The notes below the pieces were generated by a model, which saw nothing but the letters and a program-made list of their open reading frames with translations, made no database searches and had not been told where the DNA came from. A program made the translations under genes and the position numbers. Source: Bilabrum cf. latius (taxonomy: Eukaryota). Taken from it: a stretch of 64,000 bases of DNA. Of the stretch, positions 1 to 64,000 are shown in pieces. The stretch spans positions 124,001 through 188,000 of the forward strand of contig OZ237751.1 of the NCBI GenBank assembly GCA_965178125.1, written 5' to 3'. Every line of letters begins with the position of its first letter. Position 1 is the first letter of the stretch.

Positions 1-3000
1 ACGGCTCTATGCCCGCTCCCCGGCTGCTGTCTGTGTCCTCAGACGGGGGCAGCGTGGAGGAGCTGAGGGAGTTCGACCGGGTGTCGCTGGAGGGCTGGGG
101 GCTGGGGGAGGACCCGGGGGACATCGACGTGAGGCTAGGGGGGGCGCAGTGCACCTCCCCGCAGGTGTGCCACCGCACCTGCGAGCCGTGTTCCGGCCCG
201 GGAGACTGCGACTCGAACAGGGCTTGCGTCACCTTCGCCGGCTCGGACCAGCAGCCCTCGAGGAGCGTGTGCCTGCCGCTGTGCCAGGTGCAGCCCATCG
301 CAACGTCGGAGCTGTGTGCCTGCGGGCAGCAGTGCCGAACGTTCGCCACGAGCGCCCAGGGTTCCTTCGTGTCTCTTTGCGTGAATGGCGACATGGACCA
401 GCAGGGCATCTGCCCCGCTGGTAGGTCCTACGCCCCCTCCTAGGGCGACAGCGCCATCGACTGCTGGGCCCCGGGGGGGCAGTGTGGGCTCGAGGGGGTT
501 CTCCCAGCCATCGTGTCCAGCTAGGGACTGCCCTCCTCGGGGGTGATCAGGGCCGCTGACCCGCCCACTGCGGCGGGGGAGGAGCTGGGGGGCTCCCAGA
601 GCACCATGGGGATGGTGGATGGGCTCGAGTCCACTGCTGTCAGGTATGACCTTGACATGCAGGGGAGGGGCTTCACCTGCCAGGAGGACGAGGACTGCTT
701 GCCGGGGGCGGACGTGTGCAATGCAGTGCGGTGCATCCAGGGGTGCTGCGTGTCGTCTTCCAGCGGCCGGTGCGACACGGAGGAGCCAGCCGATCGAGCT
801 GTCCGTCTGCACGGGGCCCTCGTGCCTGTCCCCCTGCCGCGACGGGCTGCTGCCCTGCTGCCCATGCCCGGCCCGCTGCCGCTTGGCTCGGCCGGCACGG
901 GCGACACGAGGCTGGCTCCTGCCTCTGACGTGGACGACTCGCCCATGTCGCTGTTCCCTGGCACTGGAAGTGGTGGCTCGGCAGGCCAGGACCAAGCTGC
1001 GGTGGCAGGGGCCGGCCAGGGCGCCAGGCGCGCGCTGCGGGGTCTCTCGAACTCCTCGGACGACGACGATGCCAGCGGGGGTGCCGGGGACCATGGAAAT
1101 GGCACCACCGGTGTGCCGGCCGGGTTCGACCCTCCCTTTTTCGCCCGTCGGGTAGACGCCCTGTGGGTGGGATCCAACGGGTTCATGGGCAGGAACGGCA
1201 CGCATCCGTGCGGCGGACACTTTGGAGGTTTCGACTGCGGTCCGTTGAACCGGTACAGGGACTCGATTGCCCCTCTGCTGACCGACCTAAACCCCTCTGC
1301 CAGCGAGAGCGCCGCTCTGTGGGCCCGTGGCCTGCCTGACAACCGGAACCAGACCGATGTGGATGCAATTTCGCCCGAGAAGGTGGCGGCTTCGGGGGCG
1401 GCATGCGTGCGCTGGAAGGGGGTCCCGCTCTACGGGGGCCCTTTGGAAGACACGTGGAGCTTCACCGCGTGCCTGTTCGGGGACGGGGGTCTCCGCTGGA
1501 GGTATGAGGAGCTGCCTGTGGGGCGGGTGCCGGCGGTGACCCAGTTCCTGTCGGGGGTCAGGGACGAGATCGAGCAGGCGGACGACGCGCAGGCCGCGGC
1601 CACAGCGCTGCTCAGGCACTTCAGGCCCTCGGGCGGGTCGGCTGGCTCGCTGGGAGGCGCCGAGGACGGCTCCGACTTCGCGGTGCTGGGTACATCGGAC
1701 GTGCTGCTGGGCGCCGATGCCATTCAGGAGGCCTCCACCGTGGGGCTATGCCAGGCGGGGGCCAGCGCCTGCTTGTCGTCTAGGTGCGGCGAGGCAGGGC
1801 AAGAGATTCGCATGCAGTGGGCGGGCATCGGGTGCGGGGCTGGGCTGGGGACGGGGGCGGCCGGCGGGGCTGGGGTCAACGGCTCTGACGAGGCCGGGGT
1901 GCTGTGTCAGGTGGGTGCTGCCGTGTCACCAGCGAGGTGGGTGAAGCGACCCTCATGGGAGCGGGTCACCACCGTGATATCCGGCGAGACCGGCCCGGTG
2001 GAAGCAGGTGGAGACAGGCGCATTCCCGGCGAGGTGGTCTGCCAGGCCCCCCCGCTGGAGGAGGCCCTCGGGGCCCTCCCTGGATCCAGCGTGCCCGGGT
2101 GGGCCACCGGGGGCAGGGAAAGGTTGACCGTGCCCGTGTCGCTGGTGCTGCCAGTCCCCGTCACTCGATGGCAGGCTCAGGAGGCGCTGGACGACTTAGG
2201 CCAGCTGGATCGACACGGGTGGGCGGTGCCAGATGGCCCTGGGCTCGGCATCGGGGTGAGCAACGCGGCCCTGTAGCCCATGCCGAACTCATCTACCCTC
2301 TGGCAGCGACACGGGTCCTCTGGTGGGGGCTCCAACGGCACCTCTCGAGGGCCCCGTTGGTGGCACCGCGTCCTGCAGGGGGAGGAGAACGGGACAGCGG
2401 CGAGTCCCAGCGTGGTGGAGGTGTCGGTGCTCGGGGCACTCGCCGCTGACAACACCACCATACCAGCCAGTGCGGGGAACGGCACCGGGAATGGGTCGAG
2501 CACAAACGCGAGAAGGGCGCTGCGGCTGGAGCCAAACCCCGTGGCAGTGCCGCGGCAGCTGCAGGCGCAGGGGTCGCCGCTGGCCTCCCCTGCGTCTGTG
2601 CCCTACGACGTCTTGGAGACGCACCAGCTCTTCTTCTCCTACTCGCTGCATGCAGGAGACCAGACGTGCGGCTGCGACCTGGACGAATCGTCCGAGTGCG
2701 ACAACTGCGGTGAGCATTCCCGGCTTTGTGCGGTTCCTTCCCCGTTGCTGGCATCTCGTGTGCCGTGTTCCGTCTCCTTTTCATCAAGCGCTACGTCAAA
2801 TTCTTTCGTCTCAGCTGCCAACTCGCCGCCCTGTCGCGACCGTTCCTAATTTAGTATCGCAGGTGTATGTGGCGGCGGGGGCAGGTTCCGTGACTGCAAC
2901 GGCGACTGCTTCGGCACAGCCGTGGTGGACGAGTGCCAGGTGTGCTCTGGGGGCAGGACTGGCGTCCGCGCAGGAGCCGCCCTCGACTGCAATGGGATCT

Positions 3001-4807
3001 GCTGGGGACCCAACGACAACTGTCCGAGTCCTTCTCCTTCTCCGTGTGAGCTGCTTGTCGTGCGTGTTTCTATTAGCTTCCCTCGTGGTCTCAATGCTCG
3101 GCGGATCGATCCGATCGATCGATCTTTGCGAGTTGTTGCTGCCATCACGCGTGTCCACGGCTCCCTAGTTACATTTTGCCTGCAGATCCCTCCATGTCCC
3201 CGCAACCCAATCCTACTCCCACCGGTGGCGGCGCAGCACCCGAGCCGTCCCCTGGAGACGGGACCGACGACGCGTTCTTCCCATGGGTGGATGACGACGG
3301 GGACCAGGATGGAGGAAACGATCGCGAGCAAGTTCTCCTGACCGTGGTGGTGCTGGTGCTCTTTGGGACCTCGCTCATCATGTGTGGGGCCTACATCGCG
3401 GTGCAGTACTTCGAATACAGGGCGGCGCAGGCCCTGCAGGAGCGCATCAACGCGGGAGGCTTCGACGTGGGCGAGTACGTTCCGCCCGAGGGCATGCTGG
3501 ACGAGGTGCTAGCGGTGCTGCCTTTCTACAAGTTCAAGACTGAGGACGCCGACGAGGCGGATAGGAGGGACAGCCGTAGGGCGGATGATGTGCATAGCGA
3601 CAGCGGCAGCGGCAGCGGCTAGGCAGGCGCTGCACCCGCAGGAGAATCCAAAGAGTCCCCAGCAGAAGCTGCGCACGCCGGTCAAGGGTCAACCACTAGC
3701 GCTACTGCGGCTGCTGCAGGCGATCGCACTGGCACTGCTGCAGGGACAGCGGCGGCGCCCAGCACGTCTTCAGGGGGCGCAGAGGAGGACGTGAAGGTGC
3801 TTCCTCGCAACCGCGAGTGCCCCATCTCGCTGGAGGACTTCGAGGATGGAGACGAGACGGCGCTGCTGCCGTGCGGGCACTGCATCACGTACCACCTAGC
3901 GCTCAACTATTTCTAGCAGTCTGTGAGGTGTCCGCTGTGCCGGTCGGACACGCAGGCCCAGCTGGCAGAAGCGCATGGGATTGACCTCGATGCCGCCATG
4001 CGAAGACACAGGGAGCAGGCCATGGGGGAGGGCGGTGACGGTGGGGCCGGGGCTGGGGATGGGAATGCGGATGTAGGTGGAGGTGGAGGTGCGAATGGTA
4101 ACGCCGGGCAGGCAAGGGGTGCAGGTGGTGCACAGGCCGGCGGAAACACTGGATAGAGTGCGGGCAGGGCGCTACCGTCCTCGGGGATGAATCCGAGCGG
4201 CGCTAGCGAAGAGGACCCGCGGGGCACGACTGCTTCCAGCGGGCGTGAGACCAGCAGCAACGAGGGAACAGATCTGGAGATGGTGGCGGTGGGTCCTGCA
4301 CCAGGGTCCACTCACTCGGCGGCCTTCTTGCTGGGTCGGCGGGGCGGTGGTGGCAGCAGGCCAACGATCCAGACAAGCCAGGGACCCAGTGGAGCGGACC
4401 ACCACCGGCGCGCATCTGCCCCCGTTCGGTCGATCTCACCCCGCAGCGGGGCCTTCAGCATGTCCAACCCGTTGCAGGAGGGGGGTCGATCGGTGGGGGT
4501 GGCGGCGCACAGCCAAGGGGCCGAGTCGCTTGACAACCCCATAGTCTCTTTGAGCGCAGCATCAGTGAACGGCATGGACGCTGCGCACGACAGCCAGCAC
4601 AGCAGGAGCAGCGGGGGGCGGCAGCGGCTCCCTCCTAGCCGGACTGGGCCGCGTGTGGTCCATGGACCAACCAGCAGTGCGCCACCTCGAGTGCCACCTG
4701 GTGCCGCATTGGGTGGGGCTGGCGCTGCGAGGCCACAGTCGGGCGGGAGTGCAGCGAGCCGGTCACGTGCTAGCCCTGTAAGGACTGGTCAAGTCGCTCC
4801 GGTGTGA
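1..4807 (+). CDS. Large type-I membrane protein, 5' end outside the window: IPT/TIG-like, Cys-rich, PLXDC/NIDO-like domain, DCxGxC repeats, TM helix, cytosolic degenerate RING
   Basis: ORFs 9-443, 543-2276 and 2280-2709 share one frame joined by TAGs at 441, 522 and 2274. Introns inferred at 2710-2862 and 3046-3185. The last exon has TAGs at 3620, 3914 and 4154 and ends TGA at 4805. Motifs: FDPPFF..GSNGF..IAPLLTDLNP..SFTACLFGDG; TM VLLTVVVLVLFGTSLIMCGAYIAV; CPISLEDF..LPCGH..CPLCR. Confidence 0.75.
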
Positions 4808-5559
4808 TTGTGCGTGCATGCTGCACGATCCACATCCCTGACAGCGCCATAACTATCTAATTGGAACCCCAAAAAATGTCTTAAAATTAATATGTCTGGA
4901 TCCTGACGACTCCACCACGCCCCTCTCAAGCAGCAGTGCTGAGCCAGAGCACGAGCAGCGATGTGGGAAACCGGGGGCGTCGCATCTCCAGTAGCAAATC
5001 ACTAGCAAACAGCTTTGGCTGGTACGGCCAGCCACCCCTAAATCCACGTCTACTCAATCTTCGACGTGGAGCCATAGGAGCACCGTTGGGCATGCCAGAT
5101 GCAAACTCGCGAACACAGATCGGGAAAGATACCATGGAATGAAGGAGCATGGCAAGGCATCAACAGAGCAAGCAGCAGCCCCCCAGCTGCTGCTCGCTTT
5201 GGACGAAGCCCCACCTTGTCCTGCACCACCACTACCGACCCATCTCACATGTCCGCGCATCTGCCTTCGCTCGCCCAATGGCACAGCTCCCGCGGCAAGG
5301 GTGCAGCAGTCGGCGCCGAGCACCGCATGCGCCGTGTGCGGGATGATTGAGGCCCAGTCGCGGGCCAAGTCACTTCTCCCGCTCGCAGCCGATCCATGCA
5401 GTGCCAAACCACGCCGCCGCCGCCCGTTCGAGATCGCGCCTCCACACCGGTGCGGTCTCTCCACCTCAAAAGAACACCCATCCACCGCTGGTCTCACCAA
5501 CGACCAGCCGCAGGCCAACACCCTCCCCCCCGGGCGGCCTGTCGTCCACCTCGTCCAAC

Positions 5560-8500
5560 TCACTCCCACTGACCACCCTCCACCTGGCGGGGCGACCCGG
5601 CGAGCGTGATCTCCTACACGTCGCTATCGGGTCCCTCGCTGCTCGGCAGGTATCGCGCCCCTGGAGCAGCGCCCGGGCGCAGGCTGCCGCCATGCTCGGC
5701 AGCGCCCGAGGCACCGGCAGCAGGAAGCGCTGACCCGCTCGCGGGTGCCGTCCGAGCGATGCCGCGAGACCGCACCACGGTCACAGCAGCCACTGCCACA
5801 GCCGCCAGCGCGATGAGCCCAGAGCCGCCCATGGCCGCCAGCGCGATGGCCGGCAGCTCGCCCTCCTCGGCACCGCCGGCCTGGTCTGCGTCTGTGGCGG
5901 CGGTCCCCGAGCCGTTTCCGCTGGCGGTTGGCGTGCCACCGCTGGCAGCACCGTCGTCTCCCAGAGGCTCCCCGAAGACCAGCTCGTCCTCATTGACTAG
6001 GTCCAGGGTGCTGCCCGCCGGCATACCTGCGGCGCTGGCCAGAACCTGTCCCGCGGAGGAGAGAGCAGAGGCCACGGCGGTTCCCTGGGAGGCAGGGAAC
6101 ACGGCCAGTCCGAGCTCGCCGTCCGTGGGGTTGGCGTTCACGTACACGGTCACCTCTGCGGCCAGCTCCGGGTCGGACTCGGCCAGCTGCTTCCTGACTG
6201 CATCTTGCGTGGAGGCGCGCACACCCTCTAGCTGCGCGCGCTGGGCGTTGCCATACGCGAGCATGCCGGCACGGGCAGCGCTGGCGGCTGCGGAGCCAAG
6301 CGCTGACGGGTCCACGGCCGCGAGGTCCACCTGAGCAGCGAGCTGGATGCGGCTGCTGGTGTCCACGCCGCTGGCCCGCACACTGTCCCGTATGGAGGAA
6401 CCCGTGGCCACCCCGGCTCGCAGCCTGCGCGCGCCCTCCTCGTGCTCGCTCTCTTCGTCCTCGCCGGGGAGGTCCAGCTGGCTGGGGCACGTGTCGCCGT
6501 CGATGCGGCCCCGCCTGGACTGGAAACTGGGCCCGAACCTAGTCCATCCGCCTTCCCCGTCGCTGCGAAACGTGCTAAAGGTGTAGTCCCTGTTGGCCAG
6601 CAGCTCCGAGGCGGGCACGATCACCACGGTCTCGTGGCAGTTGGGAATCTCCACGGCCACCGAGTAGTCAGTGTCCCCTCGCTGGGTCTCCCTCAGCACG
6701 AAGGTCCTGCTCTCCGGGGCAGTGGTCACGTCCTCGCAGTAGGTCAAATGCAGCGCGACACTGCCGTCGCACAGCCGCTCGTCACCAGTGATGGTCTCCA
6801 TGCGCGCGTTAGAGCCCGTGGGCCGGAAGTTGGGCAATGGGTATCCACCCGCCTGCTGCGCGGGCTCGAAGTCTTCCACGGTCTCCTTGGAGATGTCTAC
6901 CAGCGAGCCGCGTGTCCACCCGTGCACGGGGTCGAACGAGTGGATGGCGAACTGCAGATCCGCGTTCTTGAACTGTCCCAGGTTGAGCCACTTCTCCTCT
7001 CCAGTCCGCAGGGTCACCGCCCTTGCGAACTGCACGTCTCCTCTCCTCACTTCCTGGAGCAAGAACCGCTTGGGCTCGGCCCCGTGCCACTCGTTGTAGG
7101 CCACGCGCACAATCACATCGCCGCGCACCACCGCCGCCCCGCCCTCGTTCTGCAGCCCTGACTGCGCCCCCGCGCGCTTCCTGGCCCACACCTGCATGAT
7201 GCGGCCCCTGGAGCCCGTGTGCGAGTCATACCTGCCCCCGCGACCTGCCACCACGGTGGCATCATCTTCAGCGTCAGCGAACAGATCCACGCAGGTCTTC
7301 CCGATCTGGATCTTGTTGCCGTTGCGCCACCCGCCACGACCGTCCGCGTACTGAAGCGTGAACTCCAGATCCGACCTGTGCGGGTTGCCCAGGTCCACCT
7401 TGAGCTCCTGTCCGTTCGTGAGGGTCACCTGCTGGGCCAGGCGAACGTCGCCGCGGCGGGTCTCCCTAATCACGAAGGTTCGCTCCTCGTCTTCGCAGCC
7501 GTGGCGGTCGTTGTATCGCACGATGGCATGCACGTGGCAGTCAGAGGCGCGCTGCTCGCCGTACACGCCCACGATGCGGCCGCGACTGCCGGTGTGGTGC
7601 GTGGTTCGCTTGGGCATCTCCCCTGCAGCCGCCATGGCCACAGGGAACGTCTCGATCCTCTCCTTGGAAATGTCCACGGTCTGGCCGGCAACCCACTCGC
7701 CCCTAGAGTCTCTCCTCTCGTAGAATAGCGTAAAGCGAAGGTCCGAACGGTGCGGCTGGCCCATGTTGACCTGCACCTCCTCGCCGTTGGCCAGCACCAC
7801 CTGCTTGGCCAGGCGTACATCGCCGCGGCGGGTCTCTCGAATCACGAAGCGATCCACGTCGGGCCCGTTCAGGTCAAAATACTGCACCTGCAGCAATATG
7901 TCCCCATTGGCCGCGCGCCGCTCGCCGTACACAGGTACCAGCCGCCCGCGGGCACCGGTGGGTCTGTCATTGCGCTTGCGCCACACCTCGGTGGCGTTGG
8001 AGAAAGTCTCGAGGCACGTCTTGCCGATCTGGACCTTGTTGCTGTTTCGCCACCCGCCGCGACCGTCAGAGTACTGCAACGTGAACTCCAGGTCCGACCT
8101 GTGCGGATTGCCCAGGTCCAGCACCTGCTCTGTATCCCGCGCGATAGTCACCGTGCGACCGAAGCGCACATCTCCACGGCGGGTCTCGCGAATGGCGAAG
8201 GTCTGCTCCTCGGCGCACTCGGCCCCAGCTCCGTGGCTGGAGCACACGTACCTGACAGCGACCTGGACGCGACAGTTTTCATCCCGCAGGCCGTTCGCAA
8301 AGAGGTTGTCCATGCGGCCCCTGCTGCCCGTGCCTCGCACCGACCGCAAGGGCTCGCCCACGGCCGTGGCGGGCTGCAGGTCGTCCACGAAATGAGTGCC
8401 GATGGGCACCGAGCCCGACCGAGCCCAGCGCGGGTCACTGTCCTCGGGTCTGTCCTCGGGCATGTTCTGTCCCCTGCCCAGCTTCAGGTAGGACAGCTCG

Positions 8501-11500
8501 AAGGAGAGCGCTGCTGTGCGGAAGGTCCTCCCCAGCACCAGCGCAGCCTCCTCATGGTTGACCTGGCGGAACACGTACGTGTATTTGGTGTCACCGCGAG
8601 CCGTCTCGCGGATGCGGAACCACATGAGTGCGTCGTCCTCGGCTCGCCGATCCGAGTAGCGCACGGACACATGCACCTCCCCGCGGGGCCCGCGCCTGTC
8701 ACCCGAGTACACGTTGGAGATACGGCCTCGAGAGCCCGTGCCCCCGTCCTCCCTGCGCCTGGGGAAGCCCTCCTGCATCTTGGGCGAGCACACCCTGTCG
8801 GCACGCTCGTGGCAGTCCTCCACCTGATACTCGTCATACTCGCACACCGTGCAGTCCTCGCAGGTCCTGTCAAGGAACGCAGGCCCCAAAGTGCCATCTA
8901 TTGCCCCGCCGGTGCCCACGGAACTGGCCTCGTCGTCGTCGGGGTGGGAGCCTTGGCAGCTGCGGGTCTCGTACTGCGTGCCCGTGCACTTGGTGCACTG
9001 CAGACAGTGGGTCGCGGCCCCGACCATCAGAGCCTCGAAAGTCTCTGCCTGGCACACGGGGTTGCGGTAGGTCGTTGGCACCTGCCCCTCCGCAGGCCTG
9101 CACTCCTGGCAATGGCACCGAGGCGCGGGCAGGTTCAGCAGCGAGACGTCCGTGTAGCACGACGAAGGCAGGCTGGCGAGGTCTGCACCTGGGCGGATGC
9201 ACTGTGACGAGGATGAGATGGACTACACCCTGACTTTGGTGGCAGTGTGCCGGCCCACGCCTGTGAGAGCCACGTCCACCGTCTCTTTGCTGCTGACGCC
9301 CACCACGCCCACCACCGGGCACTCGTCGATGTCGCCGCAGTCGCCTCCTCCCGTCACTCGGAAGAAGGCACTGGGATTCAGCTGCCTCTTTCCGAAGTCG
9401 ATCTGGAGCACGGGCTCGCACTGGTCATTGCGCCGGGCCTCAATGGAACCGTCACCGATGGCGTTGGACAGCAGGCTAGAGGTGAACTGTCCGGACGCGG
9501 AGTTGGCCCTGTTTGGCCTGCGGGTGTATTCCCACTCCTGGGCCCCGCCCTCGCCCTGGTAGTCGGCGTCGAAGCACGAGGCAGGACCAGAGCGGCTGCA
9601 CGGTCCAAACCGCAGCTGGCCGCCCTCCGAGCACGAGTCCAACGGGCACAGCACCAGCACCTCCACCTGCTCCTCGGCCGTAGTCAGGCCCCGGTCGTCC
9701 TCGGCCTGCACAGTCAGCGTCGCGGCAAAGTCGCCATCATCATTCCTAAAATCTGTGCGAATCACCCTCAGCTGGTCCTCGGAGCTGGGGTCAAAGCCCA
9801 GGGCCTCCACGCATCTTGAGCTCGTGCAGCCCGTTATAGTAAAGGTGTGCGTGTCCTCTTCGTTCGGGTCAGCGATGGTCAGGCGAGGCCCCACGGCAGA
9901 GCCCATGGGCGCGTCCTTCCTCACCATGATGGGGTCCAGCGTGCTGAGGGAGGGCGAGAAGACCGGCGGCTTGTTGTCGGGGACCAGCTCAATCGTGAGA
10001 GTGGTGTCGTCAGTGAACGCAGCACCGTCTGAGTTGACTACGTCGTCCGTCACGCGCACGGTGAACTGGAACACCGTGCGACCAGCAGCCTCCTCCGTGT
10101 CGAAGCTCAGGCCGGGGCCACTGTATGTGATGTCACCGCTGCTCGGGTCGACCGTGATTGCGATGCTGGGAGACGGCTGGGTCGCGATCGAGTACACGAT
10201 CGAGCTCTTGGACGCGTCCGTGTCCGGATCGCTAGCTGCCAACGAACCCAGGCTATTGACAACGAACTGCCCCACCTGATCGGGCTCGGCCTCCACCATC
10301 TCCAGCCGCAGGTCACGGCTCTCGGCCAAGAAGCTCGGTGGCTCGTTGCAGTCACCCACGCGCACCACCACGGTGATCACGTCGACGGCCTCTTCGCCCT
10401 GCACGGGTGCCGGGTCCGTGATGGTCACCGTGCACTCGATCTCCGCCTCGGCCTCGAAGTCCAGAGCAGCCCCAGTGTACCATACGTCGATCTCGCCGGC
10501 ACCGCCACCTTCACGCAGCTCAAGCAGGTCACCATTGGATGCAGGGCACTGCAGCACGGCGTTGGCCACCACAATGCCGGAGTCGGGCACGTTCGCATCC
10601 TCCACGCTCACCGCGCCGGCCCTCCTGGCTTCGCTCTCGCACTCCTGGACCGAGAGGGTGAGCGTGCCCGGGCTGTTTGCCTCGTCGATGTCGGTGGCCA
10701 GCGAGGGAACTGAGTCGCACTCGAGCTGGTCGCGCTGGCCCACGGGGAGCTCTGGCTGGAAGCTGGTCTTGCACTCGCACGTCCATCTGCCATTTGCAGC
10801 CCATGCGTTCTCGGTGCACACGTCGCAAGGGACCGTGGCCCCGGACTGCCGATGGCGGATCCACTGTTGCCCCGGCAGGAAGCCAGAGCAGCTCTTGCAT
10901 GTGGTCTGCTCAGTCTCGTCCTAAAAAGAGGAACTGGAGCACGACGGGCACCAGGTGCTCCCAGCCCAGGAGTACCGGCCGGCAGGGCAGCTGTCGCACC
11001 GGTTGTCTCTCGTGTTGGTGGCGAATCCACCCGTGCACACCACATCAAAGTACAGCTCGTACTGGATTGGCTGCTCTGCCACAACGCTGCCATCACCATC
11101 TACTGATACTGCCTTCAGCACCACCCGGTGGCTGAATCCAAGCGGAGGATTGCCGGTCAGCCTCACGGTCGATGCCTGGGACAGGTCGATCATGGACGCC
11201 TCAATGCCCTCGCTGGTGGAGACCAGTTGCAGCTGCACCTGCAGCCCGCTGGCCTCTGTGATCCTCGCAACGGCATCGATTGTTAGAAGGGTATCCACTG
11301 TCCTCGTGGTCGGCGACACAATGGAACGCCTCCCCCGCACAAAATGCCTGCCTCCAGCTGTCACTGGCTGCGCCCTGCGGAAGACCCATTTTGGCGTGGT
11401 GTCCTCCAGGATCTCGATCTCGAATACGGACACTGCGAAGGTCCTGTCGGGGTTGGAGCCGTCGTATGCCACCAGCCCGAGCGTGAATCGACGGTCAGCA

Positions 11501-13506
11501 GCAGCTAAGTTGTCGAACTACACGCTAGTCTTGGCACGCAGCACAGGGGAGTTTGCACTGCCTACGATCTCCAGCAAGTCTGAACCGGGGTATGACGGGT
11601 CTAGGAACAGAGTTGCTGCCCTACCACCCGCGATCACGCCGATTTCGAGCCCATCGCCCAGCCCCTGCTCGAACACCTGGTAGAAAGATCCTGCTCGGGG
11701 CTAGGAGATGCTGGCAACCTAGCCCGGCTTGCAGAGGCGGTCCCCCAGCTCGAGTGCACCGTACTGCAGCGCGGCAGTGGACGGCGACCCGCCCACCGAC
11801 CCAGCCAGAGGGCCCATCCCCAGCGATCCCCGCATCGGCACACCGGCCCACGTTGACTCGGGCCCGTCGCACCCGAAGCACCGCACCACGGCTGGATCCT
11901 GGCTAGCTCCCTGAGCGGGCTCTACGATGGCGCAGAAGGAGCACCCTGATGCCGACACGGATGTGACCTGCTGATTGGGACCCGCCACCTGGATGAACTA
12001 CAAGTTGCTGCTTGACTCAGTCGCAGGACCACCAGTGGCACTCAGCTGCACGGCCTCAGGCCAGTCCACGTGGAATCCATCTGCCCCTCCTTGCAGGTTC
12101 GAAGCTTGCACGGAGCACTGCATGCTCAATTCTGCCGAGTCGGTCGCCACGCAGAACCCCTCCGCCGTCACTGCGATCGATGTTGGAGTGCCCGACAGCA
12201 TAGGGTAGTACCCCACGGTCGAATCATCGGAAGCCACGTCTTGCGCCTCGTCCTCCCCGTCTGGCACGAAGCGGCCAAAGCACTTGATGTACGAGCCAGT
12301 GGCGGCGCATGCACGTGTCTCGGCAACGCCCACCACCAGCACCTCCGCGCCCTCGCTGCCTGGCAGCGACACCACCGCGCCTGCTCCATCTGATTCAGGA
12401 GACACCTGCCCCCAACACACCAGCTGCGAGTCCGTCTGGCTGATGCCACACCCGCCCTGGTTGCCCAGAGACACGGATCCAGACCGCAACATAGCGGGTA
12501 GGCCAAGCAGAACCAGCCCATTTGTGTGCGAACCCATGTTGGCAGTAGCCACATCGGAGCCCAGCCCGGAGTCGGCCGTGCTGCCCCAGCACACCACATT
12601 TTTGCCGTCGATCGCACGGTTCAGCACCATGCAGAAGCCCTGGGACCCTGCATGTATGCTGGTTACCCATCCTTGCACGGACCATCGCTGTCCATTCGCG
12701 TCAGGCACTGTCAGAGACCTTGCCTAGAATTGGTCCACATCTGCGCTGCTAGTCCACGGCATGTACTCCTTCTTGCCCCTGCACTCAATCAAGCCCTATG
12801 TGGCCAGCACACACGTGGCAACCTGAGATGAGAGGTCAGACTTGAGCGACACCACGTCAGCGGCACTACGGCCCGATGGCAGGCGCAAGGGCCCGGCAGC
12901 AGCAGGCCTGTCAAGCCTGCCGTCCTCGCCGATCAGCTCCGAGGCGCCCTCACCGTACCCGCACTGCCCTGATGCGGCCCCGCACGCGCCCCAGCACCAA
13001 TACCGCCCGCTGGAAGACACGGCGCACGATGGACCCGAGAGACCCATGGACACGGACACGATGTCGCACTGGGTTGGCTCGGCGAAGCGCACGCGCACCT
13101 CGGTCTCGGTCGTGTGGGGGGTCCCGTCCCAGCCGGTGATGGATGCGCGCACGGTCAGCACGTCAGCGACCTGGAAGCCACGATCCTGGTACTACGAGTT
13201 GACGAAGATGCCGCCGCCCTCGCTGTCGATCGTGTAGTCATTGACGGTGGGGAGGTTGAGGGGGGCAGAGGGGTCGGCGTCGCCTCGACGCCAACCCACG
13301 ATCTCGTACACGATGGGAGACTGCAGGCTGATGCTCGCGCGGGCATCAATCGCATCGATGAGGCTGGAGCTGTCGTCCGCGGGATCCGCCACAAACTCGT
13401 ACGGCTCGCCCACAAACGAGATGCTTGCTGGTGCCCCCGTGCTGGCAAGGCACAGGGCCGAGGCCGCCACAATTGCGGCTGAGTTACAAAACGTAAGTCC
13501 TCGCAT
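5560..13506 (-). CDS. About 2648-aa cell-surface protein: signal peptide, RCC1/BLIP-II-like repeats, ephrin-receptor-like Cys-rich unit, cadherin-like repeats, TNFR-like Cys repeats, six RGD-containing repeats, C-terminal TM
   Basis: One frame from ATG 13506 (MRGLTFCNSAAIVAASALCLA) to TGA 5560, with 10 in-frame TAGs (13192, 12796, 12724, 11998, 11719, 11701, 11518, 10921, 9223, 5614) and no in-frame TAA/TGA. Motifs: WCWG, VVCWG and LVCWG; DCNEPPSF and DNKPPVF; CTVCEYDEYQVEDC..DRVC. The exact 3' end is less certain. Confidence 0.8.
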
Positions 13507-14448
13507 ACTCTGCGATGGATTAAAGAAAGCCAGGCGGGTAGGGAGTGTGCTTATGTGCCGCAGTGGCGTGTTGTCACACTCCGGACGCGAGCGCATGCGG
13601 TTACAGAGGGAGCTGACGAAGCGCATTGCCAAGGCCCAGGCAGTTGGATACCGAGGTGAGCAAACACATCTATGCACTATGAGACAGTTTCAGTTGCATC
13701 AAGCTGGAGTTTCAGTCTTGTTAAGATCTCTGTCTTGCCAAAACACGTCACGCGCAACGGGGCACGCGCCAAGTACTCGAACTCAATTATTCAACAGCAT
13801 CTTCGCGTCTACCGACACACAAAGCATAGATCAGGGTTTGTATAAAGATAAAACGTCCAATAAGGGGTATGAATAGGCTGCCTACGGCCTGTAATACGCC
13901 GTATCAATGTTCCGCAAACCACGGGTTGGGGAGCATGCACCCATGGAGGGCCCAGTACGACTGATTGGGCCGGGTAAGCGGCCCAAACGTTTCGACAGTT
14001 TCGATAAGTCGCACAAATATGTAACCAATGACCTAGCCATATCTACAAAATAAGCCAGGTAACGGTCGAACTACCATACCTCAACCAGCCAATCCACCCA
14101 TGCACACGAGCCGGTCAATATAGGCAAATTGACAGATCAGCAACGCACATAGTTCTAAGCACTCACATCTAGCTGTTCGTAGTAATACGCTAGCGCGCCA
14201 AAGTCACTCCCGCTGGCAACGAGGTGACGGTGGCACCACCGCAAGTGTGCCTTGATGTGACAGCGTCAGCGCTGCGTTCGAGAACCGGTTTATTAGCTCC
14301 GGATCCAACCGACGGTCGCAACCACATGCTCCCATCCAGTAGAGGTCGCAAACCGTCTATACTACAGCAGCCAGCACCGGTCATGCGCACTGCTAAGCTA
14401 CATACCAGCGACGCAATGAACTATGCACGTGCAAAAGGCTGGGATGCC

Positions 14449-16368
14449 TCACACATTTCTTGCCGCCCGCTCCGTCTGCCTCTGGTCCCACGCCAGGGCA
14501 TCTGCACTCTGCTCCTCCTCCCAGCCGGTGGCCTCATTCGCCCGCTCCAGAGCCACGCTGACCAGCCTAACCAGCCTTTCCTCGAAGCTTTCTTCCGAGT
14601 ACATCCCGGCCACCAGTGCCCTCCCCGCTGCAGAGGCACGCTCCCACTCCGACTCATCCTGCAGCAAACGGGCAGTGGCCGCCGCCAGCTCTTCTCCCGT
14701 CTTGCACGCGCCATGCCCGCCCCACGGCATCCCACCAGCACCCTCGGACGGCAAGGGGCCCAGGGGAGGCCCGCCAGCAGCCCGGAGCTGTTCCCCACCA
14801 CCAGACCCGCGCACCCCCCACATGCCCTCGCTGCCCACCGGCGTGGTCACCACCGGTGTTCCCCGGGCCCACGCCTCCGCCACCTTGCCCTTGATCCCCG
14901 CGCCGAACCGCAGAGGGGCCAGCAGCACTCTCGCGCGTGCAATGCACTGCAGGTCAGGGGCCTGCCCCAGGACCAGGAGCCCCTGCTCCGGCCTGTGCAG
15001 CGCCTCCTTGTCCACCTTGCGCATGGCGGGGCCGTGCACCCGCAGCACGGCACCGGGGACTTTCGCCCTGACCCTGGGCCAGACCTGCCCCAGCCACAGG
15101 AGCGCATCTCGGTTGGGCGGGTGCAGCATGCTTCCGAGGAACACGGCCCCTTGTTCCCTGGCCTCGAAGGGGAGGCGGGCTCTGGCGGGGGGCAAGGGAG
15201 ATGGGGCCGGAATGCGGGCCTGTTTGTTCCCTGGAGCGTCACTTCGTTCCCTGAGGGTGCTGGTGGTGAATGCGAAGGGGAGCAGCTCGATGGCTAGGTG
15301 CCCCAGCCTGGAGCCGCCGCTCTCATCCCACATGGGAGGAGGGGCGCTGGCACACCCCCCTGGCATGGACTCAGCAGGGACAGCAGCCCGCCCCCGTTGT
15401 GCCTCTACCTGCATCCTCATCGACTCCAGCAGATGGGCCTCTGCGGGTGACACAACGAAGGCGGCATCGCACCGGGAGAGACAAGCAATCTCGCGCCGCA
15501 GGACGCCCCACATGTCCCGCCCACCACTTCCACTGTCACTGCCAGTGCTGCTGCCAGTGGGGGGCATCACTAGGTGGCCAAAGCGGGGCGGGCGCACTGC
15601 CAGCGCTGCGTGGAGTCCCACCTGCCCCGTGTCTTGGGGGACTCGGCCCCCCGACCAATCGACCGCACCGTGGGGCAGGCGCACTGCACTCGGGTGCAGC
15701 GCGCCGCTGGCCTCGCACGCGAACTGCCTTGCCGCCCTCAGGCCGTGGAGGTCCTGCGTGTCGAGGACCAAGGCGGGGCGGGGCACTTGCTCGCCCTGGA
15801 GCACTTGCTCCGCTGCCCTCCGGACCTGCCAGCCGAAGTGCTCCTCTGCTGCCATGCTGTTGAACAGAGCCACCTGGGGGCGCAGGCAGATGGGTGTAGC
15901 GCACTGCGGTGGTATGGATCCATCCGACGCCCACATGCGGGCGAGCCCTACGGGCCCCGATGTGGGCAGTCTCCACACCGCAATGCCGTGCTCCTCCAGC
16001 CACCGGGAGTGCTCGCTCTCTTTGCCTGGCCCCGCCACTGTCACCCGACAGCCAGCCCGTTGCAGCCCTCTGAGGATAGAGAAAACTCTGACGGACCCGG
16101 CGGATGCATTACGTTGCGGCCAGGCGAGCGTGAAATACGTCACGGTGCAGCCGAGCAGCGGAACAACAGCACGAGGTGCTCGGTCGGAAGGTTCCGAGGC
16201 CGCTGTGCTCGCAAGGCGGAGGCCCGGACCACGGCTCAACCTCTCATGCAGCCATGAAACAGACGACTCTTTGACCGAACACATCATAAGCCGCTGTCTG
16301 CGAAGCTTAAATGTCGCTGCGCTCCACATTAGCGAGAAACACGCCCTTCCACGACGAAGTGGGAGCAT
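14449..16368 (-). CDS. Glycosyltransferase, GT-B fold, family 4-like (Glyco_trans_1_4)
   Basis: Contains LLAPLRFGAGIKGKVAEAWARGTPVVTTPVGSEGM and FLGSMLHPPNRDA. Ends TGA. Start codon uncertain. Confidence 0.8.
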   Translation of the reverse strand: MLPLRRGRACFSLMWSAATFKLRRQRLMMCSVKESSVSWLHERLSRGPGLRLASTAASEPSDRAPRAVVPLLGCTVTYFTLAWPQRNASAGSVRVFSILRGLQRAGCRVTVAGPGKESEHSRWLEEHGIAVWRLPTSGPVGLARMWASDGSIPPQCATPICLRPQVALFNSMAAEEHFGWQVRRAAEQVLQGEQVPRPALVLDTQDLHGLRAARQFACEASGALHPSAVRLPHGAVDWSGGRVPQDTGQVGLHAALAVRPPRFGHLVMPPTGSSTGSDSGSGGRDMWGVLRREIACLSRCDAAFVVSPAEAHLLESMRMQVEAQRGRAAVPAESMPGGCASAPPPMWDESGGSRLGHLAIELLPFAFTTSTLRERSDAPGNKQARIPAPSPLPPARARLPFEAREQGAVFLGSMLHPPNRDALLWLGQVWPRVRAKVPGAVLRVHGPAMRKVDKEALHRPEQGLLVLGQAPDLQCIARARVLLAPLRFGAGIKGKVAEAWARGTPVVTTPVGSEGMWGVRGSGGGEQLRAAGGPPLGPLPSEGAGGMPWGGHGACKTGEELAAATARLLQDESEWERASAAGRALVAGMYSEESFEERLVRLVSVALERANEATGWEEEQSADALAWDQRQTERAARNV

Positions 16369-16428
16369 CTGCTGGATCCCTGGCACTAAGATAGCACAGT
16401 CAATTGCGACAGGTACGCAAAAGGCCTA

Positions 16429-16902
16429 TTATTTGTCCCTGTTGCAAATGCCACGCTGCGGCTCGCAGTCTACTTGCTCGGTTGCCTTGGGCGGTATTGC
16501 GCCTGCCTGGCTACGTCTGCGCCGCCTTGCCTTCTGCTTCCGAACTTTCGCTTGTCGCTTCAGCAACTTGGACTCTGCTCCCAGCTCCAACACTTCAATT
16601 TTCTCTTTGAGCAGCCTTCTAGCTGTTTTTCGATTCCCAGCGAGCGACCGATGCGCGTGCACCTACACCTACGTGCCCGTGGGTAGATGGGTGAGCTACA
16701 CAGCGTTAGAAGCCGTATTGACAGCTTGTCCACCTCTCCCGCTCCCGCGCACAAATTTCTCTTGCAAATCGGATTCTTGCAGCGTCGTCAATGCGGCGGA
16801 TGATTTGTATCGAACAGTCCTCAGCGTCCTTGGGTAAATGACAGTGGCAAGCAACGTGTAACGGGCTCTAGAAACTACTATGCTTGCTCTGGTATACTTC
16901 AT
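16429..16902 (-). CDS. RF-1 domain GGQ peptidyl-tRNA hydrolase, C12orf65/mtRF-R-like mitochondrial ribosome rescue factor
   Basis: DLQEKFVRGSGRGGQAVNTASNAV*LTHLPTGT*V*VHAHRSLAGNRKTARRLL followed by a basic C-terminal helix. Three in-frame TAGs; ends TAA at 16429. Confidence 0.85.
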
Positions 16903-18390
16903 ACAGCTGCTGGGAGCATACGCTCTGTGCAGAGGGGGGAGGATAGATCCATCACGTCGGTCGGTTCCGCCAAATCTTCATCTTCGTAGACTACTGCAGC
17001 TCAAGTCGTGAAGGCCCTAGCCTACGATAGGCCTGCAACATGGGAGAAGCCATTCAGGCAGTATGATCCTCCTTCAGTCCAGTAGTACTACTAGTAGGTC
17101 TGCATGCCCCGGGCCTCTTGTCCGCAGCGGGGATACGCCGGTCAGGGGGTCGCTGGGTGCGCACTCCACCGGTACATTTGTTCCGTGCCCACTATACAAC
17201 ATCCGAAGCGCTAGTGCACTCGTGGGCGGCCCGGAGATGCAACATGCGGCAAATGGGGGGCCCGCATCAGGGGTTGGATCGTCCGCCGCACTCGATGGGA
17301 CGAGAGGCAAGGATGCACAACCGAAAGAAAGCCTAGCAGCTCGGCCACAGCGGGACCAGCATTAGCCATGCATCTCTATAAGCTCCATTAAGAACGCCAG
17401 CTCGGCTTCAGCCGCCCGCATCGACCGACTGGCGGCTCTAACCAGCAGCTCTTCGCTTGTATTCAAGGCCCGCAGTGCGATCCAATGGAGCGACCCGCGA
17501 CGTTGTGCCTCATAACAGTGGCTACGATTAGTGGATATCACAAGTGTCTGGAGTGCAGTAGCGCTGGACTGTCGGCTGGTGCCTGCAGATTCGACCCCGC
17601 TGCCCGATCGCCGGCCGGCAAGGATTCGCAAGGCAATCAGAAGGCAAGCTACGGAGGCTGAAGCCCCGTCTCGTCGCACCCCGTACCTAAGTTCGGGATT
17701 GCAGCGACTACCCGCAGGGATGAATGCCTGTCCTGGCCCATCCTATGACATTCGTGGATGCTGCGACGTAAAGCTATCAACAGCCAAGCTATCAACAGCC
17801 GAAGACTAGCGCGCGAAGACGGTATTTCTGTCGCCAGACACTTAACACAATGACATTGAAGATTGGCGGCTCGTGTATGTCGGAGGATGTGACTTCTGGG
17901 GTGCGTGCAGCTTGCTTCCTTCGACATTGACCCTCAACATGCTACGTGCGGGATTGAACTATGTATCCAAGTTTGCACTCGATTTGTATGCACCACATTG
18001 TGGCTGCGGGGCCCCGGCGTTTCATGCGTCGGACTCAAGTGCCCTGAACCCGGCCGGGCTTGCCTGTGACCCGTGAGGGGGCCGGAAGAAAGAGGATTGC
18101 TTTCGTTCATGCGGACGTCTGTCTCGAGGAGTTCAGTCGCGCACGCGTTGCCCATCTGGAAAGAAGGGTGAACTGCGCAGTAGTATCCGGCGAAACGTGT
18201 CAGGGTGGCGACACAGCAGCACACGTCGGAGCTGCACTCGGTCAAGCAGATCGCGTCCAGCGTCGAGCGACTGCGGGACTCTTTTTTATTTGTGTCGGAG
18301 TCGGGCTGCGGTCGCATCACTTCTCTGCGCTTCGATCCAAGCACCTCGCCACCTTAAGCTGTAATCTATTCTTTACTTTTGCCTGGATGA

Positions 18391-19013
18391 ATGCGAACAG
18401 GTGGTAATCTGGCAGGGCGCAGAAGCGGGGAGGCCGGCACGCTTCTTGGAAACAGTCGCGCCCGCGATGGTAAGCTGTGGGATTATGCATTGTCGCTATG
18501 GCAGGCATGCAATCAACTCTGTTCCTTTTTATATCTGTGCCATGGCTCGCCGCAGATGGGACTTCCAGAGGTCTACCACTTGGAGGGGGCGATGGGCGGT
18601 ACGAAGACGATGAGGAGGCTTTCATCGATACTCACTTGAGGCAGCAACAAGTAAGCACGCGGCAGAGTGGAAGATATTGCAGGCACACATTTTTCACATG
18701 CGGGATTTGAATCGCTGGCTTGTTAGCATCGCAGGAGTTCAGAGACGTGCAAGACGAGCACTTGGACGAGCTGCACGCTTCGGCATCGCGTTTAGGCGCG
18801 ATAAGCGTATCAATCCGCGACGAGTTGCACCAACAGAACAAATTAATATCTGAAATAAATGAGGAAGTCGAACAAGCTCAGACTTCGCTGGAGCGAGCGA
18901 CGAATAGGACAAACGAGTTCATTCGCAGGCACGGTGGCTGGGGCTACTGCTGTGTTATATTCGCCCTGTGCGTGATTCTTCTGGTGCTTGTCTTGGTGCT
19001 TATCCTTGGCTAA
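18391..19013 (+). CDS. Qc-SNARE (syntaxin 6/8-like), tail-anchored
   Basis: Exons 18391-18469, 18556-18650 and 18735-19013 with GTAAG...GCAG introns. QDEHLDELHAS..RL..I..EL.QQNKLI SNARE motif plus C-terminal TM. Ends TAA. Additional upstream exons are possible. Confidence 0.75.
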
Positions 19014-19262
19014 GTTGGGGCTTATGCCAGCAGGGCATGAGCTAATGCATCGGTACCGTGGGTTTAGCCGCCTCAATGAGATTGGCACTTCCTGGCAGCG
19101 ACAAAGCACCACGCGAATTGAAAGAGTAGGGTTGCGACCAGTAGCGCGTGCACTATAGCACTTACGGGTGCTTATGGTACAGCACGACCTCGTGACTTGA
19201 GCCAAGTTTGACAACAACAACAACATATTTGTCTGCATGCCACGCCAGCCGGCCCCACTCTC

Positions 19263-22200
19263 TCACCACTGCCTTGTTCTCTGAGTCGCCATGCGCACCA
19301 CCCTGGGTCCATGCCCACCCATGCCCCCCGCGACAGCCTGGTCATCACCCCCACCCCCAACGCCCTTGGCCAGCTTCCAGTGCCTCAGGACGGGGCCGCT
19401 CAGGGCAGCTGCTGCGTGCTCCCGCGCAGCTGCCCACGCGTCCCCCTCGTCGTGGCCCGCCCCCGCCCTCGCCCTCGCTGCAGCCCCCGTCCCGCCTCGC
19501 CCTGGCGCGGCGCCCCCTCTCCTGCGGAACCTCGCTCGCAGAGCCAGCGCTTCGCTCATGGCCCTGCCCACCAGATCGACCGTCGGGGGAGACAGCGGAA
19601 GCGCTGCTCCACCCGCGACCACAGCAGCCCCTGCCCCTGCCCCTGCCCCTGCCTCTCGCCGCCGCACACCCGCCCGTCGCAGCTCCCTCAGCGCTAGCTG
19701 CCGGGCCGCGTGCAGTCCCCGCTCGAACGGGTCTGCGGAGCCCGCGGCGCCGCTCAGGTCGGAGCCAAGTTCCGCCAGTGCCCCCCGCATCCACTCCACC
19801 GCGATCGGCACGTCCTCCACCCACGGGCCGGGCACGAACCCAAGCGGGCCGTGCGAGGCAACAAGGTCGGCCCCGGCGGCAGAGGTGGCATCCGCGTCAA
19901 GCTGTCTGGAATGCGCGGCGCCCTTGCCCACGTTCCGCAGTGCCCATCCGTCGGGCACGGGGCCCAGCAGCTCCTCGTCCACGCCAGCAGGCCCCGCCGC
20001 GCCCAGCTCCTCCGCCCTGGCCATCGTGTGAAGCAAGCCGGCGGCGAGCAGCTGAAGGAGGGCATCGCGCACCTCGGGCGCCGCGCCGCGCAGCAGTCGA
20101 GGTTCCGCAACCACACACATGTTCCTCAGGGGCCAGGGCAGGCCTCTCGCTCTGCCCAGCGAGCGGGGCCCCTCCAGCAGGGCCCACTGCAGCGCGCCGG
20201 GGCCCGTGGTCAGGGCCTCGATGGGCACTGGGGGGGCTGGCTCTGGGGCTAGTGCTGGGGCCGGCTCGTGCTCGTGCTCGTGCTCGTTCTCTTGATCTTG
20301 CTGTTGCTCTGGAGCGTGGGCTGGCTGTGGGGCAGGTGCAGGCTCAGGCCCCGGAGGCGATGCTGACTACGTGCGGCTTTGGCCATTCCGCAACAACGAC
20401 TCGTCATCGACCCCACCATGCCCGTGCTCGTGCCCATTCCCGTGTCGGTGCCCGGTCCGGGGTGGGATTCCCCCCCGCACTGGTTTCCTGTCTCTGCGGA
20501 GCAGCTCGCTTTGCATCCACTGCGGCCGGTGCTCGGGGGGGAGATCCGCCTGGTCCACTGGGTCGGGATCGCGATCGTGCGCTGCACCGCCTCGCTGTTT
20601 CTGCTCTTGCATCGTCTCCGATTCGGGCAGCCTAACCGGGGACACGCCCTCCCATTCCCCCGGCCTGGGCGCAGACCCGCCCGCATCATCTGGGTGGGTG
20701 GTGGCTGCGGCACTGCCACCGACTCGATGGTCCTTCTCCTCCTGATCCATTCCCCTCCCAGCGCCATCTCCATCGTGCAGTGCACCCATGGAACTGCCTA
20801 GCCCCCGCCGCCGTCGCCGTGGATTGTCTCGCAGCCAGTCCGCGCACGCCGCGCAGCAGTGCCCTGCAGCCGCCCTCGCAGGCGCAGCTGCGTCCATCCT
20901 CTCAAGCCGGTCGCACCTCCGCAGAATCGCGCGGACGAGCCGCTGCCTGCCGCGGGGATTGTACGCCCCTCTGTTCCCCAGCGCCTCCCTGGCCTGCCAC
21001 ACCCAGGGAACACACTCGGGGGCCAGCCGCTCCAGGGCCAGCAGGTCAGATGACCCACCAGACCCACTCCCACCACCCTCGCTGGCCTCCTCCCCGACCC
21101 CCTCTTTGTTCCCTGCCCCCACCGCCAGCCACAGCTCGCTGTCCTCCTCCCCGACCCCCTCTTTGTTCCCTGCCCCCACCGCCAGCCACAGCTCGCTGGC
21201 CTCGCACAGCAGCGCCCGCTCCCTGCCCCCAGGAGGCTCCCTGCGAGACAAGGCCCCGCCCCTCGACCTCGACCTCGACCTGGATCTGGATCGGGATACG
21301 GACAGCGAGCCTCGGTGCATGCCATTCGTCACACCAGAAGAGGCTCGCCTGCCTGTGGACCTCCCTCGGCGACCCCCTGACCGGCCCCGACCAGAGCTGC
21401 CTGCCGATCGTGCCCTCGCCCTCGCCCTCGCCCTGGCCCTGCGCCTTGAAGCATCCCGCGCCGCCTCCGCGAGAGTCTTCTCCTGCGCCCGCTCCGATGT
21501 GGCCAGCAGCGGGGCTCCCCTGCCGCCGGTGCCCGCGCCTGACTGCCAGCCCAGTGCCCCCCCTGGCCCGCCGAGCGATTCCACCGTGTGCAGCCACCGG
21601 TCCCCTCGTGTTCCCTGGGAGGAGGGTGCACCAGCTACCCCTGCACCACCGTGCGACGCACTCGCCAGGCTTCCATCCAGCGAGTCCGCCGACATGCGAA
21701 CATCCCGAGCACCGACACCTGTTCCCTGGACCCTCCCGCCCCTGGCAGGGTGCTCGTACGGCCGCTCCCCCGCCGCCAGCCAGTCATCGATGCCGGCCCC
21801 ATGGCTCGGCCCGGGCGCTCCCACCCTTCCACCACCCCTGTTGTCGGCCCGACTGCCGCTGCCGCTCCAGCTTTCGCTCTCGCTTCCGCTGCTCCCGCTC
21901 GTTTCAGTCACCACGCCATCCCCGGCCCGCCCAGCCACTGTGGTGGTAGAGGCAGCGACCCCCCCAGCGCCCCCCCCCCCCCCTTGCCATCGCAGCTAGG
22001 GCCCCGCTCCTCTCCCCCGTGGCCGCAGCCGCAGATGCGGCATCCAGCCCCCTGGGTGGTCGCTTGCTGGGCAGCCTCGCGCACGCTCTCTGCAGCTGGG
22101 TGCTGCATAGGGACAGGATGGCCCAGGCCGCGTGTCGCCACACGGGACGCAGGGCCCTGTCTGCCGCAGCTGCCAGCTGATCCATGTCTACCTCGTTTAG

Positions 22201-22896
22201 AGCACCGCCCCCGGCTCTGCTGCCCCTGCATTCGTCTCCCGCGGCTGCCTCAGCCTAATTCGTGCCTTCATCCTGACCCTGACCCTGACCCAGCCCCGAC
22301 CGCCGCTACTGCTACTGCTGCTGCTGCTCTGCCACCCGGGTCCGCAGCCAGGGCAGGCAGCTCCCCACCGCGCGGGACCCGTTGCACAGCGCAGCCAGCG
22401 CTGCGCACCTCGCACCACTCGTCACACCCCACGCAGACCCTCTGGCTCCAGATGGGCCCGCTTTCCGTCCTCGTCCTCCTCCTCCTCCCCCTCCTCCCAG
22501 CAGAGAGGCAGAGGCAGCGAGCAGCTCACGGAGGCCAGCCGCCCCGAGAGCCAGCGGCCTCACGTGCAGCAGTCGGGCGACAGCAGTGGCCGCGCCTGCC
22601 TGTCGCGCGGCCACTCCAGAGGCGAGGTGCTTCTCCAGGGCTCGGGCCAGGGCCAGGCCGGCCAGCGGGCCACGCACCGCGGCTGCCGCCACGACGAACG
22701 ACGAGATCGCGTCTGCTGCTGCGTCGCGTGTGGCAGGGCTGACAAGTGCATCCAGACAACCTGGCAGCAGCGCCGGAATGCGCGGCACGGCAGAGATCGG
22801 CCGCTCAAGCGTCAGCCCAGCAATGATGTGCAAGGACGACGCCTGCTGCTTGGCGTCCCCACGGCTTCTTGCAGCAGCAAGCTGACTAAGTAGCAT
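19263..22896 (-). CDS. Uncharacterised protein with N-terminal HEAT/ARM-like helices; apparent 1-nt frameshift in a G14 run
   Basis: From 22896 the frame runs through TAGs at 22312 and 22254 to the homopolymer at 21970-21983. It resumes in the frame of ORFs 20367-21938 and 19263-20228, which are joined by TAG 20367. 3' end uncertain. Confidence 0.55.
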
Positions 22897-23214
22897 GCGA
22901 AACTCGTCCTATTCCAGTTCTCTGCTGGTCCGCAGGATCTCTGTGGCTGCAGCTTCCCGCGTGGCCCGACCAGCTGCGCACAGGTAGGGCAACGGCTCGC
23001 TTGTTGCGATATCAAGCAAGCAGCGCAAATGTCAGAGGGCTGACAACCACTACCACTCACCAAAAAAACGATCAAGCGATTTTCGCGTCTGGGACCACTC
23101 CTGGCTCTGGTCCATTGTACAGAAAGAGTGGCTTCATTGCAAAACGGTTCGAATTCGACGTTCGGCTCCGGATGACCAGTACTGCAATTTAATTGAAACG
23201 CGTACTGTGCGCCG

Positions 23215-25671
23215 ATGAAAAGTTGGATACGGCGTCCATGGCAGGTTTTAGGTCGTTATAGATCGCGTAAACAGCATGCACTGATCGGTATGCAGCAATG
23301 TTGCAGATTGAAGCATTCCGACCAGGGAAACGATGCGGGTGGGGGTAACTTGGACACGTTTCGGGCAGCCAGGGCATCTGAGCGACAGCTGATTTCGCAG
23401 ATGTTTTCGTATCTTAAACGCACACCGGAAGTTCGTCAAGTAAGACGTGTTGTTGGAAAGAATTTTCGATCAAGTATGTGTCAGCTATCATCAGTAAGAT
23501 CCATGCATGAATCGAGGTTCCCACCGCAGTATCTAAAGTATTTTAGTAGTGTAGATGCTGATAGATTTGCCATTATTCGGGTGTCTGGGGATATCCTGCA
23601 CGAGCCGGAGCAGGCGAGGCAGGTCGCGAGCGCTCTCTCTTTCCTGCATCGCGTTGGGCTTGTGCCCGTCGTCGTGCACGGCGCTGGCATCTTCACGGGG
23701 CGGCACACGCCCGACGTAGCAAAAGCTCTGCAATCGCTAGCCGCAGCCAACGAGCAAGACGCAGCGGCCGGGTGGAACGAGGCCTCCACCAGCGGCGGCT
23801 CAGCCAGCGCCGCAGCTCGCGCGGCCGCCCTCGAGGCGGGAGGGCGATACCTGCGAGCCGCCAACGAGGCCCTGGTGGCGGAGCTGCAGCGGGCCGGGGT
23901 GCCCACCGCTGCGTTTCCCACGGGCGTGTTTGAGTGCGAGCCGGATGACGAGTACACGGGGCCCCTGCGCGGGCTCGTGGGCCGCATCCTGCACTCGGAC
24001 GGGACCGGGGACGAGGACGAGGACGAGGACGAGGACGGGGACGGAGAGGAGCACGAGGGCCCCAGGACGGGCGGGATCCAGGCGGCTCTCGCTGCCAAGA
24101 AGGTGCCTGTCGTGGCCGCGCTCGGGTGGGCGGAGTCCACCGGTGGATTGGACGATGGCGAGGATGGCGCGTCCTCGGTAGCCGGGGAGAGCACCGGGAG
24201 GGCTCCTCGCAAGCGTAGGCTGCTGACGTTTTCCACCGCAGAGGCGGTCGGCGTGCTCGCCCGCAGCCTCTAGCCCCTGAAAGTTGTGTTCCTCCGGCAG
24301 GAGGGAGGCCTCAGGAGGATGGACGGGAGGGAGGTGAGCAAGGTGGTGCTGGCCAGCGACCTGGAGGGGCTGCTCTCACCGGGGCAGCGGAGCAGAGTGG
24401 TGGAGGACCTGGAGGGGTGGAGGGGGAGGGAGTGGGAGGAAGAGGAGGGCTGGGGCGATGGTGGGGAGCGTGCAGTATCGTCGCCCTGGCTGTCGGATGG
24501 CGATGCCGAGTCGGTCCGTGAGGCTGCGGTGCTGCTGCGGCCCGACCTGCCGCCGGGTGCCGCGGGCCTGGAGCCGGGCACCACCGTGTCGATGACCTCT
24601 CCGCAGCACCTGGCCAGCGAGTTGTTTCTGTCCCAGGGGGCCGGCACACTCGTCACACGGGGGGAGCGGGTGCAGAAGCTGAGGTCGCTGCCTTGGGGGG
24701 AGGACGAGGACGGGCCGACATTGACCACGCGGACCGCCGAGAGCGAGAGCGAGAGCGGAGCAGCAGTTGGAGGAGGCAGGGGTCACCAGGAGCATGAGCA
24801 AGAGCAAGAGCAAGAGGCGGATGGTGAGGGTCATGATGACGAGGACAGTCCGAGGGTGCGGCTGCAGACTCTGCTGGAGCAGGCCTTCGGAGCCTCGCTG
24901 GACCCAGGCTACTGGGCCAGCATCCGGCCGAAGCTGCGGGCCATTTACGTGCTGGAGTCGTGGCGCGGGGCCGCGATCGTCACGGAGGAGGGCGGTTTCC
25001 CTTACCTGTGCAAGTTCGCGGTGGATCCCACGGCCTAGGGGGAGCAGCTGGGACAGGCCGTATGGAAGGCACTCGTCACAGGGGAGCCCCGGTTCTGCTG
25101 GCGCTCCCGCTCCTCCAACCCCGTGAACGGGTGGTACTTCGGGCAGGCGGATGGGTCCTACCTGGCCCATGTCGCCAAGGACGGGGCCGTGGGTCCCGCC
25201 CCCGCAGCTGCTGCTGCCAGCGTGTCTGGCAGCGGCGGAGGGGCCCAGGGTGCAGCAAGCGGGACTGGTGGCAGTGGGTCTAGCAGTGGCAGCGGTAGCA
25301 CCAGCAGTGGCGGAAACAACGGCAGCCATGCCTCAGAGGGGGCGGGCCGTCGCAACGCAGGCCCATCGGAAAGTGTAGGTCGGCTGAGCATCGACAGACC
25401 GGGCGTCTCGTCCCCACCCGCCATCACCAGACAGGACGGGCAGGAGAGTGCAGCGCACGGTGGTACCGGGACGGGTGGCCAGGGTAGGCAGGTGCCGGGG
25501 GGTTCGGCTGTTCCTGGCGGCAGAACCAGTCCAAGGGCCGGCCGGAGCGCAGCCACGACGGGTGCGTGGACCGTGTTCTGGAGGGGGCTAGGGGACGAGG
25601 AGATCCTCCCGGCGGTGCAGGTGGTGCTGCAGCTGCCTCCCTCCTTCGACAGGCGGGCCAAGGGGCTTTGA
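23215..25671 (+). CDS. NAGS: N-acetylglutamate synthase (degenerate amino-acid-kinase domain plus DUF619/GNAT domain), probably mitochondrial
   Basis: EVRQ|YLKYFSSV..FAIIRVSG with a 90-nt intron at 23440-23529, VVVHGAG, ARSL*PLKVVFL, ELFLSQGAGTLV, YLCKFAVDPTA*GEQLGQAVW, WRSRSSNPVNGWYFGQADG, WTVFWRG. TAGs at 24271 and 25036; ends TGA. Start uncertain. Confidence 0.8.
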
Positions 25672-26080
25672 GGGGGTTGCGGTGCAGGTGGTGCTGCAGC
25701 TGCCTCCCTCCTTCGACAGGCGGGCCAAGGGGCTTTGAGGGGGTTGCGGTGCAGGTGGTGCTGCAGCTGCCTCCCTCCTTCGACAGGCGGGCCAAGGGGC
25801 TTTGAGGGGGTTGCGGTGCAGGTGGTGCTGCAGCTGCCTCCCTCCTTCGACAGGCGGGCCAAGGGGCTTTGAGGGGGTTGCGGTGCAGGTGGTGCTGCAG
25901 CTGCCTCCCTCCTTCGACAGGCGGGCCAAGGGGCTGTGAGGGGGTTGCGGTGCAGGTGGTGCTGCAGCTGCCTCCCTCCTTCGACAGGCGGGCCAAGGGG
26001 CTGTGAGGGGGTTGCGGTGCAGGTGGTGCTGCAGCTGCCTCCCTCCTTCGACAGGCGGGCCAAGGGGCTTTGAGGGGGTT
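25612..26080. repeat. Seven direct tandem copies of a 67-bp unit containing the last 19 NAGS codons and its TGA stop
   Basis: Unit gcggtgcaggtggtgctgcagctgcctccctccttcgacaggcgggccaaggggct(t/g)tgagggggtt at 25612, 25679, 25746, 25813, 25880, 25947 and 26014. No spacers. Confidence 0.95.
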
Positions 26081-26255
26081 GCGGTCGGTGTCATGGCTTG
26101 GGTGGGTTTTTGGTATGCGGCGATGGGATGCACCTGCTGGCGATAGCCCCGTGTGCTTCCCTGCCAGCGAGATGGCGAACCGGTTGCTACTAGAACTAGT
26201 AGTTCTGAAACGTCGCAGCGGCTTGTACGTATCGAGCAAATCAGCATGATCGCGC

Positions 26256-26926
26256 TCATCCCTTGCTTTCTACATCGATCATCCCCTTTATTCCAACCAG
26301 ACGAGCGTTGGTGGCCGCCATCATGGCCTCGTATGTGTCCACGCAGGCGAGCACGTCGGAGCGGATCGCAGCAGCAGCCTCCCGGGCGCGATCGATCCTG
26401 CGCTCGAGCCGCTCTATTCGATCCCGGCTCTGCGGGGAGCTGCCAGCAAATATGACAGGGTCGCTTGCCCTTCCGGCAATTCTCTCCAATTCGTCGTAGC
26501 GTTTCGAAATTTCTGGAAGGCCGGGTGCCGCAGCTCGTAGCAACTACCTGCACGCCTCATCGCTGAGCTCAGCTTCGCCAGGAGCTGTCGTCTCTTCATC
26601 AAGCTATCCAATGGATCGAGATACCTCGGGGACGAGCTGCTTGACAGCCTCAACTGCGGTGAGATGAACATCACGCGAAATCAAAACTATGGGCAAACTG
26701 ATCAACATGCAGCTGGAGCTCCCCTGCCTGGATCGTACGGCTTACACGAATCAATCAGCTCCCTATAGTCCTTGTTGCTCGATACAGCGGCGGCCAAACT
26801 GCTTTCTATGGAAGCAATCCTAGCCAGGACTGGTTTTGAACTGGACGTTGTTGCCGTCGCAGATCCCGCCATCGAAGCCTCGAGAGCTGCGATGCGCTCT
26901 AAAATTGCAATGCTAGAGTGGTCCAT
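26256..26926 (-). CDS. Dynactin subunit p22/p24 (DCTN3)-like coiled-coil protein
   Basis: Exon 26926-26746, intron 26745-26654, exon 26653-26256 with two TAGs. LERIAALE at the N-terminus, LSDEACR*LLRA, and VLACVDTYEAMMAATNARLV at the C-terminus. Ends TGA. Confidence 0.55.
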
Positions 26927-27049
26927 GTGGGTCGTACGGATACGGAGCTGAAGCTTTAGTCTGCAAACGGCGGGCAGCTGATTTTGTTGCTCCGGATTTG
27001 ACCAGAGGTCTCACCAATAATGTGCCAGAGTTGCGTCTTTCGAGGTCTC

Positions 27050-27460
27050 ATGAGCGTTTTCCACACAGTCTTGGTATATTTCTTTGGGGTCGCGATCGCC
27101 CTTGCTGGAGGAGTGAAGGTTTTCTATCCCGTTGCGCTGGCAGATGATTTCGAAATCTTCTGGCGCGACATCTGGCAGCCGGTTCTCCCATTCTTTGGTT
27201 CTGCCGCCAATTTTGAGCTCTGTGTAGGCTTATCGGAGCTACTGGGAGGAATTCTGGTTCTTTTTGTCCCGCTTGTCCGTCGCCACGTTGCATTTGCAAT
27301 TGCGGCTATCCCTCTTACATGTGCCGTGTATACACACATTGTGGTAGGGGACAACAAATGGCAGCCTGCGGCCGTCCTTGCTGCTGTGGGACTATTAGTA
27401 GCAGTATGGCCTGCCCCAAAAGACGGGGCGGCGGCAAAAGATGCGAAGAAGGACACATGA
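27050..27460 (+). CDS. DoxX/TMEM35-like membrane protein
   Basis: Four hydrophobic segments with AGGVK, VGLSELLGGILVL and AVYTHIVVGD motifs. Ends TGA. Confidence 0.7.
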   Translation: MSVFHTVLVYFFGVAIALAGGVKVFYPVALADDFEIFWRDIWQPVLPFFGSAANFELCVGLSELLGGILVLFVPLVRRHVAFAIAAIPLTCAVYTHIVVGDNKWQPAAVLAAVGLLVAVWPAPKDGAAAKDAKKDT

Positions 27461-27755
27461 TATCCACGGGGCCTGCTGGGTGGAAGTGCCAGCCTGATGA
27501 ACGTCATCATCATTGCTGCTCTTATTGCTGTTGGGGTGAATATACAGATGCTTCAAAGCATTTCTAGCCTTTTGTGTTTTGCACTGCACATTGCAACCCC
27601 GCGCTAAATTCAATGATTGGCACTGGACTGCAGAGAGGCAGGCACAAGTGCCACCAGTGGCTCCCACAACGCGATCTCGGGAGTCCCCCGTTCGCTCCTG
27701 CCTCTATGCAGCTACCATTCGATCCCACCAAAGCGTGGCCAGCTTCGATTTCCTC

Positions 27756-29316
27756 TCACTCCTCCTTCTTGATGGCAATGTACGCGTGCACGTAGTCCAT
27801 CCCGTGGTCGTCAGGAGAGGCTGCCACCTCCTTCTCGTACCTCCCGTAGAACTCGTCCACCAGCGCCTGGCGCTCGTCAGCGCTGCGCTTGCTGCCGTCC
27901 AGCCCCGACAGGAACACGCCGGAGCTCCACGACCGCAGCGTGGGCAGGAAATCCTTGGCGAACGCCTCCGGGCTCTCGTAGTCCCCCTTGAGCCACCCCG
28001 CCCGGAAGGGGCACGGGGTCACCTTGGTCGTGATGGACTCCACCCTCAGCCCCGCCTTGTGCAGGGGGGAAGACTCGTCCTCGATGCAGGAAGTGAACTC
28101 GGCGGGCGCCCTGTAGTGCTGGGGAAAGTTGGTCGCCTCGTACTCGGCCTGGGTGATCTTGCCCTCCTTGGCCATCTCCTGCCAGATGCGGGAGAAATTC
28201 GAGTGCATCGACGACTTGGGCCCGCCGTGCGCCGCCGTGTTCCCCAGGTAGCATCCCTTGTCGTCCTGGCAGAAGTTGACCATGACGAGCCTCGCCCCGG
28301 GGGCCATCTCCTTGGCCCGCTGGGACAGGTTGAGCTCCCAGTCCTTGCTCGCCTGCGCCTGAAAGGCCTTGCGCTCCTCCTCCGTCGCCATGCTCGAGTG
28401 CAGCGCGTCCTTGATCGTACCAGGGGTGGTGCGCAGCCAGTGCATGGCGGTGGAAGAGTACCCGAAGTGCACCGAGCCGGAGGGAGAGCACTGCTGGTAG
28501 AACGAGAAGCCGGACGCCAGCACAAACACGTTCTCGAATTCGTCCAGGTACCTCGGCTCGGGGCCGTCCTCCATCATGCCTTGCATCATCAAAAAGAGCG
28601 GCTTGAAGTCGTTCGTCGGCTGGTCCTCGTACAGGACGGAGATTTCTTGGTCTCCCTTCTTGGCTCGCAAGGCCTTGATCAGGTCTCGCACGAGGAACAT
28701 GCTGGTTCCGCCTGCAAAAACAGATGAATGCTAGAAATTGAACTAAGAATAAATAGAAGCAAGCAGTTTTCACGAGGCTGAAGCCCATTGAGAGGACAAG
28801 GGGGCCCAGTGTTCGCCACCTAGCCTTGAACGGCAACCCGGCACAGCTATCAAGATCCTGCGTCTCACCATCAGCAGTGCCATAATCAGCGATAGTGAAT
28901 GCCCCGCTAGAAGGCATGGGAACCTTTGTGATCGCCTCGATGGAGAGGTCCTGCGTGGTTGGAGCGGGGGACTGGCCGAGAGACAAAGGAGAGTATCGAG
29001 CGTCAGGGGCAGCACAGCTCAGCTTGGCTCGAGTCAATTCTGCAGCCGCCGCGCGTTTCGAGATATTTGCTCACCTTAGAGTTCTCGCATACATCGAAGC
29101 ACCCCTTGGTTGCCTGCGAGTCCTTGCAACAGACAAGTCTTGCGAAAAGGGCAGTTGAAGTTGCGTCACATCGGATGCACATCATTGCCGCAATCGCGGA
29201 TTGTGGGCCGTGTATCTCACCTTGGTGTAGTAACCCCCGCCTCTCATCTCTCTAGACGACATATCTTCACCCTTTGGCGGAGCGCCGGCATCTGACTTTC
29301 CTGCTGCGGCGGCCAT
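27756..29316 (-). CDS. SABATH-family SAM-dependent carboxyl methyltransferase (Methyltransf_7)
   Basis: Exons 29316-29221, 29113-29075, 28950-28869 and 28711-27756. Motifs MRGGGYY, FTIADYGTADGGTS, YEDQPTNDF, SFYQQC, SSTAMHWL, QASKDW..RAKEMAPGARLV. No internal TAG; ends TGA. Confidence 0.85.
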
Positions 29317-29442
29317 GCTGTTGTTTATGCGTTTACACCTTGTGCGGCTGGCGGACTCCGTTGCACTCGTCACGGCAGACAAAACTGGCTCTCGCACCAC
29401 ACGTACTGGGACGCTACTACCACTTGATTTGGGCGGTTGCAT

Positions 29443-32400
29443 TCATTCAGGAACATCCCGCGATCTCCCGCCCCCAGCCTGCGCTGCAGGATCCGCGCCG
29501 CCGCTGTCCCCCCGCAGCATACGCAGCACCGACGCGTCCAGTCCATCCAGGCTACTGCCACTGCCACTGCCAGCGGTGCCAGCCTCCCTGGCACCCCCGC
29601 CGGGGCCCCGGGCACGCACTCCGTTCGAAGCGCTGCCACCCCCGCCAGCGGTGCTTCCGCTGGCATCGCCCCCTGCCCCGCCAGGGCCCTCGATCGCGAG
29701 CCTCCCCCGCCCCCTCCCGCCCCCACCCACCGAGCCACCACGGGATCCCTGGCCCTGACCGAGTGCCTGCCCGTGCCCATGCCCATGCCCATGCCCATGC
29801 CCCTACGCGCCACCTGCAGCAGAGCCCATCAGCAGTCGCTCCAGCTCGCGCACCGCCGCCTCGTCCTCGGCTGACATGGGACCCCCAGCACCACCCTGCA
29901 GTGCATCACCCAGCCCGCCGGCCCCTCCCAGCAACGCCTCGAGTCCCCCCAGCCCCATCATCCCGCCCTCTCCCGCTCCAAGCCCCGCCCCACTCCCCTC
30001 CCCCCCGCCACCTGCCCCCAGCCCCAGCATAGCCCCGAACGCCCCCTGCAGACCACCCTCCCGCCAGCCCCTAACCGCTCTGGATCCAGCCTCGCCCGCC
30101 GATGCCACCACCCCGGCCAGCCAAGCCGCCCTCGTCACCGCGGGCCCGCCCTCGCTGTCATCTGCATCTGCGCCCGCCTCCGCTGCTGCCGCCACACGGG
30201 CTGCCTGCACCACACGGTCCAGCCGGCTCAGGCGCCTGCCCCCACGCCTGCCTCCGTCCTGCTCGGCACCTTGACCACCACTGCCGCCCTATGCCTCACC
30301 CTCTCCCTCTCCCTCTCCCTCTCCATCCGAAGCACCCCCGTCCTCGTCCTCGTCCTCGTCCTCATCCTCCTCATCGCTGTCTATCCTCCCCCCCGCCCCT
30401 CCCCCCGTCACCTCCGCCCGCGCCTCCCTGGCTTCCCACGTGTCCTGCACACCGCTCACCTGCAGACCCACGCCGCTCGTGTACACCAGCCTCGCAGCCC
30501 GCCGCAGTCCCTCGCACTCGCCCAGCCGGCACGCGGGTGCAGGCGCTCCCGACTCGGAGGCAGCCCCCGTGCCCTCTGCCTCCCTTGTTCCCCCGAGGAA
30601 CAGACCCACCGCGCGTCCCGAGCTCCTCGTCATCGCTGCCAGCACGGTGCGGCCCTTTCCACTCTCTCCCGCATCCACGTCCGCCGCTGCCTCCAGCGCC
30701 ACCTCCGCCTCGCGAAGGGCCTTCACGGACACGCTGCCCACGGCCCACTGGCCCAGAGGGGACTCCACCACGTCCAGAACCTCCAGTAGCACGGCCCCAA
30801 CCCGCCTGCGAGCCGCCAGCGAGGGTCCAGTGCCCGCCAGCGAGGGTCCAGTGCCCGCCACACCAGCACCGGCACCAGCACCAGCAGCCACAGCACCAGC
30901 AGCACCATCGTTCTCGTCGACCGTGGTAGGAGGGTGGGACGAGGCAGACGAGTCGGAGCTATCGGCGCCGGGCCCCACGTCCACGCCACCTTCACTCGTC
31001 ACACCAACGTCTCTGCGTTCCCTGCCTCTCGCGGCCACGTACCCCAGCTTGTCTCCGTACTTGGTACCGGGCCCCGACCACAGCCCCTGAAAGGCCCGGG
31101 CAGACGAGGGCTCGAGCAGGAAGCGGTCCGTCTCGCCCCCCTGACCCTCGGCTCTGCCGTCAGGCGACGCGCCGCGCTTGGCACCAGAACGGACGCCCAC
31201 CCCAGCGCGCCTGCCAGCCCCGTCCAGTTCCGTCTCCGCCTCCGTCTCGCTGGCAAGCGCACTCGTCACACCGCTGGCGTCCCCCGGTGCACCGTCGCCC
31301 AGGCCCCATCCTGCCCCGCCCGTGCGGCCACCTCCAACACCCAGCCACGGGCCGGCACCCCCGTGCAATGCACCTGCACCACGGCGCCTCCCGACCCCCG
31401 GCAGCCGCGAGCGCCCCACCTCCGCTGCCAGCAGCGACTGAAGCAGCACGTGCCACATGCTTTGCGAGGAGGTTTTCGATTGGTCGACGCTGGTCTACGA
31501 TGCCCCGCTGGAGCCAATCGAGGCGCTAAGCATGCGACCCATGCGCCTCCAGGCGCCGCGCACCAGGCCAGACAGGGCCCCCTGCGGAACCGGATCATCC
31601 GCCCTGCTACCCGCGCACCCGTCCCCACCGAACCCCCCACCCTCGCCCCCCCCTGTTCCCTCCTGCACCGACAGCGCTCGGTCAAGACCCCCGGGCAGAC
31701 CCACACGCCAGGCCCGCCGCACCCGAACCGCATCACCCGCCGCCCCCAGCCCCGCCTGCATGAGCGCAGGGAACAAAAACCGCCGCACCACCGCCGCGAG
31801 GGCCTCGTCCAGCGCGTCCAGGTCTGCCTCTGCCTGCCCCGGCGCGAGCTCCACGCCCTCCTCGTCGTCCTGCTGCCACGCAGCCAACGCCGCACCTCTT
31901 CCGCTGGCGCTGGACCGCGGGCCAGCATCTGCACTGGTTGCCCCATCCGGGCCTCTCTCGTGCGTGGGTCCCCAGTCCCCTCCCTCCCCTTCCCGGCCCC
32001 CTTCCCTGTCCCCGCCTTGCTTGGCGTGCGGCCCGTCTGGGCCCGGGGCATTCATGCCCTTGCCCAGGTCCTCATCAGCAGTATCACTCGTCACACGTGC
32101 GGAGGCAAAGGCAGCGGCAGGCACGCCGGTCCAGGACCGCCGGAGCAGGTAGGTGCGGCGATTCCCGATGCGCTTGAGCCGAACGGCATGCGCTACGTGA
32201 GCTAGGACGTTCGCATGGGCCGCGCAGCATGCCACCGCAACGAGTCTTCCCAATCCGTCTCGCAGCAGAGCAGCTGCTGCCTGCTACACCCGGCGGCGTG
32301 CCTGCCGGGCGCGCCCCTGCATTTCTGTATCTGACTGCGATTCCGGCTCAGTCAGCCCAGAAGCCTAGCTTTGACCCTTTGCAATCTAAACTGCACCCTG

Positions 32401-32700
32401 TAGAGCAATCTTTAGTTCTGCGAGCAATGCATCCTGCGATTGCTGCGCAGAGTGCTGCGCTTCTGCTGCGATCACATCCGCAAGCACTCTGCAGGTTCGT
32501 TTCGCCGCGACGTCAATCAGGTCGCGTTGTCCGAGTAGCCGACGCCTGTGCTCTTTCTCTCGCGCAGAAAGATCTTCAAACTCATCGCGAATGCCAGGGA
32601 GCTCTTCGGCAATCTACTTGCCAACAGAGTATAGACCGTACAGGGCGGCACCGCCAGCGACGAGTCCCGATATGACCGGATACCGGCCAAACAGCGACAT
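29443..32700 (-). CDS. Divergent peroxin-3-like protein with long low-complexity insertions
   Basis: Single frame with 7 TAGs. The N-terminus MSLFGRYPVISGLVAGGAALYGLYSVGK*IAEE..AREKEHRRRL (TM plus basic helix) is hidden from the ORF track by four TAGs. Also GRLVAVAC..NRRTYL, ETDRFLLEP and VRELERLL. Ends TGA. Confidence 0.55.
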
Positions 32701-32918
32701 GCTAAGTCTAGACAGTAACCAAATTGATACAGCAGGCTAACTACTGCGGGTTATTCCACAGTCAAGCACAAATTAGCCAGTTTTGGTCTTGACAGCCTCG
32801 ATTTAGTAGTACTGCGTACTTATTGATATAATTTATGACTCCGGAGCATCACACAAGAGTTGGCAAACTTCGCATTTTTCAAGCTGGTGTGCGCATTTCT
32901 GGAGCAAGTTGCGCTCCA

Positions 32919-34228
32919 ATGAAACTTATCACACTATTTGTGGCAGCTTCGGTTGGGTCTCTTTCTCTTGCCTCAGAGTTTAAGCGCCAGTTGCTGCAAG
33001 ACGCCGCGAGGCTTGGAGCAGTTTGCCTTGATGGCACGCCAGGGGGATACTATATCCGTCCAGGTGTAGGAAATAGCGCCTAGAACTGGGTCATTCACCA
33101 CGAAGGCGGTGGATGGTGCGCCTTGAACACCACAGATCCTATGGTGGAAAGCTGTGATCATAGGTCAACGACTGCAATCGGATCTAGCAAGTCCTGGCCT
33201 GCCAGCGGCCTGCCTGGCATGGATGGAGGCGCGCATGGTATGCTAAGCAATGATTCCAGCATCAACCCCTTCTGGTGAGAGGTGCTATTCGTGAAGTACA
33301 GACCCGCCGTGCTTCTTCCGCGAATCGGGAAACATGATGCCTGGAAACTTGTCGGCCACCATGCCACGATGAACTATCAATACATGAACGCAGGGATTGG
33401 ACCATGGTGCACGTGAATTACTGCGACGGGGGCTCGTACGCTGGCAACCGAACTGACGCGGTGCACTCGCCGGCGGGCAACACCCTCTACTTTCGCGGCG
33501 CGCGCATCATCAGGGCCATATTTGACGAGCTTGTGACTATTCACGGCATCGGAAAGTCGGGAGGCACTGTCGTGCTGACTGGCACGAGCGCCGGCGGGCT
33601 GGCCACGTACCTGCACGCGGACAGGGAGGCCTCGTGGCTGCCCAGCGGAGCGAGGGCAGTGGCGGTGCCTGATGCGGGCTTCTTCCTGCCTTTGCCGCAG
33701 TGGGACGGGAAACCTTCTTGGCTGCCGTACTACCAGCAGATCGCGGAGGAGCAGGACGTGTGGGACAGCGTGAACGAGGGCTGCATGGCGGCGTATCCGG
33801 GGGAGCAGGAGCGCTGGCGGTGCTTCATGGCGCCGTTCACTGCCCCGTTCGTGCAGACTCCTCTGTTTATGCTGAACAGCCTCGCGGATGCGTGGCAGAT
33901 GGCCAACATCGTGCGGCTGCCCTGCCTCAAGGGGCACACGCCCACCAACTGCAGTCCCGCGGAGCTGGCTGCCCTGCGGAACGTGCGCACGACGATGCTG
34001 GGGTTCATGGACGGCGTGCTGGACAAGGCAGGCGTGGGGGCGTTCTTGGACACGTGTTTGTACCATGGGGAGGAGGGCCTCGATTATCGGTGGGACAAGC
34101 AGGTGGTGGGGGGCCAAACGATGCGGGACACGGTGTGGCACTGGGTGACAGGGCAGGGGCCGGCCGGCACCAAGCCGCAGGTGATCGACGGCCCCTGGCC
34201 AAGCAAGAACACGTGCCAATTTAGCTGA
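32919..34228 (+). CDS. Secreted pectin acetylesterase/Notum-family hydrolase, copy A
   Basis: Signal peptide, AVCLDGTPGGYY, GGGWC, YCDGGSYAG, GTSAGG nucleophile motif, ADAWQ, CLYH. TAG at 33081; intron 33275-33393; ends TGA. Confidence 0.9.
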
Positions 34229-34444
34229 TTGTTTCGTCATATAATTGTACCACATCTTCTTGCGCTAGTGCGGGGACGTCCTTGGCAAGCATCTCGCGGC
34301 TTCGCAAAGCCATGATCACTTGTCATCAATCACGAGCTTAACAACAGCAGTGCCAGTCCGATCCAGAATCCGGATGACCAGCTCCTCCTCTCAGCGAGTC
34401 CGGAAGCAGCCCCACCGCTCACGGCCAAGTCCAGGCACGTTTGC

Positions 34445-35766
34445 TCAGGCCGGTGCCTGGCAGTGCTTGTTGCTTGGCCAGGGACCGTCGATCACCTGCG
34501 GCTTGGTGCCGGCCGGCCCCTGCCCTGTTACCCAGTGCCACACCGTGTCCCGAATTGTTTGCCCGTCCACCGTCTGTTTCGTCCAAATAGTTGTGTGGTC
34601 CAGGTCTCCATGTAAAATGCAGGAATCCAAGAACGCCCCCACGCCTGCCTTGTCCAGCACGCCGTCCATGAACCCCAGCATCGTCGTGCGCACGTTCCGC
34701 AGGGCAGCCAGCTCCGCGGCACTGCAGTTGGTGGGTACGTTGTGCTTCAAGCAGGGCAGCCGCACGATGTTGGCCATCTGCCACGCATCCGCGAGGCTGT
34801 TCAGCATAAACAGAGGAGTCTGCACGAACGGGGCAGTGAACGGCGCCATGAAGCACCGCCAGCGCTCCTGCTCCCCCGGATACGCCGCCATGCAGCCATC
34901 GTTCACGCTGTCCCACACGTCCTGCTCCTCCGCGATCTGCTGGTAGTACGGCAGCCAAGAAGGTTTCCCGTCCCACTGCGGCAAAGGCAGGAAGAAGCCC
35001 GCGTCAGGCACCGCCACTGCCCTCGCTCCGCTGGGCAGCCACGAGGCCTCCCTGTCCGCGTGCAGGTACGTGGCCAGCCCGCCGGCGCTCGTGCCAGTCA
35101 GCACGACAGTGCCTGTGCTCGCATCCAAGCCGTGATCCTATTTAAGCTCGTCAAATATGGCCCTGATGATGCGCGCGCCGCGAAAGTAGAGGGTGTTGCC
35201 CGCCGGCGAGTGCACCGCGTCAGTTCGGTTGCCAGCGTACGAGCCCCCGTCGCAATAATTCACGTGCACCATGGTCCAATCCCTGCGTTCATGTATTGAT
35301 AGCTCATCGTGGCATGGTGGCCGACTAGTTTCCAGGCATCATGTTTCCCGATTCGCGGAAGAAGCACGCCGGATCTGTGCTTCCCAATTGCTACCTCTCA
35401 CCAGAAGGGGTTGATACTGGAATCATTGCTTAGCATACCCTGAGCGCCGCCATACACCGGAATGATACCGTGCCGGGGCCAAACGGTGCTGGTCCCGAGA
35501 AACGTAGTGGAACGCTTGTCGCAGCTCCCAACCATGGGATCCGTGGTGTTCAAGGCGCACCACCCGCCACCCATGTGGTGAATGATCCAATTTTTTGCTC
35601 CAGCTCCGATACCAGGCCTGAAATAGTACCCACCCGGCGACCCATCCAAGCAAAGGGCGCCGATGGCCTCTGCGTTTTGCACCAAGTGCAGCTCGAACTC
35701 CTCAGCGACGGCTACACTCAGCCCAGCAGTAGCGAGAATTAAGCTAAAAATGCAGGGAGCTTGCAT
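34445..35766 (-). CDS. Secreted pectin acetylesterase/Notum-family hydrolase, copy B (inverted paralog)
   Basis: Same motifs as copy A (ALCLDGSPGGYY, GTSAGG, CILH). Intron 35401-35283 is 119 nt, as in copy A. One in-frame TAG (ELK*DHG); ends TGA. Confidence 0.9.
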
Positions 35767-36150
35767 TTCCCTGGACTTGGCGAAATATAATGTCGCAGGA
35801 ATGCCGGAGCCTGGTGCGGACATGGGTTCCGGATTTTGTGAGACTGCCTGCGGCAGCGAGGCTATTGCGATAGGCAGACGAAAAGTAGGCAATGGAACTA
35901 TTCCATGGTACCAGGGATAGGACGGGCCTCTCGAAGGTTCGGACTCCCGCTGCGATCACCCCACACCGCCTCGCGAACCGGCTACGCGGCTACGGTACCT
36001 CACCTGATGAGGAAGTGATGACAGTGCCCAGCGGGCCACTGGCAGTAGCCATCCATCTGGATGGGACGGGTTGGGGGTAGGGTTTGGTAGGGTCGGGCGG
36101 GGCAAATCGGCGAAACATGTACTGGCCGTCGCACAAATTATACTGCCCCT

Positions 36151-39100
36151 TCAGCCAACCCCGCCGTCACGGTGACCTGCCGGATCACCCGCGCCGTCCC
36201 CACCGCTGGCACTGGCACCCTCCCCACCGCTGGCACTGGCACCCTCCCCACCGCTGGCACTGGCACCCTCCCCACCGCTGGCACTGGCACCCTCCCCACC
36301 GCTGCCACTGGCACCCTCCCCACCGCTGCCACTGGCACCCTCCCCACCGCTGCCACTGGCACCCTCCCCACCGCTGGCACTGGCACCCTCCCCACCGCTG
36401 CCACTGGCACCCTCCCCACCGCTGGCACTGGCACCCTCCCCACCGCTGGCACTGGCACCCTCCCCACCGCTGGCACTGGCACCCTCCCCACCGCTGCCAC
36501 TGGCACCCTCCCCACCGCTGGCACTGGCACCCTCCCCACCGCTGCCACTGGCACCCTCCCCACCGCTGCCACTGGCACCCTCCCCACCGCTGCCACTGGC
36601 ACCCTCCCCACCGCTGCCACTGGCACCCTCCCCACCGCTGCCACTGGCACCCTCCCCACCGCTGGCACTGGCACCCTCCCCACCGCTGCCACTGGCACCC
36701 TCCCCACCGCTGGCACTGGCACCCTCCCCACCGCTGGCACTGGCACCCTCCCCACCGCTGCCACTGGCACCCTCCCCACCGCTGGCACTGGCACCCTCCC
36801 CACCGCTGCCACTGGCACCCTCCCCACCGCTGCCACTGGCACCCTCCCCACCGCTGCCACTGGCACCCTCCCCACCGCTGCCACTGGCACCCTCCCCACC
36901 GCTGCCACTGGCACCCTCCCCACCGCTGCCACTGGCACCCTCCCCACCGCTGCCACTGGCACCCTCCCCACCGCTGCCACTGGCACCCTCCCTGCCCTTC
37001 TCGCTCCCCCTCTCATCAGTAGTAATTCTCGCACGGATATTCTCGATGGCCGCCATGCACTCAACAGTCAGCTGGTGCTCTTCCCCCAGCTGCTTGACCA
37101 GGATTTCCCTGCTCTGCTCGTGAAGCTCCAACGCCTCTTTGGCCCTGCCCATCTCTGCCATGCACTGCGCTTCAAAGCCGAGAGCCGTGGCGTAGCTCCG
37201 GTGGTCCGTCCCCAACGCCCTCGCCCTCACACTGGTGCACTCCCTGAAGGAATCCAGAGCCTCCTGCAGCCTTCCCAAGCTCTACATGCACCTGGCGATG
37301 TTCCCGATCGACACAGCATAGTCTGGGTGCTCCTTCCCCAGGAGCCTTCCCCGGACATCCTTGCACTTGCTGTGTAGCTTCAGCGCCTCCTCGGTCCTTC
37401 CCACCTTGTCCATTACGTAAGCCACGTTGTTGAGAGTGTTTATGTAGCTCAAGTTTTCCTCTCCGGCCGTGTCCTTCTGCACCTGGGCGCACTCCTCCAG
37501 CACAGCCAGTGCCTCAGGCATCTTGCCCATAGAACCCAGGCAGAACGCCATGTTGTTCAGCGATGTGAGGTAGTCTGGATGCTTCGTTCCCAATACGCGT
37601 GCCTGCTCCTCTTTACACCTAGAAAACATGCCCAGTGCCTCTTTAAGCCTGCCTAATCCTGCGAAGCAGCTTGCTATGTTGCCCATAGCCATGATGGTGT
37701 CTGGATGGCAGTCGCCTAATGCCGTGGCACGGATCCTCTTGCACTACTGGAACATGGCAAGAGCCTCGGAACTCCGACCCATATCCTCCAGACAACTGGC
37801 AAGATTGTTGAGGGTTGCGGCATAGCTAGGGTGCGAGTCGCCCACGATCCGATGCCTCGTGTCCCTGCACTGCTGGTACAGCTCCAGCGCCTCATCGTAC
37901 TTGCCCATTGACTGCAGGCAGCTCGCCATGTTGCTCAGCTGCAACACATAACTCGGATGCTCCTCGCCGAGCACGCGAGCCGCAGTGTCCTTGCACTGCT
38001 TCCATATCTCCAGGGCTTCTGGCAGCCTGCCCATGTCGCTTAGGCAGCCGGCGATGCTGCCCAGCGTCGAGAGGCCGCCCGGGTGATCCTCGCCCAACGC
38101 CCGCAATTCGATCTGCCTGCACTCCTTAAGCAACTCCAGAGCCTCCTTCCGACGTCCCAAGCCGCCCATTACGATCGCAATATTGCTCATGCTGGTAATC
38201 GTGTCTGGGTGCTCCTTCCCGAGCAATCGGGCCCTTGCATCCCTGCACCTCTCGTGCACCTCGAGAGCCTCTTGCATCCTGCCCATAGCGGACAGACAGC
38301 TTGCCATGTTATTGAGCGTTGACAGGCGCTCGGGATTGTCTTTACCTACGGCCCGTCGCTGGAGATCATCGCATCGCTTGAACACATCAAGGGCCTCCTC
38401 AAGCCGCCCCAAGCCCTACAGTGCGCTTGCCATGTGACTTAACGACTTGCCCTCCTCGCCACTTGACGCATACCCCGCAAATTCGCCGCCTTGTTGCCTG
38501 GAATGAAGTGGCTAGAGTGCTGCCAGTGCAAGACTACTCAATTCTAGCCGCAAAAAAGCGGTTCCAACCCTGGAAAGCAGCCGCGACCCGCGCCCAGTTC
38601 TGCCCGCACCGGAGGCGTGCAGTTCTCGCAGTCCCCACGAACCAGCTCGAGCCACTGCTCGGATTGCCAGAGACCGGTACTCTGCTCCGTGTTCTCCGAC
38701 TGCTCCAATGGCGAGAAGTAGTTCTGCTTCGCGAGTCCCTCCGACTCGCTGTACGTGCGCCAGTTCTCGTAGCAGCCCTCGGATGCTCCTCCGCCCACGA
38801 GCCCAGTCCGTCTTCCCGTCATCCCTCCGACTCGTCAGCCCGGCTCCCATGGCCTCCATCACGCCCATGGCATTGACTATCCCATTTGAACGCGAGCTGT
38901 CTGCAGTTGCGGCGTGCTGCCATGGCTCGGCTGCTTTGAATCCATCAGCGTGATGCACATCCAGCAGGGCACCCTTGGCGGCGAAGGACCGGGCAGCGCA
39001 CACAGCCGTCGCAATCTCGACGCACGGGACTGCGGCAAGTTTTGCTGCATCTTTCACACAGCGCCTGAGCGCAACTCCGCTTGGCGTACCCATAGATGGC

Positions 39101-42100
39101 AGACAGCACGCCCACCACGCCGCCTGCGGTACTCGAGCCGAGCAGGCCGGCTCGCTTGCAGCTTTAGCCTAGGATGGCTCTAGTGCCGCAGTAGCAGCCG
39201 TTGCCCTGGCATCACGCTCAGCATAGGCATGTACCTGCCCGGTGTGGCGCAAACAAAGACCCCTTTCCCGAAGCAACCTCTTCGCCCCTCGTCGCATATC
39301 CTCTGTGCTACATGGCTCGTGCTCGCCGGCCATGGCCGCAGCAAGAGCCGCGCCTGCCTCTCGCAGCCTATCCGGGGACTGCAGAGCACCAGTGGTCCGT
39401 CGCAAGTCATCCTTCATGCTGCCATCGGGGTCTTTTCCCTGCATGAAGACGCAATCGGGGCTGACCTTGGGCAAGTCTAGCCCACGAGCCACCCGGGCTG
39501 CCTCTGGGGGCATCATGCAGGTGAGCAGGCACTTGCTACCGAAGTACCACCGCGGGCACGACACTACAGCTATCAGTCTACGACCGTCTTTCAGTTGGGA
39601 CTGCAGCAGCACACAACCAGTGCCCATATGCCGCGACACAGAAACGAGCGAATCGCCGTCCGACAAGGCCCCTCCTTCAACGCACACCTTCAGCACGGCG
39701 GCTTCCAGGTTCTATCCGAATTGCTCGTGTCTCGCGAGCGGCTTCCCAGCGACTACGAGCTCACGCGCGCTCGACCCGGTCTTGAGATCTGCCAAGACTC
39801 GAACGGCCCAGACCCTTGGGAGGCCTTCGATGGCTTTTCTGTGGCACATGCGCTCGATCCAGTGCAGGTCCGGCATGAGCAGTCTGTGCGTGTCCACCAC
39901 CACCCTCTCCCCACTTGGCAGCTGGTGCACTTCCACGTCGAATGGGAGTGGATGAAGCACGGGCTCGTCAAAGGGATGCTGCTAGACTTGGTGCGTATCA
40001 CGCGGGTCCCCTACCGTGGACTCAAGGCACGCCCCACATTCAGCAATCACTTCCTCGACGTCGTTCTCGTCATCAGCGCGGTGCTTGCTCAGCCTACCCT
40101 TCTCCTGGTCGACCGGCTCCGCCCGATCCACCGTTGTCAACTCCATAAAATCAATGGATCCGCGTGCACCGGTTCTGATTGCACCGCCGGCAAGAGCATG
40201 CCCTGCCAGTGCACTGGATCCATCCAGACCATGCTGTCGCACCGTGTCGCCAGGATACGAATGCCGCATCAGGAAGGATGGACCGCGCGCGTGCCACTTG
40301 AGCCGAATGGGGGCGATGTGGAAGTGCTCGGCGATGGGCAGCAGCACGTCATCCTTCTGCTCTTCGTCCACATGCAGGGTCTGCGCGCCGTCGGGTGACC
40401 CTACTCTAGAGTCTGCTGGCTCAATGGCAGCTTCGACTGCACTAGCACCCGCTGCACCTGATGCAAGCCTGCAGGTTGCCTGTCCGCGTATGGCACGTCT
40501 ACGACCGTTGTCAGCACGGCGCTGGCATGCAACGAATCCATCACATGAACCCACCGGGACGCCTTCGCCTCCAGCTTCATGACCTTGGCCGCCATGACCT
40601 CGCTGCCGTACAAGCCCTTAGGATCAGGAGTTTTTAGGAAGAGGCCTTGACCTTCGTGGATCAGCTTGGCGCCACCTGCCACGCCTCCTGCGTTTACCCT
40701 GACGAGACCTTTCGCTTCCCCATCTCTGTCGCCCTGACCTTGGGCCAGCTGCATCACGACAGGCACGCGGCGACCGATCGATCTCGCGGCCACCACAAAG
40801 TCCCTTCCGACCTTTGCAATTGCCTCCCGTCGCTCTCTCTCGTCGTGGATGGTCAACGCTACCTGCCGCTTCGCTCGGTTGAAAGCGGACTGCGGGTTGC
40901 CGCTGTCCTCGTCGTTCTCCTCGACGGCTACAGACGGAGGCGCTGGTGATTTGCTGGAAGCATGGAGGCCCCGAGCCCCACCTATTGGTGAGGAATCGAT
41001 CGGGCTGCCTTGTTTCACTGCTTCGACAGCGGCGCTCCCGGCCTTCTGCACCCCTCCCGCGAGGGCGATCGTTCCCGTCTCTGCACCAAATCTCCCTCCC
41101 AAGCAGCTCAGTAACTCGCGTAGCAAGGTGCTAGGGACCGTCACGTTCCATGGCTGATTTCAGGTACTCTTGCAACCCCTCGACTTCCAGAACGGCTCGC
41201 TTCGCATCCTCACTACCTTGTACACACGTTGCCAAGGCCTACAGCAGCAGTGTATCTGTTGAGGCACCCTCGAAGTAACGCGATTCGCCGGGACTTTTGA
41301 TCGCCGCTTGGTGCGCAGCCATTCCGTCCTTCTGCGGCGCTTCTGTTCCTACCGCTGGTGCCGTCTCACCGCCTGTCATTGGCTCAAGACGGCTAGTACC
41401 AGCGGCAGCACCAGCAGCGACAACACCAGTCCGACCCTCAGCAACACTGCCTCTGCCAGTGGAGGCAGCAAGAGCACGCGCAGCTGCTACAGCCAGCCCC
41501 GGTCTGGATATTGGAACGCTTTCACCTTCAGCACCCGCTTCCATAGGACGGGTACTGTCAGTCTTCTCACTGGCAGTTGAACTGCTTTCGCCGGCGGCCT
41601 GCGAAGCGCCGGCCACGAAGAGCGACCACACAATCGCGCATACCGCCCGCGCACCGGCTACACCAAAGGTCGAACGCGGCCCACAGCTACGGAGTAGATC
41701 TACTGCAGCGTCCATGATTTGCAACATAGTCTTCTCTCGAGCTTCACTGCTGTCGGCACTGGCTGCCAGTGTAGCCTCTCCTGTTCCAGCACGCGGCGGG
41801 GCTGGCTCATAGCCCCGGGATTCGACAGTGTCCTTGCTGTCGCTACCAGTATTCCATGCTATTTCATCTAGTACTGGCGTGTAGTAGGTGCTCACTCGGG
41901 CCCTCGAGTCTTCTGCTGATGCTACAGCGGGATGCACGATCAAGATTGTGGAGCATAGGTCAAGCGCAGCCGCTTTGTGAGAGGCAGGAACTCCAGGGCT
42001 CCCAAGAACCCTCACAGCATGTGTAAGGATACTCTTTGTGTGCTAGCAAGCCCCAGCACTTGTCTGGGAATGGCAGTAGAAGGCAGTCATAGATTCCAGC

Positions 42101-42303
42101 TGGGAGACCGACAGCAAAGCTCCGTCTAAATCTGCCGCGAGGCGGGCGCATACCGAGCCAGCTGCAGCGTAAGATTGCCTATAAACGTCTACTAGGGGCT
42201 CTACTTCATTCGTGTCATCCACAGCTGGTAGCAGCGCGGAGCATTCGCGGTCAAGCACCACCAGAGGTCCTTTTTCTGAGCACTGTTGCAGCTTGGTGGG
42301 CAT
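36151..42303 (-). CDS. CLU-domain plus kinesin-light-chain-type TPR protein with a Gly/Ser/Glu repeat tail; two frame discontinuities
   Basis: [39 protein letters not shown] and [14 protein letters not shown] are CLU-like. About 11 42-aa TPRs (LG.EHP...L.N.A.C...MG...EAL). Nine or more in-frame TAGs. Frame changes near 41090 and 40401. Ends TGA. Confidence 0.65.
36198..36989. repeat. Coding minisatellite, 33 x 24 bp, encoding GEGAS(G/A)SG
   Basis: Unit ccccaccgctg(g/c)cactggcaccct in two variants differing at one base. Confidence 0.95.
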
Positions 42304-42492
42304 CCAAAGGGAGTACGCATTCGCTTTCTATCGTGAATGATGGCATGATGTGAATCGTGACTCGCTGCTGTTTGCGTACTGCCTTTGGATCCGGTTGTAC
42401 TGTGCTATCCGGAAGTAGCACGGAAAGTGGACCGTGACCGCTTGGGTCCTATTCAAAAGGTCAAGTGCCGCGTTGTGTATCTTTACGATTCC

Positions 42493-45400
42493 TCATCTCA
42501 TGTGTCCTTCAAACCCTCGCCTCGTGTCACCTCGCAGCTCCCCCGCGTCCCTGCGACGGGCCTGCGGCGAGACGCTCTCCACTGCCATGCCCTCCTCACC
42601 TAAGCCACCCCGTCTATCCCCACCGCCCCTTGCACCCGAGGCACTGCGAGCGCCAGACCCCCCAGCCGGACCGGCACCGGCAGGACCGAAACCACTGCCG
42701 CCCGCCACCCGCCCCGCCCCTCCAACCCTGCTGCTCTCGTCCCCCGCCCAGGCCTCCCGCTGCCCATCGTGACCCCGCGTCCGAGCTGAGGCCTAGCCGG
42801 AGCCCAGGAGCAGCTGCCCCCCCTTGGACCGAATCCCAGTGCTGCTGGCGATGAGCCCGCCCTTGCCCTTGCCCTGCACCCTCCCACCACCCTGACCCCG
42901 ACCCTATCCGTCGCTCCCGACACCCTCTATCTTCCCGTCGCTGCCCCGCTCCGCCAGCACCTTGAACCCGTCCTCCTCGTCCTGCAGAAGCAGCTCCTCC
43001 GCCGCTTTGCCCACCTTGTCCGAACCGCCCGCTGACGGATCCCCCGCCGCCCCCCGCGTGTCCTCCAGCACGCGAGCGAACCTCCCCAGATCCGCACCCG
43101 CCGACATGCTCGCCTCGAAGATACGCCGGCACGCCCTGCGGAACTGCTGCACCTCCCTGTCGATGTCCGACGCGAGGGCACCCACACTCGTCATGCCCTG
43201 CGCCGACCCAGCGCCCCGCCCCGCAGCCAGCCCCCGCAGCGCCTCGCAGTCCGTGGCCACCTGCTGCCCCATCTCGTCGGACAGGCGCAGCAGCTGCCTC
43301 CCCAGCCAGAGCACGCCCCTCTGGTGCGCCAGCAGCCTGGCCCGCCTCGCCGCCTGCGCGTCCACCGAGGTCTCTTTGCTCTCGCTGGCCTCGTGCTCCG
43401 CCAGCGAGGCACGCTCCTCGGCGTCCTGCAGCTTGCGGGACAGCTCGTCCACCGCCGCCATGGCAGCCTCCATGAGCGCGGCGTGTTCCCTGGCCGCGCT
43501 CCAGCTGGGAGGTTTCCCCGCCCCGCCTGAGGCAGCCGCCGGGAAGTTCCTCGTCCACTGGGGCGCCCATCCGTATCCCGGATTGCCCCCCGGCAGCCCC
43601 TCCTGCGCCCCCAAAGGGAGGTGCGTCTCACGGTCCGGCGACTCGTCCACGCTGCGGCGCCGCCCTGCGGAACCGGGGCGGCTCCCACTGAAATGCACCA
43701 GGGCCCCGCCGCCGCTGCCCCCGCGACGGCCAGAGGAAACCGCCCTTCCCCTGTCCACGGATCCCGACCGACCCCTGGGGGAATCCCCGTGCTGCTGTCC
43801 CCACCCGGGGGGCGGGGCCAGGGAGTCCACCAGCCCCGATTTGAGCAGCCCCTCGGCACCCGCCCCCCGGCCGCTCCTGCCCCTCCCCGCGCTCCTGGCC
43901 CTGCCCGTCCGACTGCCCTCTCGACCGGCCTGCAGGCCGTACGCTGCCTCCAGCAACGCCTTCCTCCTCCGGTCTGCGGCACCCTTGCCCTGTGCCTGCC
44001 CCTTGCCCCCCGCCCGCAGCCTCGCGTGCAGCCGAGAAATCACCGAGGCCTGCAGCACCTCCCTGTACGGGGTCTGGTGCTTGACCCTCCTCCTTAGCCT
44101 GTCCAGCTCGTCCCTGACCCCGGCCCTGACCTTCTTGATCTCCTTCTGGCTCCGCTTGTGCCACACCTTGTTCAGTCCCTGCAGCAGCCCCTGCACCTCC
44201 TCCGCGGGCACGCGCATGAGGTGCCTCTTGCGGAAGGACACCATCTGCCGCAGGGCCTCCGATGGCACCCACAGCGAGGCCTCCTCCCTCCCCCCCCGCG
44301 CGGGGAGGTCCCCCTCCCGCAGCTCCTCCCGGTACTCTTGCTGCATGCCCTCCAGGGCTGCGAACCCACCACCTCCCTCCCCTTCGTCGTCCTCGTCCTC
44401 GTCCTTGTCCCCGCGGCGCATGGGCCCGCCGCCCAGGTATTGGTCGGCCGCAGCACCCCCGGCCCTCGGCACCTAGCCCAGGTAGCTGGACCGAAGCTTG
44501 CCGCCGGAACTCCCCCCTGCAGCAGCCGCAGCCGCATGCAGCCCGAACTTGGACATCGCGAACTGGCGGTACTCGTTCGTGCTCGCGAGCAGCCGCACCA
44601 GCCTGGCGTTGTCCCTCTTCAGGTGGGCCACCTGGGCGCGGTACATACCCTCCTGGGCCGCCACGGCGCCCAGCTGGTTGGACCGATGTTCCGCTTCCTC
44701 TGCGCGGCGCCCCGCCGCCTCGGCCGCCCCCGCGGCCTCCACGAGCCCCTGCTCCAGCCTCCTCACCTGCTCCACCGCGTCTTCCCTCTCCTCCCGCAGC
44801 CGCGCCACCTCCACCTGCGCCTCTGCCAGCCGGTGCCCCTGCCCAGCGGTGGCCTCGCGCTCGCTCTCCCGCGCCTCTTGCACGCCCGCCAGCTGCTCCT
44901 GCAGCTCCTGTACCTTGGCCTCCAGCTCCTCCACGTCGTGCGCCAGCCGCTTGGAGACCGCGGACCTCTCTTCCACCACCCTGTAGCTCTCGTCCAGCCG
45001 CGTGATGGCCTCTCGGTGCTGGGCCCTCAGCTTGCCGTTGTGCTGCCGAGACTCCTCCAGCTGCAGCTCCAGGAATCGCACGCGATCCTGCAGCTGCAGC
45101 TGGTCCGCCACTCGGCTGCCCCTCGCAGACGAGGCGGTGAGCGCCAGCGCCGCGGCCTCCTCGGCCTCTCCCTCTCGCCGCGAGCGATCCTCCGCGGCGT
45201 CGCGCAGGATGCGGGCCTTGAGGCGGATCACCTCGCGCTTGGAACCTTTCAGCTCCGACTTGGCTCGTCTCCACATGGACCCCAGCCGGGCGATCTCGTC
45301 CGCGTCCAGCGAATCGCGCATGCCGCTGAGATTCACGTAGCCCTCGTCGTCGCTATCGTCGTCTCGCTTGCCGTGGGTAGCGGAGCCTCGGGAGCGGCTG

Positions 45401-45525
45401 CTGCCTCGCTACGGGGACGGCTTTCCAGAACTACGACCTGCGGGAGATTCTCCCCGGGATCGACCAGCGTACTAGCCAAAGACCTCGTTGAGCGTGTTCA
45501 TCACGTCGCCGCCTTTGCCCTCCAT
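42493..45525 (-). CDS. Uncharacterised long coiled-coil protein, possibly basal body/centrosomal
   Basis: Single frame from ATG 45525 with 5 in-frame TAGs (including 44473 and 42904) to TGA 42493. Heptad-rich, with LKRDNARLVRLLAST and WVP..LNKVW..PYREVLQ blocks. Confidence 0.65.
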
Positions 45526-45777
45526 ACTCTCGCGGCGGGCCCTTCGGCCGCGGGATCCTGACATCGGAAGGCGCGCTTTTTATTTGATTGGCACAAAACT
45601 TGCGCCTGCCGCTCGAGCAGCGCCGAATTTGAACCGCAGCAGATGGGTCGGGTCTCGCGCGAGCCCTTGCGACCGCCGGTGCACCCCAACGGCAACTTCT
45701 CGGCAGTTGCGACCGCCGCTCGGTTCGGCTGATGAAAACACGAAGGCCAGTGCTTCGTTTCGACGCGCAGCACAGGC

Positions 45778-46695
45778 ATGCCACTCACATAGAGCGAAAT
45801 TGATGGGTGAGGGATTTGGCTCCGCTGCGAAGGGCGCGAGCGATGCATGTGTCCGAGGCAGCAGAGATTCGCGGTGCAACGGACCTCAGGCCAGGTTTCT
45901 ACCATCGAGCCTTTGATCTCTCATTATGCCCTTTTCTTCACGCAACGCAGGTGCAGGGAAGCATTTAGGTAAGCCGCACCGGACTGGCGTCGGGCAGCAC
46001 GAGTGCGACGGCTGGAAGCACTTTGATTTTTGAGAGACGTCCGCTGTGTGATCTTCGCTCGCAGGGTTTTCGATGCCGACGGGTCGGGCAGCATTGATGC
46101 AATGGAACTAAATGCCGTATTGGAGGCTCTTGGTCAGCGGGTGACCAGCGAGGAGCTCTTCTCCATGATTCACAGCGTGGAGCCTGGGTGCACCACCATT
46201 TCGTTTCCTGCTTTCCTCCGAATTATCGAGAAGCAGAAAGAGAGAGCTAGCAGGGTAGATGACTAGGCAGATTGTAAGCTCAAAGCGCCGTCGTGACCTA
46301 TTTTGCGCTCGGCGAGTGACCGCTTCGGTCGGTGGTGCGATTGTGGCCGGTGGTACAGCTTGCATCACACAAGCCGTTGCTTTTTACTCTGGCGCGATTC
46401 GATTTATTTCGCAGTATTGGATGCTTTCGTTGCTGTTGGGGGCAAGCCGGACGGCAGCGGCAGCGTGAAGCGAGAGGTGCTGGAGGACGTGATCAAGAAC
46501 CAGTTCGGGCTGAGCATCAACATCGGGGCGCTCATCGACCTCGTCGACGTGGACGGGTCTGGCGAGATCGAATTTTCGGAGTTCGTGGGACTGCTGACCG
46601 CCAAGCGAACAGTGCCGCCGGGCCCGCCGGACGGGGAGGAGGACGAGGACGGCGGGGGCGACGGAGCGGCTGCTGCCGGCGGTGCCGGCTCATGA
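45778..46695 (+). CDS. Calmodulin-like axonemal outer-arm dynein light chain (LC4-type, 18 kDa)
   Basis: Exons 45778-45806, 45951-45968, 46065-46273 and 46415-46695 give MPLT*SEIDGCREAFRVFDADGSGSIDAMEL..LGQ..EELFSMI..DD*ADLLDAFVAVGG..DVDGSGEIEFSEF. Ends TGA. Confidence 0.8.
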
Positions 46696-46837
46696 TTTGA
46701 ATAATGACCACCACAACTTTGATTGGTACGGCACTTGGATACAACTGCAGCTCGCACTCCTTCTTTCGAATGGCATAAATGATTCATGATTCATCCGTAC
46801 CTGTAGCAAGGCACGCCTGCTCCTTCCCAGCCATCGC

Positions 46838-48640
46838 TCACCGCGCCTTGGATTTCTTGCTCCGGGCGGCAGGGAACACGAGAGGAGTCTTCAGGACGAG
46901 ACACTTGGTCTTGACCCCGGCCTTCTCCCCCTGGGCCTCCCTGGCCCCCATCTGCGCGAACCTGGCCCGCATCACAGAGGCGGTGAATCCAAGTGCATCG
47001 GCGATGGACGGCAGCACGCCAACGGGGATGGCGAACTGGTACAGGTACAGCCAGCCCACCAGCAGGTGTGCATCGAGCCGGGCCTGGGCCTCCCTGTTCC
47101 TCTCCCAGCACACCTTAAACCTGCTCGACTTGTCCGAGTTCTTGCGCGTGAACTTGCGGAGCATGGCTGCCCCCGCGGCTTTGGGCAGCAGCCGCAGCTG
47201 CTTGATGGCCCTGGGGTCCCCTGCATCTGTGACGGGGTCTTCTCCTTCTTCATCCTTCTTCTCTTCGGCCTTGGGCTTGCCGCTGTCTGAGGAGGCGGCA
47301 GCAGAGGAGGAGGCGCTGCTGGCAGCGGATGATGAGGAGGAGGAAGACGAGGAGGAGGAAGAAGCCGGCGCTACCTCTGACTCTTGTTCCTTCGCCTCTG
47401 GCTTGGCACCACCCTCCTCTCCCTCTCCCTCTCCCTCCTGCTCCTGCTGCTGGGGGCGCTGCACTCGGCCCACCAGCATGCTGCCAGCCGATCGTATCCT
47501 CAGCGCCACGTCCAGGAACGCTAGCATCTTCGACTGCTCCCGCCTCGTCTTGCGGTCCGGGTTCAGGCCCGCGAGCTCCTGCAGGTAGTCGCGCACGTAC
47601 TTGTGCATGCCCACCGCGTGAGCCAGTGCGGCCACTCCCCGCTCCTCGGGTGCCCCCGCACCGCCGGCCGCGCCCCCGCTGGCCGCCTGTTTCCCCTCGG
47701 CCTGCAGCGCCTTGCCCAACCTGCCCGCGTACTCCCCCAGCGCCGCCTGCTCCTCGGCGGACAAGAGACCCTCTAAGGGGTATGCCTCCGCCGGGGTCTC
47801 CGCCTCCTGGTTGAACTTGGGGAACACGCGCCTGCGGAGCCCCATGGCTTGGTCCTCCTCCACGGACAGCACCTTGGTGGGGTCCCTCCCCTGCTTGGCT
47901 GCGCGGCGCCTCGCCTGCTCCAGCGGGTCGGAGGTCTTCGAGTCGTGCTTCACCTGGCTGAGCACGGCGCTGGCGCCCGCCACCTGAGTGTGGTCCACTC
48001 GACTGGCGGCCTTGGACCGGAGCTACTTCTGGTTCTTGGCGCTCCCGAAGGCCTCCGTCAGCAGCCGGTTCCGCTCCAGCTGCGCGGCGACGGTGGCGCT
48101 CCGGCCCTCGGCCTGCATGGCGGCGGCTGCCACCTGCGCGTCAACGCTCTGCTGGCCCGCGCGGTCGATGCGACCCTTTACGGACTGCTTGAGCGTAACA
48201 AGGTGGGGCGTGGGGTGCACCGTGACGGTCCGTGTCTTGGGGTCCACAACTGCAACTGCGTAGGTGCACCTCGACCTGCGCTCCCCGATACCCATCTGCG
48301 CGTCGCCACGATAGACTAACACCTAGTTCTCGGCATGGAGCTTTACAACCCTACGCTTCTTGCTGCCTCTAGCGCTTACCTTCGCCCGGGTTGCACCCAT
48401 GCCCATCGTCTTCCCGAGCACCTCCTCCGAATCGCTCTCGCTGTCGCTCGCGTCACTTCCTCCGTCGCTACCATCTTCCATCTCTTTTCTGCCTCTGCGC
48501 CTGCCAATTCTACTGTTGCCAGCTTCCAAACTGGCCATGGGGGGCATACCCTGGGGGAAAGTTGCGATCACTGGGGGCTCCTGTTCATCTTCGGCCGTGA
48601 CAACCTTAACTCGGAACGTTTTCCCGAACTGCTCGTTCAT
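46838..48640 (-). CDS. RPA49: RNA polymerase I subunit RPA49/PAF53
   Basis: PPVIATFPQG, YAVAVVDPKTRTV, LTEAFGSAKNQK*, FPKFNQEAETPAEAYPLEGLL and LVLKTPLVFP..KK. TAGs at 48323 and 48023; ends TGA. Confidence 0.8.
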
Positions 48641-48855
48641 GCCGAAGGTTATGAATCCAAACTATCTGCTGATAACAAATGCAAGCCGCCCAACTGCAGA
48701 AACAATCCAATATGGCCAACTTCTGAATGTGCCTTGAAAATGATTATTCCGTCGACCGAATCTGCACGCTACCCAAGTATCGCTTGCCGCTGCGTCACTA
48801 CACCAAGAGCGGCCTGTGAGTCACAGAAAAAGTTACACCATATCACAATAGAGCA

Positions 48856-51800
48856 TCAACTCTGGCCTGCCGTATATCGGCTCACGGCAGGCGTCAAATC
48901 CGATTCACCGCTGAGCCGAGCGCTGGACGAGCCCCCCACCTGGATCGCCTCCCCCGCCACCTGGCGCGCCTCGGCTGGGCCCATGAGCCGGCCCGTGATT
49001 CGGCCTGGGCGACCACCTTGGAAATGACGCCCCAGCTGCTTCCTAGGACCTCGCCTGGCTGTCTTACCCCTGAGTGCACGAGCTGAGCCGCTGGATATGC
49101 TAGCGTGACTAGGCCCGGCCCTGGCCCTGCCCACGAAAAGCTGCCCCTCTTGTCCCGAAACTGCATCCTTGTGTTCCCTGGCCGCATCGGGGCCGAAGAG
49201 ATGAGACGTACTCGGAGTGAAACCGCTTGGAGCCCGCGGTTCGCCGGTGCTGGCGCGTTGTTCCCCGGAGACATGATGCCGCTGTCCGGTGGGGTCACGA
49301 TGTCGCCCCCTGGCACCGGCACTAGCACCGGCACCGGTACTGGCGTGCAGTGAGGCATGGGGCGCGACGGACAGGTCAAGCCCAGAGGCTAGTACAGCCG
49401 ATGGCACGTCTCCCCGCTCCCTGCGACCAGTGCGCCCTTTGTATCCGTCGCGGTGCAGCCCACTCCTCGGGGGCAGGAACCGACCTCTTGCGCCACTTTT
49501 GTTTGCTTCCTTCGCGCGACCACTCGCGCCGCCGGCACGTCTCGCAGACCTGCGCCCGGTTGCATCGCCCGCGCCCGCGCGAGAGCCTGCCATGCCAATC
49601 CCCATCACCAGGCCGCCCGAGCGCGAGGCTGCTCTGGATGATCCGGCGCCCGGCTGTGGGCCACTTGTTTGTTCCCTAGGGGGTTGATGTTCCCTGGTAG
49701 AGCGGTGAGTCTCATTAACACCTCGGGGCACAGTAAGGGGAGATGCACGAATGCGGCTAGTGCGAGCGTCCCTTGGCTGGTCCCTGTCGCTTGCCCTCGA
49801 GCCAGAGCGAGAGTCCCGGGGCTTTTCTCTGGCTTCGTCTCGGCCAGCTGATCCCGCAGAGGAGGGATCCACGGGCAGCATCATGGAGCCAATCTGTAGG
49901 TCGAGCGAGGGCCCAGCAGGTTCACTCGGCAGCCCATCGACCGCCCTTGCAAGGCCAAGGCGAGACGGTGCCTCGCGCCGCGCGGAGTACGAACGCGACG
50001 TGCGCTGCTCCCCTCCAGGCCTGCGCTTTGCTATGCCAACCCCTACGCTGCTGCTGCCAGCTCTTGTCGTGCCATCTGCCCCGCCATTCACAAGCAGCAG
50101 CGAATCCATCGATTCGATTTCCTCTCCCTATCCGGTCGAGACGCCTGGCCGGGAAGACAGCTTGCCGCCGCTGGTAGAACTCTCGCTCGGTGGTCTGGCC
50201 TGACGGGGAGGAGGCTCCAGCCCAGGGAACAGGAGCAAGCCGTCCGCTCCTGTCTACAACTTGCTGGCCGCGCACCCATCTCCCCCGGGACACTTGTTGT
50301 TCCTCCGAGCGAGCCACTCCTCCAAGCAGTCGTCGTGCACCCGGCATCCACACGGAAGGTGCCGGCCGGGAGCCGCGCCACCCACGGGGCCAGAGCAGTC
50401 GCAGCATTTGCTCCCGCTGCTGCCCGGGGCCTCGTGGGTGCCGAAGGAGGAGCTCCCCACAGAGGGCAGGGAGCCCACCAAGTACCGGATCAGCGCGGGG
50501 GACGACGCACTCGTCACACCTAGATCCGGCCCGGATCTGCCCAGTCCCCGCCTCGCCGCCGCCGCCCGCTGCCTCTCCAGCTCCCTGGCTCGCTGCCAGC
50601 GGTCCAGGGACATCAGGAGGTCGTAGTCGGCCGGGGTGATCTCTCGGTCCTCCAGTCCGGCGAGTGCCTCCTGCATCGCGGCAGCATCGTGCAGTGCACC
50701 TGCTGGCGGACTGGCGGACGAGGAGGAACCCCTCGCAGCGGGGGTGGTGGGGTCCGAGCTTGCCCCCCTGCTGGGGGCGGGGTGCCACCCGTGCCAGGAG
50801 ACCAGCTCGCTCACCGACATGGGCATGGGCATCGGTGCAGACGCGGAGGAGGCCGGCGATTTCGAAGATGAAGATGGCCAGGTGCGCGCCGGTGTTTCCC
50901 TGCACACGAAGCAGTGCTTGCATGCCTGCCTGTACGCGCCTCTTGCGGCCTAAGGCTGCTTGTCGGGTGCACATGCCTGACCGGAGTGGTCGTGATTTTG
51001 ACCCGGCTGGGCTGCAGCTGACTGGCCACTTCCATGGACCATTCCCACGCTTAGGATACCCTATCGCTGCCTTGTCTGATGTATCGCACTCCTCACGCTC
51101 CCACTGAGAGCCCGATCTCCCAGTCGCAAAAGGGCACCAGGGCAAGGACCGCCCGATCCATGGCGCGGCTCCACTCGGCGGCTTCGTGCCTCATTTTCCT
51201 GCCTATTCCTGGTCTCTGCTATCTTCTTCTTCTTCATCCTGCGCCTAGGCATGCGCCCCCCTTCGTGCTCTCCTCTAAAGTAACACCGGGAGCACAGGTC
51301 CATCGCACTGCAGTGCACGCACCGTAGCCGCAGCCCAACCAGCGGGCTGGTCCCGCAGAAGGCGCACCTCACACCCCGGTGCTGCCGCCTGCCGCTGCCA
51401 CCGCTTCCTGCATGGCCGCGTCGGCTGGATCGCTCCTGCCGCCGCAGGGCAGACGCCACGGACCGCGGGTCTCCTCCCCCGGTGGACGGGAGAGACCCCC
51501 GAGCACTTGCTCCGCTCCAGCCCGTGCTCGCCTTGTCACCCGAAGCGGCCGCCGCCCCCACTTCCCATTGCGCGCGGCAGAGAGGACACGTGACGTCGGC
51601 GTGCTCCGCCGCCCGATGCTCCGCCCACACTCGCATGCAGTGCGTGTGCAGGTTCTGACCGCAGCTCGAGGCGCACCACACGAGCTGCTCGTCAGGCGTC
51701 ATTGGGTCCTGACAGATGGGACAGGTCTCCCCCGGCTGGAGCGGCTATCGCTCTATCCCAGACGCGGGAGGTTTGGTCCCATCGCGCGCGCCTGGGCCTG

Positions 51801-52290
51801 GGCCGGCGCCGCTGCTGCCAGTGCCGTCCTCGTGGCGGAAATTCCGACGCTGCCGCAGGGCGCGCTGCCTACCAAACCGAGCTTCTGCCCGTTCCCTGCC
51901 CTCGAGAATGGCTTCCACTTCAGCATCCGTAAGCGATAGCTGGTACAGTAGCGGGCTGTCCGCGGATACGTGCAGCAAGCGATGCATTGCGAAGACCAGG
52001 TGTTTGCACAGCTACGACGCCGGCCTGTCCCCGAAGCAGCTAGAGCAGAGAAGCTCCCGCCCAATAAATACTCTGATTCGCTTTGAGCGTAGCTTCTACC
52101 CGTCCAGAGGCCCAGCGTCGCTTGAAGCCTCAGTTGGTGTGCCGGGCGGCTGCTCCTATTCAACCAAAATGAAACCCGTCGAGCCAAGGTCCTGGACACG
52201 GAACAGGCTGCGATTCTGCGCGAGCGTGTCCAAAATCTTGGGCAAGTCTGGGGGTGGGCGGGAAATCCATGGGGTAGATCGGACAGCCAT
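48856..52290 (-). CDS. ZSWIM2-like E3 ubiquitin ligase (SWIM, RING, ZZ, RING) with a long disordered C-terminus
   Basis: CSSC..LCKHLVFAM (SWIM), CPICQD..CGQNLH..CM.VW..CPLCR, HRGVRC..PLVGLRLRC..DLCSRC (ZZ), REITPADYDLLMSLD, LPCGCRVHDDC. About 8 in-frame TAGs; ends TGA. Confidence 0.75.
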
Positions 52291-52415
52291 CCTGCTAGGC
52301 CTGGCTGTCCTGTGTGCAGGCAACGGCAACTGCCCGTAAGTGGGTTTTGGTGTGACGACAAGACTAGGTCGGACAGCAAAATGCAAGGTCGTGTTGTCCT
52401 TCAATCGGCATAGTC

Positions 52416-54332
52416 TTATCTTCGCGTGGTTAGAGCGCGCCTCTGCCTGGTCCATCCCCACAAGGACGCACCCAAAGCAGCACAATGCAGCAGCAAGCCC
52501 CCGAGCATCACGTATCGGCCCACCTGCCTCGCAGTTGCAGCACCACCAACCCCTTGCACCTTCACCACGCCCGCTGCTTCCGCACGACCAGCCGCCTCCT
52601 CCCTCTCCCCCCCTCTCACATCCCCGGGCCCCACCACCACCCCCCTCCCCTCTCTCTCAACCTCCCTCGCCCACCGCAGCCTACCCTCGATCTTCGCCCT
52701 CGACTCCTCGTCAAAGGCCTCATCCGCGCCCTTCTCCAGAAGCTCCCTCGCGCACCCGTCCGTCAGCAGCACCCAGTTGTGCCTCGAGGGTCCCTCCTCC
52801 GGCCTCCACCGCGCCAGCAGCAGGCCCCCCTTCTTGGACCCCATCCGGAGCCCAGTCACCGCGCACCGGCCCCTCCACACGTGCGTCAGCAGGTACTCCA
52901 CCACGGTCGGGCTCACGTCGTCCTCCAGTTCCGGTTTCTCGACCCCGTGCTCCCGTTTTTCCCTGTGGGTCAGCCGGTGGAACGTCTTGGTGACCAGGCT
53001 CTTTGAGGGCCGGGGCAGCGTCAGGGGGCTCTTGATGGGCTTGCCCGCCAGCTCGCACAGCGCGTGCGTGGCCAGCGCCATTCCCATCAGAGCGGGAAGG
53101 GTGCCCAGGACCGGCATGACTCGGAGCCGCATGCCTCCCACGGCTCCGAACTCCGTGGGGTTCTCGGCCTGGGCTTTGGTGAGAGGCAGCAGCTTCACCG
53201 CGGGCTCCTCGCTCGTGTAGACCACTTGGGTGCTGGCCAGCAACTGCGCGTACCTCTTCGCCCCCTCCTCGCTGAGCTCGTCCTGCAAGGGAAGCCAGAA
53301 CATGCCGTGCTGCTCGTCCCCGCCGCCCTTGTCCTTGCCCTTGCCCTTGCCCTCGCCCTTGTCCTTGCCCTTCATCGCCGCCCTCCTGGCCTCCTCCTCG
53401 GGGAAGGGCGGCTCTCCTGCAGCCAGCCTCCTCTGCACCCTGCTCCTCTCCTGCTAGGGCAAAGAGGCGAAGTACTCCTCCTTGCGCATGTCTAATCGAA
53501 GCCTGTACCTCAGCTGGATGGCGAGCGAGTCCACGATGGTGCTGTCCAGCGTGCTCAGGTGCATCCTGGTGAAGTCGCACTTGCCCCCCGCCCCCAGGGC
53601 ACACACCACGGGCAGCCCCAGTCGGTCGCAGGCCATCACCAGCTGGGCCTTGGTGGGAGTATCGTCGATGCAGTCCAGGACCAGGTCGGGCTTGCCCCAG
53701 TCCAGGGAGGAGGCAGGGGCAGAGGAGGAGGAAGCTGCACCACCTGGGCCGGGGGCGGTCGAGTCGCCCAGCGATGCAGGCGGCTGCGCCGGACCCACTA
53801 GCAGCTCGTCGGCGGAGGTACCCCGGAACATCTGCGTCACCGCATCCACCTGCACGAACGGGGCAATCTCGTGGAAATGCGCCTGGCAGGCCTCCACCTT
53901 GGGGATGCCTACGTCGCGGCGGGTCGCGACAGCATGCCTGTTCAGGCTGGACAGGGTCACGTTGTCGAAATCGATGAGCCTGAGCTTGCTGACTCCAGAA
54001 CGAGCGAGCATGTGGGCTGCGTGTGACCCAACCCCCCCAAGGCCGACAACAACCACGTACGAGCCCTCCAGCTTCTGCTGGGGCTTGTCGCCAAAGAACT
54101 GGCGTATGCGGGACAGCTACTCGTCCCGAAGCTGGGGCGAATCTTCTAGAGCCTGGCCTGATACTGCATCCATGCCCGACGCAATGCTTCCAGCCGTCGA
54201 GGGGCCATGCTGCTTTTGTTTGCATGGGGCACCAGAGTTGGTTGCACCGGCGAACTCCTCAATGGCCAAACCTGCGAGAAATGCGAGGCTGCCCCCCGCA
54301 GAGCAAATTGCAGCTACCTTGAGAGGTTCCAT
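52416..54332 (-). CDS. tRNA threonylcarbamoyladenosine dehydratase (TcdA/TCD1-2, ThiF family)
   Basis: N-terminal TM, LRDE*LSRIRQFFG, VVVGLGGVGSHAAHMLARSGV, IDFDNVTLSSLNRHA, DCIDD, LGAGGK, VVYTSE, RVMPVLGTLPALMG. TAGs at 54117 and 53454; ends TAA. Confidence 0.9.
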
Positions 54333-54614
54333 TATAAATGCAAAGAACAAAGCAGGCACTTTCGCTGAAATTTGCGAAACTTGCGTCGTTCTTTTCTTGC
54401 CCGAGCCTACGAACGTTCGATGAAATAGTAGCGTGATGCTTTGATCAAGTCTGATATTTGCGCTACGTTCGAACTAGATCGATCCTGCCTGCTTCAGGCT
54501 GGGATCACAGAGCAGCACACAACCACAGTTTCATTTTATCACTACTGAGCTCCACATCCCTTACGGATTTGTCGGTATTGCGAAATAGAGTCGCCCGGAA
54601 ACGCTACTGGACTG

Positions 54615-57600
54615 ATGGCGGGGAGCAGCACTCCAATTCTACCAACTAGCCTCCGGTAGCTGTTGCTCGCGGTCGAAGGCGAGTACCAGGTTGACGATGC
54701 TTCCCTGATCTCGGCGTTGGGTCATTCCAGTCTCCCAGAGTCTCTGTCAAGGTTTGGACAGCACTTCGGGAAGCCCTCATAGAGTTCTCTCGAGGCCTTG
54801 CGATCCGGCGGCCCGGTGGTGTTACCAAGCGGGGAAACTCTTGAAATTAGTAGCGATGCCGCTGATAGCGAGGTGCGGTTCTGCGCCGATGTGGCGTCCA
54901 TGCTCCAAGTGGATGAGCTGCACGCCGCCGTCATATGGCAGCGCACGCCGGACTGCCGAGGCCTGGGAAGCTAGGAATAGCTGCTGCAGCCGCAATTTTT
55001 ACGAGTAGCGTGGCGCACGTACAGGGAAGAGCAGCTCGCGTCGATCCGCCTGCTGGAAGCGATGTACGTGCAGGCGCGGCAGCAGCTGCAGAGCGACTTG
55101 GCCATCCCCGAGGCGGCCGAAGCCAGCGGCGACGGGCCCGCCACGAGCATGGCAGTAGCGCTGGCGCGATGCCTGCGCGCCGTGGAGGAGGCGTGTACGG
55201 CTGGGAAGGGCAAGGCGGGCGTGGCTGCCGCTGCGGCCCGCGCCTACCTTCGGGTCAGGAAGGCAGACATGCCCGACGCGGACCTGGATCCGCCCCAGGC
55301 TGCCGTGGCCGCCGCCGGAGACAAGGCAGCCAGGGGCCCCGCGGGCGCCCTGCCTGCCACCATCACTTCTGCGGGTGAGCGCGCGTCCGCTGGGATCCGG
55401 AGCCGCTGGCCGTGCAGCTGCCTCCCGTGCCCTCAGATGGAGGAGGACGGGGCCGGCTTCCTGAGGGCGTTTCGGCGGGCGTGGGCCGAGCACCAGCTGG
55501 ACATGCAGAGGGCCCTTCTCTCTCTCATGGCCACGCTGGGGCACCAGTCCATGCGGCCGGTCACCTCGCTGCCCCCCGCCCAGCTAGGGGATATCCTGGG
55601 GGACCCCCTGGCGGACGAGCCGCCCCCGCAGCACCTGCGACACCTGGCACTGGACTCGGCCCAGGCCGCCGATCTGTGCCGGCAGCTGGAGGCATCGCTC
55701 CTCATGGCCGCGCTGGCGGGGCTGCAGCTGCATCTACCGGCGGAGGGCGGGCCCATGCCGCACCCGCTGCTGGCGCAGGAGCCAGCGGGCGAGGGGAGGC
55801 AGGGCACGGCAGGGGCGTTCGGGAGCCCCGATGGCAACAGCGGAGGCGGGGGCGCCGGACTGGGCGTGCCGGGCGGGCCGTAGTCCCCGCTGGCCGCGCT
55901 CTTCCACGGCGTGCATGCCAGGTGCGAGCAGTGGCGCGCGCAGACGAGACAGCTAGCACAGGGGGAAGCGGATGTCGAGGGCGCAGGAGCCGGCAGCGGG
56001 GCGCGTCTAGCGGGCGAGTCCGCGGTGGTGTCCCGAGCCATCCCCGCCCCGGTGCACGTGCCGCTGGCGCTGGCTCTGGCTGGGTTTGTGGAGCGGTTGC
56101 GCGCCACTGGGAGCTCCCTGGGCGCGCGGCTGGGACGTGAGATGCCGGCGGCCTCTGCCCTGATCCGGTCCGAGCTGGTGCTGTGCGGCGCCAAGGACGC
56201 CTTGCTGAGGGCCATCGCCGTGAGGGACGCGGAGGGGGCGGTGCCTAAGAGAGGTCGCCGGCGGGCTCTCCGATGGGCGGAGTCCCTGCGCGGGCTGGAG
56301 GACGCGGCGGCTTTATCCGGCTCGTCCGAGGGCGCCACGGTGTTTGGGGCACCGGTGCGTGCCGCTTGGCGGGAGGAGGAGGAAGTGGTGGCGGAGGCAG
56401 GCCACGACAGCGACAGCGAGGAGGAGGACTCGGGGGCAGTGGCGGGGCAGGACCTCAGATGGCTGGCGGAGGGCAGCTGGGACGTCCTCTCTGGGGAGCT
56501 GGATCGCACCCTAGCGCACCAGCTCAAGGAAGCGGCGCAGCAGGCCGGACCCGGGTCAGGGGCAGGGGCAAGCGAGAGCAAAGAGGCCGACCTACCGGGG
56601 GAGGGCGAGTCCAAAGAGGCAGAGCCGGCAGGCCCCTCCTCCTTCTCCTCCTCTCCGGAGGATGACTCCACGGAGGACCTGGAGCCCGCGCTGCTGCAGG
56701 AGGCCAGGGAGACGGAGGAGAGGAGGCACCGCCTGAGGTACCGCTCTCGAGCGGCTGCCATCGCCTCTGCCGTGCAGGACGATTTCTCGAAGAGACCGCT
56801 GCTGGCGCTGCCGCCGACCTCGGAGGAGTTCAGAGCCGCGAGGAGCAGCCTAGCAGAGGGCAGGGCAGGGGAGAGGGAGGGCGACTTGGGCGGGGGAGGG
56901 GGAGGCCCAGGGGGGCAGGAGGAGGCAGAGGGCGAGGTGCTGCCCCTGGTGCCTGGTCTAGGCGGCACGGGCGTGGGAGCCTCCCAGGGCGGGCTTGGGT
57001 CGAGGCCGAGGAGGCGATACCAGGCGCACGAGCGGAGCCTCTTCCGGCAGGCGGCGGAACTGCGGGGGAGCGATGCGGTGGGCGGGTCGTCATCATTGGG
57101 AGGGGTCGCGGCCTCCTCCCGTCCCGCGGCACAGGTGGCTCGAGAGCTCGGGGAACTGCCGCTGCTGCAGCTGCTGGAGGCGCGTGCGGCGGTGCAGCAC
57201 CAGTTCCCGCAGTCCGAGTCGGAGATGGACGCCTGCGTGTCGATGGTTCGCGGCGTATACCGGGGCCAGAGGCAGCGGGCCCTCGCGTTCTGGGCCTCGG
57301 TGGACCAGCGGGCCAGGGAACACGCGGGGGAGATGGCCCTGGATCGGGTGGTGCAGGCGGCCATCCGAGCGGACCCCGCGGTGGTGGACCACTCGTCCAT
57401 CCTGGGCGGCGGCGATGGGCTGCTGCGAGACCTCAAGCCGCTGGTGAGGCCCAGCGCACACGAGCTCGCCGCTGGCGTGGATCGCGCAGCGTGTGGCATC
57501 AGCCCGCTGCTCAGCCGTGCCAAGCAGCTGTTCCCGGCGCAGGTCAGGCACCTATGTGCCTTGGCAGAGGCGCTGGTGGTCCCCGGTGCGCCCGAGACGG

Positions 57601-60600
57601 CGCGGGCCACGGGGCGTTACCTTTCGCTGCTGTCGAGCGTGTGCTGCGACGCTCCGCTGGGAGATGGGGCTCTAGCCCGAGCGCCGGGGGCGGCGAGACA
57701 GGGGGCGATGCGAGCCGGGGAGCGAGTGCGGCTGGTGCGGCCGCTGGTGTCCGTGGGCGACTCGCTGGTGCTGCCGTCGGGGACCCAGGGGCTCGTCGTG
57801 GCTGCGGGGGCCGGGCCTGACCTAGACGGGCAGCAGGAGGGTCGGCGGGCGGCAGCAGCAGCCGGGCGTCGAGTCACGGCCCGCTGGAGAGTGTCCGTGT
57901 CGGCGTGGCCGGTCCTGGCCTCCCGCATCGGCGAGTGCGCCAAGGTCGTGTCCGCCGTGGGTCCCGCTGCCATGGGGTGCGGGAGGGCGCAAGAGGTGAC
58001 CGCTGCGCTCAGGCTATTCACCAGGATCATGGCGGCGGACGCGGGCGCCATGACGCAGGTGGTGCGGCAGCTCGTGGCAGCCGACGACTCCCTGCAGCAC
58101 CACTGCAGGCGCATGCAGAGAGCGGCAGAGGCCATGCCCCAGGGATCAGATGCCTGGAGGCGGGCCAGCGCTGCCGCGAGAGCGTGCGCGGAGGCCAGCC
58201 TCCACGGCGCGAGTGGGCGCACCGGTGCGCACGCGGGCCGGCGCGAAGCGTCCGCGGGGCGGTGGCTGGTGCGACGCGTATGCGCTCTGGCCATCGGGTG
58301 CGCGCAGGGCCACGGCGTGATCGCCGGAGGAGGCGTCGGCGCCGAGGGGCTGCGTCCTGACGGGGATGCGGAGGCCGTGCAGCGCGCTGCGGAGGGCTGG
58401 ATGCTGGCCTCTCGGGGGGGCCCGACCGAGCTGGATCCCGACTGGAGGGACAAGCTGAACGGGGACGAAGAGCTTGTGCGGCAACTGATCAGCGAGTGCA
58501 GGGCCTAGTGCCGGTCGGTCGCCATCGAGGCCATGCGGTGCCTCGCCGCCGTCACCTCTGCGCTACCCGGCCCCGCGCTGGAGGTGCTGACGCAGCCGCT
58601 GTCCCATTGCGTGGTCCTGTCCAGGGACTCGCTCCGGTCCTAGTCGATGCGCGGCGGCGCTGGCGGTTCTTCCCGCGCCAGCGCAAGCACCATCCTCGAG
58701 AGGACGCTCGCGGTGCAGGCCGCCAGCGAGGCCGTGGCCTCGGCTCGGGACGCTGCGGAGAGGTAGGGCGTGACGGGTGACGCGATCGTTGGCTTTAGCG
58801 CCCGCTCGGAGATGTCAGGGGCCGATGGGATGCGCACAGGGGGTAGCCGCGACAGGGAGGAGGCGGATCGGCAGGCACTCGGCACCTCCGGCACGGCGGG
58901 GGCGGGGCTCCTGCAGCTGGCGCTTGCCCTCCTTCGGGCCGGCGAGGGCGTGGTGGCGGAGGAGAGGCAGGGAGGCGGCAATGGCCCGGGGTCTGCCGCC
59001 GGTGGCGGCGGGAATTGCCCGGGGGTGATACCAACTGCCCTGGTGGCGCTGCGGCTGTGCACTGCCTGCCTGTCTGCCATCGCGCGCAGCCGGGCCCGCA
59101 TCCCTGCGCGAGAAGCGTTCCGCGTCTTTGACGAGGATGGGTCGGGCGAGGTGGACACGAAGGAGTTTACCGAGGCGCTGGGCCGCATCGGTGCGAGCCT
59201 GAGCCCCGACGCGACCGAGGCGCTCGTGGAGCTGCTGGACAGGGACGGGTCGGGCTCCATCGAGATCGACGAGTTCGTGCGGTTCGCGAGGGGCGAGAGC
59301 CTCCAGGAGCTGGTGGAGGCGGCGCAGGAGACGGGAGCCGACGGCAGCACGCGGGGGAGTGCTGGGATCCGAGGTGTGGGCGCGATGCAGCAGCAGTTCG
59401 CCAGGGCGGTGCGCGGATCGATCAACGAGTCGTCCGCCAAGAGCGCGCTCCTCGGCGGGCGCCGCATGGAGGCCGTTGTGCGGGAGCTCAGAGGGCTGGT
59501 GCAGATGCTCACGGGACGGACTGCCCTGCGTCGGAAGCAGGAGGAGAGGCTTGGCCGGGCGTGCTGCGATTTCGCCGCAAACGCCCTGCTGGCAGCGCGT
59601 GGCTTCTCGCAGGTAGCGGGCGGGGCCCCTCTGCGGCTGGAGGCCAGGCACTTGCTGGAGGCGCGCGCGCTGCGGGTGCTGTCGCTGGCGGCGAGAGACC
59701 TGACGGCGGAGGCGGAGGCGCAGGAGGACGCGGTCATAGGCGGGTCGAGTGCAGCCGAGACGGCGGCCATCGCAGCGGGCGTGCGGACGGACCGCAGCGC
59801 GCCGCACTCGCTGCGGGACGACGTGCTGCGCGGCATCCTCAGGTCCAAGCCCCTGCAGCGCGCCCTCGTGGGGTGCGCGCTGGAGGTCTCCATCTCTGGG
59901 ATGCGCGCCAAGCGCAGGCAGAGGGGCGCCGATGTGGCGGCCGCTGACCCTGGCCGCGCCGTGGAGCTGGCCTCTAGGCCGGCACCCCTCAGCGAGCTTC
60001 TGCAGGAGAGGGGTGCTCTCGGCGTGGGCGGGTCGGGGTCATCAGGCCAAGGGGGTGCAACGAGGTCCAGGAAGAGGGGGGCGCTAGAGGCCGAGGTGGG
60101 CGTGGGCGGGGCCGGGCTGCACGCCGCCGCCGTGTCTCTGCCCGTTGACTTCAGTCAGGGCGTGCTGTCGCAGTGCTCTATGGGACAGGGCCGGGGCCTG
60201 CTCGAGCTGAGGACCAGGCGAGCTCTGGGTCTGCTGCGGCTGGTGCTGCTGAGCCGGCCGGCGGGGCAGGACGGCGGGCAGCACGCCGCTGTTGCGTTTG
60301 CCATGCGCGAGGCGGCCCGCGGCCGCGGCAGCAGCCAGTGGCCCGCGTGGCTCGCAGCGGCTGCGACCCTCGCAGGCACGCCGCACGGGGACGCCTCGGG
60401 GCTGCCGTCCAGGGCGGTCCTGGACGGCGGCCTGGCGGGCGAGGCGTGGCACTCTTTGGCCTGGGACGCCTAGCGCAAGCTGGAGATGTTCTCGCAAAAG
60501 GTGAGCGTGGCCTACTTGCCCGGCCATCAGCCGGAGGGGGCCTCCCACGGCAAGGCCCGCATGCGTGTCCCGCTCATCGTGGCTCTCGCGGGGCTGCTGG

Positions 60601-63600
60601 GCTACCGCTGCCAGGGCATTGACTCTAGCGCGGACAGCAGCCGCAGCTTTGAGGCGTTCTTCCTGCCCAGCCGAGACGCGGGGGAGGCGCTGATGCACGC
60701 GCGGCAGCGAAAGGGCGCCCAGCGGGCCGCCAACCTGGTTGCTGTGGCGCGCGCCAACGCGCACACGATCTCCGTGAGCATAGCGGCGGGCCGGCTGCTG
60801 TCCATGCTGCTGCGGCTGACGGACGCCGTGCGCGCCTCCAGGGCACTGGCAGCGGTCACAACGGCCCTGGCCGGCAGGTCGGGAGCCGATCTGCAGGCGG
60901 GACTTGTGGCGGGGCCTTCCGCTGCGGGACCGGCGGGGGGCGCCGGCATGCCGGGCCAGATGGCCCCGGCGTTGCTGGCAGGAGCGGTTCGGACCGCTCT
61001 CCGCGCGTCTCCCCGGCTGGTGGACCTGCTGGGCACGGACAAGGACGGGGCTCGGGGGATGCTCTTTGGGGGCGCGGGGTCAGGGGACGCGGCGGCGAGC
61101 AGCATCAGCGGGAGGCGGCTGGTGGGGGAGGCCACGGTGGAGGGAGCCGTGGGTCTTGCGGAGCAGGTGGCTCTGGCAGATGGCCGCGCCCTGCCCCAGC
61201 TGATGGACGTGATCGACTCGGAGGTGCAGCAGCTGCCCGGGCTGCTGTCAGAGGGCGGCTACGGGATGGTGGCGCTGGACGTGGCTCGCGTGGCGCTGAG
61301 CTCCGACGACCAGGCGCAGGCGGCCCAGTGGGTGGTTGCGTGCGACGGGCAGATGGGCCAGAAGGGTATCCTGGAGCCGCTGGTGGCCGGACTCGAGGAC
61401 GAATTGGGCGGCGCCTACGACGGGGCTGGTCCCGCGGCCAAGGTGCGGCGCAAGGACACTGTGATCCAGTTCCTCGACGAGCCCCGCGTGCCGGGCTGGA
61501 GCGACGACCACGAGGACGGCACCGAGGGCGAGGGCAAGGGCAGCGGGGGCGGGGAGGGGGGCGCGCAGGGCCCCCAGGCCGACATGCTGGACGGCGCGCA
61601 GCACGAGTCGCCCTCCTCGGCCGTGGGGTTCCTGCACACGCCCAGGGGCCCGTTCGCTGGCCGCAGGCTCGTGGGGCCCTCGGCCGTGAGGGACGCGCTG
61701 GGAGTGGTGCTCGGCTGGCGCGCCGAGTGGAGGTGCTTCCCGCGGCGGCTGGCGCAGGCACTGGGGCTCCTGGCGCAGCTCTGGAAACGGGCGCACGGCG
61801 AACCTTCGGCAGCCTCCGGAGTGAACCCCTTGCCCGGCGCACAGGCGGGTGGGGTCGCATCCGCTGTCGGCTCGGGAGGCAGCGGGATCGACGCGGTGGG
61901 TGACGGCGGCTCGGAGGGCGCAGGGGGGCTGGGGCACCCTCAGCTGCTCGCCGCCGTGTCCCTCGTCCGCAGGTGTCCGGGGTTCTGGCCCGCTGTCGCA
62001 GGTCTGGCCGCGTACTCTCACGGAGATCCGGGCCTCAGGGAGGTGGCGGTGCAGGAGGTCGCTCTGGCGGAAGCGGTCAGGCGAGCGGGGCCGGGCGGAT
62101 TCTCCGCTGGGGGCGGTGGGGGCCCCTAGAGCCAGTCGTAGCAGGGAGGCATCCAGGGCCGTGATGGAGTTGCATCCCCCCAGGACCTATCCGCGAGGGG
62201 GGCGGCCGAAGCGGCTGCGCTGGAGCGGACGCGGGCCCACCGCGAGGCATTGTTCGGCAGCGGAGCCGAACCCGGCACCCCGGGTCAGGGGGGCCCCGGC
62301 GCATCGACCCCGCGCAAGCAGCGGTCGATGGCGCTGTCCCCCGAGGCGGTCAAGACCCGCATGCTGGACCAGGTGCAGCAGGCCGGCTTCGCGGCCGAGC
62401 ACGCTGGCTGGCGACCCCCCCACGTGGGTGTGCAGCTGGAGCACGCGGAGGCCCAGGCATCAGACAGGGCGGGAGCGCCGGGCATGTCACCCGCCGCTGT
62501 GGCCCTGTACTGCTACCGCACGGCGGCGCGTGCGCTGGCCCTCCGGCTGCTCACTCTGGAGCTGCTGGCCGTGTCGGCGGGGGCGCCCGGCTCCCTTCTG
62601 TCCAACCGCGGCGAGGAGCTCAGCGCGGACCACGAGCTGATCGAGCGCGTGATCGATGCGTCGGGGAGGGGCGGAAGGGGAGACATCCCGGGCGGGGCAG
62701 CGGGCAACGTGGGCGCCGTGGCCATCTGCCGGTACATCTGCTAGAGCGCCACGGAGTCGGCGGTGCGAGGCGCGGCGCGGCTCACCGAGGCTGCCGCGAG
62801 GGCCGGGGCACAGGGGGGAGATGGGCCAGGGTCCGGCGATGCCGCCGAGCCGGGGGCCGCGTACGCTTCTCCGCTCAAATCTGCCGCCGTGTCGTAGGCT
62901 GTGCTGGAGGCGCGCTAGCAGGCTGTGCGGGAGGGTGCGGGCGCGGGGACAGCCGCCGCACCCGGTGGATCGTTTGGCGCGGCGATGGGGAAGGGGCTCT
63001 TCCGCCCTTTTTCGCAATCCTCCATAGGCACGGACTCGTCAGGAGGCAGCGGGCAGCCGGGCGCGTTGCCCGGCGTGCCCCAGCCGCTGCGCATGGCCTT
63101 CGCGCGCGCCGTCGTGGAGTGCCTCTCTGTGACACACGCACCCGAGGCGGAGACGGCTATGGGGGACGCGGCCGCGACCGTCGGGCTCCGGCTGGCTGCC
63201 TTCCGACGGATGCATGACGCGGGAACGGCCGTCCGGCTGTGCCCAGGAGGGCTCGCCGGGTGGCTGGGAGCAGACCGGGCAGCCGAGGCGCTGGCTGCCG
63301 CTGGCAGGGGAAGCGGTACCGGGGGTGGGGGCGTGTCGCCGCCGGGGGCCTACCTGCAGGCCGCCCTTGCGAACGCGAAGCGGCTGAACGTGCTGCCCAC
63401 CACTGCTCTCATGGCTGCGGCAGATGCGGCGCTGGACCGCAGCTCCAATGCACTCGCGAGCGGTGGGACCCGCAGCAAGCAGAGCCAGGTGGAGACGAGC
63501 GAGGGCGTGGCGGACGAGCTCGACGGGGCCGCGGCTCCCTACGGCGATTCCTTCCTCTTCGACGTGGAGGCGGCCGCGGCGCGGCTGGGTCTGCGGAGGC

Positions 63601-64000
63601 AGTGGCGGGCCATCCGTCAGAGGAGGTCAGCCCGCTGGGGCATGGACAACGCCAAGGCCGTGGTGATGCTGCGGCGGGCCGCTCGCTCGCTGACCTCGGC
63701 GGGGGACGGGCCTGGCAGCCCGGTGAAGAAGAGCTGGGGCAGGGGAGCGAGGCCCGCAGCGGCTGGCGCATTCGCCGCCGCGAGAGGTGCCGCCTTGTCG
63801 TCGTCGTCAGCGTCGATGGCAGGCGCCGGCGGCCGCGTCAAGCTCGTGTTTGGCGGTCCCCGGAGCCTCTCCGAAGAGGACGAGGCGCAGCTGGTGCAGG
63901 ACTACCTGGTGGCCTCCGCGGCCGGGTGGGGCCCTCTCCCGCCGGACAATCAGGCGGCGTGCGGCATCGCCGAAGTCGCCGGGGCCCTGCGGCTCGCCCG
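54615..64000 (+). CDS. Nucleoporin Nup188-like scaffold protein (>3100 aa, 3' end outside the window) with an inserted EF-hand pair
   Basis: Single open frame from ATG 54615 to the window end, with about 14 in-frame TAGs and no TAA/TGA. FGKPS*SSLEALRSG, VASMLQVDELHA..YREEQ, LPSGTQGLVV..ARWRVSVSAW and YGDSFLFD resemble Nup188-family blocks. Confidence 0.6.

Follow-up and report, generated by a model that had tools for sequence, protein, structure and literature searches.

Gene content of the window

In the window, i.e., the whole 64,000-nucleotide stretch of DNA analyzed here, which is 65% GC and intron-poor, we delineated 18 candidate ORFs comprising 17,816 codons. Pfam searches confirmed the families NAGS (NAT and AA_kinase), ThiF/TCD, RNA_pol_I_A49, TPR_12, RING/ZZ, pectinacetylesterase and Methyltransf_7. 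The gene names NAGS, TCD and RPA49 given in the initial annotation are thus supported, while two others, discussed below, are not.

The left edge of the forward strand carries a 948-aa ORF of no family (3..2846), which has TAG at 441, 522, and 2274, a TAA end and coding-like GC values by codon position (0.67/0.59/0.81), and a gene for a RING-H2 protein (3050..4804) with four TAGs, one of which (3914) lies within the zf-RING_2 domain. On the reverse strand, a gene for a Cys-rich/cadherin-like surface protein of 2709 aa (5563..13689) contains ten TAGs, including 10921 within an Ephrin_rec_like (GCC2_GCC3) repeat. Another reverse-strand gene encodes a small RF-1 domain (PF00472) protein (16432..16902), a label taken from the precomputed Pfam domains of two matches and not from a scan of the gene itself; TAGs 16696, 16669, and 16663 fall in the conserved GGQ-domain core and the gene ends with TAA. 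An N-acetylglutamate synthase/kinase-like gene on the forward strand (23197..25668) has TAG 24271 in the AA_kinase domain and TAG 25036 in the NAT domain motif. Two pectinacetylesterase paralogs are arranged as inverted twins, of which the reverse-strand copy (34448..35338) has a single TAG (35138) and the forward-strand copy (33338-34225) has none.

A reverse-strand gene for a TPR_12 repeat protein (36154..40617) contains seven TAGs, with 38416, 37744, and 37282 in or beside TPR units, and a coiled-coil-like ORF of 1028 aa (42496..45579, reverse) contains five. The forward-strand EF-hand (calmodulin-like) gene (45778..46695) consists of four exons (to 45806; 45951-45968; 46065-46273; 46415 to the TGA stop), with TAG 45790 as codon 5 and a second TAG at 46264; its 141-nt GT..AG intron (46274..46414, forward) is of particular use below. 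Three genes follow on the reverse strand: an RNA polymerase I subunit A49-like gene (46841..48820; TAGs 48323 and 48023 covered by the Pfam match, 48662 5′ of the first ATG), a RING and ZZ zinc-finger protein gene (48859..52656; eight TAGs, among them 51745) and a tRNA threonylcarbamoyladenosine dehydratase gene of the ThiF family (TCD; 52419..54530), which has TAG 54117 in a conserved motif, TAG 53454 in an insertion and a TAA end. A forward-strand ORF of at least 3150 aa (54549..63998; 14 TAGs) runs off the window.

In this last ORF, earlier called Nup188-like, an EF-hand pair was the sole recognizable domain, and only EF-hand matches were obtained in Pfam and against PDB sequences, so that the name is not confirmed. 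Likewise, the product named LC4 is indeed an EF-hand protein, yet nothing more specific than that was borne out. Three reverse-strand ORFs are of uncertain gene status, and some of them may not be genes: a low-complexity ORF of 977 aa (19266..22196; three TAGs), whose sole Pfam match, to Trypan_PARP, is sub-threshold (17.1 bits vs. a cut-off of 100), and the ORFs at 29446-32772 (eight TAGs; no convincing family match) and 40627-42492 (four TAGs; without family support).

TAG is the only stop triplet within reading frames

In frame, the 18 ORFs contain 81 TAG but no TAA or TGA; as the ORFs were bounded by TAA/TGA, these two zeros are partly built in, and they count as independent evidence only for ORFs spanned by alignments with homologs or orthologs. 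In the +1/+2 off-frames of the same ORFs we counted 246/228 TGA, 100/99 TAG, and 28/27 TAA, i.e., 2.3–2.5 times as many TGA as TAG. The comparison of frame-0 and off-frame stop counts excludes chance as the source of the in-frame TAGs. Seventy-two of the 81 lie 3′ of the first ATG, distributed over 15 ORFs, and the spliced EF-hand gene adds two more (45790, 46264) that are outside the 18 ORFs. The resulting count, about 74 TAGs in 16 genes, agrees with the roughly 75 in 16 genes noted at first, and each of the positions singled out then (25036, 24271, 54117, 16696, 10921, 37282, 45790, and 46264) was found to be an in-frame TAG in the peptide context described.

Under the standard code no stop-to-stop ORF exceeds 1202 aa, and this maximum does not change when TAA or TGA alone is taken as sense; when TAG is translated instead, the longest ORFs measure 3150, 2709, 1488, and 1266 aa. 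GC by codon position did not differ between the 50 codons on either side of the TAGs, and TAG makes up about one tenth of the glutamine codons. Moreover, single Pfam HMM stretches cross TAGs in RPA49, NAGS, and the TPR protein, and homolog alignments do so in TCD, NAGS, and the RF-1 protein.

In-frame TAGs in transcripts and related sequences

Sequencing runs were examined for the 32 TAG positions in 37100-54590, and across four runs no other letter was seen at any of them. Pieces from run X5 with no differences covered 21 of the 32, and all seven TAGs of the TPR_12 gene were present in X5 contigs without differences. Run X5 was rated as RNA with a question mark (probably DNA), and its RNA nature rests on a spliced contig and uneven depth. 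Contigs from X5, X6, and X7, which belong to two further studies, lack the 141-nt intron and retain TAG 46264 unchanged; in the X6 and X7 contigs exon 1, including TAG 45790, is joined in frame to EF-hand 1. UAG is therefore present in transcripts, a check that the initial annotation had called for. The intron is retained in a 50-kb DNA contig from run X1, which is possibly the source of the window and hence not independent.

Results of comparisons with relatives point in the same direction. The RF-1 protein has an 84% identical relative, P0121, whose predicted protein stops exactly one residue before TAG 16696. An environmental contig, L001, is syntenic with the window at 51–64% amino acid identity, and its three orthologous genes (3100 codons) contain 26 in-frame TAG, no TAA and no TGA. 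Two TAG positions are common to both, that in the E*LSR motif of TCD (54117; the asterisk denotes UAG) and that in R*PLQ of the RING/ZZ gene (51745). In turn, long ORFs free of TAG are present in the nearest sampled sister contig, L002, when it is read with the standard code. These results show that UAG occurs frequently and in frame in genes that are conserved, transcribed, and spliced, and that the trait is common to the window organism and the related environmental organism.

UAA and UGA still terminate translation

Among the 17 complete candidate ORFs the terminator is TGA in 14 and TAA in three, and TGA or TAA follows shortly after conserved C-terminal regions. If in-frame TAA stood to TAG as CAA stands to CAG, the window should have 13.6 TAA and L001 11.3; none was observed in either, which under coupling of UAA and UAG has a probability of ∼1e-6 and ∼1e-5, respectively. 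We concluded that UAA and UGA still terminate and that UAA was not reassigned along with UAG. A coupled UAR = Gln code of the table 6 type was accordingly rejected, there being no in-frame TAA in the window or in L001. We also rejected codes in which each of the three stops has been reassigned or is ambiguous (Condylostoma, Blastocrithidia, and Amoebophrya types), given zero in-frame TGA/TAA vs. 246/228 off-frame TGA.

Glutamine is the best-fitting residue

To assign an amino acid to UAG we used three separate tests, each on a small number of sites. In HMMs built from homologs only, the summed ln emission over six sites was highest for Q (-12.35), with K at -14.93, R at -15.58, E at -16.30, Ala, Ser, and Thr at -16.7 to -18.0, and L at -17.70; the posterior for Q was 0.85. 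When Pfam bit scores were compared for nine of the 20 residues (Q/K/R/E/L/S/Y/W/V) at about seven sites, Q scored highest, alone or tied, in four of five families (RNA_pol_I_A49, TPR_12, TPR_10, and Ephrin_rec_like) and 0.4 bit under R in zf-RING_2. Summed over A49, TPR_12, Ephrin, and RING, the scores were 495.9 for Q, 493.3 for R, 489.8 for K, 489.2 for E, and 468.6 for L, and TPR_12 alone gave 318.4 with Q vs. 299.8 with L. The substitution likelihood between the window and L001 yielded a posterior for Q of at least 0.99 whichever of the four flank thresholds was used (n = 29, 21, 14, and 11 sites). The L001 residues themselves were mixed: opposite window TAGs, Q stood at three and A at three of the 14 well-flanked sites, and at the loosest threshold at four and five of 29, respectively.

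Individual sites had been put forward as diagnostic of Gln. This holds strongly for the NAGS site TA*GEQLG (Q in 13 of 16 homologs), the TCD site E*LSR (62 of 120) and the RF-1 site AV*LTH (65 of 152 aligned rows), whereas the two TPR sites argued from sister repeats are variable and carry little weight alone. Other sites favor Gln less or not at all: the first NAGS site is an R5/Q5 tie among the 16 homologs, the second and third RF-1 sites show V 46 vs. Q 8 and K 59 vs. Q 13 in the 152 rows, and the two EF-hand gene sites are presumably Glu or Asp in most calmodulin-like proteins. The TCD site allows Q/L/M/I/V and the second NAGS site Q/R. Judged by these comparisons, Gln was shown to be the best candidate, coming first in all three tests, and most likely it is the residue for which UAG is read in the window organism.

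Alternative readings of the in-frame TAGs

One alternative, for which we found no evidence, is that the TAGs are artefacts or defects that stem from errors of sequencing or assembly, from reverse C-to-U RNA editing, or from the decay of pseudogenes. Such processes do not account for the restriction to one stop triplet in frame, for contigs from runs of three studies that are identical letter for letter at the TAGs, spliced transcript contigs included, or for the independent environmental contig with the same pattern and two common positions. Since Pfam and homolog alignments run through the TAGs and intron-free contigs carry them, sequencing error, editing, and pseudogenes are ruled out, and we grant this explanation practically no probability. 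A genuinely ambiguous UAG, read as Gln inside genes but ending some of them in a context-dependent manner, has known parallels (Condylostoma, karyorelict ciliates, and Blastocrithidia), and our data cover one window in which homology fixes the true C-termini of few genes. Yet none of the 17 complete ORFs needs a TAG terminator, TGA or TAA comes soon after the conserved C-terminal regions, and the base following in-frame TAG (G30, C25, A13, T13) reveals no special context; we regard such ambiguity as very improbable.

About as improbable, if by a hair less so, is a sense codon for a residue other than Gln, with Arg, Lys, Glu, Ala, and Ser as the next best. R, K, and E are within 3–4 ln units of Q at the six profile sites, R trails Q by only 2.6 bits in total Pfam score and leads it in zf-RING_2, Ala and Gln are equally common at the L001 positions that face a TAG, and UAG is described as Glu, Leu, or Ser elsewhere (PMC11687900). 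However, no one alternative does well across the three tests: R, K, and E fail with the orthologs (posterior ≤0.002 at every threshold), Ala, Ser, and Thr fail with the profiles, and Leu, Tyr, and Trp are strongly disfavored. Only Q is common to the residues allowed at the TCD site and the second NAGS site.

The proposal of the initial annotation, that UAG is a sense codon in a nuclear genome and probably means Gln, therefore stands on the TAG-only in-frame stops, the spliced transcripts, L001, and the three inferences of the residue. Very probably, the window comes from the GC-rich, intron-poor nuclear genome of a protist, likely a non-Gyrista stramenopile, in which UAG specifies Gln and UAA/UGA terminate.

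Host lineage and comparison with known variant codes

The TCD protein branches beside, not within, oomycetes and ochrophytes, and NAGS is closest to Cafeteria; the host probably belongs to the stramenopiles, though not to Gyrista. Few nuclear genomes depart from the standard code, and fewer still give UAG and UAA different meanings. The coupled UAR→Gln code (NCBI table 6) occurs in many ciliates, hexamitid diplomonads, some ulvophyte algae, and oxymonads. As there, a stop codon has been captured by glutamine in the window organism, presumably via a mutated tRNA-Gln; in contrast, UAA is not reassigned here and TAA ends three ORFs. The assignments found, UAG = Gln with UAA/UGA as stops, are those of NCBI table 15. 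This kind of change is rare but already known: reassignment of UAG only, to Gln, with UAA as a stop, is reported for Iotanema spirale (Fornicata), Protocruzia tuzeti, and two phyllopharyngean ciliate lineages (PMC11687900, PMC5304391). The codon, the inferred amino acid, the UAA and UGA terminators and the uncoupling of UAG from UAA are the same as in our case, but the host lineage is different. UAG is likewise uncoupled from UAA where it is described as Leu (uncultured rhizarian), Ser (Scotinosphaera), or Glu with UAA = Lys (oligohymenophorean ciliate) (PMC11687900, PMC10553269), although these residues score clearly under Gln in the window. TAG is also read as Gln in crAss-like phages with code 15 (PMC9523058); that is late-gene recoding in bacteria, whereas the window holds eukaryotic nuclear genes with spliceosomal introns.

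In the literature searched, we found no stramenopile case of a UAG→Gln code change, and the change described here looks like one in a new lineage. With some reservation, we lean towards regarding it as the first nuclear code change in stramenopiles. UAG→Gln would then have arisen independently, with UAA still a stop, in a genome of 65% GC, where TAG is not expected to be lost by mutation ("codon capture"), and the change would define a small clade of the window organism, the source of P0121, and L001.

Proposed mechanism and implications

In the mechanism that is to be expected, and that the initial annotation put forward, UAG would be decoded by a tRNA-Gln with the anticodon CUA, one base change from CUG, and eRF1 would have lost recognition of UAG. 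As a CUA anticodon pairs only with UAG, UAA would be left as a stop. No tRNA genes were found in the 64-kb window or in contigs L001–L003, and eRF1 is not encoded within the window.

An additional, independently arisen case from another eukaryotic supergroup would be a further natural experiment on stop-codon capture, and its value is raised by a genome that is GC-rich, not AT-rich. It touches on whether the tRNA-Gln(CUA) route was taken, how eRF1 could lose UAG but keep UAA, and whether mutational pressure is needed at all. In practice, gene callers that use the standard code truncate proteins of this lineage, as exemplified by P0121, and errors in its annotations, protein databases, and metagenomic bins will persist until these are based on translation table 15.

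In-frame TAG codons

The longest stop-to-stop ORF of the window comprised 1202 aa in the standard code, and making only TAA or only TGA a sense codon left it at 1202 aa. When TAG was the sense codon, the longest ones reached 3150, 2709, 1488, 1266, 1109, and 1028 aa. Summed ORF length was dropped as a statistic, since in GC-rich DNA it is inflated by reading TGA as sense too. Eighteen candidate ORFs, chosen for a Pfam match or for their codon-position GC, contained 81 in-frame TAGs, 72 of them downstream of the first ATG; a four-exon EF-hand gene held two more. All eight TAGs located by the initial annotation were in frame and in the peptide contexts described there. In frame 0, the 17,816 codons of the candidate ORFs included 81 TAG, 0 TAA, and 0 TGA, vs. 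246/228 TGA, 100/99 TAG, and 28/27 TAA in frames +1/+2 of the same ORFs. As the off-frames are rich in TGA, TGA would be expected to predominate in sequence that is decayed or non-coding. At codon positions 1/2/3, GC was 0.67/0.56/0.71 upstream of the TAGs and 0.67/0.55/0.71 downstream, and the base 3′ of the TAGs showed no special context. Three of the 18 ORFs (19266-22196, 29446-32772, and 40627-42492) lack family support and are perhaps not genes; leaving them out gives 15 fewer TAGs and alters nothing else.

Sequencing runs and spliced transcripts

The run evidence consists of contigs, not reads, from runs that date from 2025. Part of the window was complete in four runs of one sample (X1–X4), of which X1 may be the source of the window itself, and mostly present in three runs of two other studies (X5 and X7; X6). 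Across 37100-54590, a region with 32 TAGs, the run contigs carried variant letters at 39909 and 39913 only, neither of them in a TAG. Pieces from X5, labeled ‘probably DNA’, showed no differences over 21 TAG positions in the TPR, EF-hand, A49, RING/ZZ, and TCD genes. A 141-nt GT..AG intron (46274-46414) was removed in one contig each of X5, X6, and X7 and kept in a 50-kb contig of X1. Although none of X5–X7 is listed as RNA, we took these contigs to derive from spliced mRNA because they lack the intron. TAG 46264 was unchanged in all three. The X6 and X7 contigs also link the upstream exon via a small exon to 46065, and the spliced joins give the frame of the EF-hand gene: from ATG 45778, with TAG as codon 5, it continues in frame to EF-hand 1. 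The small exon is an 18-nt micro-exon (45951-45968, forward strand) flanked by AG/GT, whose letters lie between exons 1 and 3 in both contigs.

The same sequence, with 0 differences, occurs in X1–X7 under three organism labels and in three studies, and small shares of it were present in metagenomes labeled ‘algae’ or ‘protist’. The organism may be a flagellate carried along in co-cultures or as a contaminant.

TAG codons in relatives

A word-index search with the RF-1 domain protein returned a predicted protein, P0121, that is 84% identical and whose last residue is the one just before TAG 16696 of the window. A standard-code gene caller would end the protein there if the TAG were shared. Scanning metagenome contigs with a TCD alignment yielded L001, an environmental contig (9681 nt, 58.5% GC) that is syntenic with the window: TCD is followed by the RING/ZZ gene, with a counterpart of the 3150-aa ORF on the opposite strand (amino acid identities 64, 51, and 57%). 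Its longest ORF was 550 aa under the standard code, and 1352, 983, and 765 aa were reached with TAG as sense; these three ORFs (3100 codons) contained 26 TAG, 0 TAA, and 0 TGA. Window and L001 share a TAG at TCD E*LSR and at RING/ZZ R*PLQ (the asterisk denotes in-frame TAG). A similar scan with RPA49 gave 590 pattern matches among metagenome contigs, none of which was confirmed.

To estimate expected TAA counts, we assumed that TAA is read like TAG and that TAA:TAG follows CAA:CAG. The window has 596 CAG and 100 CAA codons, giving 13.6 expected in-frame TAA vs. 0 observed; for L001 (83 CAG, 36 CAA), 11.3 were expected and 0 observed. In the window, about 10% of putative Gln codons are TAG, against 18% in L001. 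Of the 17 complete candidate ORFs, 14 terminate at TGA and 3 at TAA; the stop of the EF-hand gene is TGA. The in-frame TAGs are not an artefact. Genes are translated through UAG but not through UAA or UGA, and the trait is passed on within a small clade.

Amino acid assigned to UAG

The identity of the inserted residue was evaluated in three ways. In test 1, profile HMMs were based solely on homologs (120 TCD, 16 NAGS, and 151 RF-1 domain proteins) and the six TAGs falling in match columns were scored with a flat prior. The homolog columns read Q62, L30, M16, I7, V4 of 120 at TCD E*LSR; Q13, R3 of 16 at NAGS TA*GEQLG; R5, Q5, E3, S1, K1, V1 of 16 at NAGS SL*PLK; and, among other residues, Q65, V32, R13 of 152 rows at RF-1 site 1, V46, S18, T17, R13, I11, M11, Q8 at site 2, and K59, S21, R14, H14, Q13, E12 at site 3. 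Summed ln emissions were Q −12.35, K −14.93, R −15.58, E −16.30, V −16.55, S −16.71, A −16.95, L −17.70, Y −23.65, and W −30.65, with a posterior of 0.85 for Q.

In test 2, the same DNA was scored against Pfam with TAG read as X or as one of nine residues only. For Q, R, K, E, S, W, V, Y, and L, respectively, we obtained 112.7, 111.9, 111.9, 112.7, 111.8, 110.1, 110.3, 109.6, and 109.5 (RNA_pol_I_A49); 318.4, 317.8, 314.0, 314.7, 314.1, 316.3, 311.9, 310.6, and 299.8 (TPR_12); 273.8, 272.5, 271.8, 268.2, 270.5, 268.2, 266.9, 267.8, and 265.9 (TPR_10); 24.7, 23.1, 23.6, 21.6, 21.7, 21.6, 21.0, 19.7, and 20.6 (Ephrin_rec_like); and 40.1, 40.5, 40.3, 40.2, 39.3, 37.8, 38.7, 38.0, and 38.7 (zf-RING_2). 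The Pfam matches in EF-hand exon 3 end before TAG 46264, and TAG 52012, in a SWIM-like region with no Pfam match, was left out of the residue tests. An earlier argument for Gln from ‘sister repeats’ of the TPR protein is weak by itself, as both sites vary across TPR units; they entered via the Pfam scores only.

In test 3, per-residue substitution frequencies were taken from the window-vs.-L001 alignments, and the best row was sought for the residues opposite TAG. The posterior for Q was ≥0.99 at each requirement of at least 2, 3, 4, or 5 identical residues among 8 flanking ones (29, 21, 14, and 11 sites). At the level of at least 4, the partners were Q3, A3, S2, R2, P1, G1, H1, and D1. Such a mixed set still fits Gln best because Gln is poorly conserved in this pair (Q-Q in 58 of 129).

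No other residue does well in all three tests. Arg, Lys, and Glu, which outscore Gln in zf-RING_2, fail test 3; Ala, Ser, and Thr, the first two present among the L001 partners, fail test 1; and Leu, Tyr, and Trp fail tests 1 and 2. Gln leads in tests 1 and 3 and is best or joint best in four of five families in test 2, which upholds the original proposal that UAG is a sense codon, most likely for Gln.

By analogy with other UAG-only reassignments, UAG would be read by a tRNA-Gln whose anticodon has changed from CUG to CUA, and eRF1 would have lost UAG recognition. A CUA anticodon would leave UAA alone because C34 pairs only with G. Neither a tRNA-Gln nor an eRF1 gene lies within the window, and a tRNA scan found 0 tRNA genes there and 0 in L001 and two further contigs, L002 and L003.

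Gene content of the window

The window has a GC content of 60–74% and tightly packed eukaryotic genes with few introns. Pfam matches identified an N-acetylglutamate synthase/kinase-like gene (NAGS, 23197-25668, forward), a ThiF-family tRNA threonylcarbamoyladenosine dehydratase (TCD, 52419-54530, reverse), an RNA polymerase I A49-like subunit, a large TPR_12 protein (36154-40617, reverse), a RING protein and a RING/ZZ protein (48859-52656, reverse), two pectinacetylesterases, a SABATH-type methyltransferase, a group-1 glycosyltransferase, and EF-hand proteins. The small RF-1 domain gene was assigned from its homologs rather than from a Pfam scan of the window’s own copy; the word-index search gave 2 matches only, and a full HMMER search recovered the family. 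The only Rfam match is a full-length protozoan-type SRP RNA (RF01856; 18060-18269, forward; 73.4 bits), with the RF-1 domain gene on one side and a small SNARE-like ORF on the other.

The pectinacetylesterase (PAE/Notum-like) genes (33338-34225, forward; 34448-35338, reverse) form a nearly identical, tail-to-tail inverted pair separated by about 220 nt. Most of their differences fall within one short stretch, where the sole TAG of the second copy is located; this TAG is uninformative because the copies differ around it. The C-terminus of the TPR protein (36154-37020, reverse) is made up of a Gly/Glu/Ala/Ser unit of 8 residues, repeated in a long and near-perfect tandem array that includes the repeat at 36269-36376. 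A 2709-aa surface-type protein (5563-13689, reverse) has, at 5563-9200, about seven tandem copies of a ~125-residue domain without a Pfam match, followed by a Gly/Ala-rich stalk and a transmembrane segment. In the giant ORF at 54549-63998 (forward, at least 3150 aa), the sole recognizable domain is an EF-hand pair near residue 1520, and its N-terminal 1300 residues are 57% identical to the L001 counterpart. The ‘Nup188-like’ label given to it initially found no support in Pfam or a PDB sequence search.

Placement and relation to known codes

The best named match of NAGS was Cafeteria roenbergensis (44% identity over 38% of the query), and named matches of TCD were mostly oomycetes and ochrophytes. 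In a quick single-gene TCD tree with SH-aLRT support, the window and L001 (100) lie beside an unnamed clade (85); both branch outside oomycetes and ochrophytes, with choanoflagellates further out. This placement fits a stramenopile outside Gyrista, which a single-gene tree does not establish.

PMC11687900 describes organisms in which UAG alone has become a Gln codon, namely two phyllopharyngean ciliate lineages, Protocruzia tuzeti, and Iotanema spirale, and others in which UAG stands for Leu (a rhizarian), Ser (Scotinosphaera), or Glu (one ciliate); the Iotanema and rhizarian cases were originally reported in PMC5304391. The code seen in the window is therefore of a kind already known from these accounts. 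Within full-text literature, mostly without subscription journals, we came across no account of stramenopiles, bicosoecids, or Cafeteria relatives with an altered nuclear code, and an earlier report is possible. The high GC content is notable, as it would not favor the loss of TAG by mutation pressure. L002 (16099 nt, 72% GC), the next contig in the sister group of the TCD tree, has standard-code ORFs of 1323, 1147, and 989 aa; the 1323- and 989-aa ORFs contain no TAG, and the TAG dependence seen in L001 is absent. This gives a weak hint that the code change is limited to the lineage of the window and L001, and L002 is a possible outgroup for dating it.

Follow-up and report, generated by a model that had tools for sequence, protein, structure and literature searches.

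Probable reading of UAG as glutamine, with UAA kept as a terminator, in a GC-rich genome near Cafeteria

When UAA and UAG change meaning, they nearly always do so jointly. Passages of PMC11687900 list many ciliates, ulvophytes, Hexamita, Streblomastix and Amoeboaphelidium with such a coupled code, in which both codons stand for glutamine (UAR=Gln, table 6). Codes in which only UAG became glutamine and UAA stayed a stop are described in passages of PMC5304391 for the fornicate Iotanema spirale and in passages of PMC11687900 for Protocruzia tuzeti and two phyllopharyngean ciliate lineages; the latter passages match the precedents named in a preliminary description of this DNA (Iotanema, phyllopharyngean ciliates). 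Other split codes include UAG=Leu in the rhizarian exLh (PMC5304391), UAG=Ser in Scotinosphaera and a ciliate code with UAA=Lys and UAG=Glu (PMC10553269, PMC11687900). These few split cases (Iotanema, the rhizarian, Scotinosphaera and some ciliates) are the main natural material on how eRF1 tells UAA and UAG apart.

Here we describe a 64-kb window, the whole stretch of DNA analysed, which likely comes from the compact, GC-rich nuclear genome of a stramenopile near the bicosoecid Cafeteria; this organism would read UAG as glutamine and terminate at UAA and UGA. We take this code to be NCBI table 15. As in the UAG-only codes of Iotanema and the ciliates, UAG is glutamine, UAA and UGA terminate and UAA was not seen in frame, but the lineage is a stramenopile near Cafeteria, not a metamonad or ciliate. 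The window has ~65% GC and UGA as its main stop (17/20), whereas Iotanema and the rhizarian kept UAA as the dominant stop, according to passages of PMC5304391. The coupled UAR=Gln codes share UAG=Gln with the window, but there UAA is a frequent sense codon; here it occurs in 0 of 17,495 in-frame codons (a zero partly by construction, see the control below) and ends three genes. Unlike in exLh, Scotinosphaera and the ciliate with UAA=Lys and UAG=Glu, the conserved columns point to Gln, not to Leu, Ser or Glu. The coordinates are collected in Table 1.

Table 1 Features of the window that bear on the reading of UAG and UAA.
Feature	Position	Strand	Remark
RING-finger gene, three exons, 1486 codons, 6 in-frame TAG	3..4807	+	ends TGA 4805-4807
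RING-finger gene introns	about 2710-2862, 3046-3236	+	spliced RNA contig
Intronic TAA, RING-finger gene	2847-2849	+	RNA contigs
Cadherin-like surface protein exon, 2649 codons, 10 TAG, 0 TAA	5560..13509	-	ends TGA 5560-5562
RF-1-domain (GGQ) protein gene, 157 codons	16429..16902	-	Pfam PF00472, E 8.2e-21
TAA end, RF-1-domain gene	16429-16431	-	TAG directly after
TAG codon 69, RF-1-domain protein	16696..16698	-	Gln-consensus column, alignment
Bet1-like SNARE gene, 125 codons	18466..19013	+	Pfam SNARE PF05739, model positions 2-53 of 53
SNARE introns, two, GT..AG	about 18470-18555, 18651-18734	+	RNA contig joints
SNARE TAA end	19011-19013	+	immediately behind TM helix
N-acetylglutamate synthase/kinase (NAGS) gene	23215-25671	+	ends TGA
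TAG codon 353, NAGS	24271..24273	+	aligned to Q of solved homolog 3s7y
RNA polymerase I A49 gene	46838-48640	-	ends TGA
TAG codon 206, A49	48023..48025	-	aligned to Q in P0126
TCD (tRNA threonylcarbamoyladenosine dehydratase, ThiF family) gene, 638 codons	52416..54332	-	Pfam ThiF, E 3.9e-38
TCD TAA end	52416-52418	-	11 residues past C-terminal TM helix
TAG codon 72, TCD	54117..54119	-	conserved 'EQLSR' column
EF-hand-containing ORF, 3128 codons, 14 TAG, 0 TAA	54615..63998	+	runs off window

In-frame TAG codons lie at positions 72 and 293 of TCD and at 69, 78 and 80 of the RF-1-domain protein. Gln dominates the four conserved columns that hold a TAG (TCD-72, RF1-69, A49-206 and NAGS-353), with every other residue present in at most 2/14 or 2/22 homologs. 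Q stands in 11 of 14 aligned homologs at TCD codon 72 and in 15 of 22 at RF-1-domain codon 69; for A49-206 it is 1/1, the homolog search having returned a single match (P0126, a 65%-identical A49 relative with its C-terminal end at the same residue). Three other aligned TAG columns are variable or not Gln: Q appears in 3/22 and 4/22 homologs at RF-1-domain codons 78 and 80, and NAGS codon 608 is aligned to R. Two paralogous PAE genes were uninformative: both TAG lie at variable positions, where the second copy has T and K. A homolog search for relatives' fragments with residues 40-1500 of the cadherin-like protein, which cover nine TAG positions, gave no match. This gene has a further upstream exon past an intron at 13510-14166, and a TAG at 5614-5616, 17 codons ahead of its TGA, could act as a stop.

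Sequencing runs also bear on the TAG codons. We compared a DNA run (X1) and three runs (X5, X7, X8) that we took as RNA-like from their spliced contigs, not from run records. Wherever one of the four covers a TAG codon it agrees with the window, without listed T-to-C differences. One spliced RNA contig (X5 record 8) covers the RING-finger TAG at 2274, 3620, 3914 and 4154 without differing letters. RNA editing of TAG was therefore rejected, and pseudogenes are likewise ruled out, because TAG is unchanged in spliced RNA-derived contigs from three runs. Loose contig ends were sought in the window and 0 of 10 were found; they were treated as assembly chimeras. The basic claim of the preliminary description, that TAG is a sense codon, is borne out by the Gln columns in TCD, the RF-1-domain protein, A49 and NAGS.

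Among the 20 gene 3′ ends in the window, 17 are TGA, three are TAA and none is TAG. Each TAA is the first non-TAG stop in its frame (RF-1-domain gene, SNARE and TCD), and all three were found at exactly the positions given earlier (16429, 19011 and 52416). The accompanying claims that the remaining genes end in TGA and that no gene needs a TAG terminator agree with these counts and with the five C-termini well anchored by homology (A49, NAGS, methyltransferase, TCD and SNARE), all of which are TGA or TAA. The TAA of TCD and SNARE sit at predicted C-termini supported by homology; in the alignment, the closest TCD homologs end 2-8 residues past the same TM helix. The spliced SNARE CDS is in frame without an internal stop, and its exon joints are present in three runs and missing from the DNA run. 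We also considered the ORF at 3-2849 as a fourth TAA-ended gene and rejected it: its TAA is intronic, and it is spliced to the RING-finger ORF ending at TGA 4805.

Alternatively, UAG could be ambiguous, encoding glutamine internally and terminating near 3′ ends, as in Condylostoma and Blastocrithidia, which we consider unlikely. The sample comprises 20 gene ends, and the late TAG of the cadherin-like gene would fit, as would an RNA contig edge 21 nt past the TGA of this gene, contig edges being weak evidence. However, 0/5 of the well-anchored C-termini are at TAG, and in-frame TAG is near neutral and barely depleted, like an ordinary sense codon, with 73 observed against 93.5 expected from the off-frame rate. 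The TAA placed directly before a TAG in the RF-1-domain gene also speaks against ambiguity, and alone excludes nothing.

UAG=Gln with UAA retained as a terminator also predicts where TAA should occur. The in-frame stop triplets in the 17,495 codons of the counted set (20 CDS segments from 18 gene models of the 64-kb window) are TAG 73, TAA 0 and TGA 0, the zero for TAA being partly by construction since the segments were cut at TAA or TGA. Read in the +1 and +2 frames, these segments contain 187 TAG, 52 TAA and 469 TGA among 34,988 triplets, a rate from which 26.0 in-frame TAA are expected. The CAA:CAG ratio (99:587) predicts 12.3 (P(0) = 4.5e-6), and the lowest NNA:NNG ratio among 13 codon pairs (CTA:CTG, 0.092) still 6.7 (P(0) = 1.2e-3). 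TAA is just as missing from reading frames as TGA. As a control we used ORFs ended by TGA only. These 17 ORFs contain 81 TAG and 10 TAA, and none of the latter is inside coding sequence: seven precede the first ATG, one is intronic (2847) and two are the ends of the RF-1-domain gene and TCD. The two largest (2710 and 3150 codons) have 24 TAG and 0 TAA. The tally of in-frame TAA versus TAG proposed earlier was thus run for this window only, and together with the control it upholds the statement that conserved coding blocks lack in-frame TAA. A local codon-usage score over 30 codons either side of each TAA and TAG was too noisy to locate coding ends.

These counts weigh against the coupled, ciliate-type code (table 6), with UAA and UAG both Gln, UGA as sole terminator and TAA rare through GC richness, which we regard as very improbable. 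TAA is the rarest stop triplet on both strands of the window (251, versus 716 TAG and 1180 TGA), and reading with TGA as the only stop would change SNARE and TCD little. But zero TAA stand against 6.7 to 26 expected, while every other A-ending codon is in use, including the rarest sense codon TTA (18), ATA (42) and CAA (99), and the sole three candidate sense TAA all lie at or beside predicted protein ends. The coupled code would also need a fusion: the frame beyond the RF-1-domain TAA runs on into a glycosyltransferase ORF, and read-through would join the two in frame, although most of the 150 RF-1-domain homologs listed have the domain near the C-terminus. The two genes differ in codon usage (GC3 0.58 vs 0.75). 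An X5 contig (14111-17885) spans the spacer between them and is neutral on separate messages.

That the in-frame TAG are not glutamine codons at all, reflecting assembly errors, pseudogenes, RNA editing to CAG or another amino acid, deserves almost no credence: the columns RF1-78, RF1-80 and NAGS-608 would permit it, but the agreement of the DNA and RNA-like runs, the presence of TAG alone among the stop triplets in these frames and the dominance of Gln in the four conserved columns all contradict it.

Returning to a split code with UAA as terminator, the TAA ends, a sample of three genes in 64 kb, show one peculiarity. The next in-frame TGA follows 9 codons behind the TAA in SNARE and 5 codons behind in TCD, so that read-through would barely alter these two proteins and TAA termination is strictly needed only by the RF-1-domain gene. 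A second stop within 9 codons was found at 2/3 TAA ends versus 1/14 TGA-ended genes (one-sided Fisher p ~0.06). UAA termination may thus be weakened and backed up, in which case the code would be an intermediate toward full UAR reassignment.

The lineage was placed with a TCD tree of 24 rows, in which the window is sister to seven rows including Cafeteria roenbergensis with support 98/98; this placement is that of a single gene with a long branch (1.36). The window TCD shares with the Cafeteria-containing clade both an insert and a TM tail at the C-terminus, and it is 41% identical to P0003, the Cafeteria cluster representative. The earlier guess of a stramenopile therefore stands on best matches and this one-gene tree. 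Searching metagenome contigs for TCD yielded one distant locus among 402 pattern matches (L001, 33% identity), with no match from the organism itself or from a close relative. Cafeteria roenbergensis, the closest named relative by TCD, is GC-rich like the window (~70%) with few introns, and passages of its genome paper mention a non-standard code for the mitochondrion only (10.1101/751586). Its TCD was predicted at full length by ordinary gene calling, unlike the TAG-bearing TCD of the window.

By analogy with passages of Panek et al. 2017 (PMC5304391), UAG would be decoded by a tRNA-Gln with anticodon CUA. This tRNA could have arisen from tRNA-Gln(CUG) via a single anticodon change and would not pair with UAA. 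The eRF1 would in turn have lost or weakened UAG recognition while still reading UAA and UGA. ARAGORN found no tRNA genes in the window, Rfam returned an SRP RNA only, and the 64-kb window contains no eRF1 gene. The 'RF-1' gene encodes a small protein with a GGQ domain, of the ICT1/MTRFR type, rather than a release factor that reads codons, and is uninformative on nuclear stop recognition.

We judge the case to be a new lineage for an already known code variant. On balance, we slightly favor the view that it is the first nuclear stop reassignment in a stramenopile, an independent UAG=Gln origin that left UAA as a stop, in a clade next to Cafeteria that comprises two or more related species, and in a GC-rich genome with UGA as main stop. 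Our literature search found no stramenopile with a UAG/UAA split, as the preliminary description had likewise known of none; further taxa may be tabulated in PMC5304391 and PMC11687900. A stramenopile case would extend the independent origins to a new supergroup branch and to a GC-rich genome in which UGA dominates termination. It would also test whether such reassignments are driven by mutational bias, by mutation of a tRNA anticodon or by a change in eRF1; codon capture, in which AT pressure removes UAG, would be no explanation in a GC-rich genome with mainly UGA stops.

The UAG change appears to extend to at least one close relative, because P0129, its predicted RF-1-domain protein (76-85% identical), stops exactly ahead of TAG-69. 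Gene calling with the standard code breaks most long genes here, and fragments in databases, P0129 among them, stop at a TAG; the public proteome is therefore likely fragmented.

The DNA of the window is eukaryotic and nuclear. Its G+C content is 60–74% in 4-kb windows over the 64 kb, the genes are tightly packed and mostly intron-free or intron-poor, and GT..AG introns are spliced out in contigs of three RNA-like sequencing runs and retained in the DNA run. Long open reading frames (ORFs) emerge once TAG is read through. Ten of the 16 ORFs tested had a Pfam match at E ≤ 0.001 (ThiF, NAT/AA_kinase, RNA_pol_I_A49, RF-1, Glyco_trans_1_4, TPR, EF-hand, RING/ZZ, RING and, weakly, cadherin); no Pfam family was found for the other six, one of them an antisense control ORF. 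Matches were also obtained for six of nine further ORF pieces (SNARE, three pectinacetylesterase (PAE) pieces, Methyltransf_7 and, weakly, Dynactin_p22).

Coordinates of the features discussed, in window positions
Feature	Position	Strand	Remarks
Cadherin-like gene, large exon	5560-13509	-	
Intron of cadherin-like gene	13510-14166	-	657 nt, GT..AG, joins large exon to upstream exon
Spacer, RF-1-domain TAA to first ATG of next gene	16369-16428		60 nt only, same frame
RF-1-domain gene	16429-16902	-	small GGQ-domain protein
SRP RNA gene	18060-18269	+	Rfam Protozoa_SRP, 73.4 bits, full-length model
Bet1-like SNARE gene	18466-19013	+	
In-frame TGA behind SNARE TAA	19038-19040	+	
N-acetylglutamate synthase/kinase (NAGS) gene	23215-25671	+	
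PAE-family gene	32919-34228	+	
PAE-family gene	34445-35763	-	
TPR protein, C-terminal end	36151-37100	-	
RNA polymerase I A49 gene	46838-48640	-	
In-frame TGA behind TCD TAA	52401-52403	-	
tRNA threonylcarbamoyladenosine dehydratase (TCD) gene	52416-54332	-	ThiF family

In 20 coding segments, representing 18 gene models with exons joined by RNA evidence where present, we counted 73 TAG, 0 TAA and 0 TGA among 17,495 in-frame codons. Read in frames +1 and +2, these segments yield 34,988 triplets with 187 TAG, 52 TAA and 469 TGA, corresponding to 93.5, 26.0 and 234.5 expected in frame. Judged by these off-frame rates, the frequency of TAG in frame is close to neutral, while TAA and TGA are missing altogether. 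Of the Gln-type codons, 9.6% are TAG. The in-frame TAG codons are genuine and carried in mRNA: a spliced contig of the RNA-like run X5 (record 8) includes TAG at 2274, 3620, 3914 and 4154 with no letter differing, and over 20 kb only two differences between run contigs and window are listed, both in the RNA-like run X7 and unrelated to TAG.

Alignment with homologs indicates that UAG is almost certainly read as glutamine. TCD codon 72 falls into an 'EQLSR' column where 11 of 14 homologs have Q, two L and one V, and RF-1-domain codon 69 corresponds to Q in 15 of 22. A49 codon 206 lies opposite Q of P0126, its sole search match, and NAGS codon 353 opposite Q of 3s7y, a solved bifunctional enzyme. 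Several other TAG codons are neutral or speak against glutamine, namely RF-1-domain codons 78 and 80 in variable columns (Q in 3/22 and 4/22), NAGS codon 608 opposite R, TCD codon 293 within an insert, and two codons in a PAE gene opposite T and K of its paralog.

The preliminary description had reported finding no in-frame TAA in conserved coding blocks, and the count above agrees. Because the first ORF set had been cut at TAA, the count was repeated on 17 ORFs bounded by TGA alone, which contained 81 TAG and 10 TAA. Of these TAA, seven precede the first ATG, one falls in an RNA-proven intron, and two are the ends of the RF-1-domain and TCD genes. In the two longest of these ORFs, with 2710 and 3150 codons, TAG occurs 24 times and TAA never. 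If TAA encoded Gln at the CAA:CAG ratio (99:587), 12.3 TAA would be expected beside the 73 TAG, with a probability of 4.5e-6 of finding none. The lowest NNA:NNG ratio of 13 codon pairs (0.092) gives 6.7 expected TAA and a probability of 1.2e-3. TTA, the rarest sense codon, occurs 18 times among the 17,495 codons.

UAA is very likely still a terminator. The TAA ends previously assigned to the RF-1-domain, SNARE and TCD genes were recovered at the same positions, each as the first non-TAG stop of its frame. All remaining gene ends are TGA (17) and none is TAG, again as described, with three of the 17 being ORF-level predictions of weak or no family support; the TAA ends are a sample of three in 64 kb. 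The TCD TAA lies 11 residues past a C-terminal transmembrane (TM) helix, and the closest homologs (P0001–P0006) end 2–8 residues past the same helix; this end is outside the stretch compared with run contigs and rests on homology. For the Bet1-like SNARE gene (125 codons), exons are fixed by RNA joints, the SNARE domain and TM helix extend to the last residues, and TAA directly follows the helix, as had been noted. The RF-1-domain protein, with 157 residues, has a typical family size and a tail that varies among homologs. Its TAA is followed by TAG, and the same frame runs 20 codons to the ATG of the glycosyltransferase ORF, so that TAA as a sense codon would fuse the two, which differ in codon usage (GC3 0.58 vs 0.75). 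No splice joint is listed at this end, which an X5 contig (14111–17885) crosses unspliced. That contig is unbroken across both genes; their messages may overlap, or the genes may be co-transcribed. A fourth candidate TAA-ended gene, ORF 3–2849, was rejected since RNA contigs place its TAA in an intron, and ORF-based ends can thus mislead. Neither a tRNA gene nor an eRF1 gene was found within the 64-kb window.

In-frame TGA follows 9 codons after the SNARE TAA and 5 codons after the TCD TAA. A second stop within 9 codons occurs in 2/3 TAA-ended vs 1/14 TGA-ended genes (one-sided Fisher p about 0.06). These close TGA could be due to chance or could be back-up stops, which PMC6879139 reports for ciliates with reassigned stops. 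A third reading would make TGA the actual stop of both genes and TAA a sense codon; it is far less likely than either of the others, as it needs three rare sense TAA at or beside protein ends by chance. TAG may, with low probability, have a double use and also serve as a stop near 3′ ends; one TAG lies 17 codons ahead of the TGA in the cadherin-like gene.

The earlier guess of a stramenopile lineage gains support from TCD. Its best named matches are stramenopiles, Cafeteria roenbergensis proteins belong to the cluster of the close match P0003, and a maximum-likelihood tree of 24 rows places the window sister to a 7-row clade including Cafeteria (support 98/98), in a single-gene placement with the window on a long branch. 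The GC content of Cafeteria is about 70% according to 10.1101/751586. Two database proteins stem from a relative much closer to the window organism: P0126 (A49; 65% identical, same C-terminus) and P0129 (RF-1-domain; 76–85% identical), which ends at residue 68, just ahead of TAG-69 of the window. This relative probably shares the code. Runs X5–X8, filed under four different organism codes, contain 26–99% of the window's sampled words; the organism may coexist with other cultured protists or algae.

According to PMC11687900 and PMC5304391, the meanings of UAA and UAG are nearly always shared. UAG-only Gln is given there for Iotanema spirale, Protocruzia tuzeti and two phyllopharyngean lineages, UAG=Leu for a rhizarian and UAG=Ser for Scotinosphaera; a tRNA with anticodon CUA is the expected decoder, and in eRF1 attention should go to the motifs of the N-domain. 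The window code is of the same kind as those of Iotanema, Protocruzia and the phyllopharyngeans, but differs in lineage, in its GC-rich genome and in UGA as the main stop. No report of a nuclear stop-codon reassignment in stramenopiles was found in the main texts of the literature searched, which includes few subscription journals. The code is a known type of variant, probably in a new lineage, and UAG as Gln, UAA as terminator and a stramenopile host are likely to hold jointly. Within this one window, the observation in the preliminary description is confirmed and its interpretation supported. The code is of clear interest for genetic-code evolution and matters for annotating this organism.

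Further features concern the gene arrangement. The SRP RNA gene lies ~200 nt upstream of the SNARE gene, and seven minus-strand genes follow each other at 36151–54332 with spacers of roughly 0–1.3 kb. The ATG-defined start of the minus-strand RING/ZZ ORF (52455) overlaps the TCD end (52416); the ORF therefore probably begins at a later position downstream of this ATG. At its C-terminal end, the TPR protein has ~45 tandem nine-residue units (GEGASGSGG / GEGASASGG), a stretch open in all six frames. The last ~16 codons of NAGS (…VVLQLPPSFDRRAKGL) reappear within repeated units downstream of its TGA (25600–26100). The PAE genes are convergent (tail-to-tail), near-identical paralogs, each with an intron after the first exon and with second exons identical over large stretches. 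The upstream exon of the cadherin-like gene lies just downstream of the glycosyltransferase TGA, and the ATG at 13626 is intronic, given the intron joining this exon to the large one.
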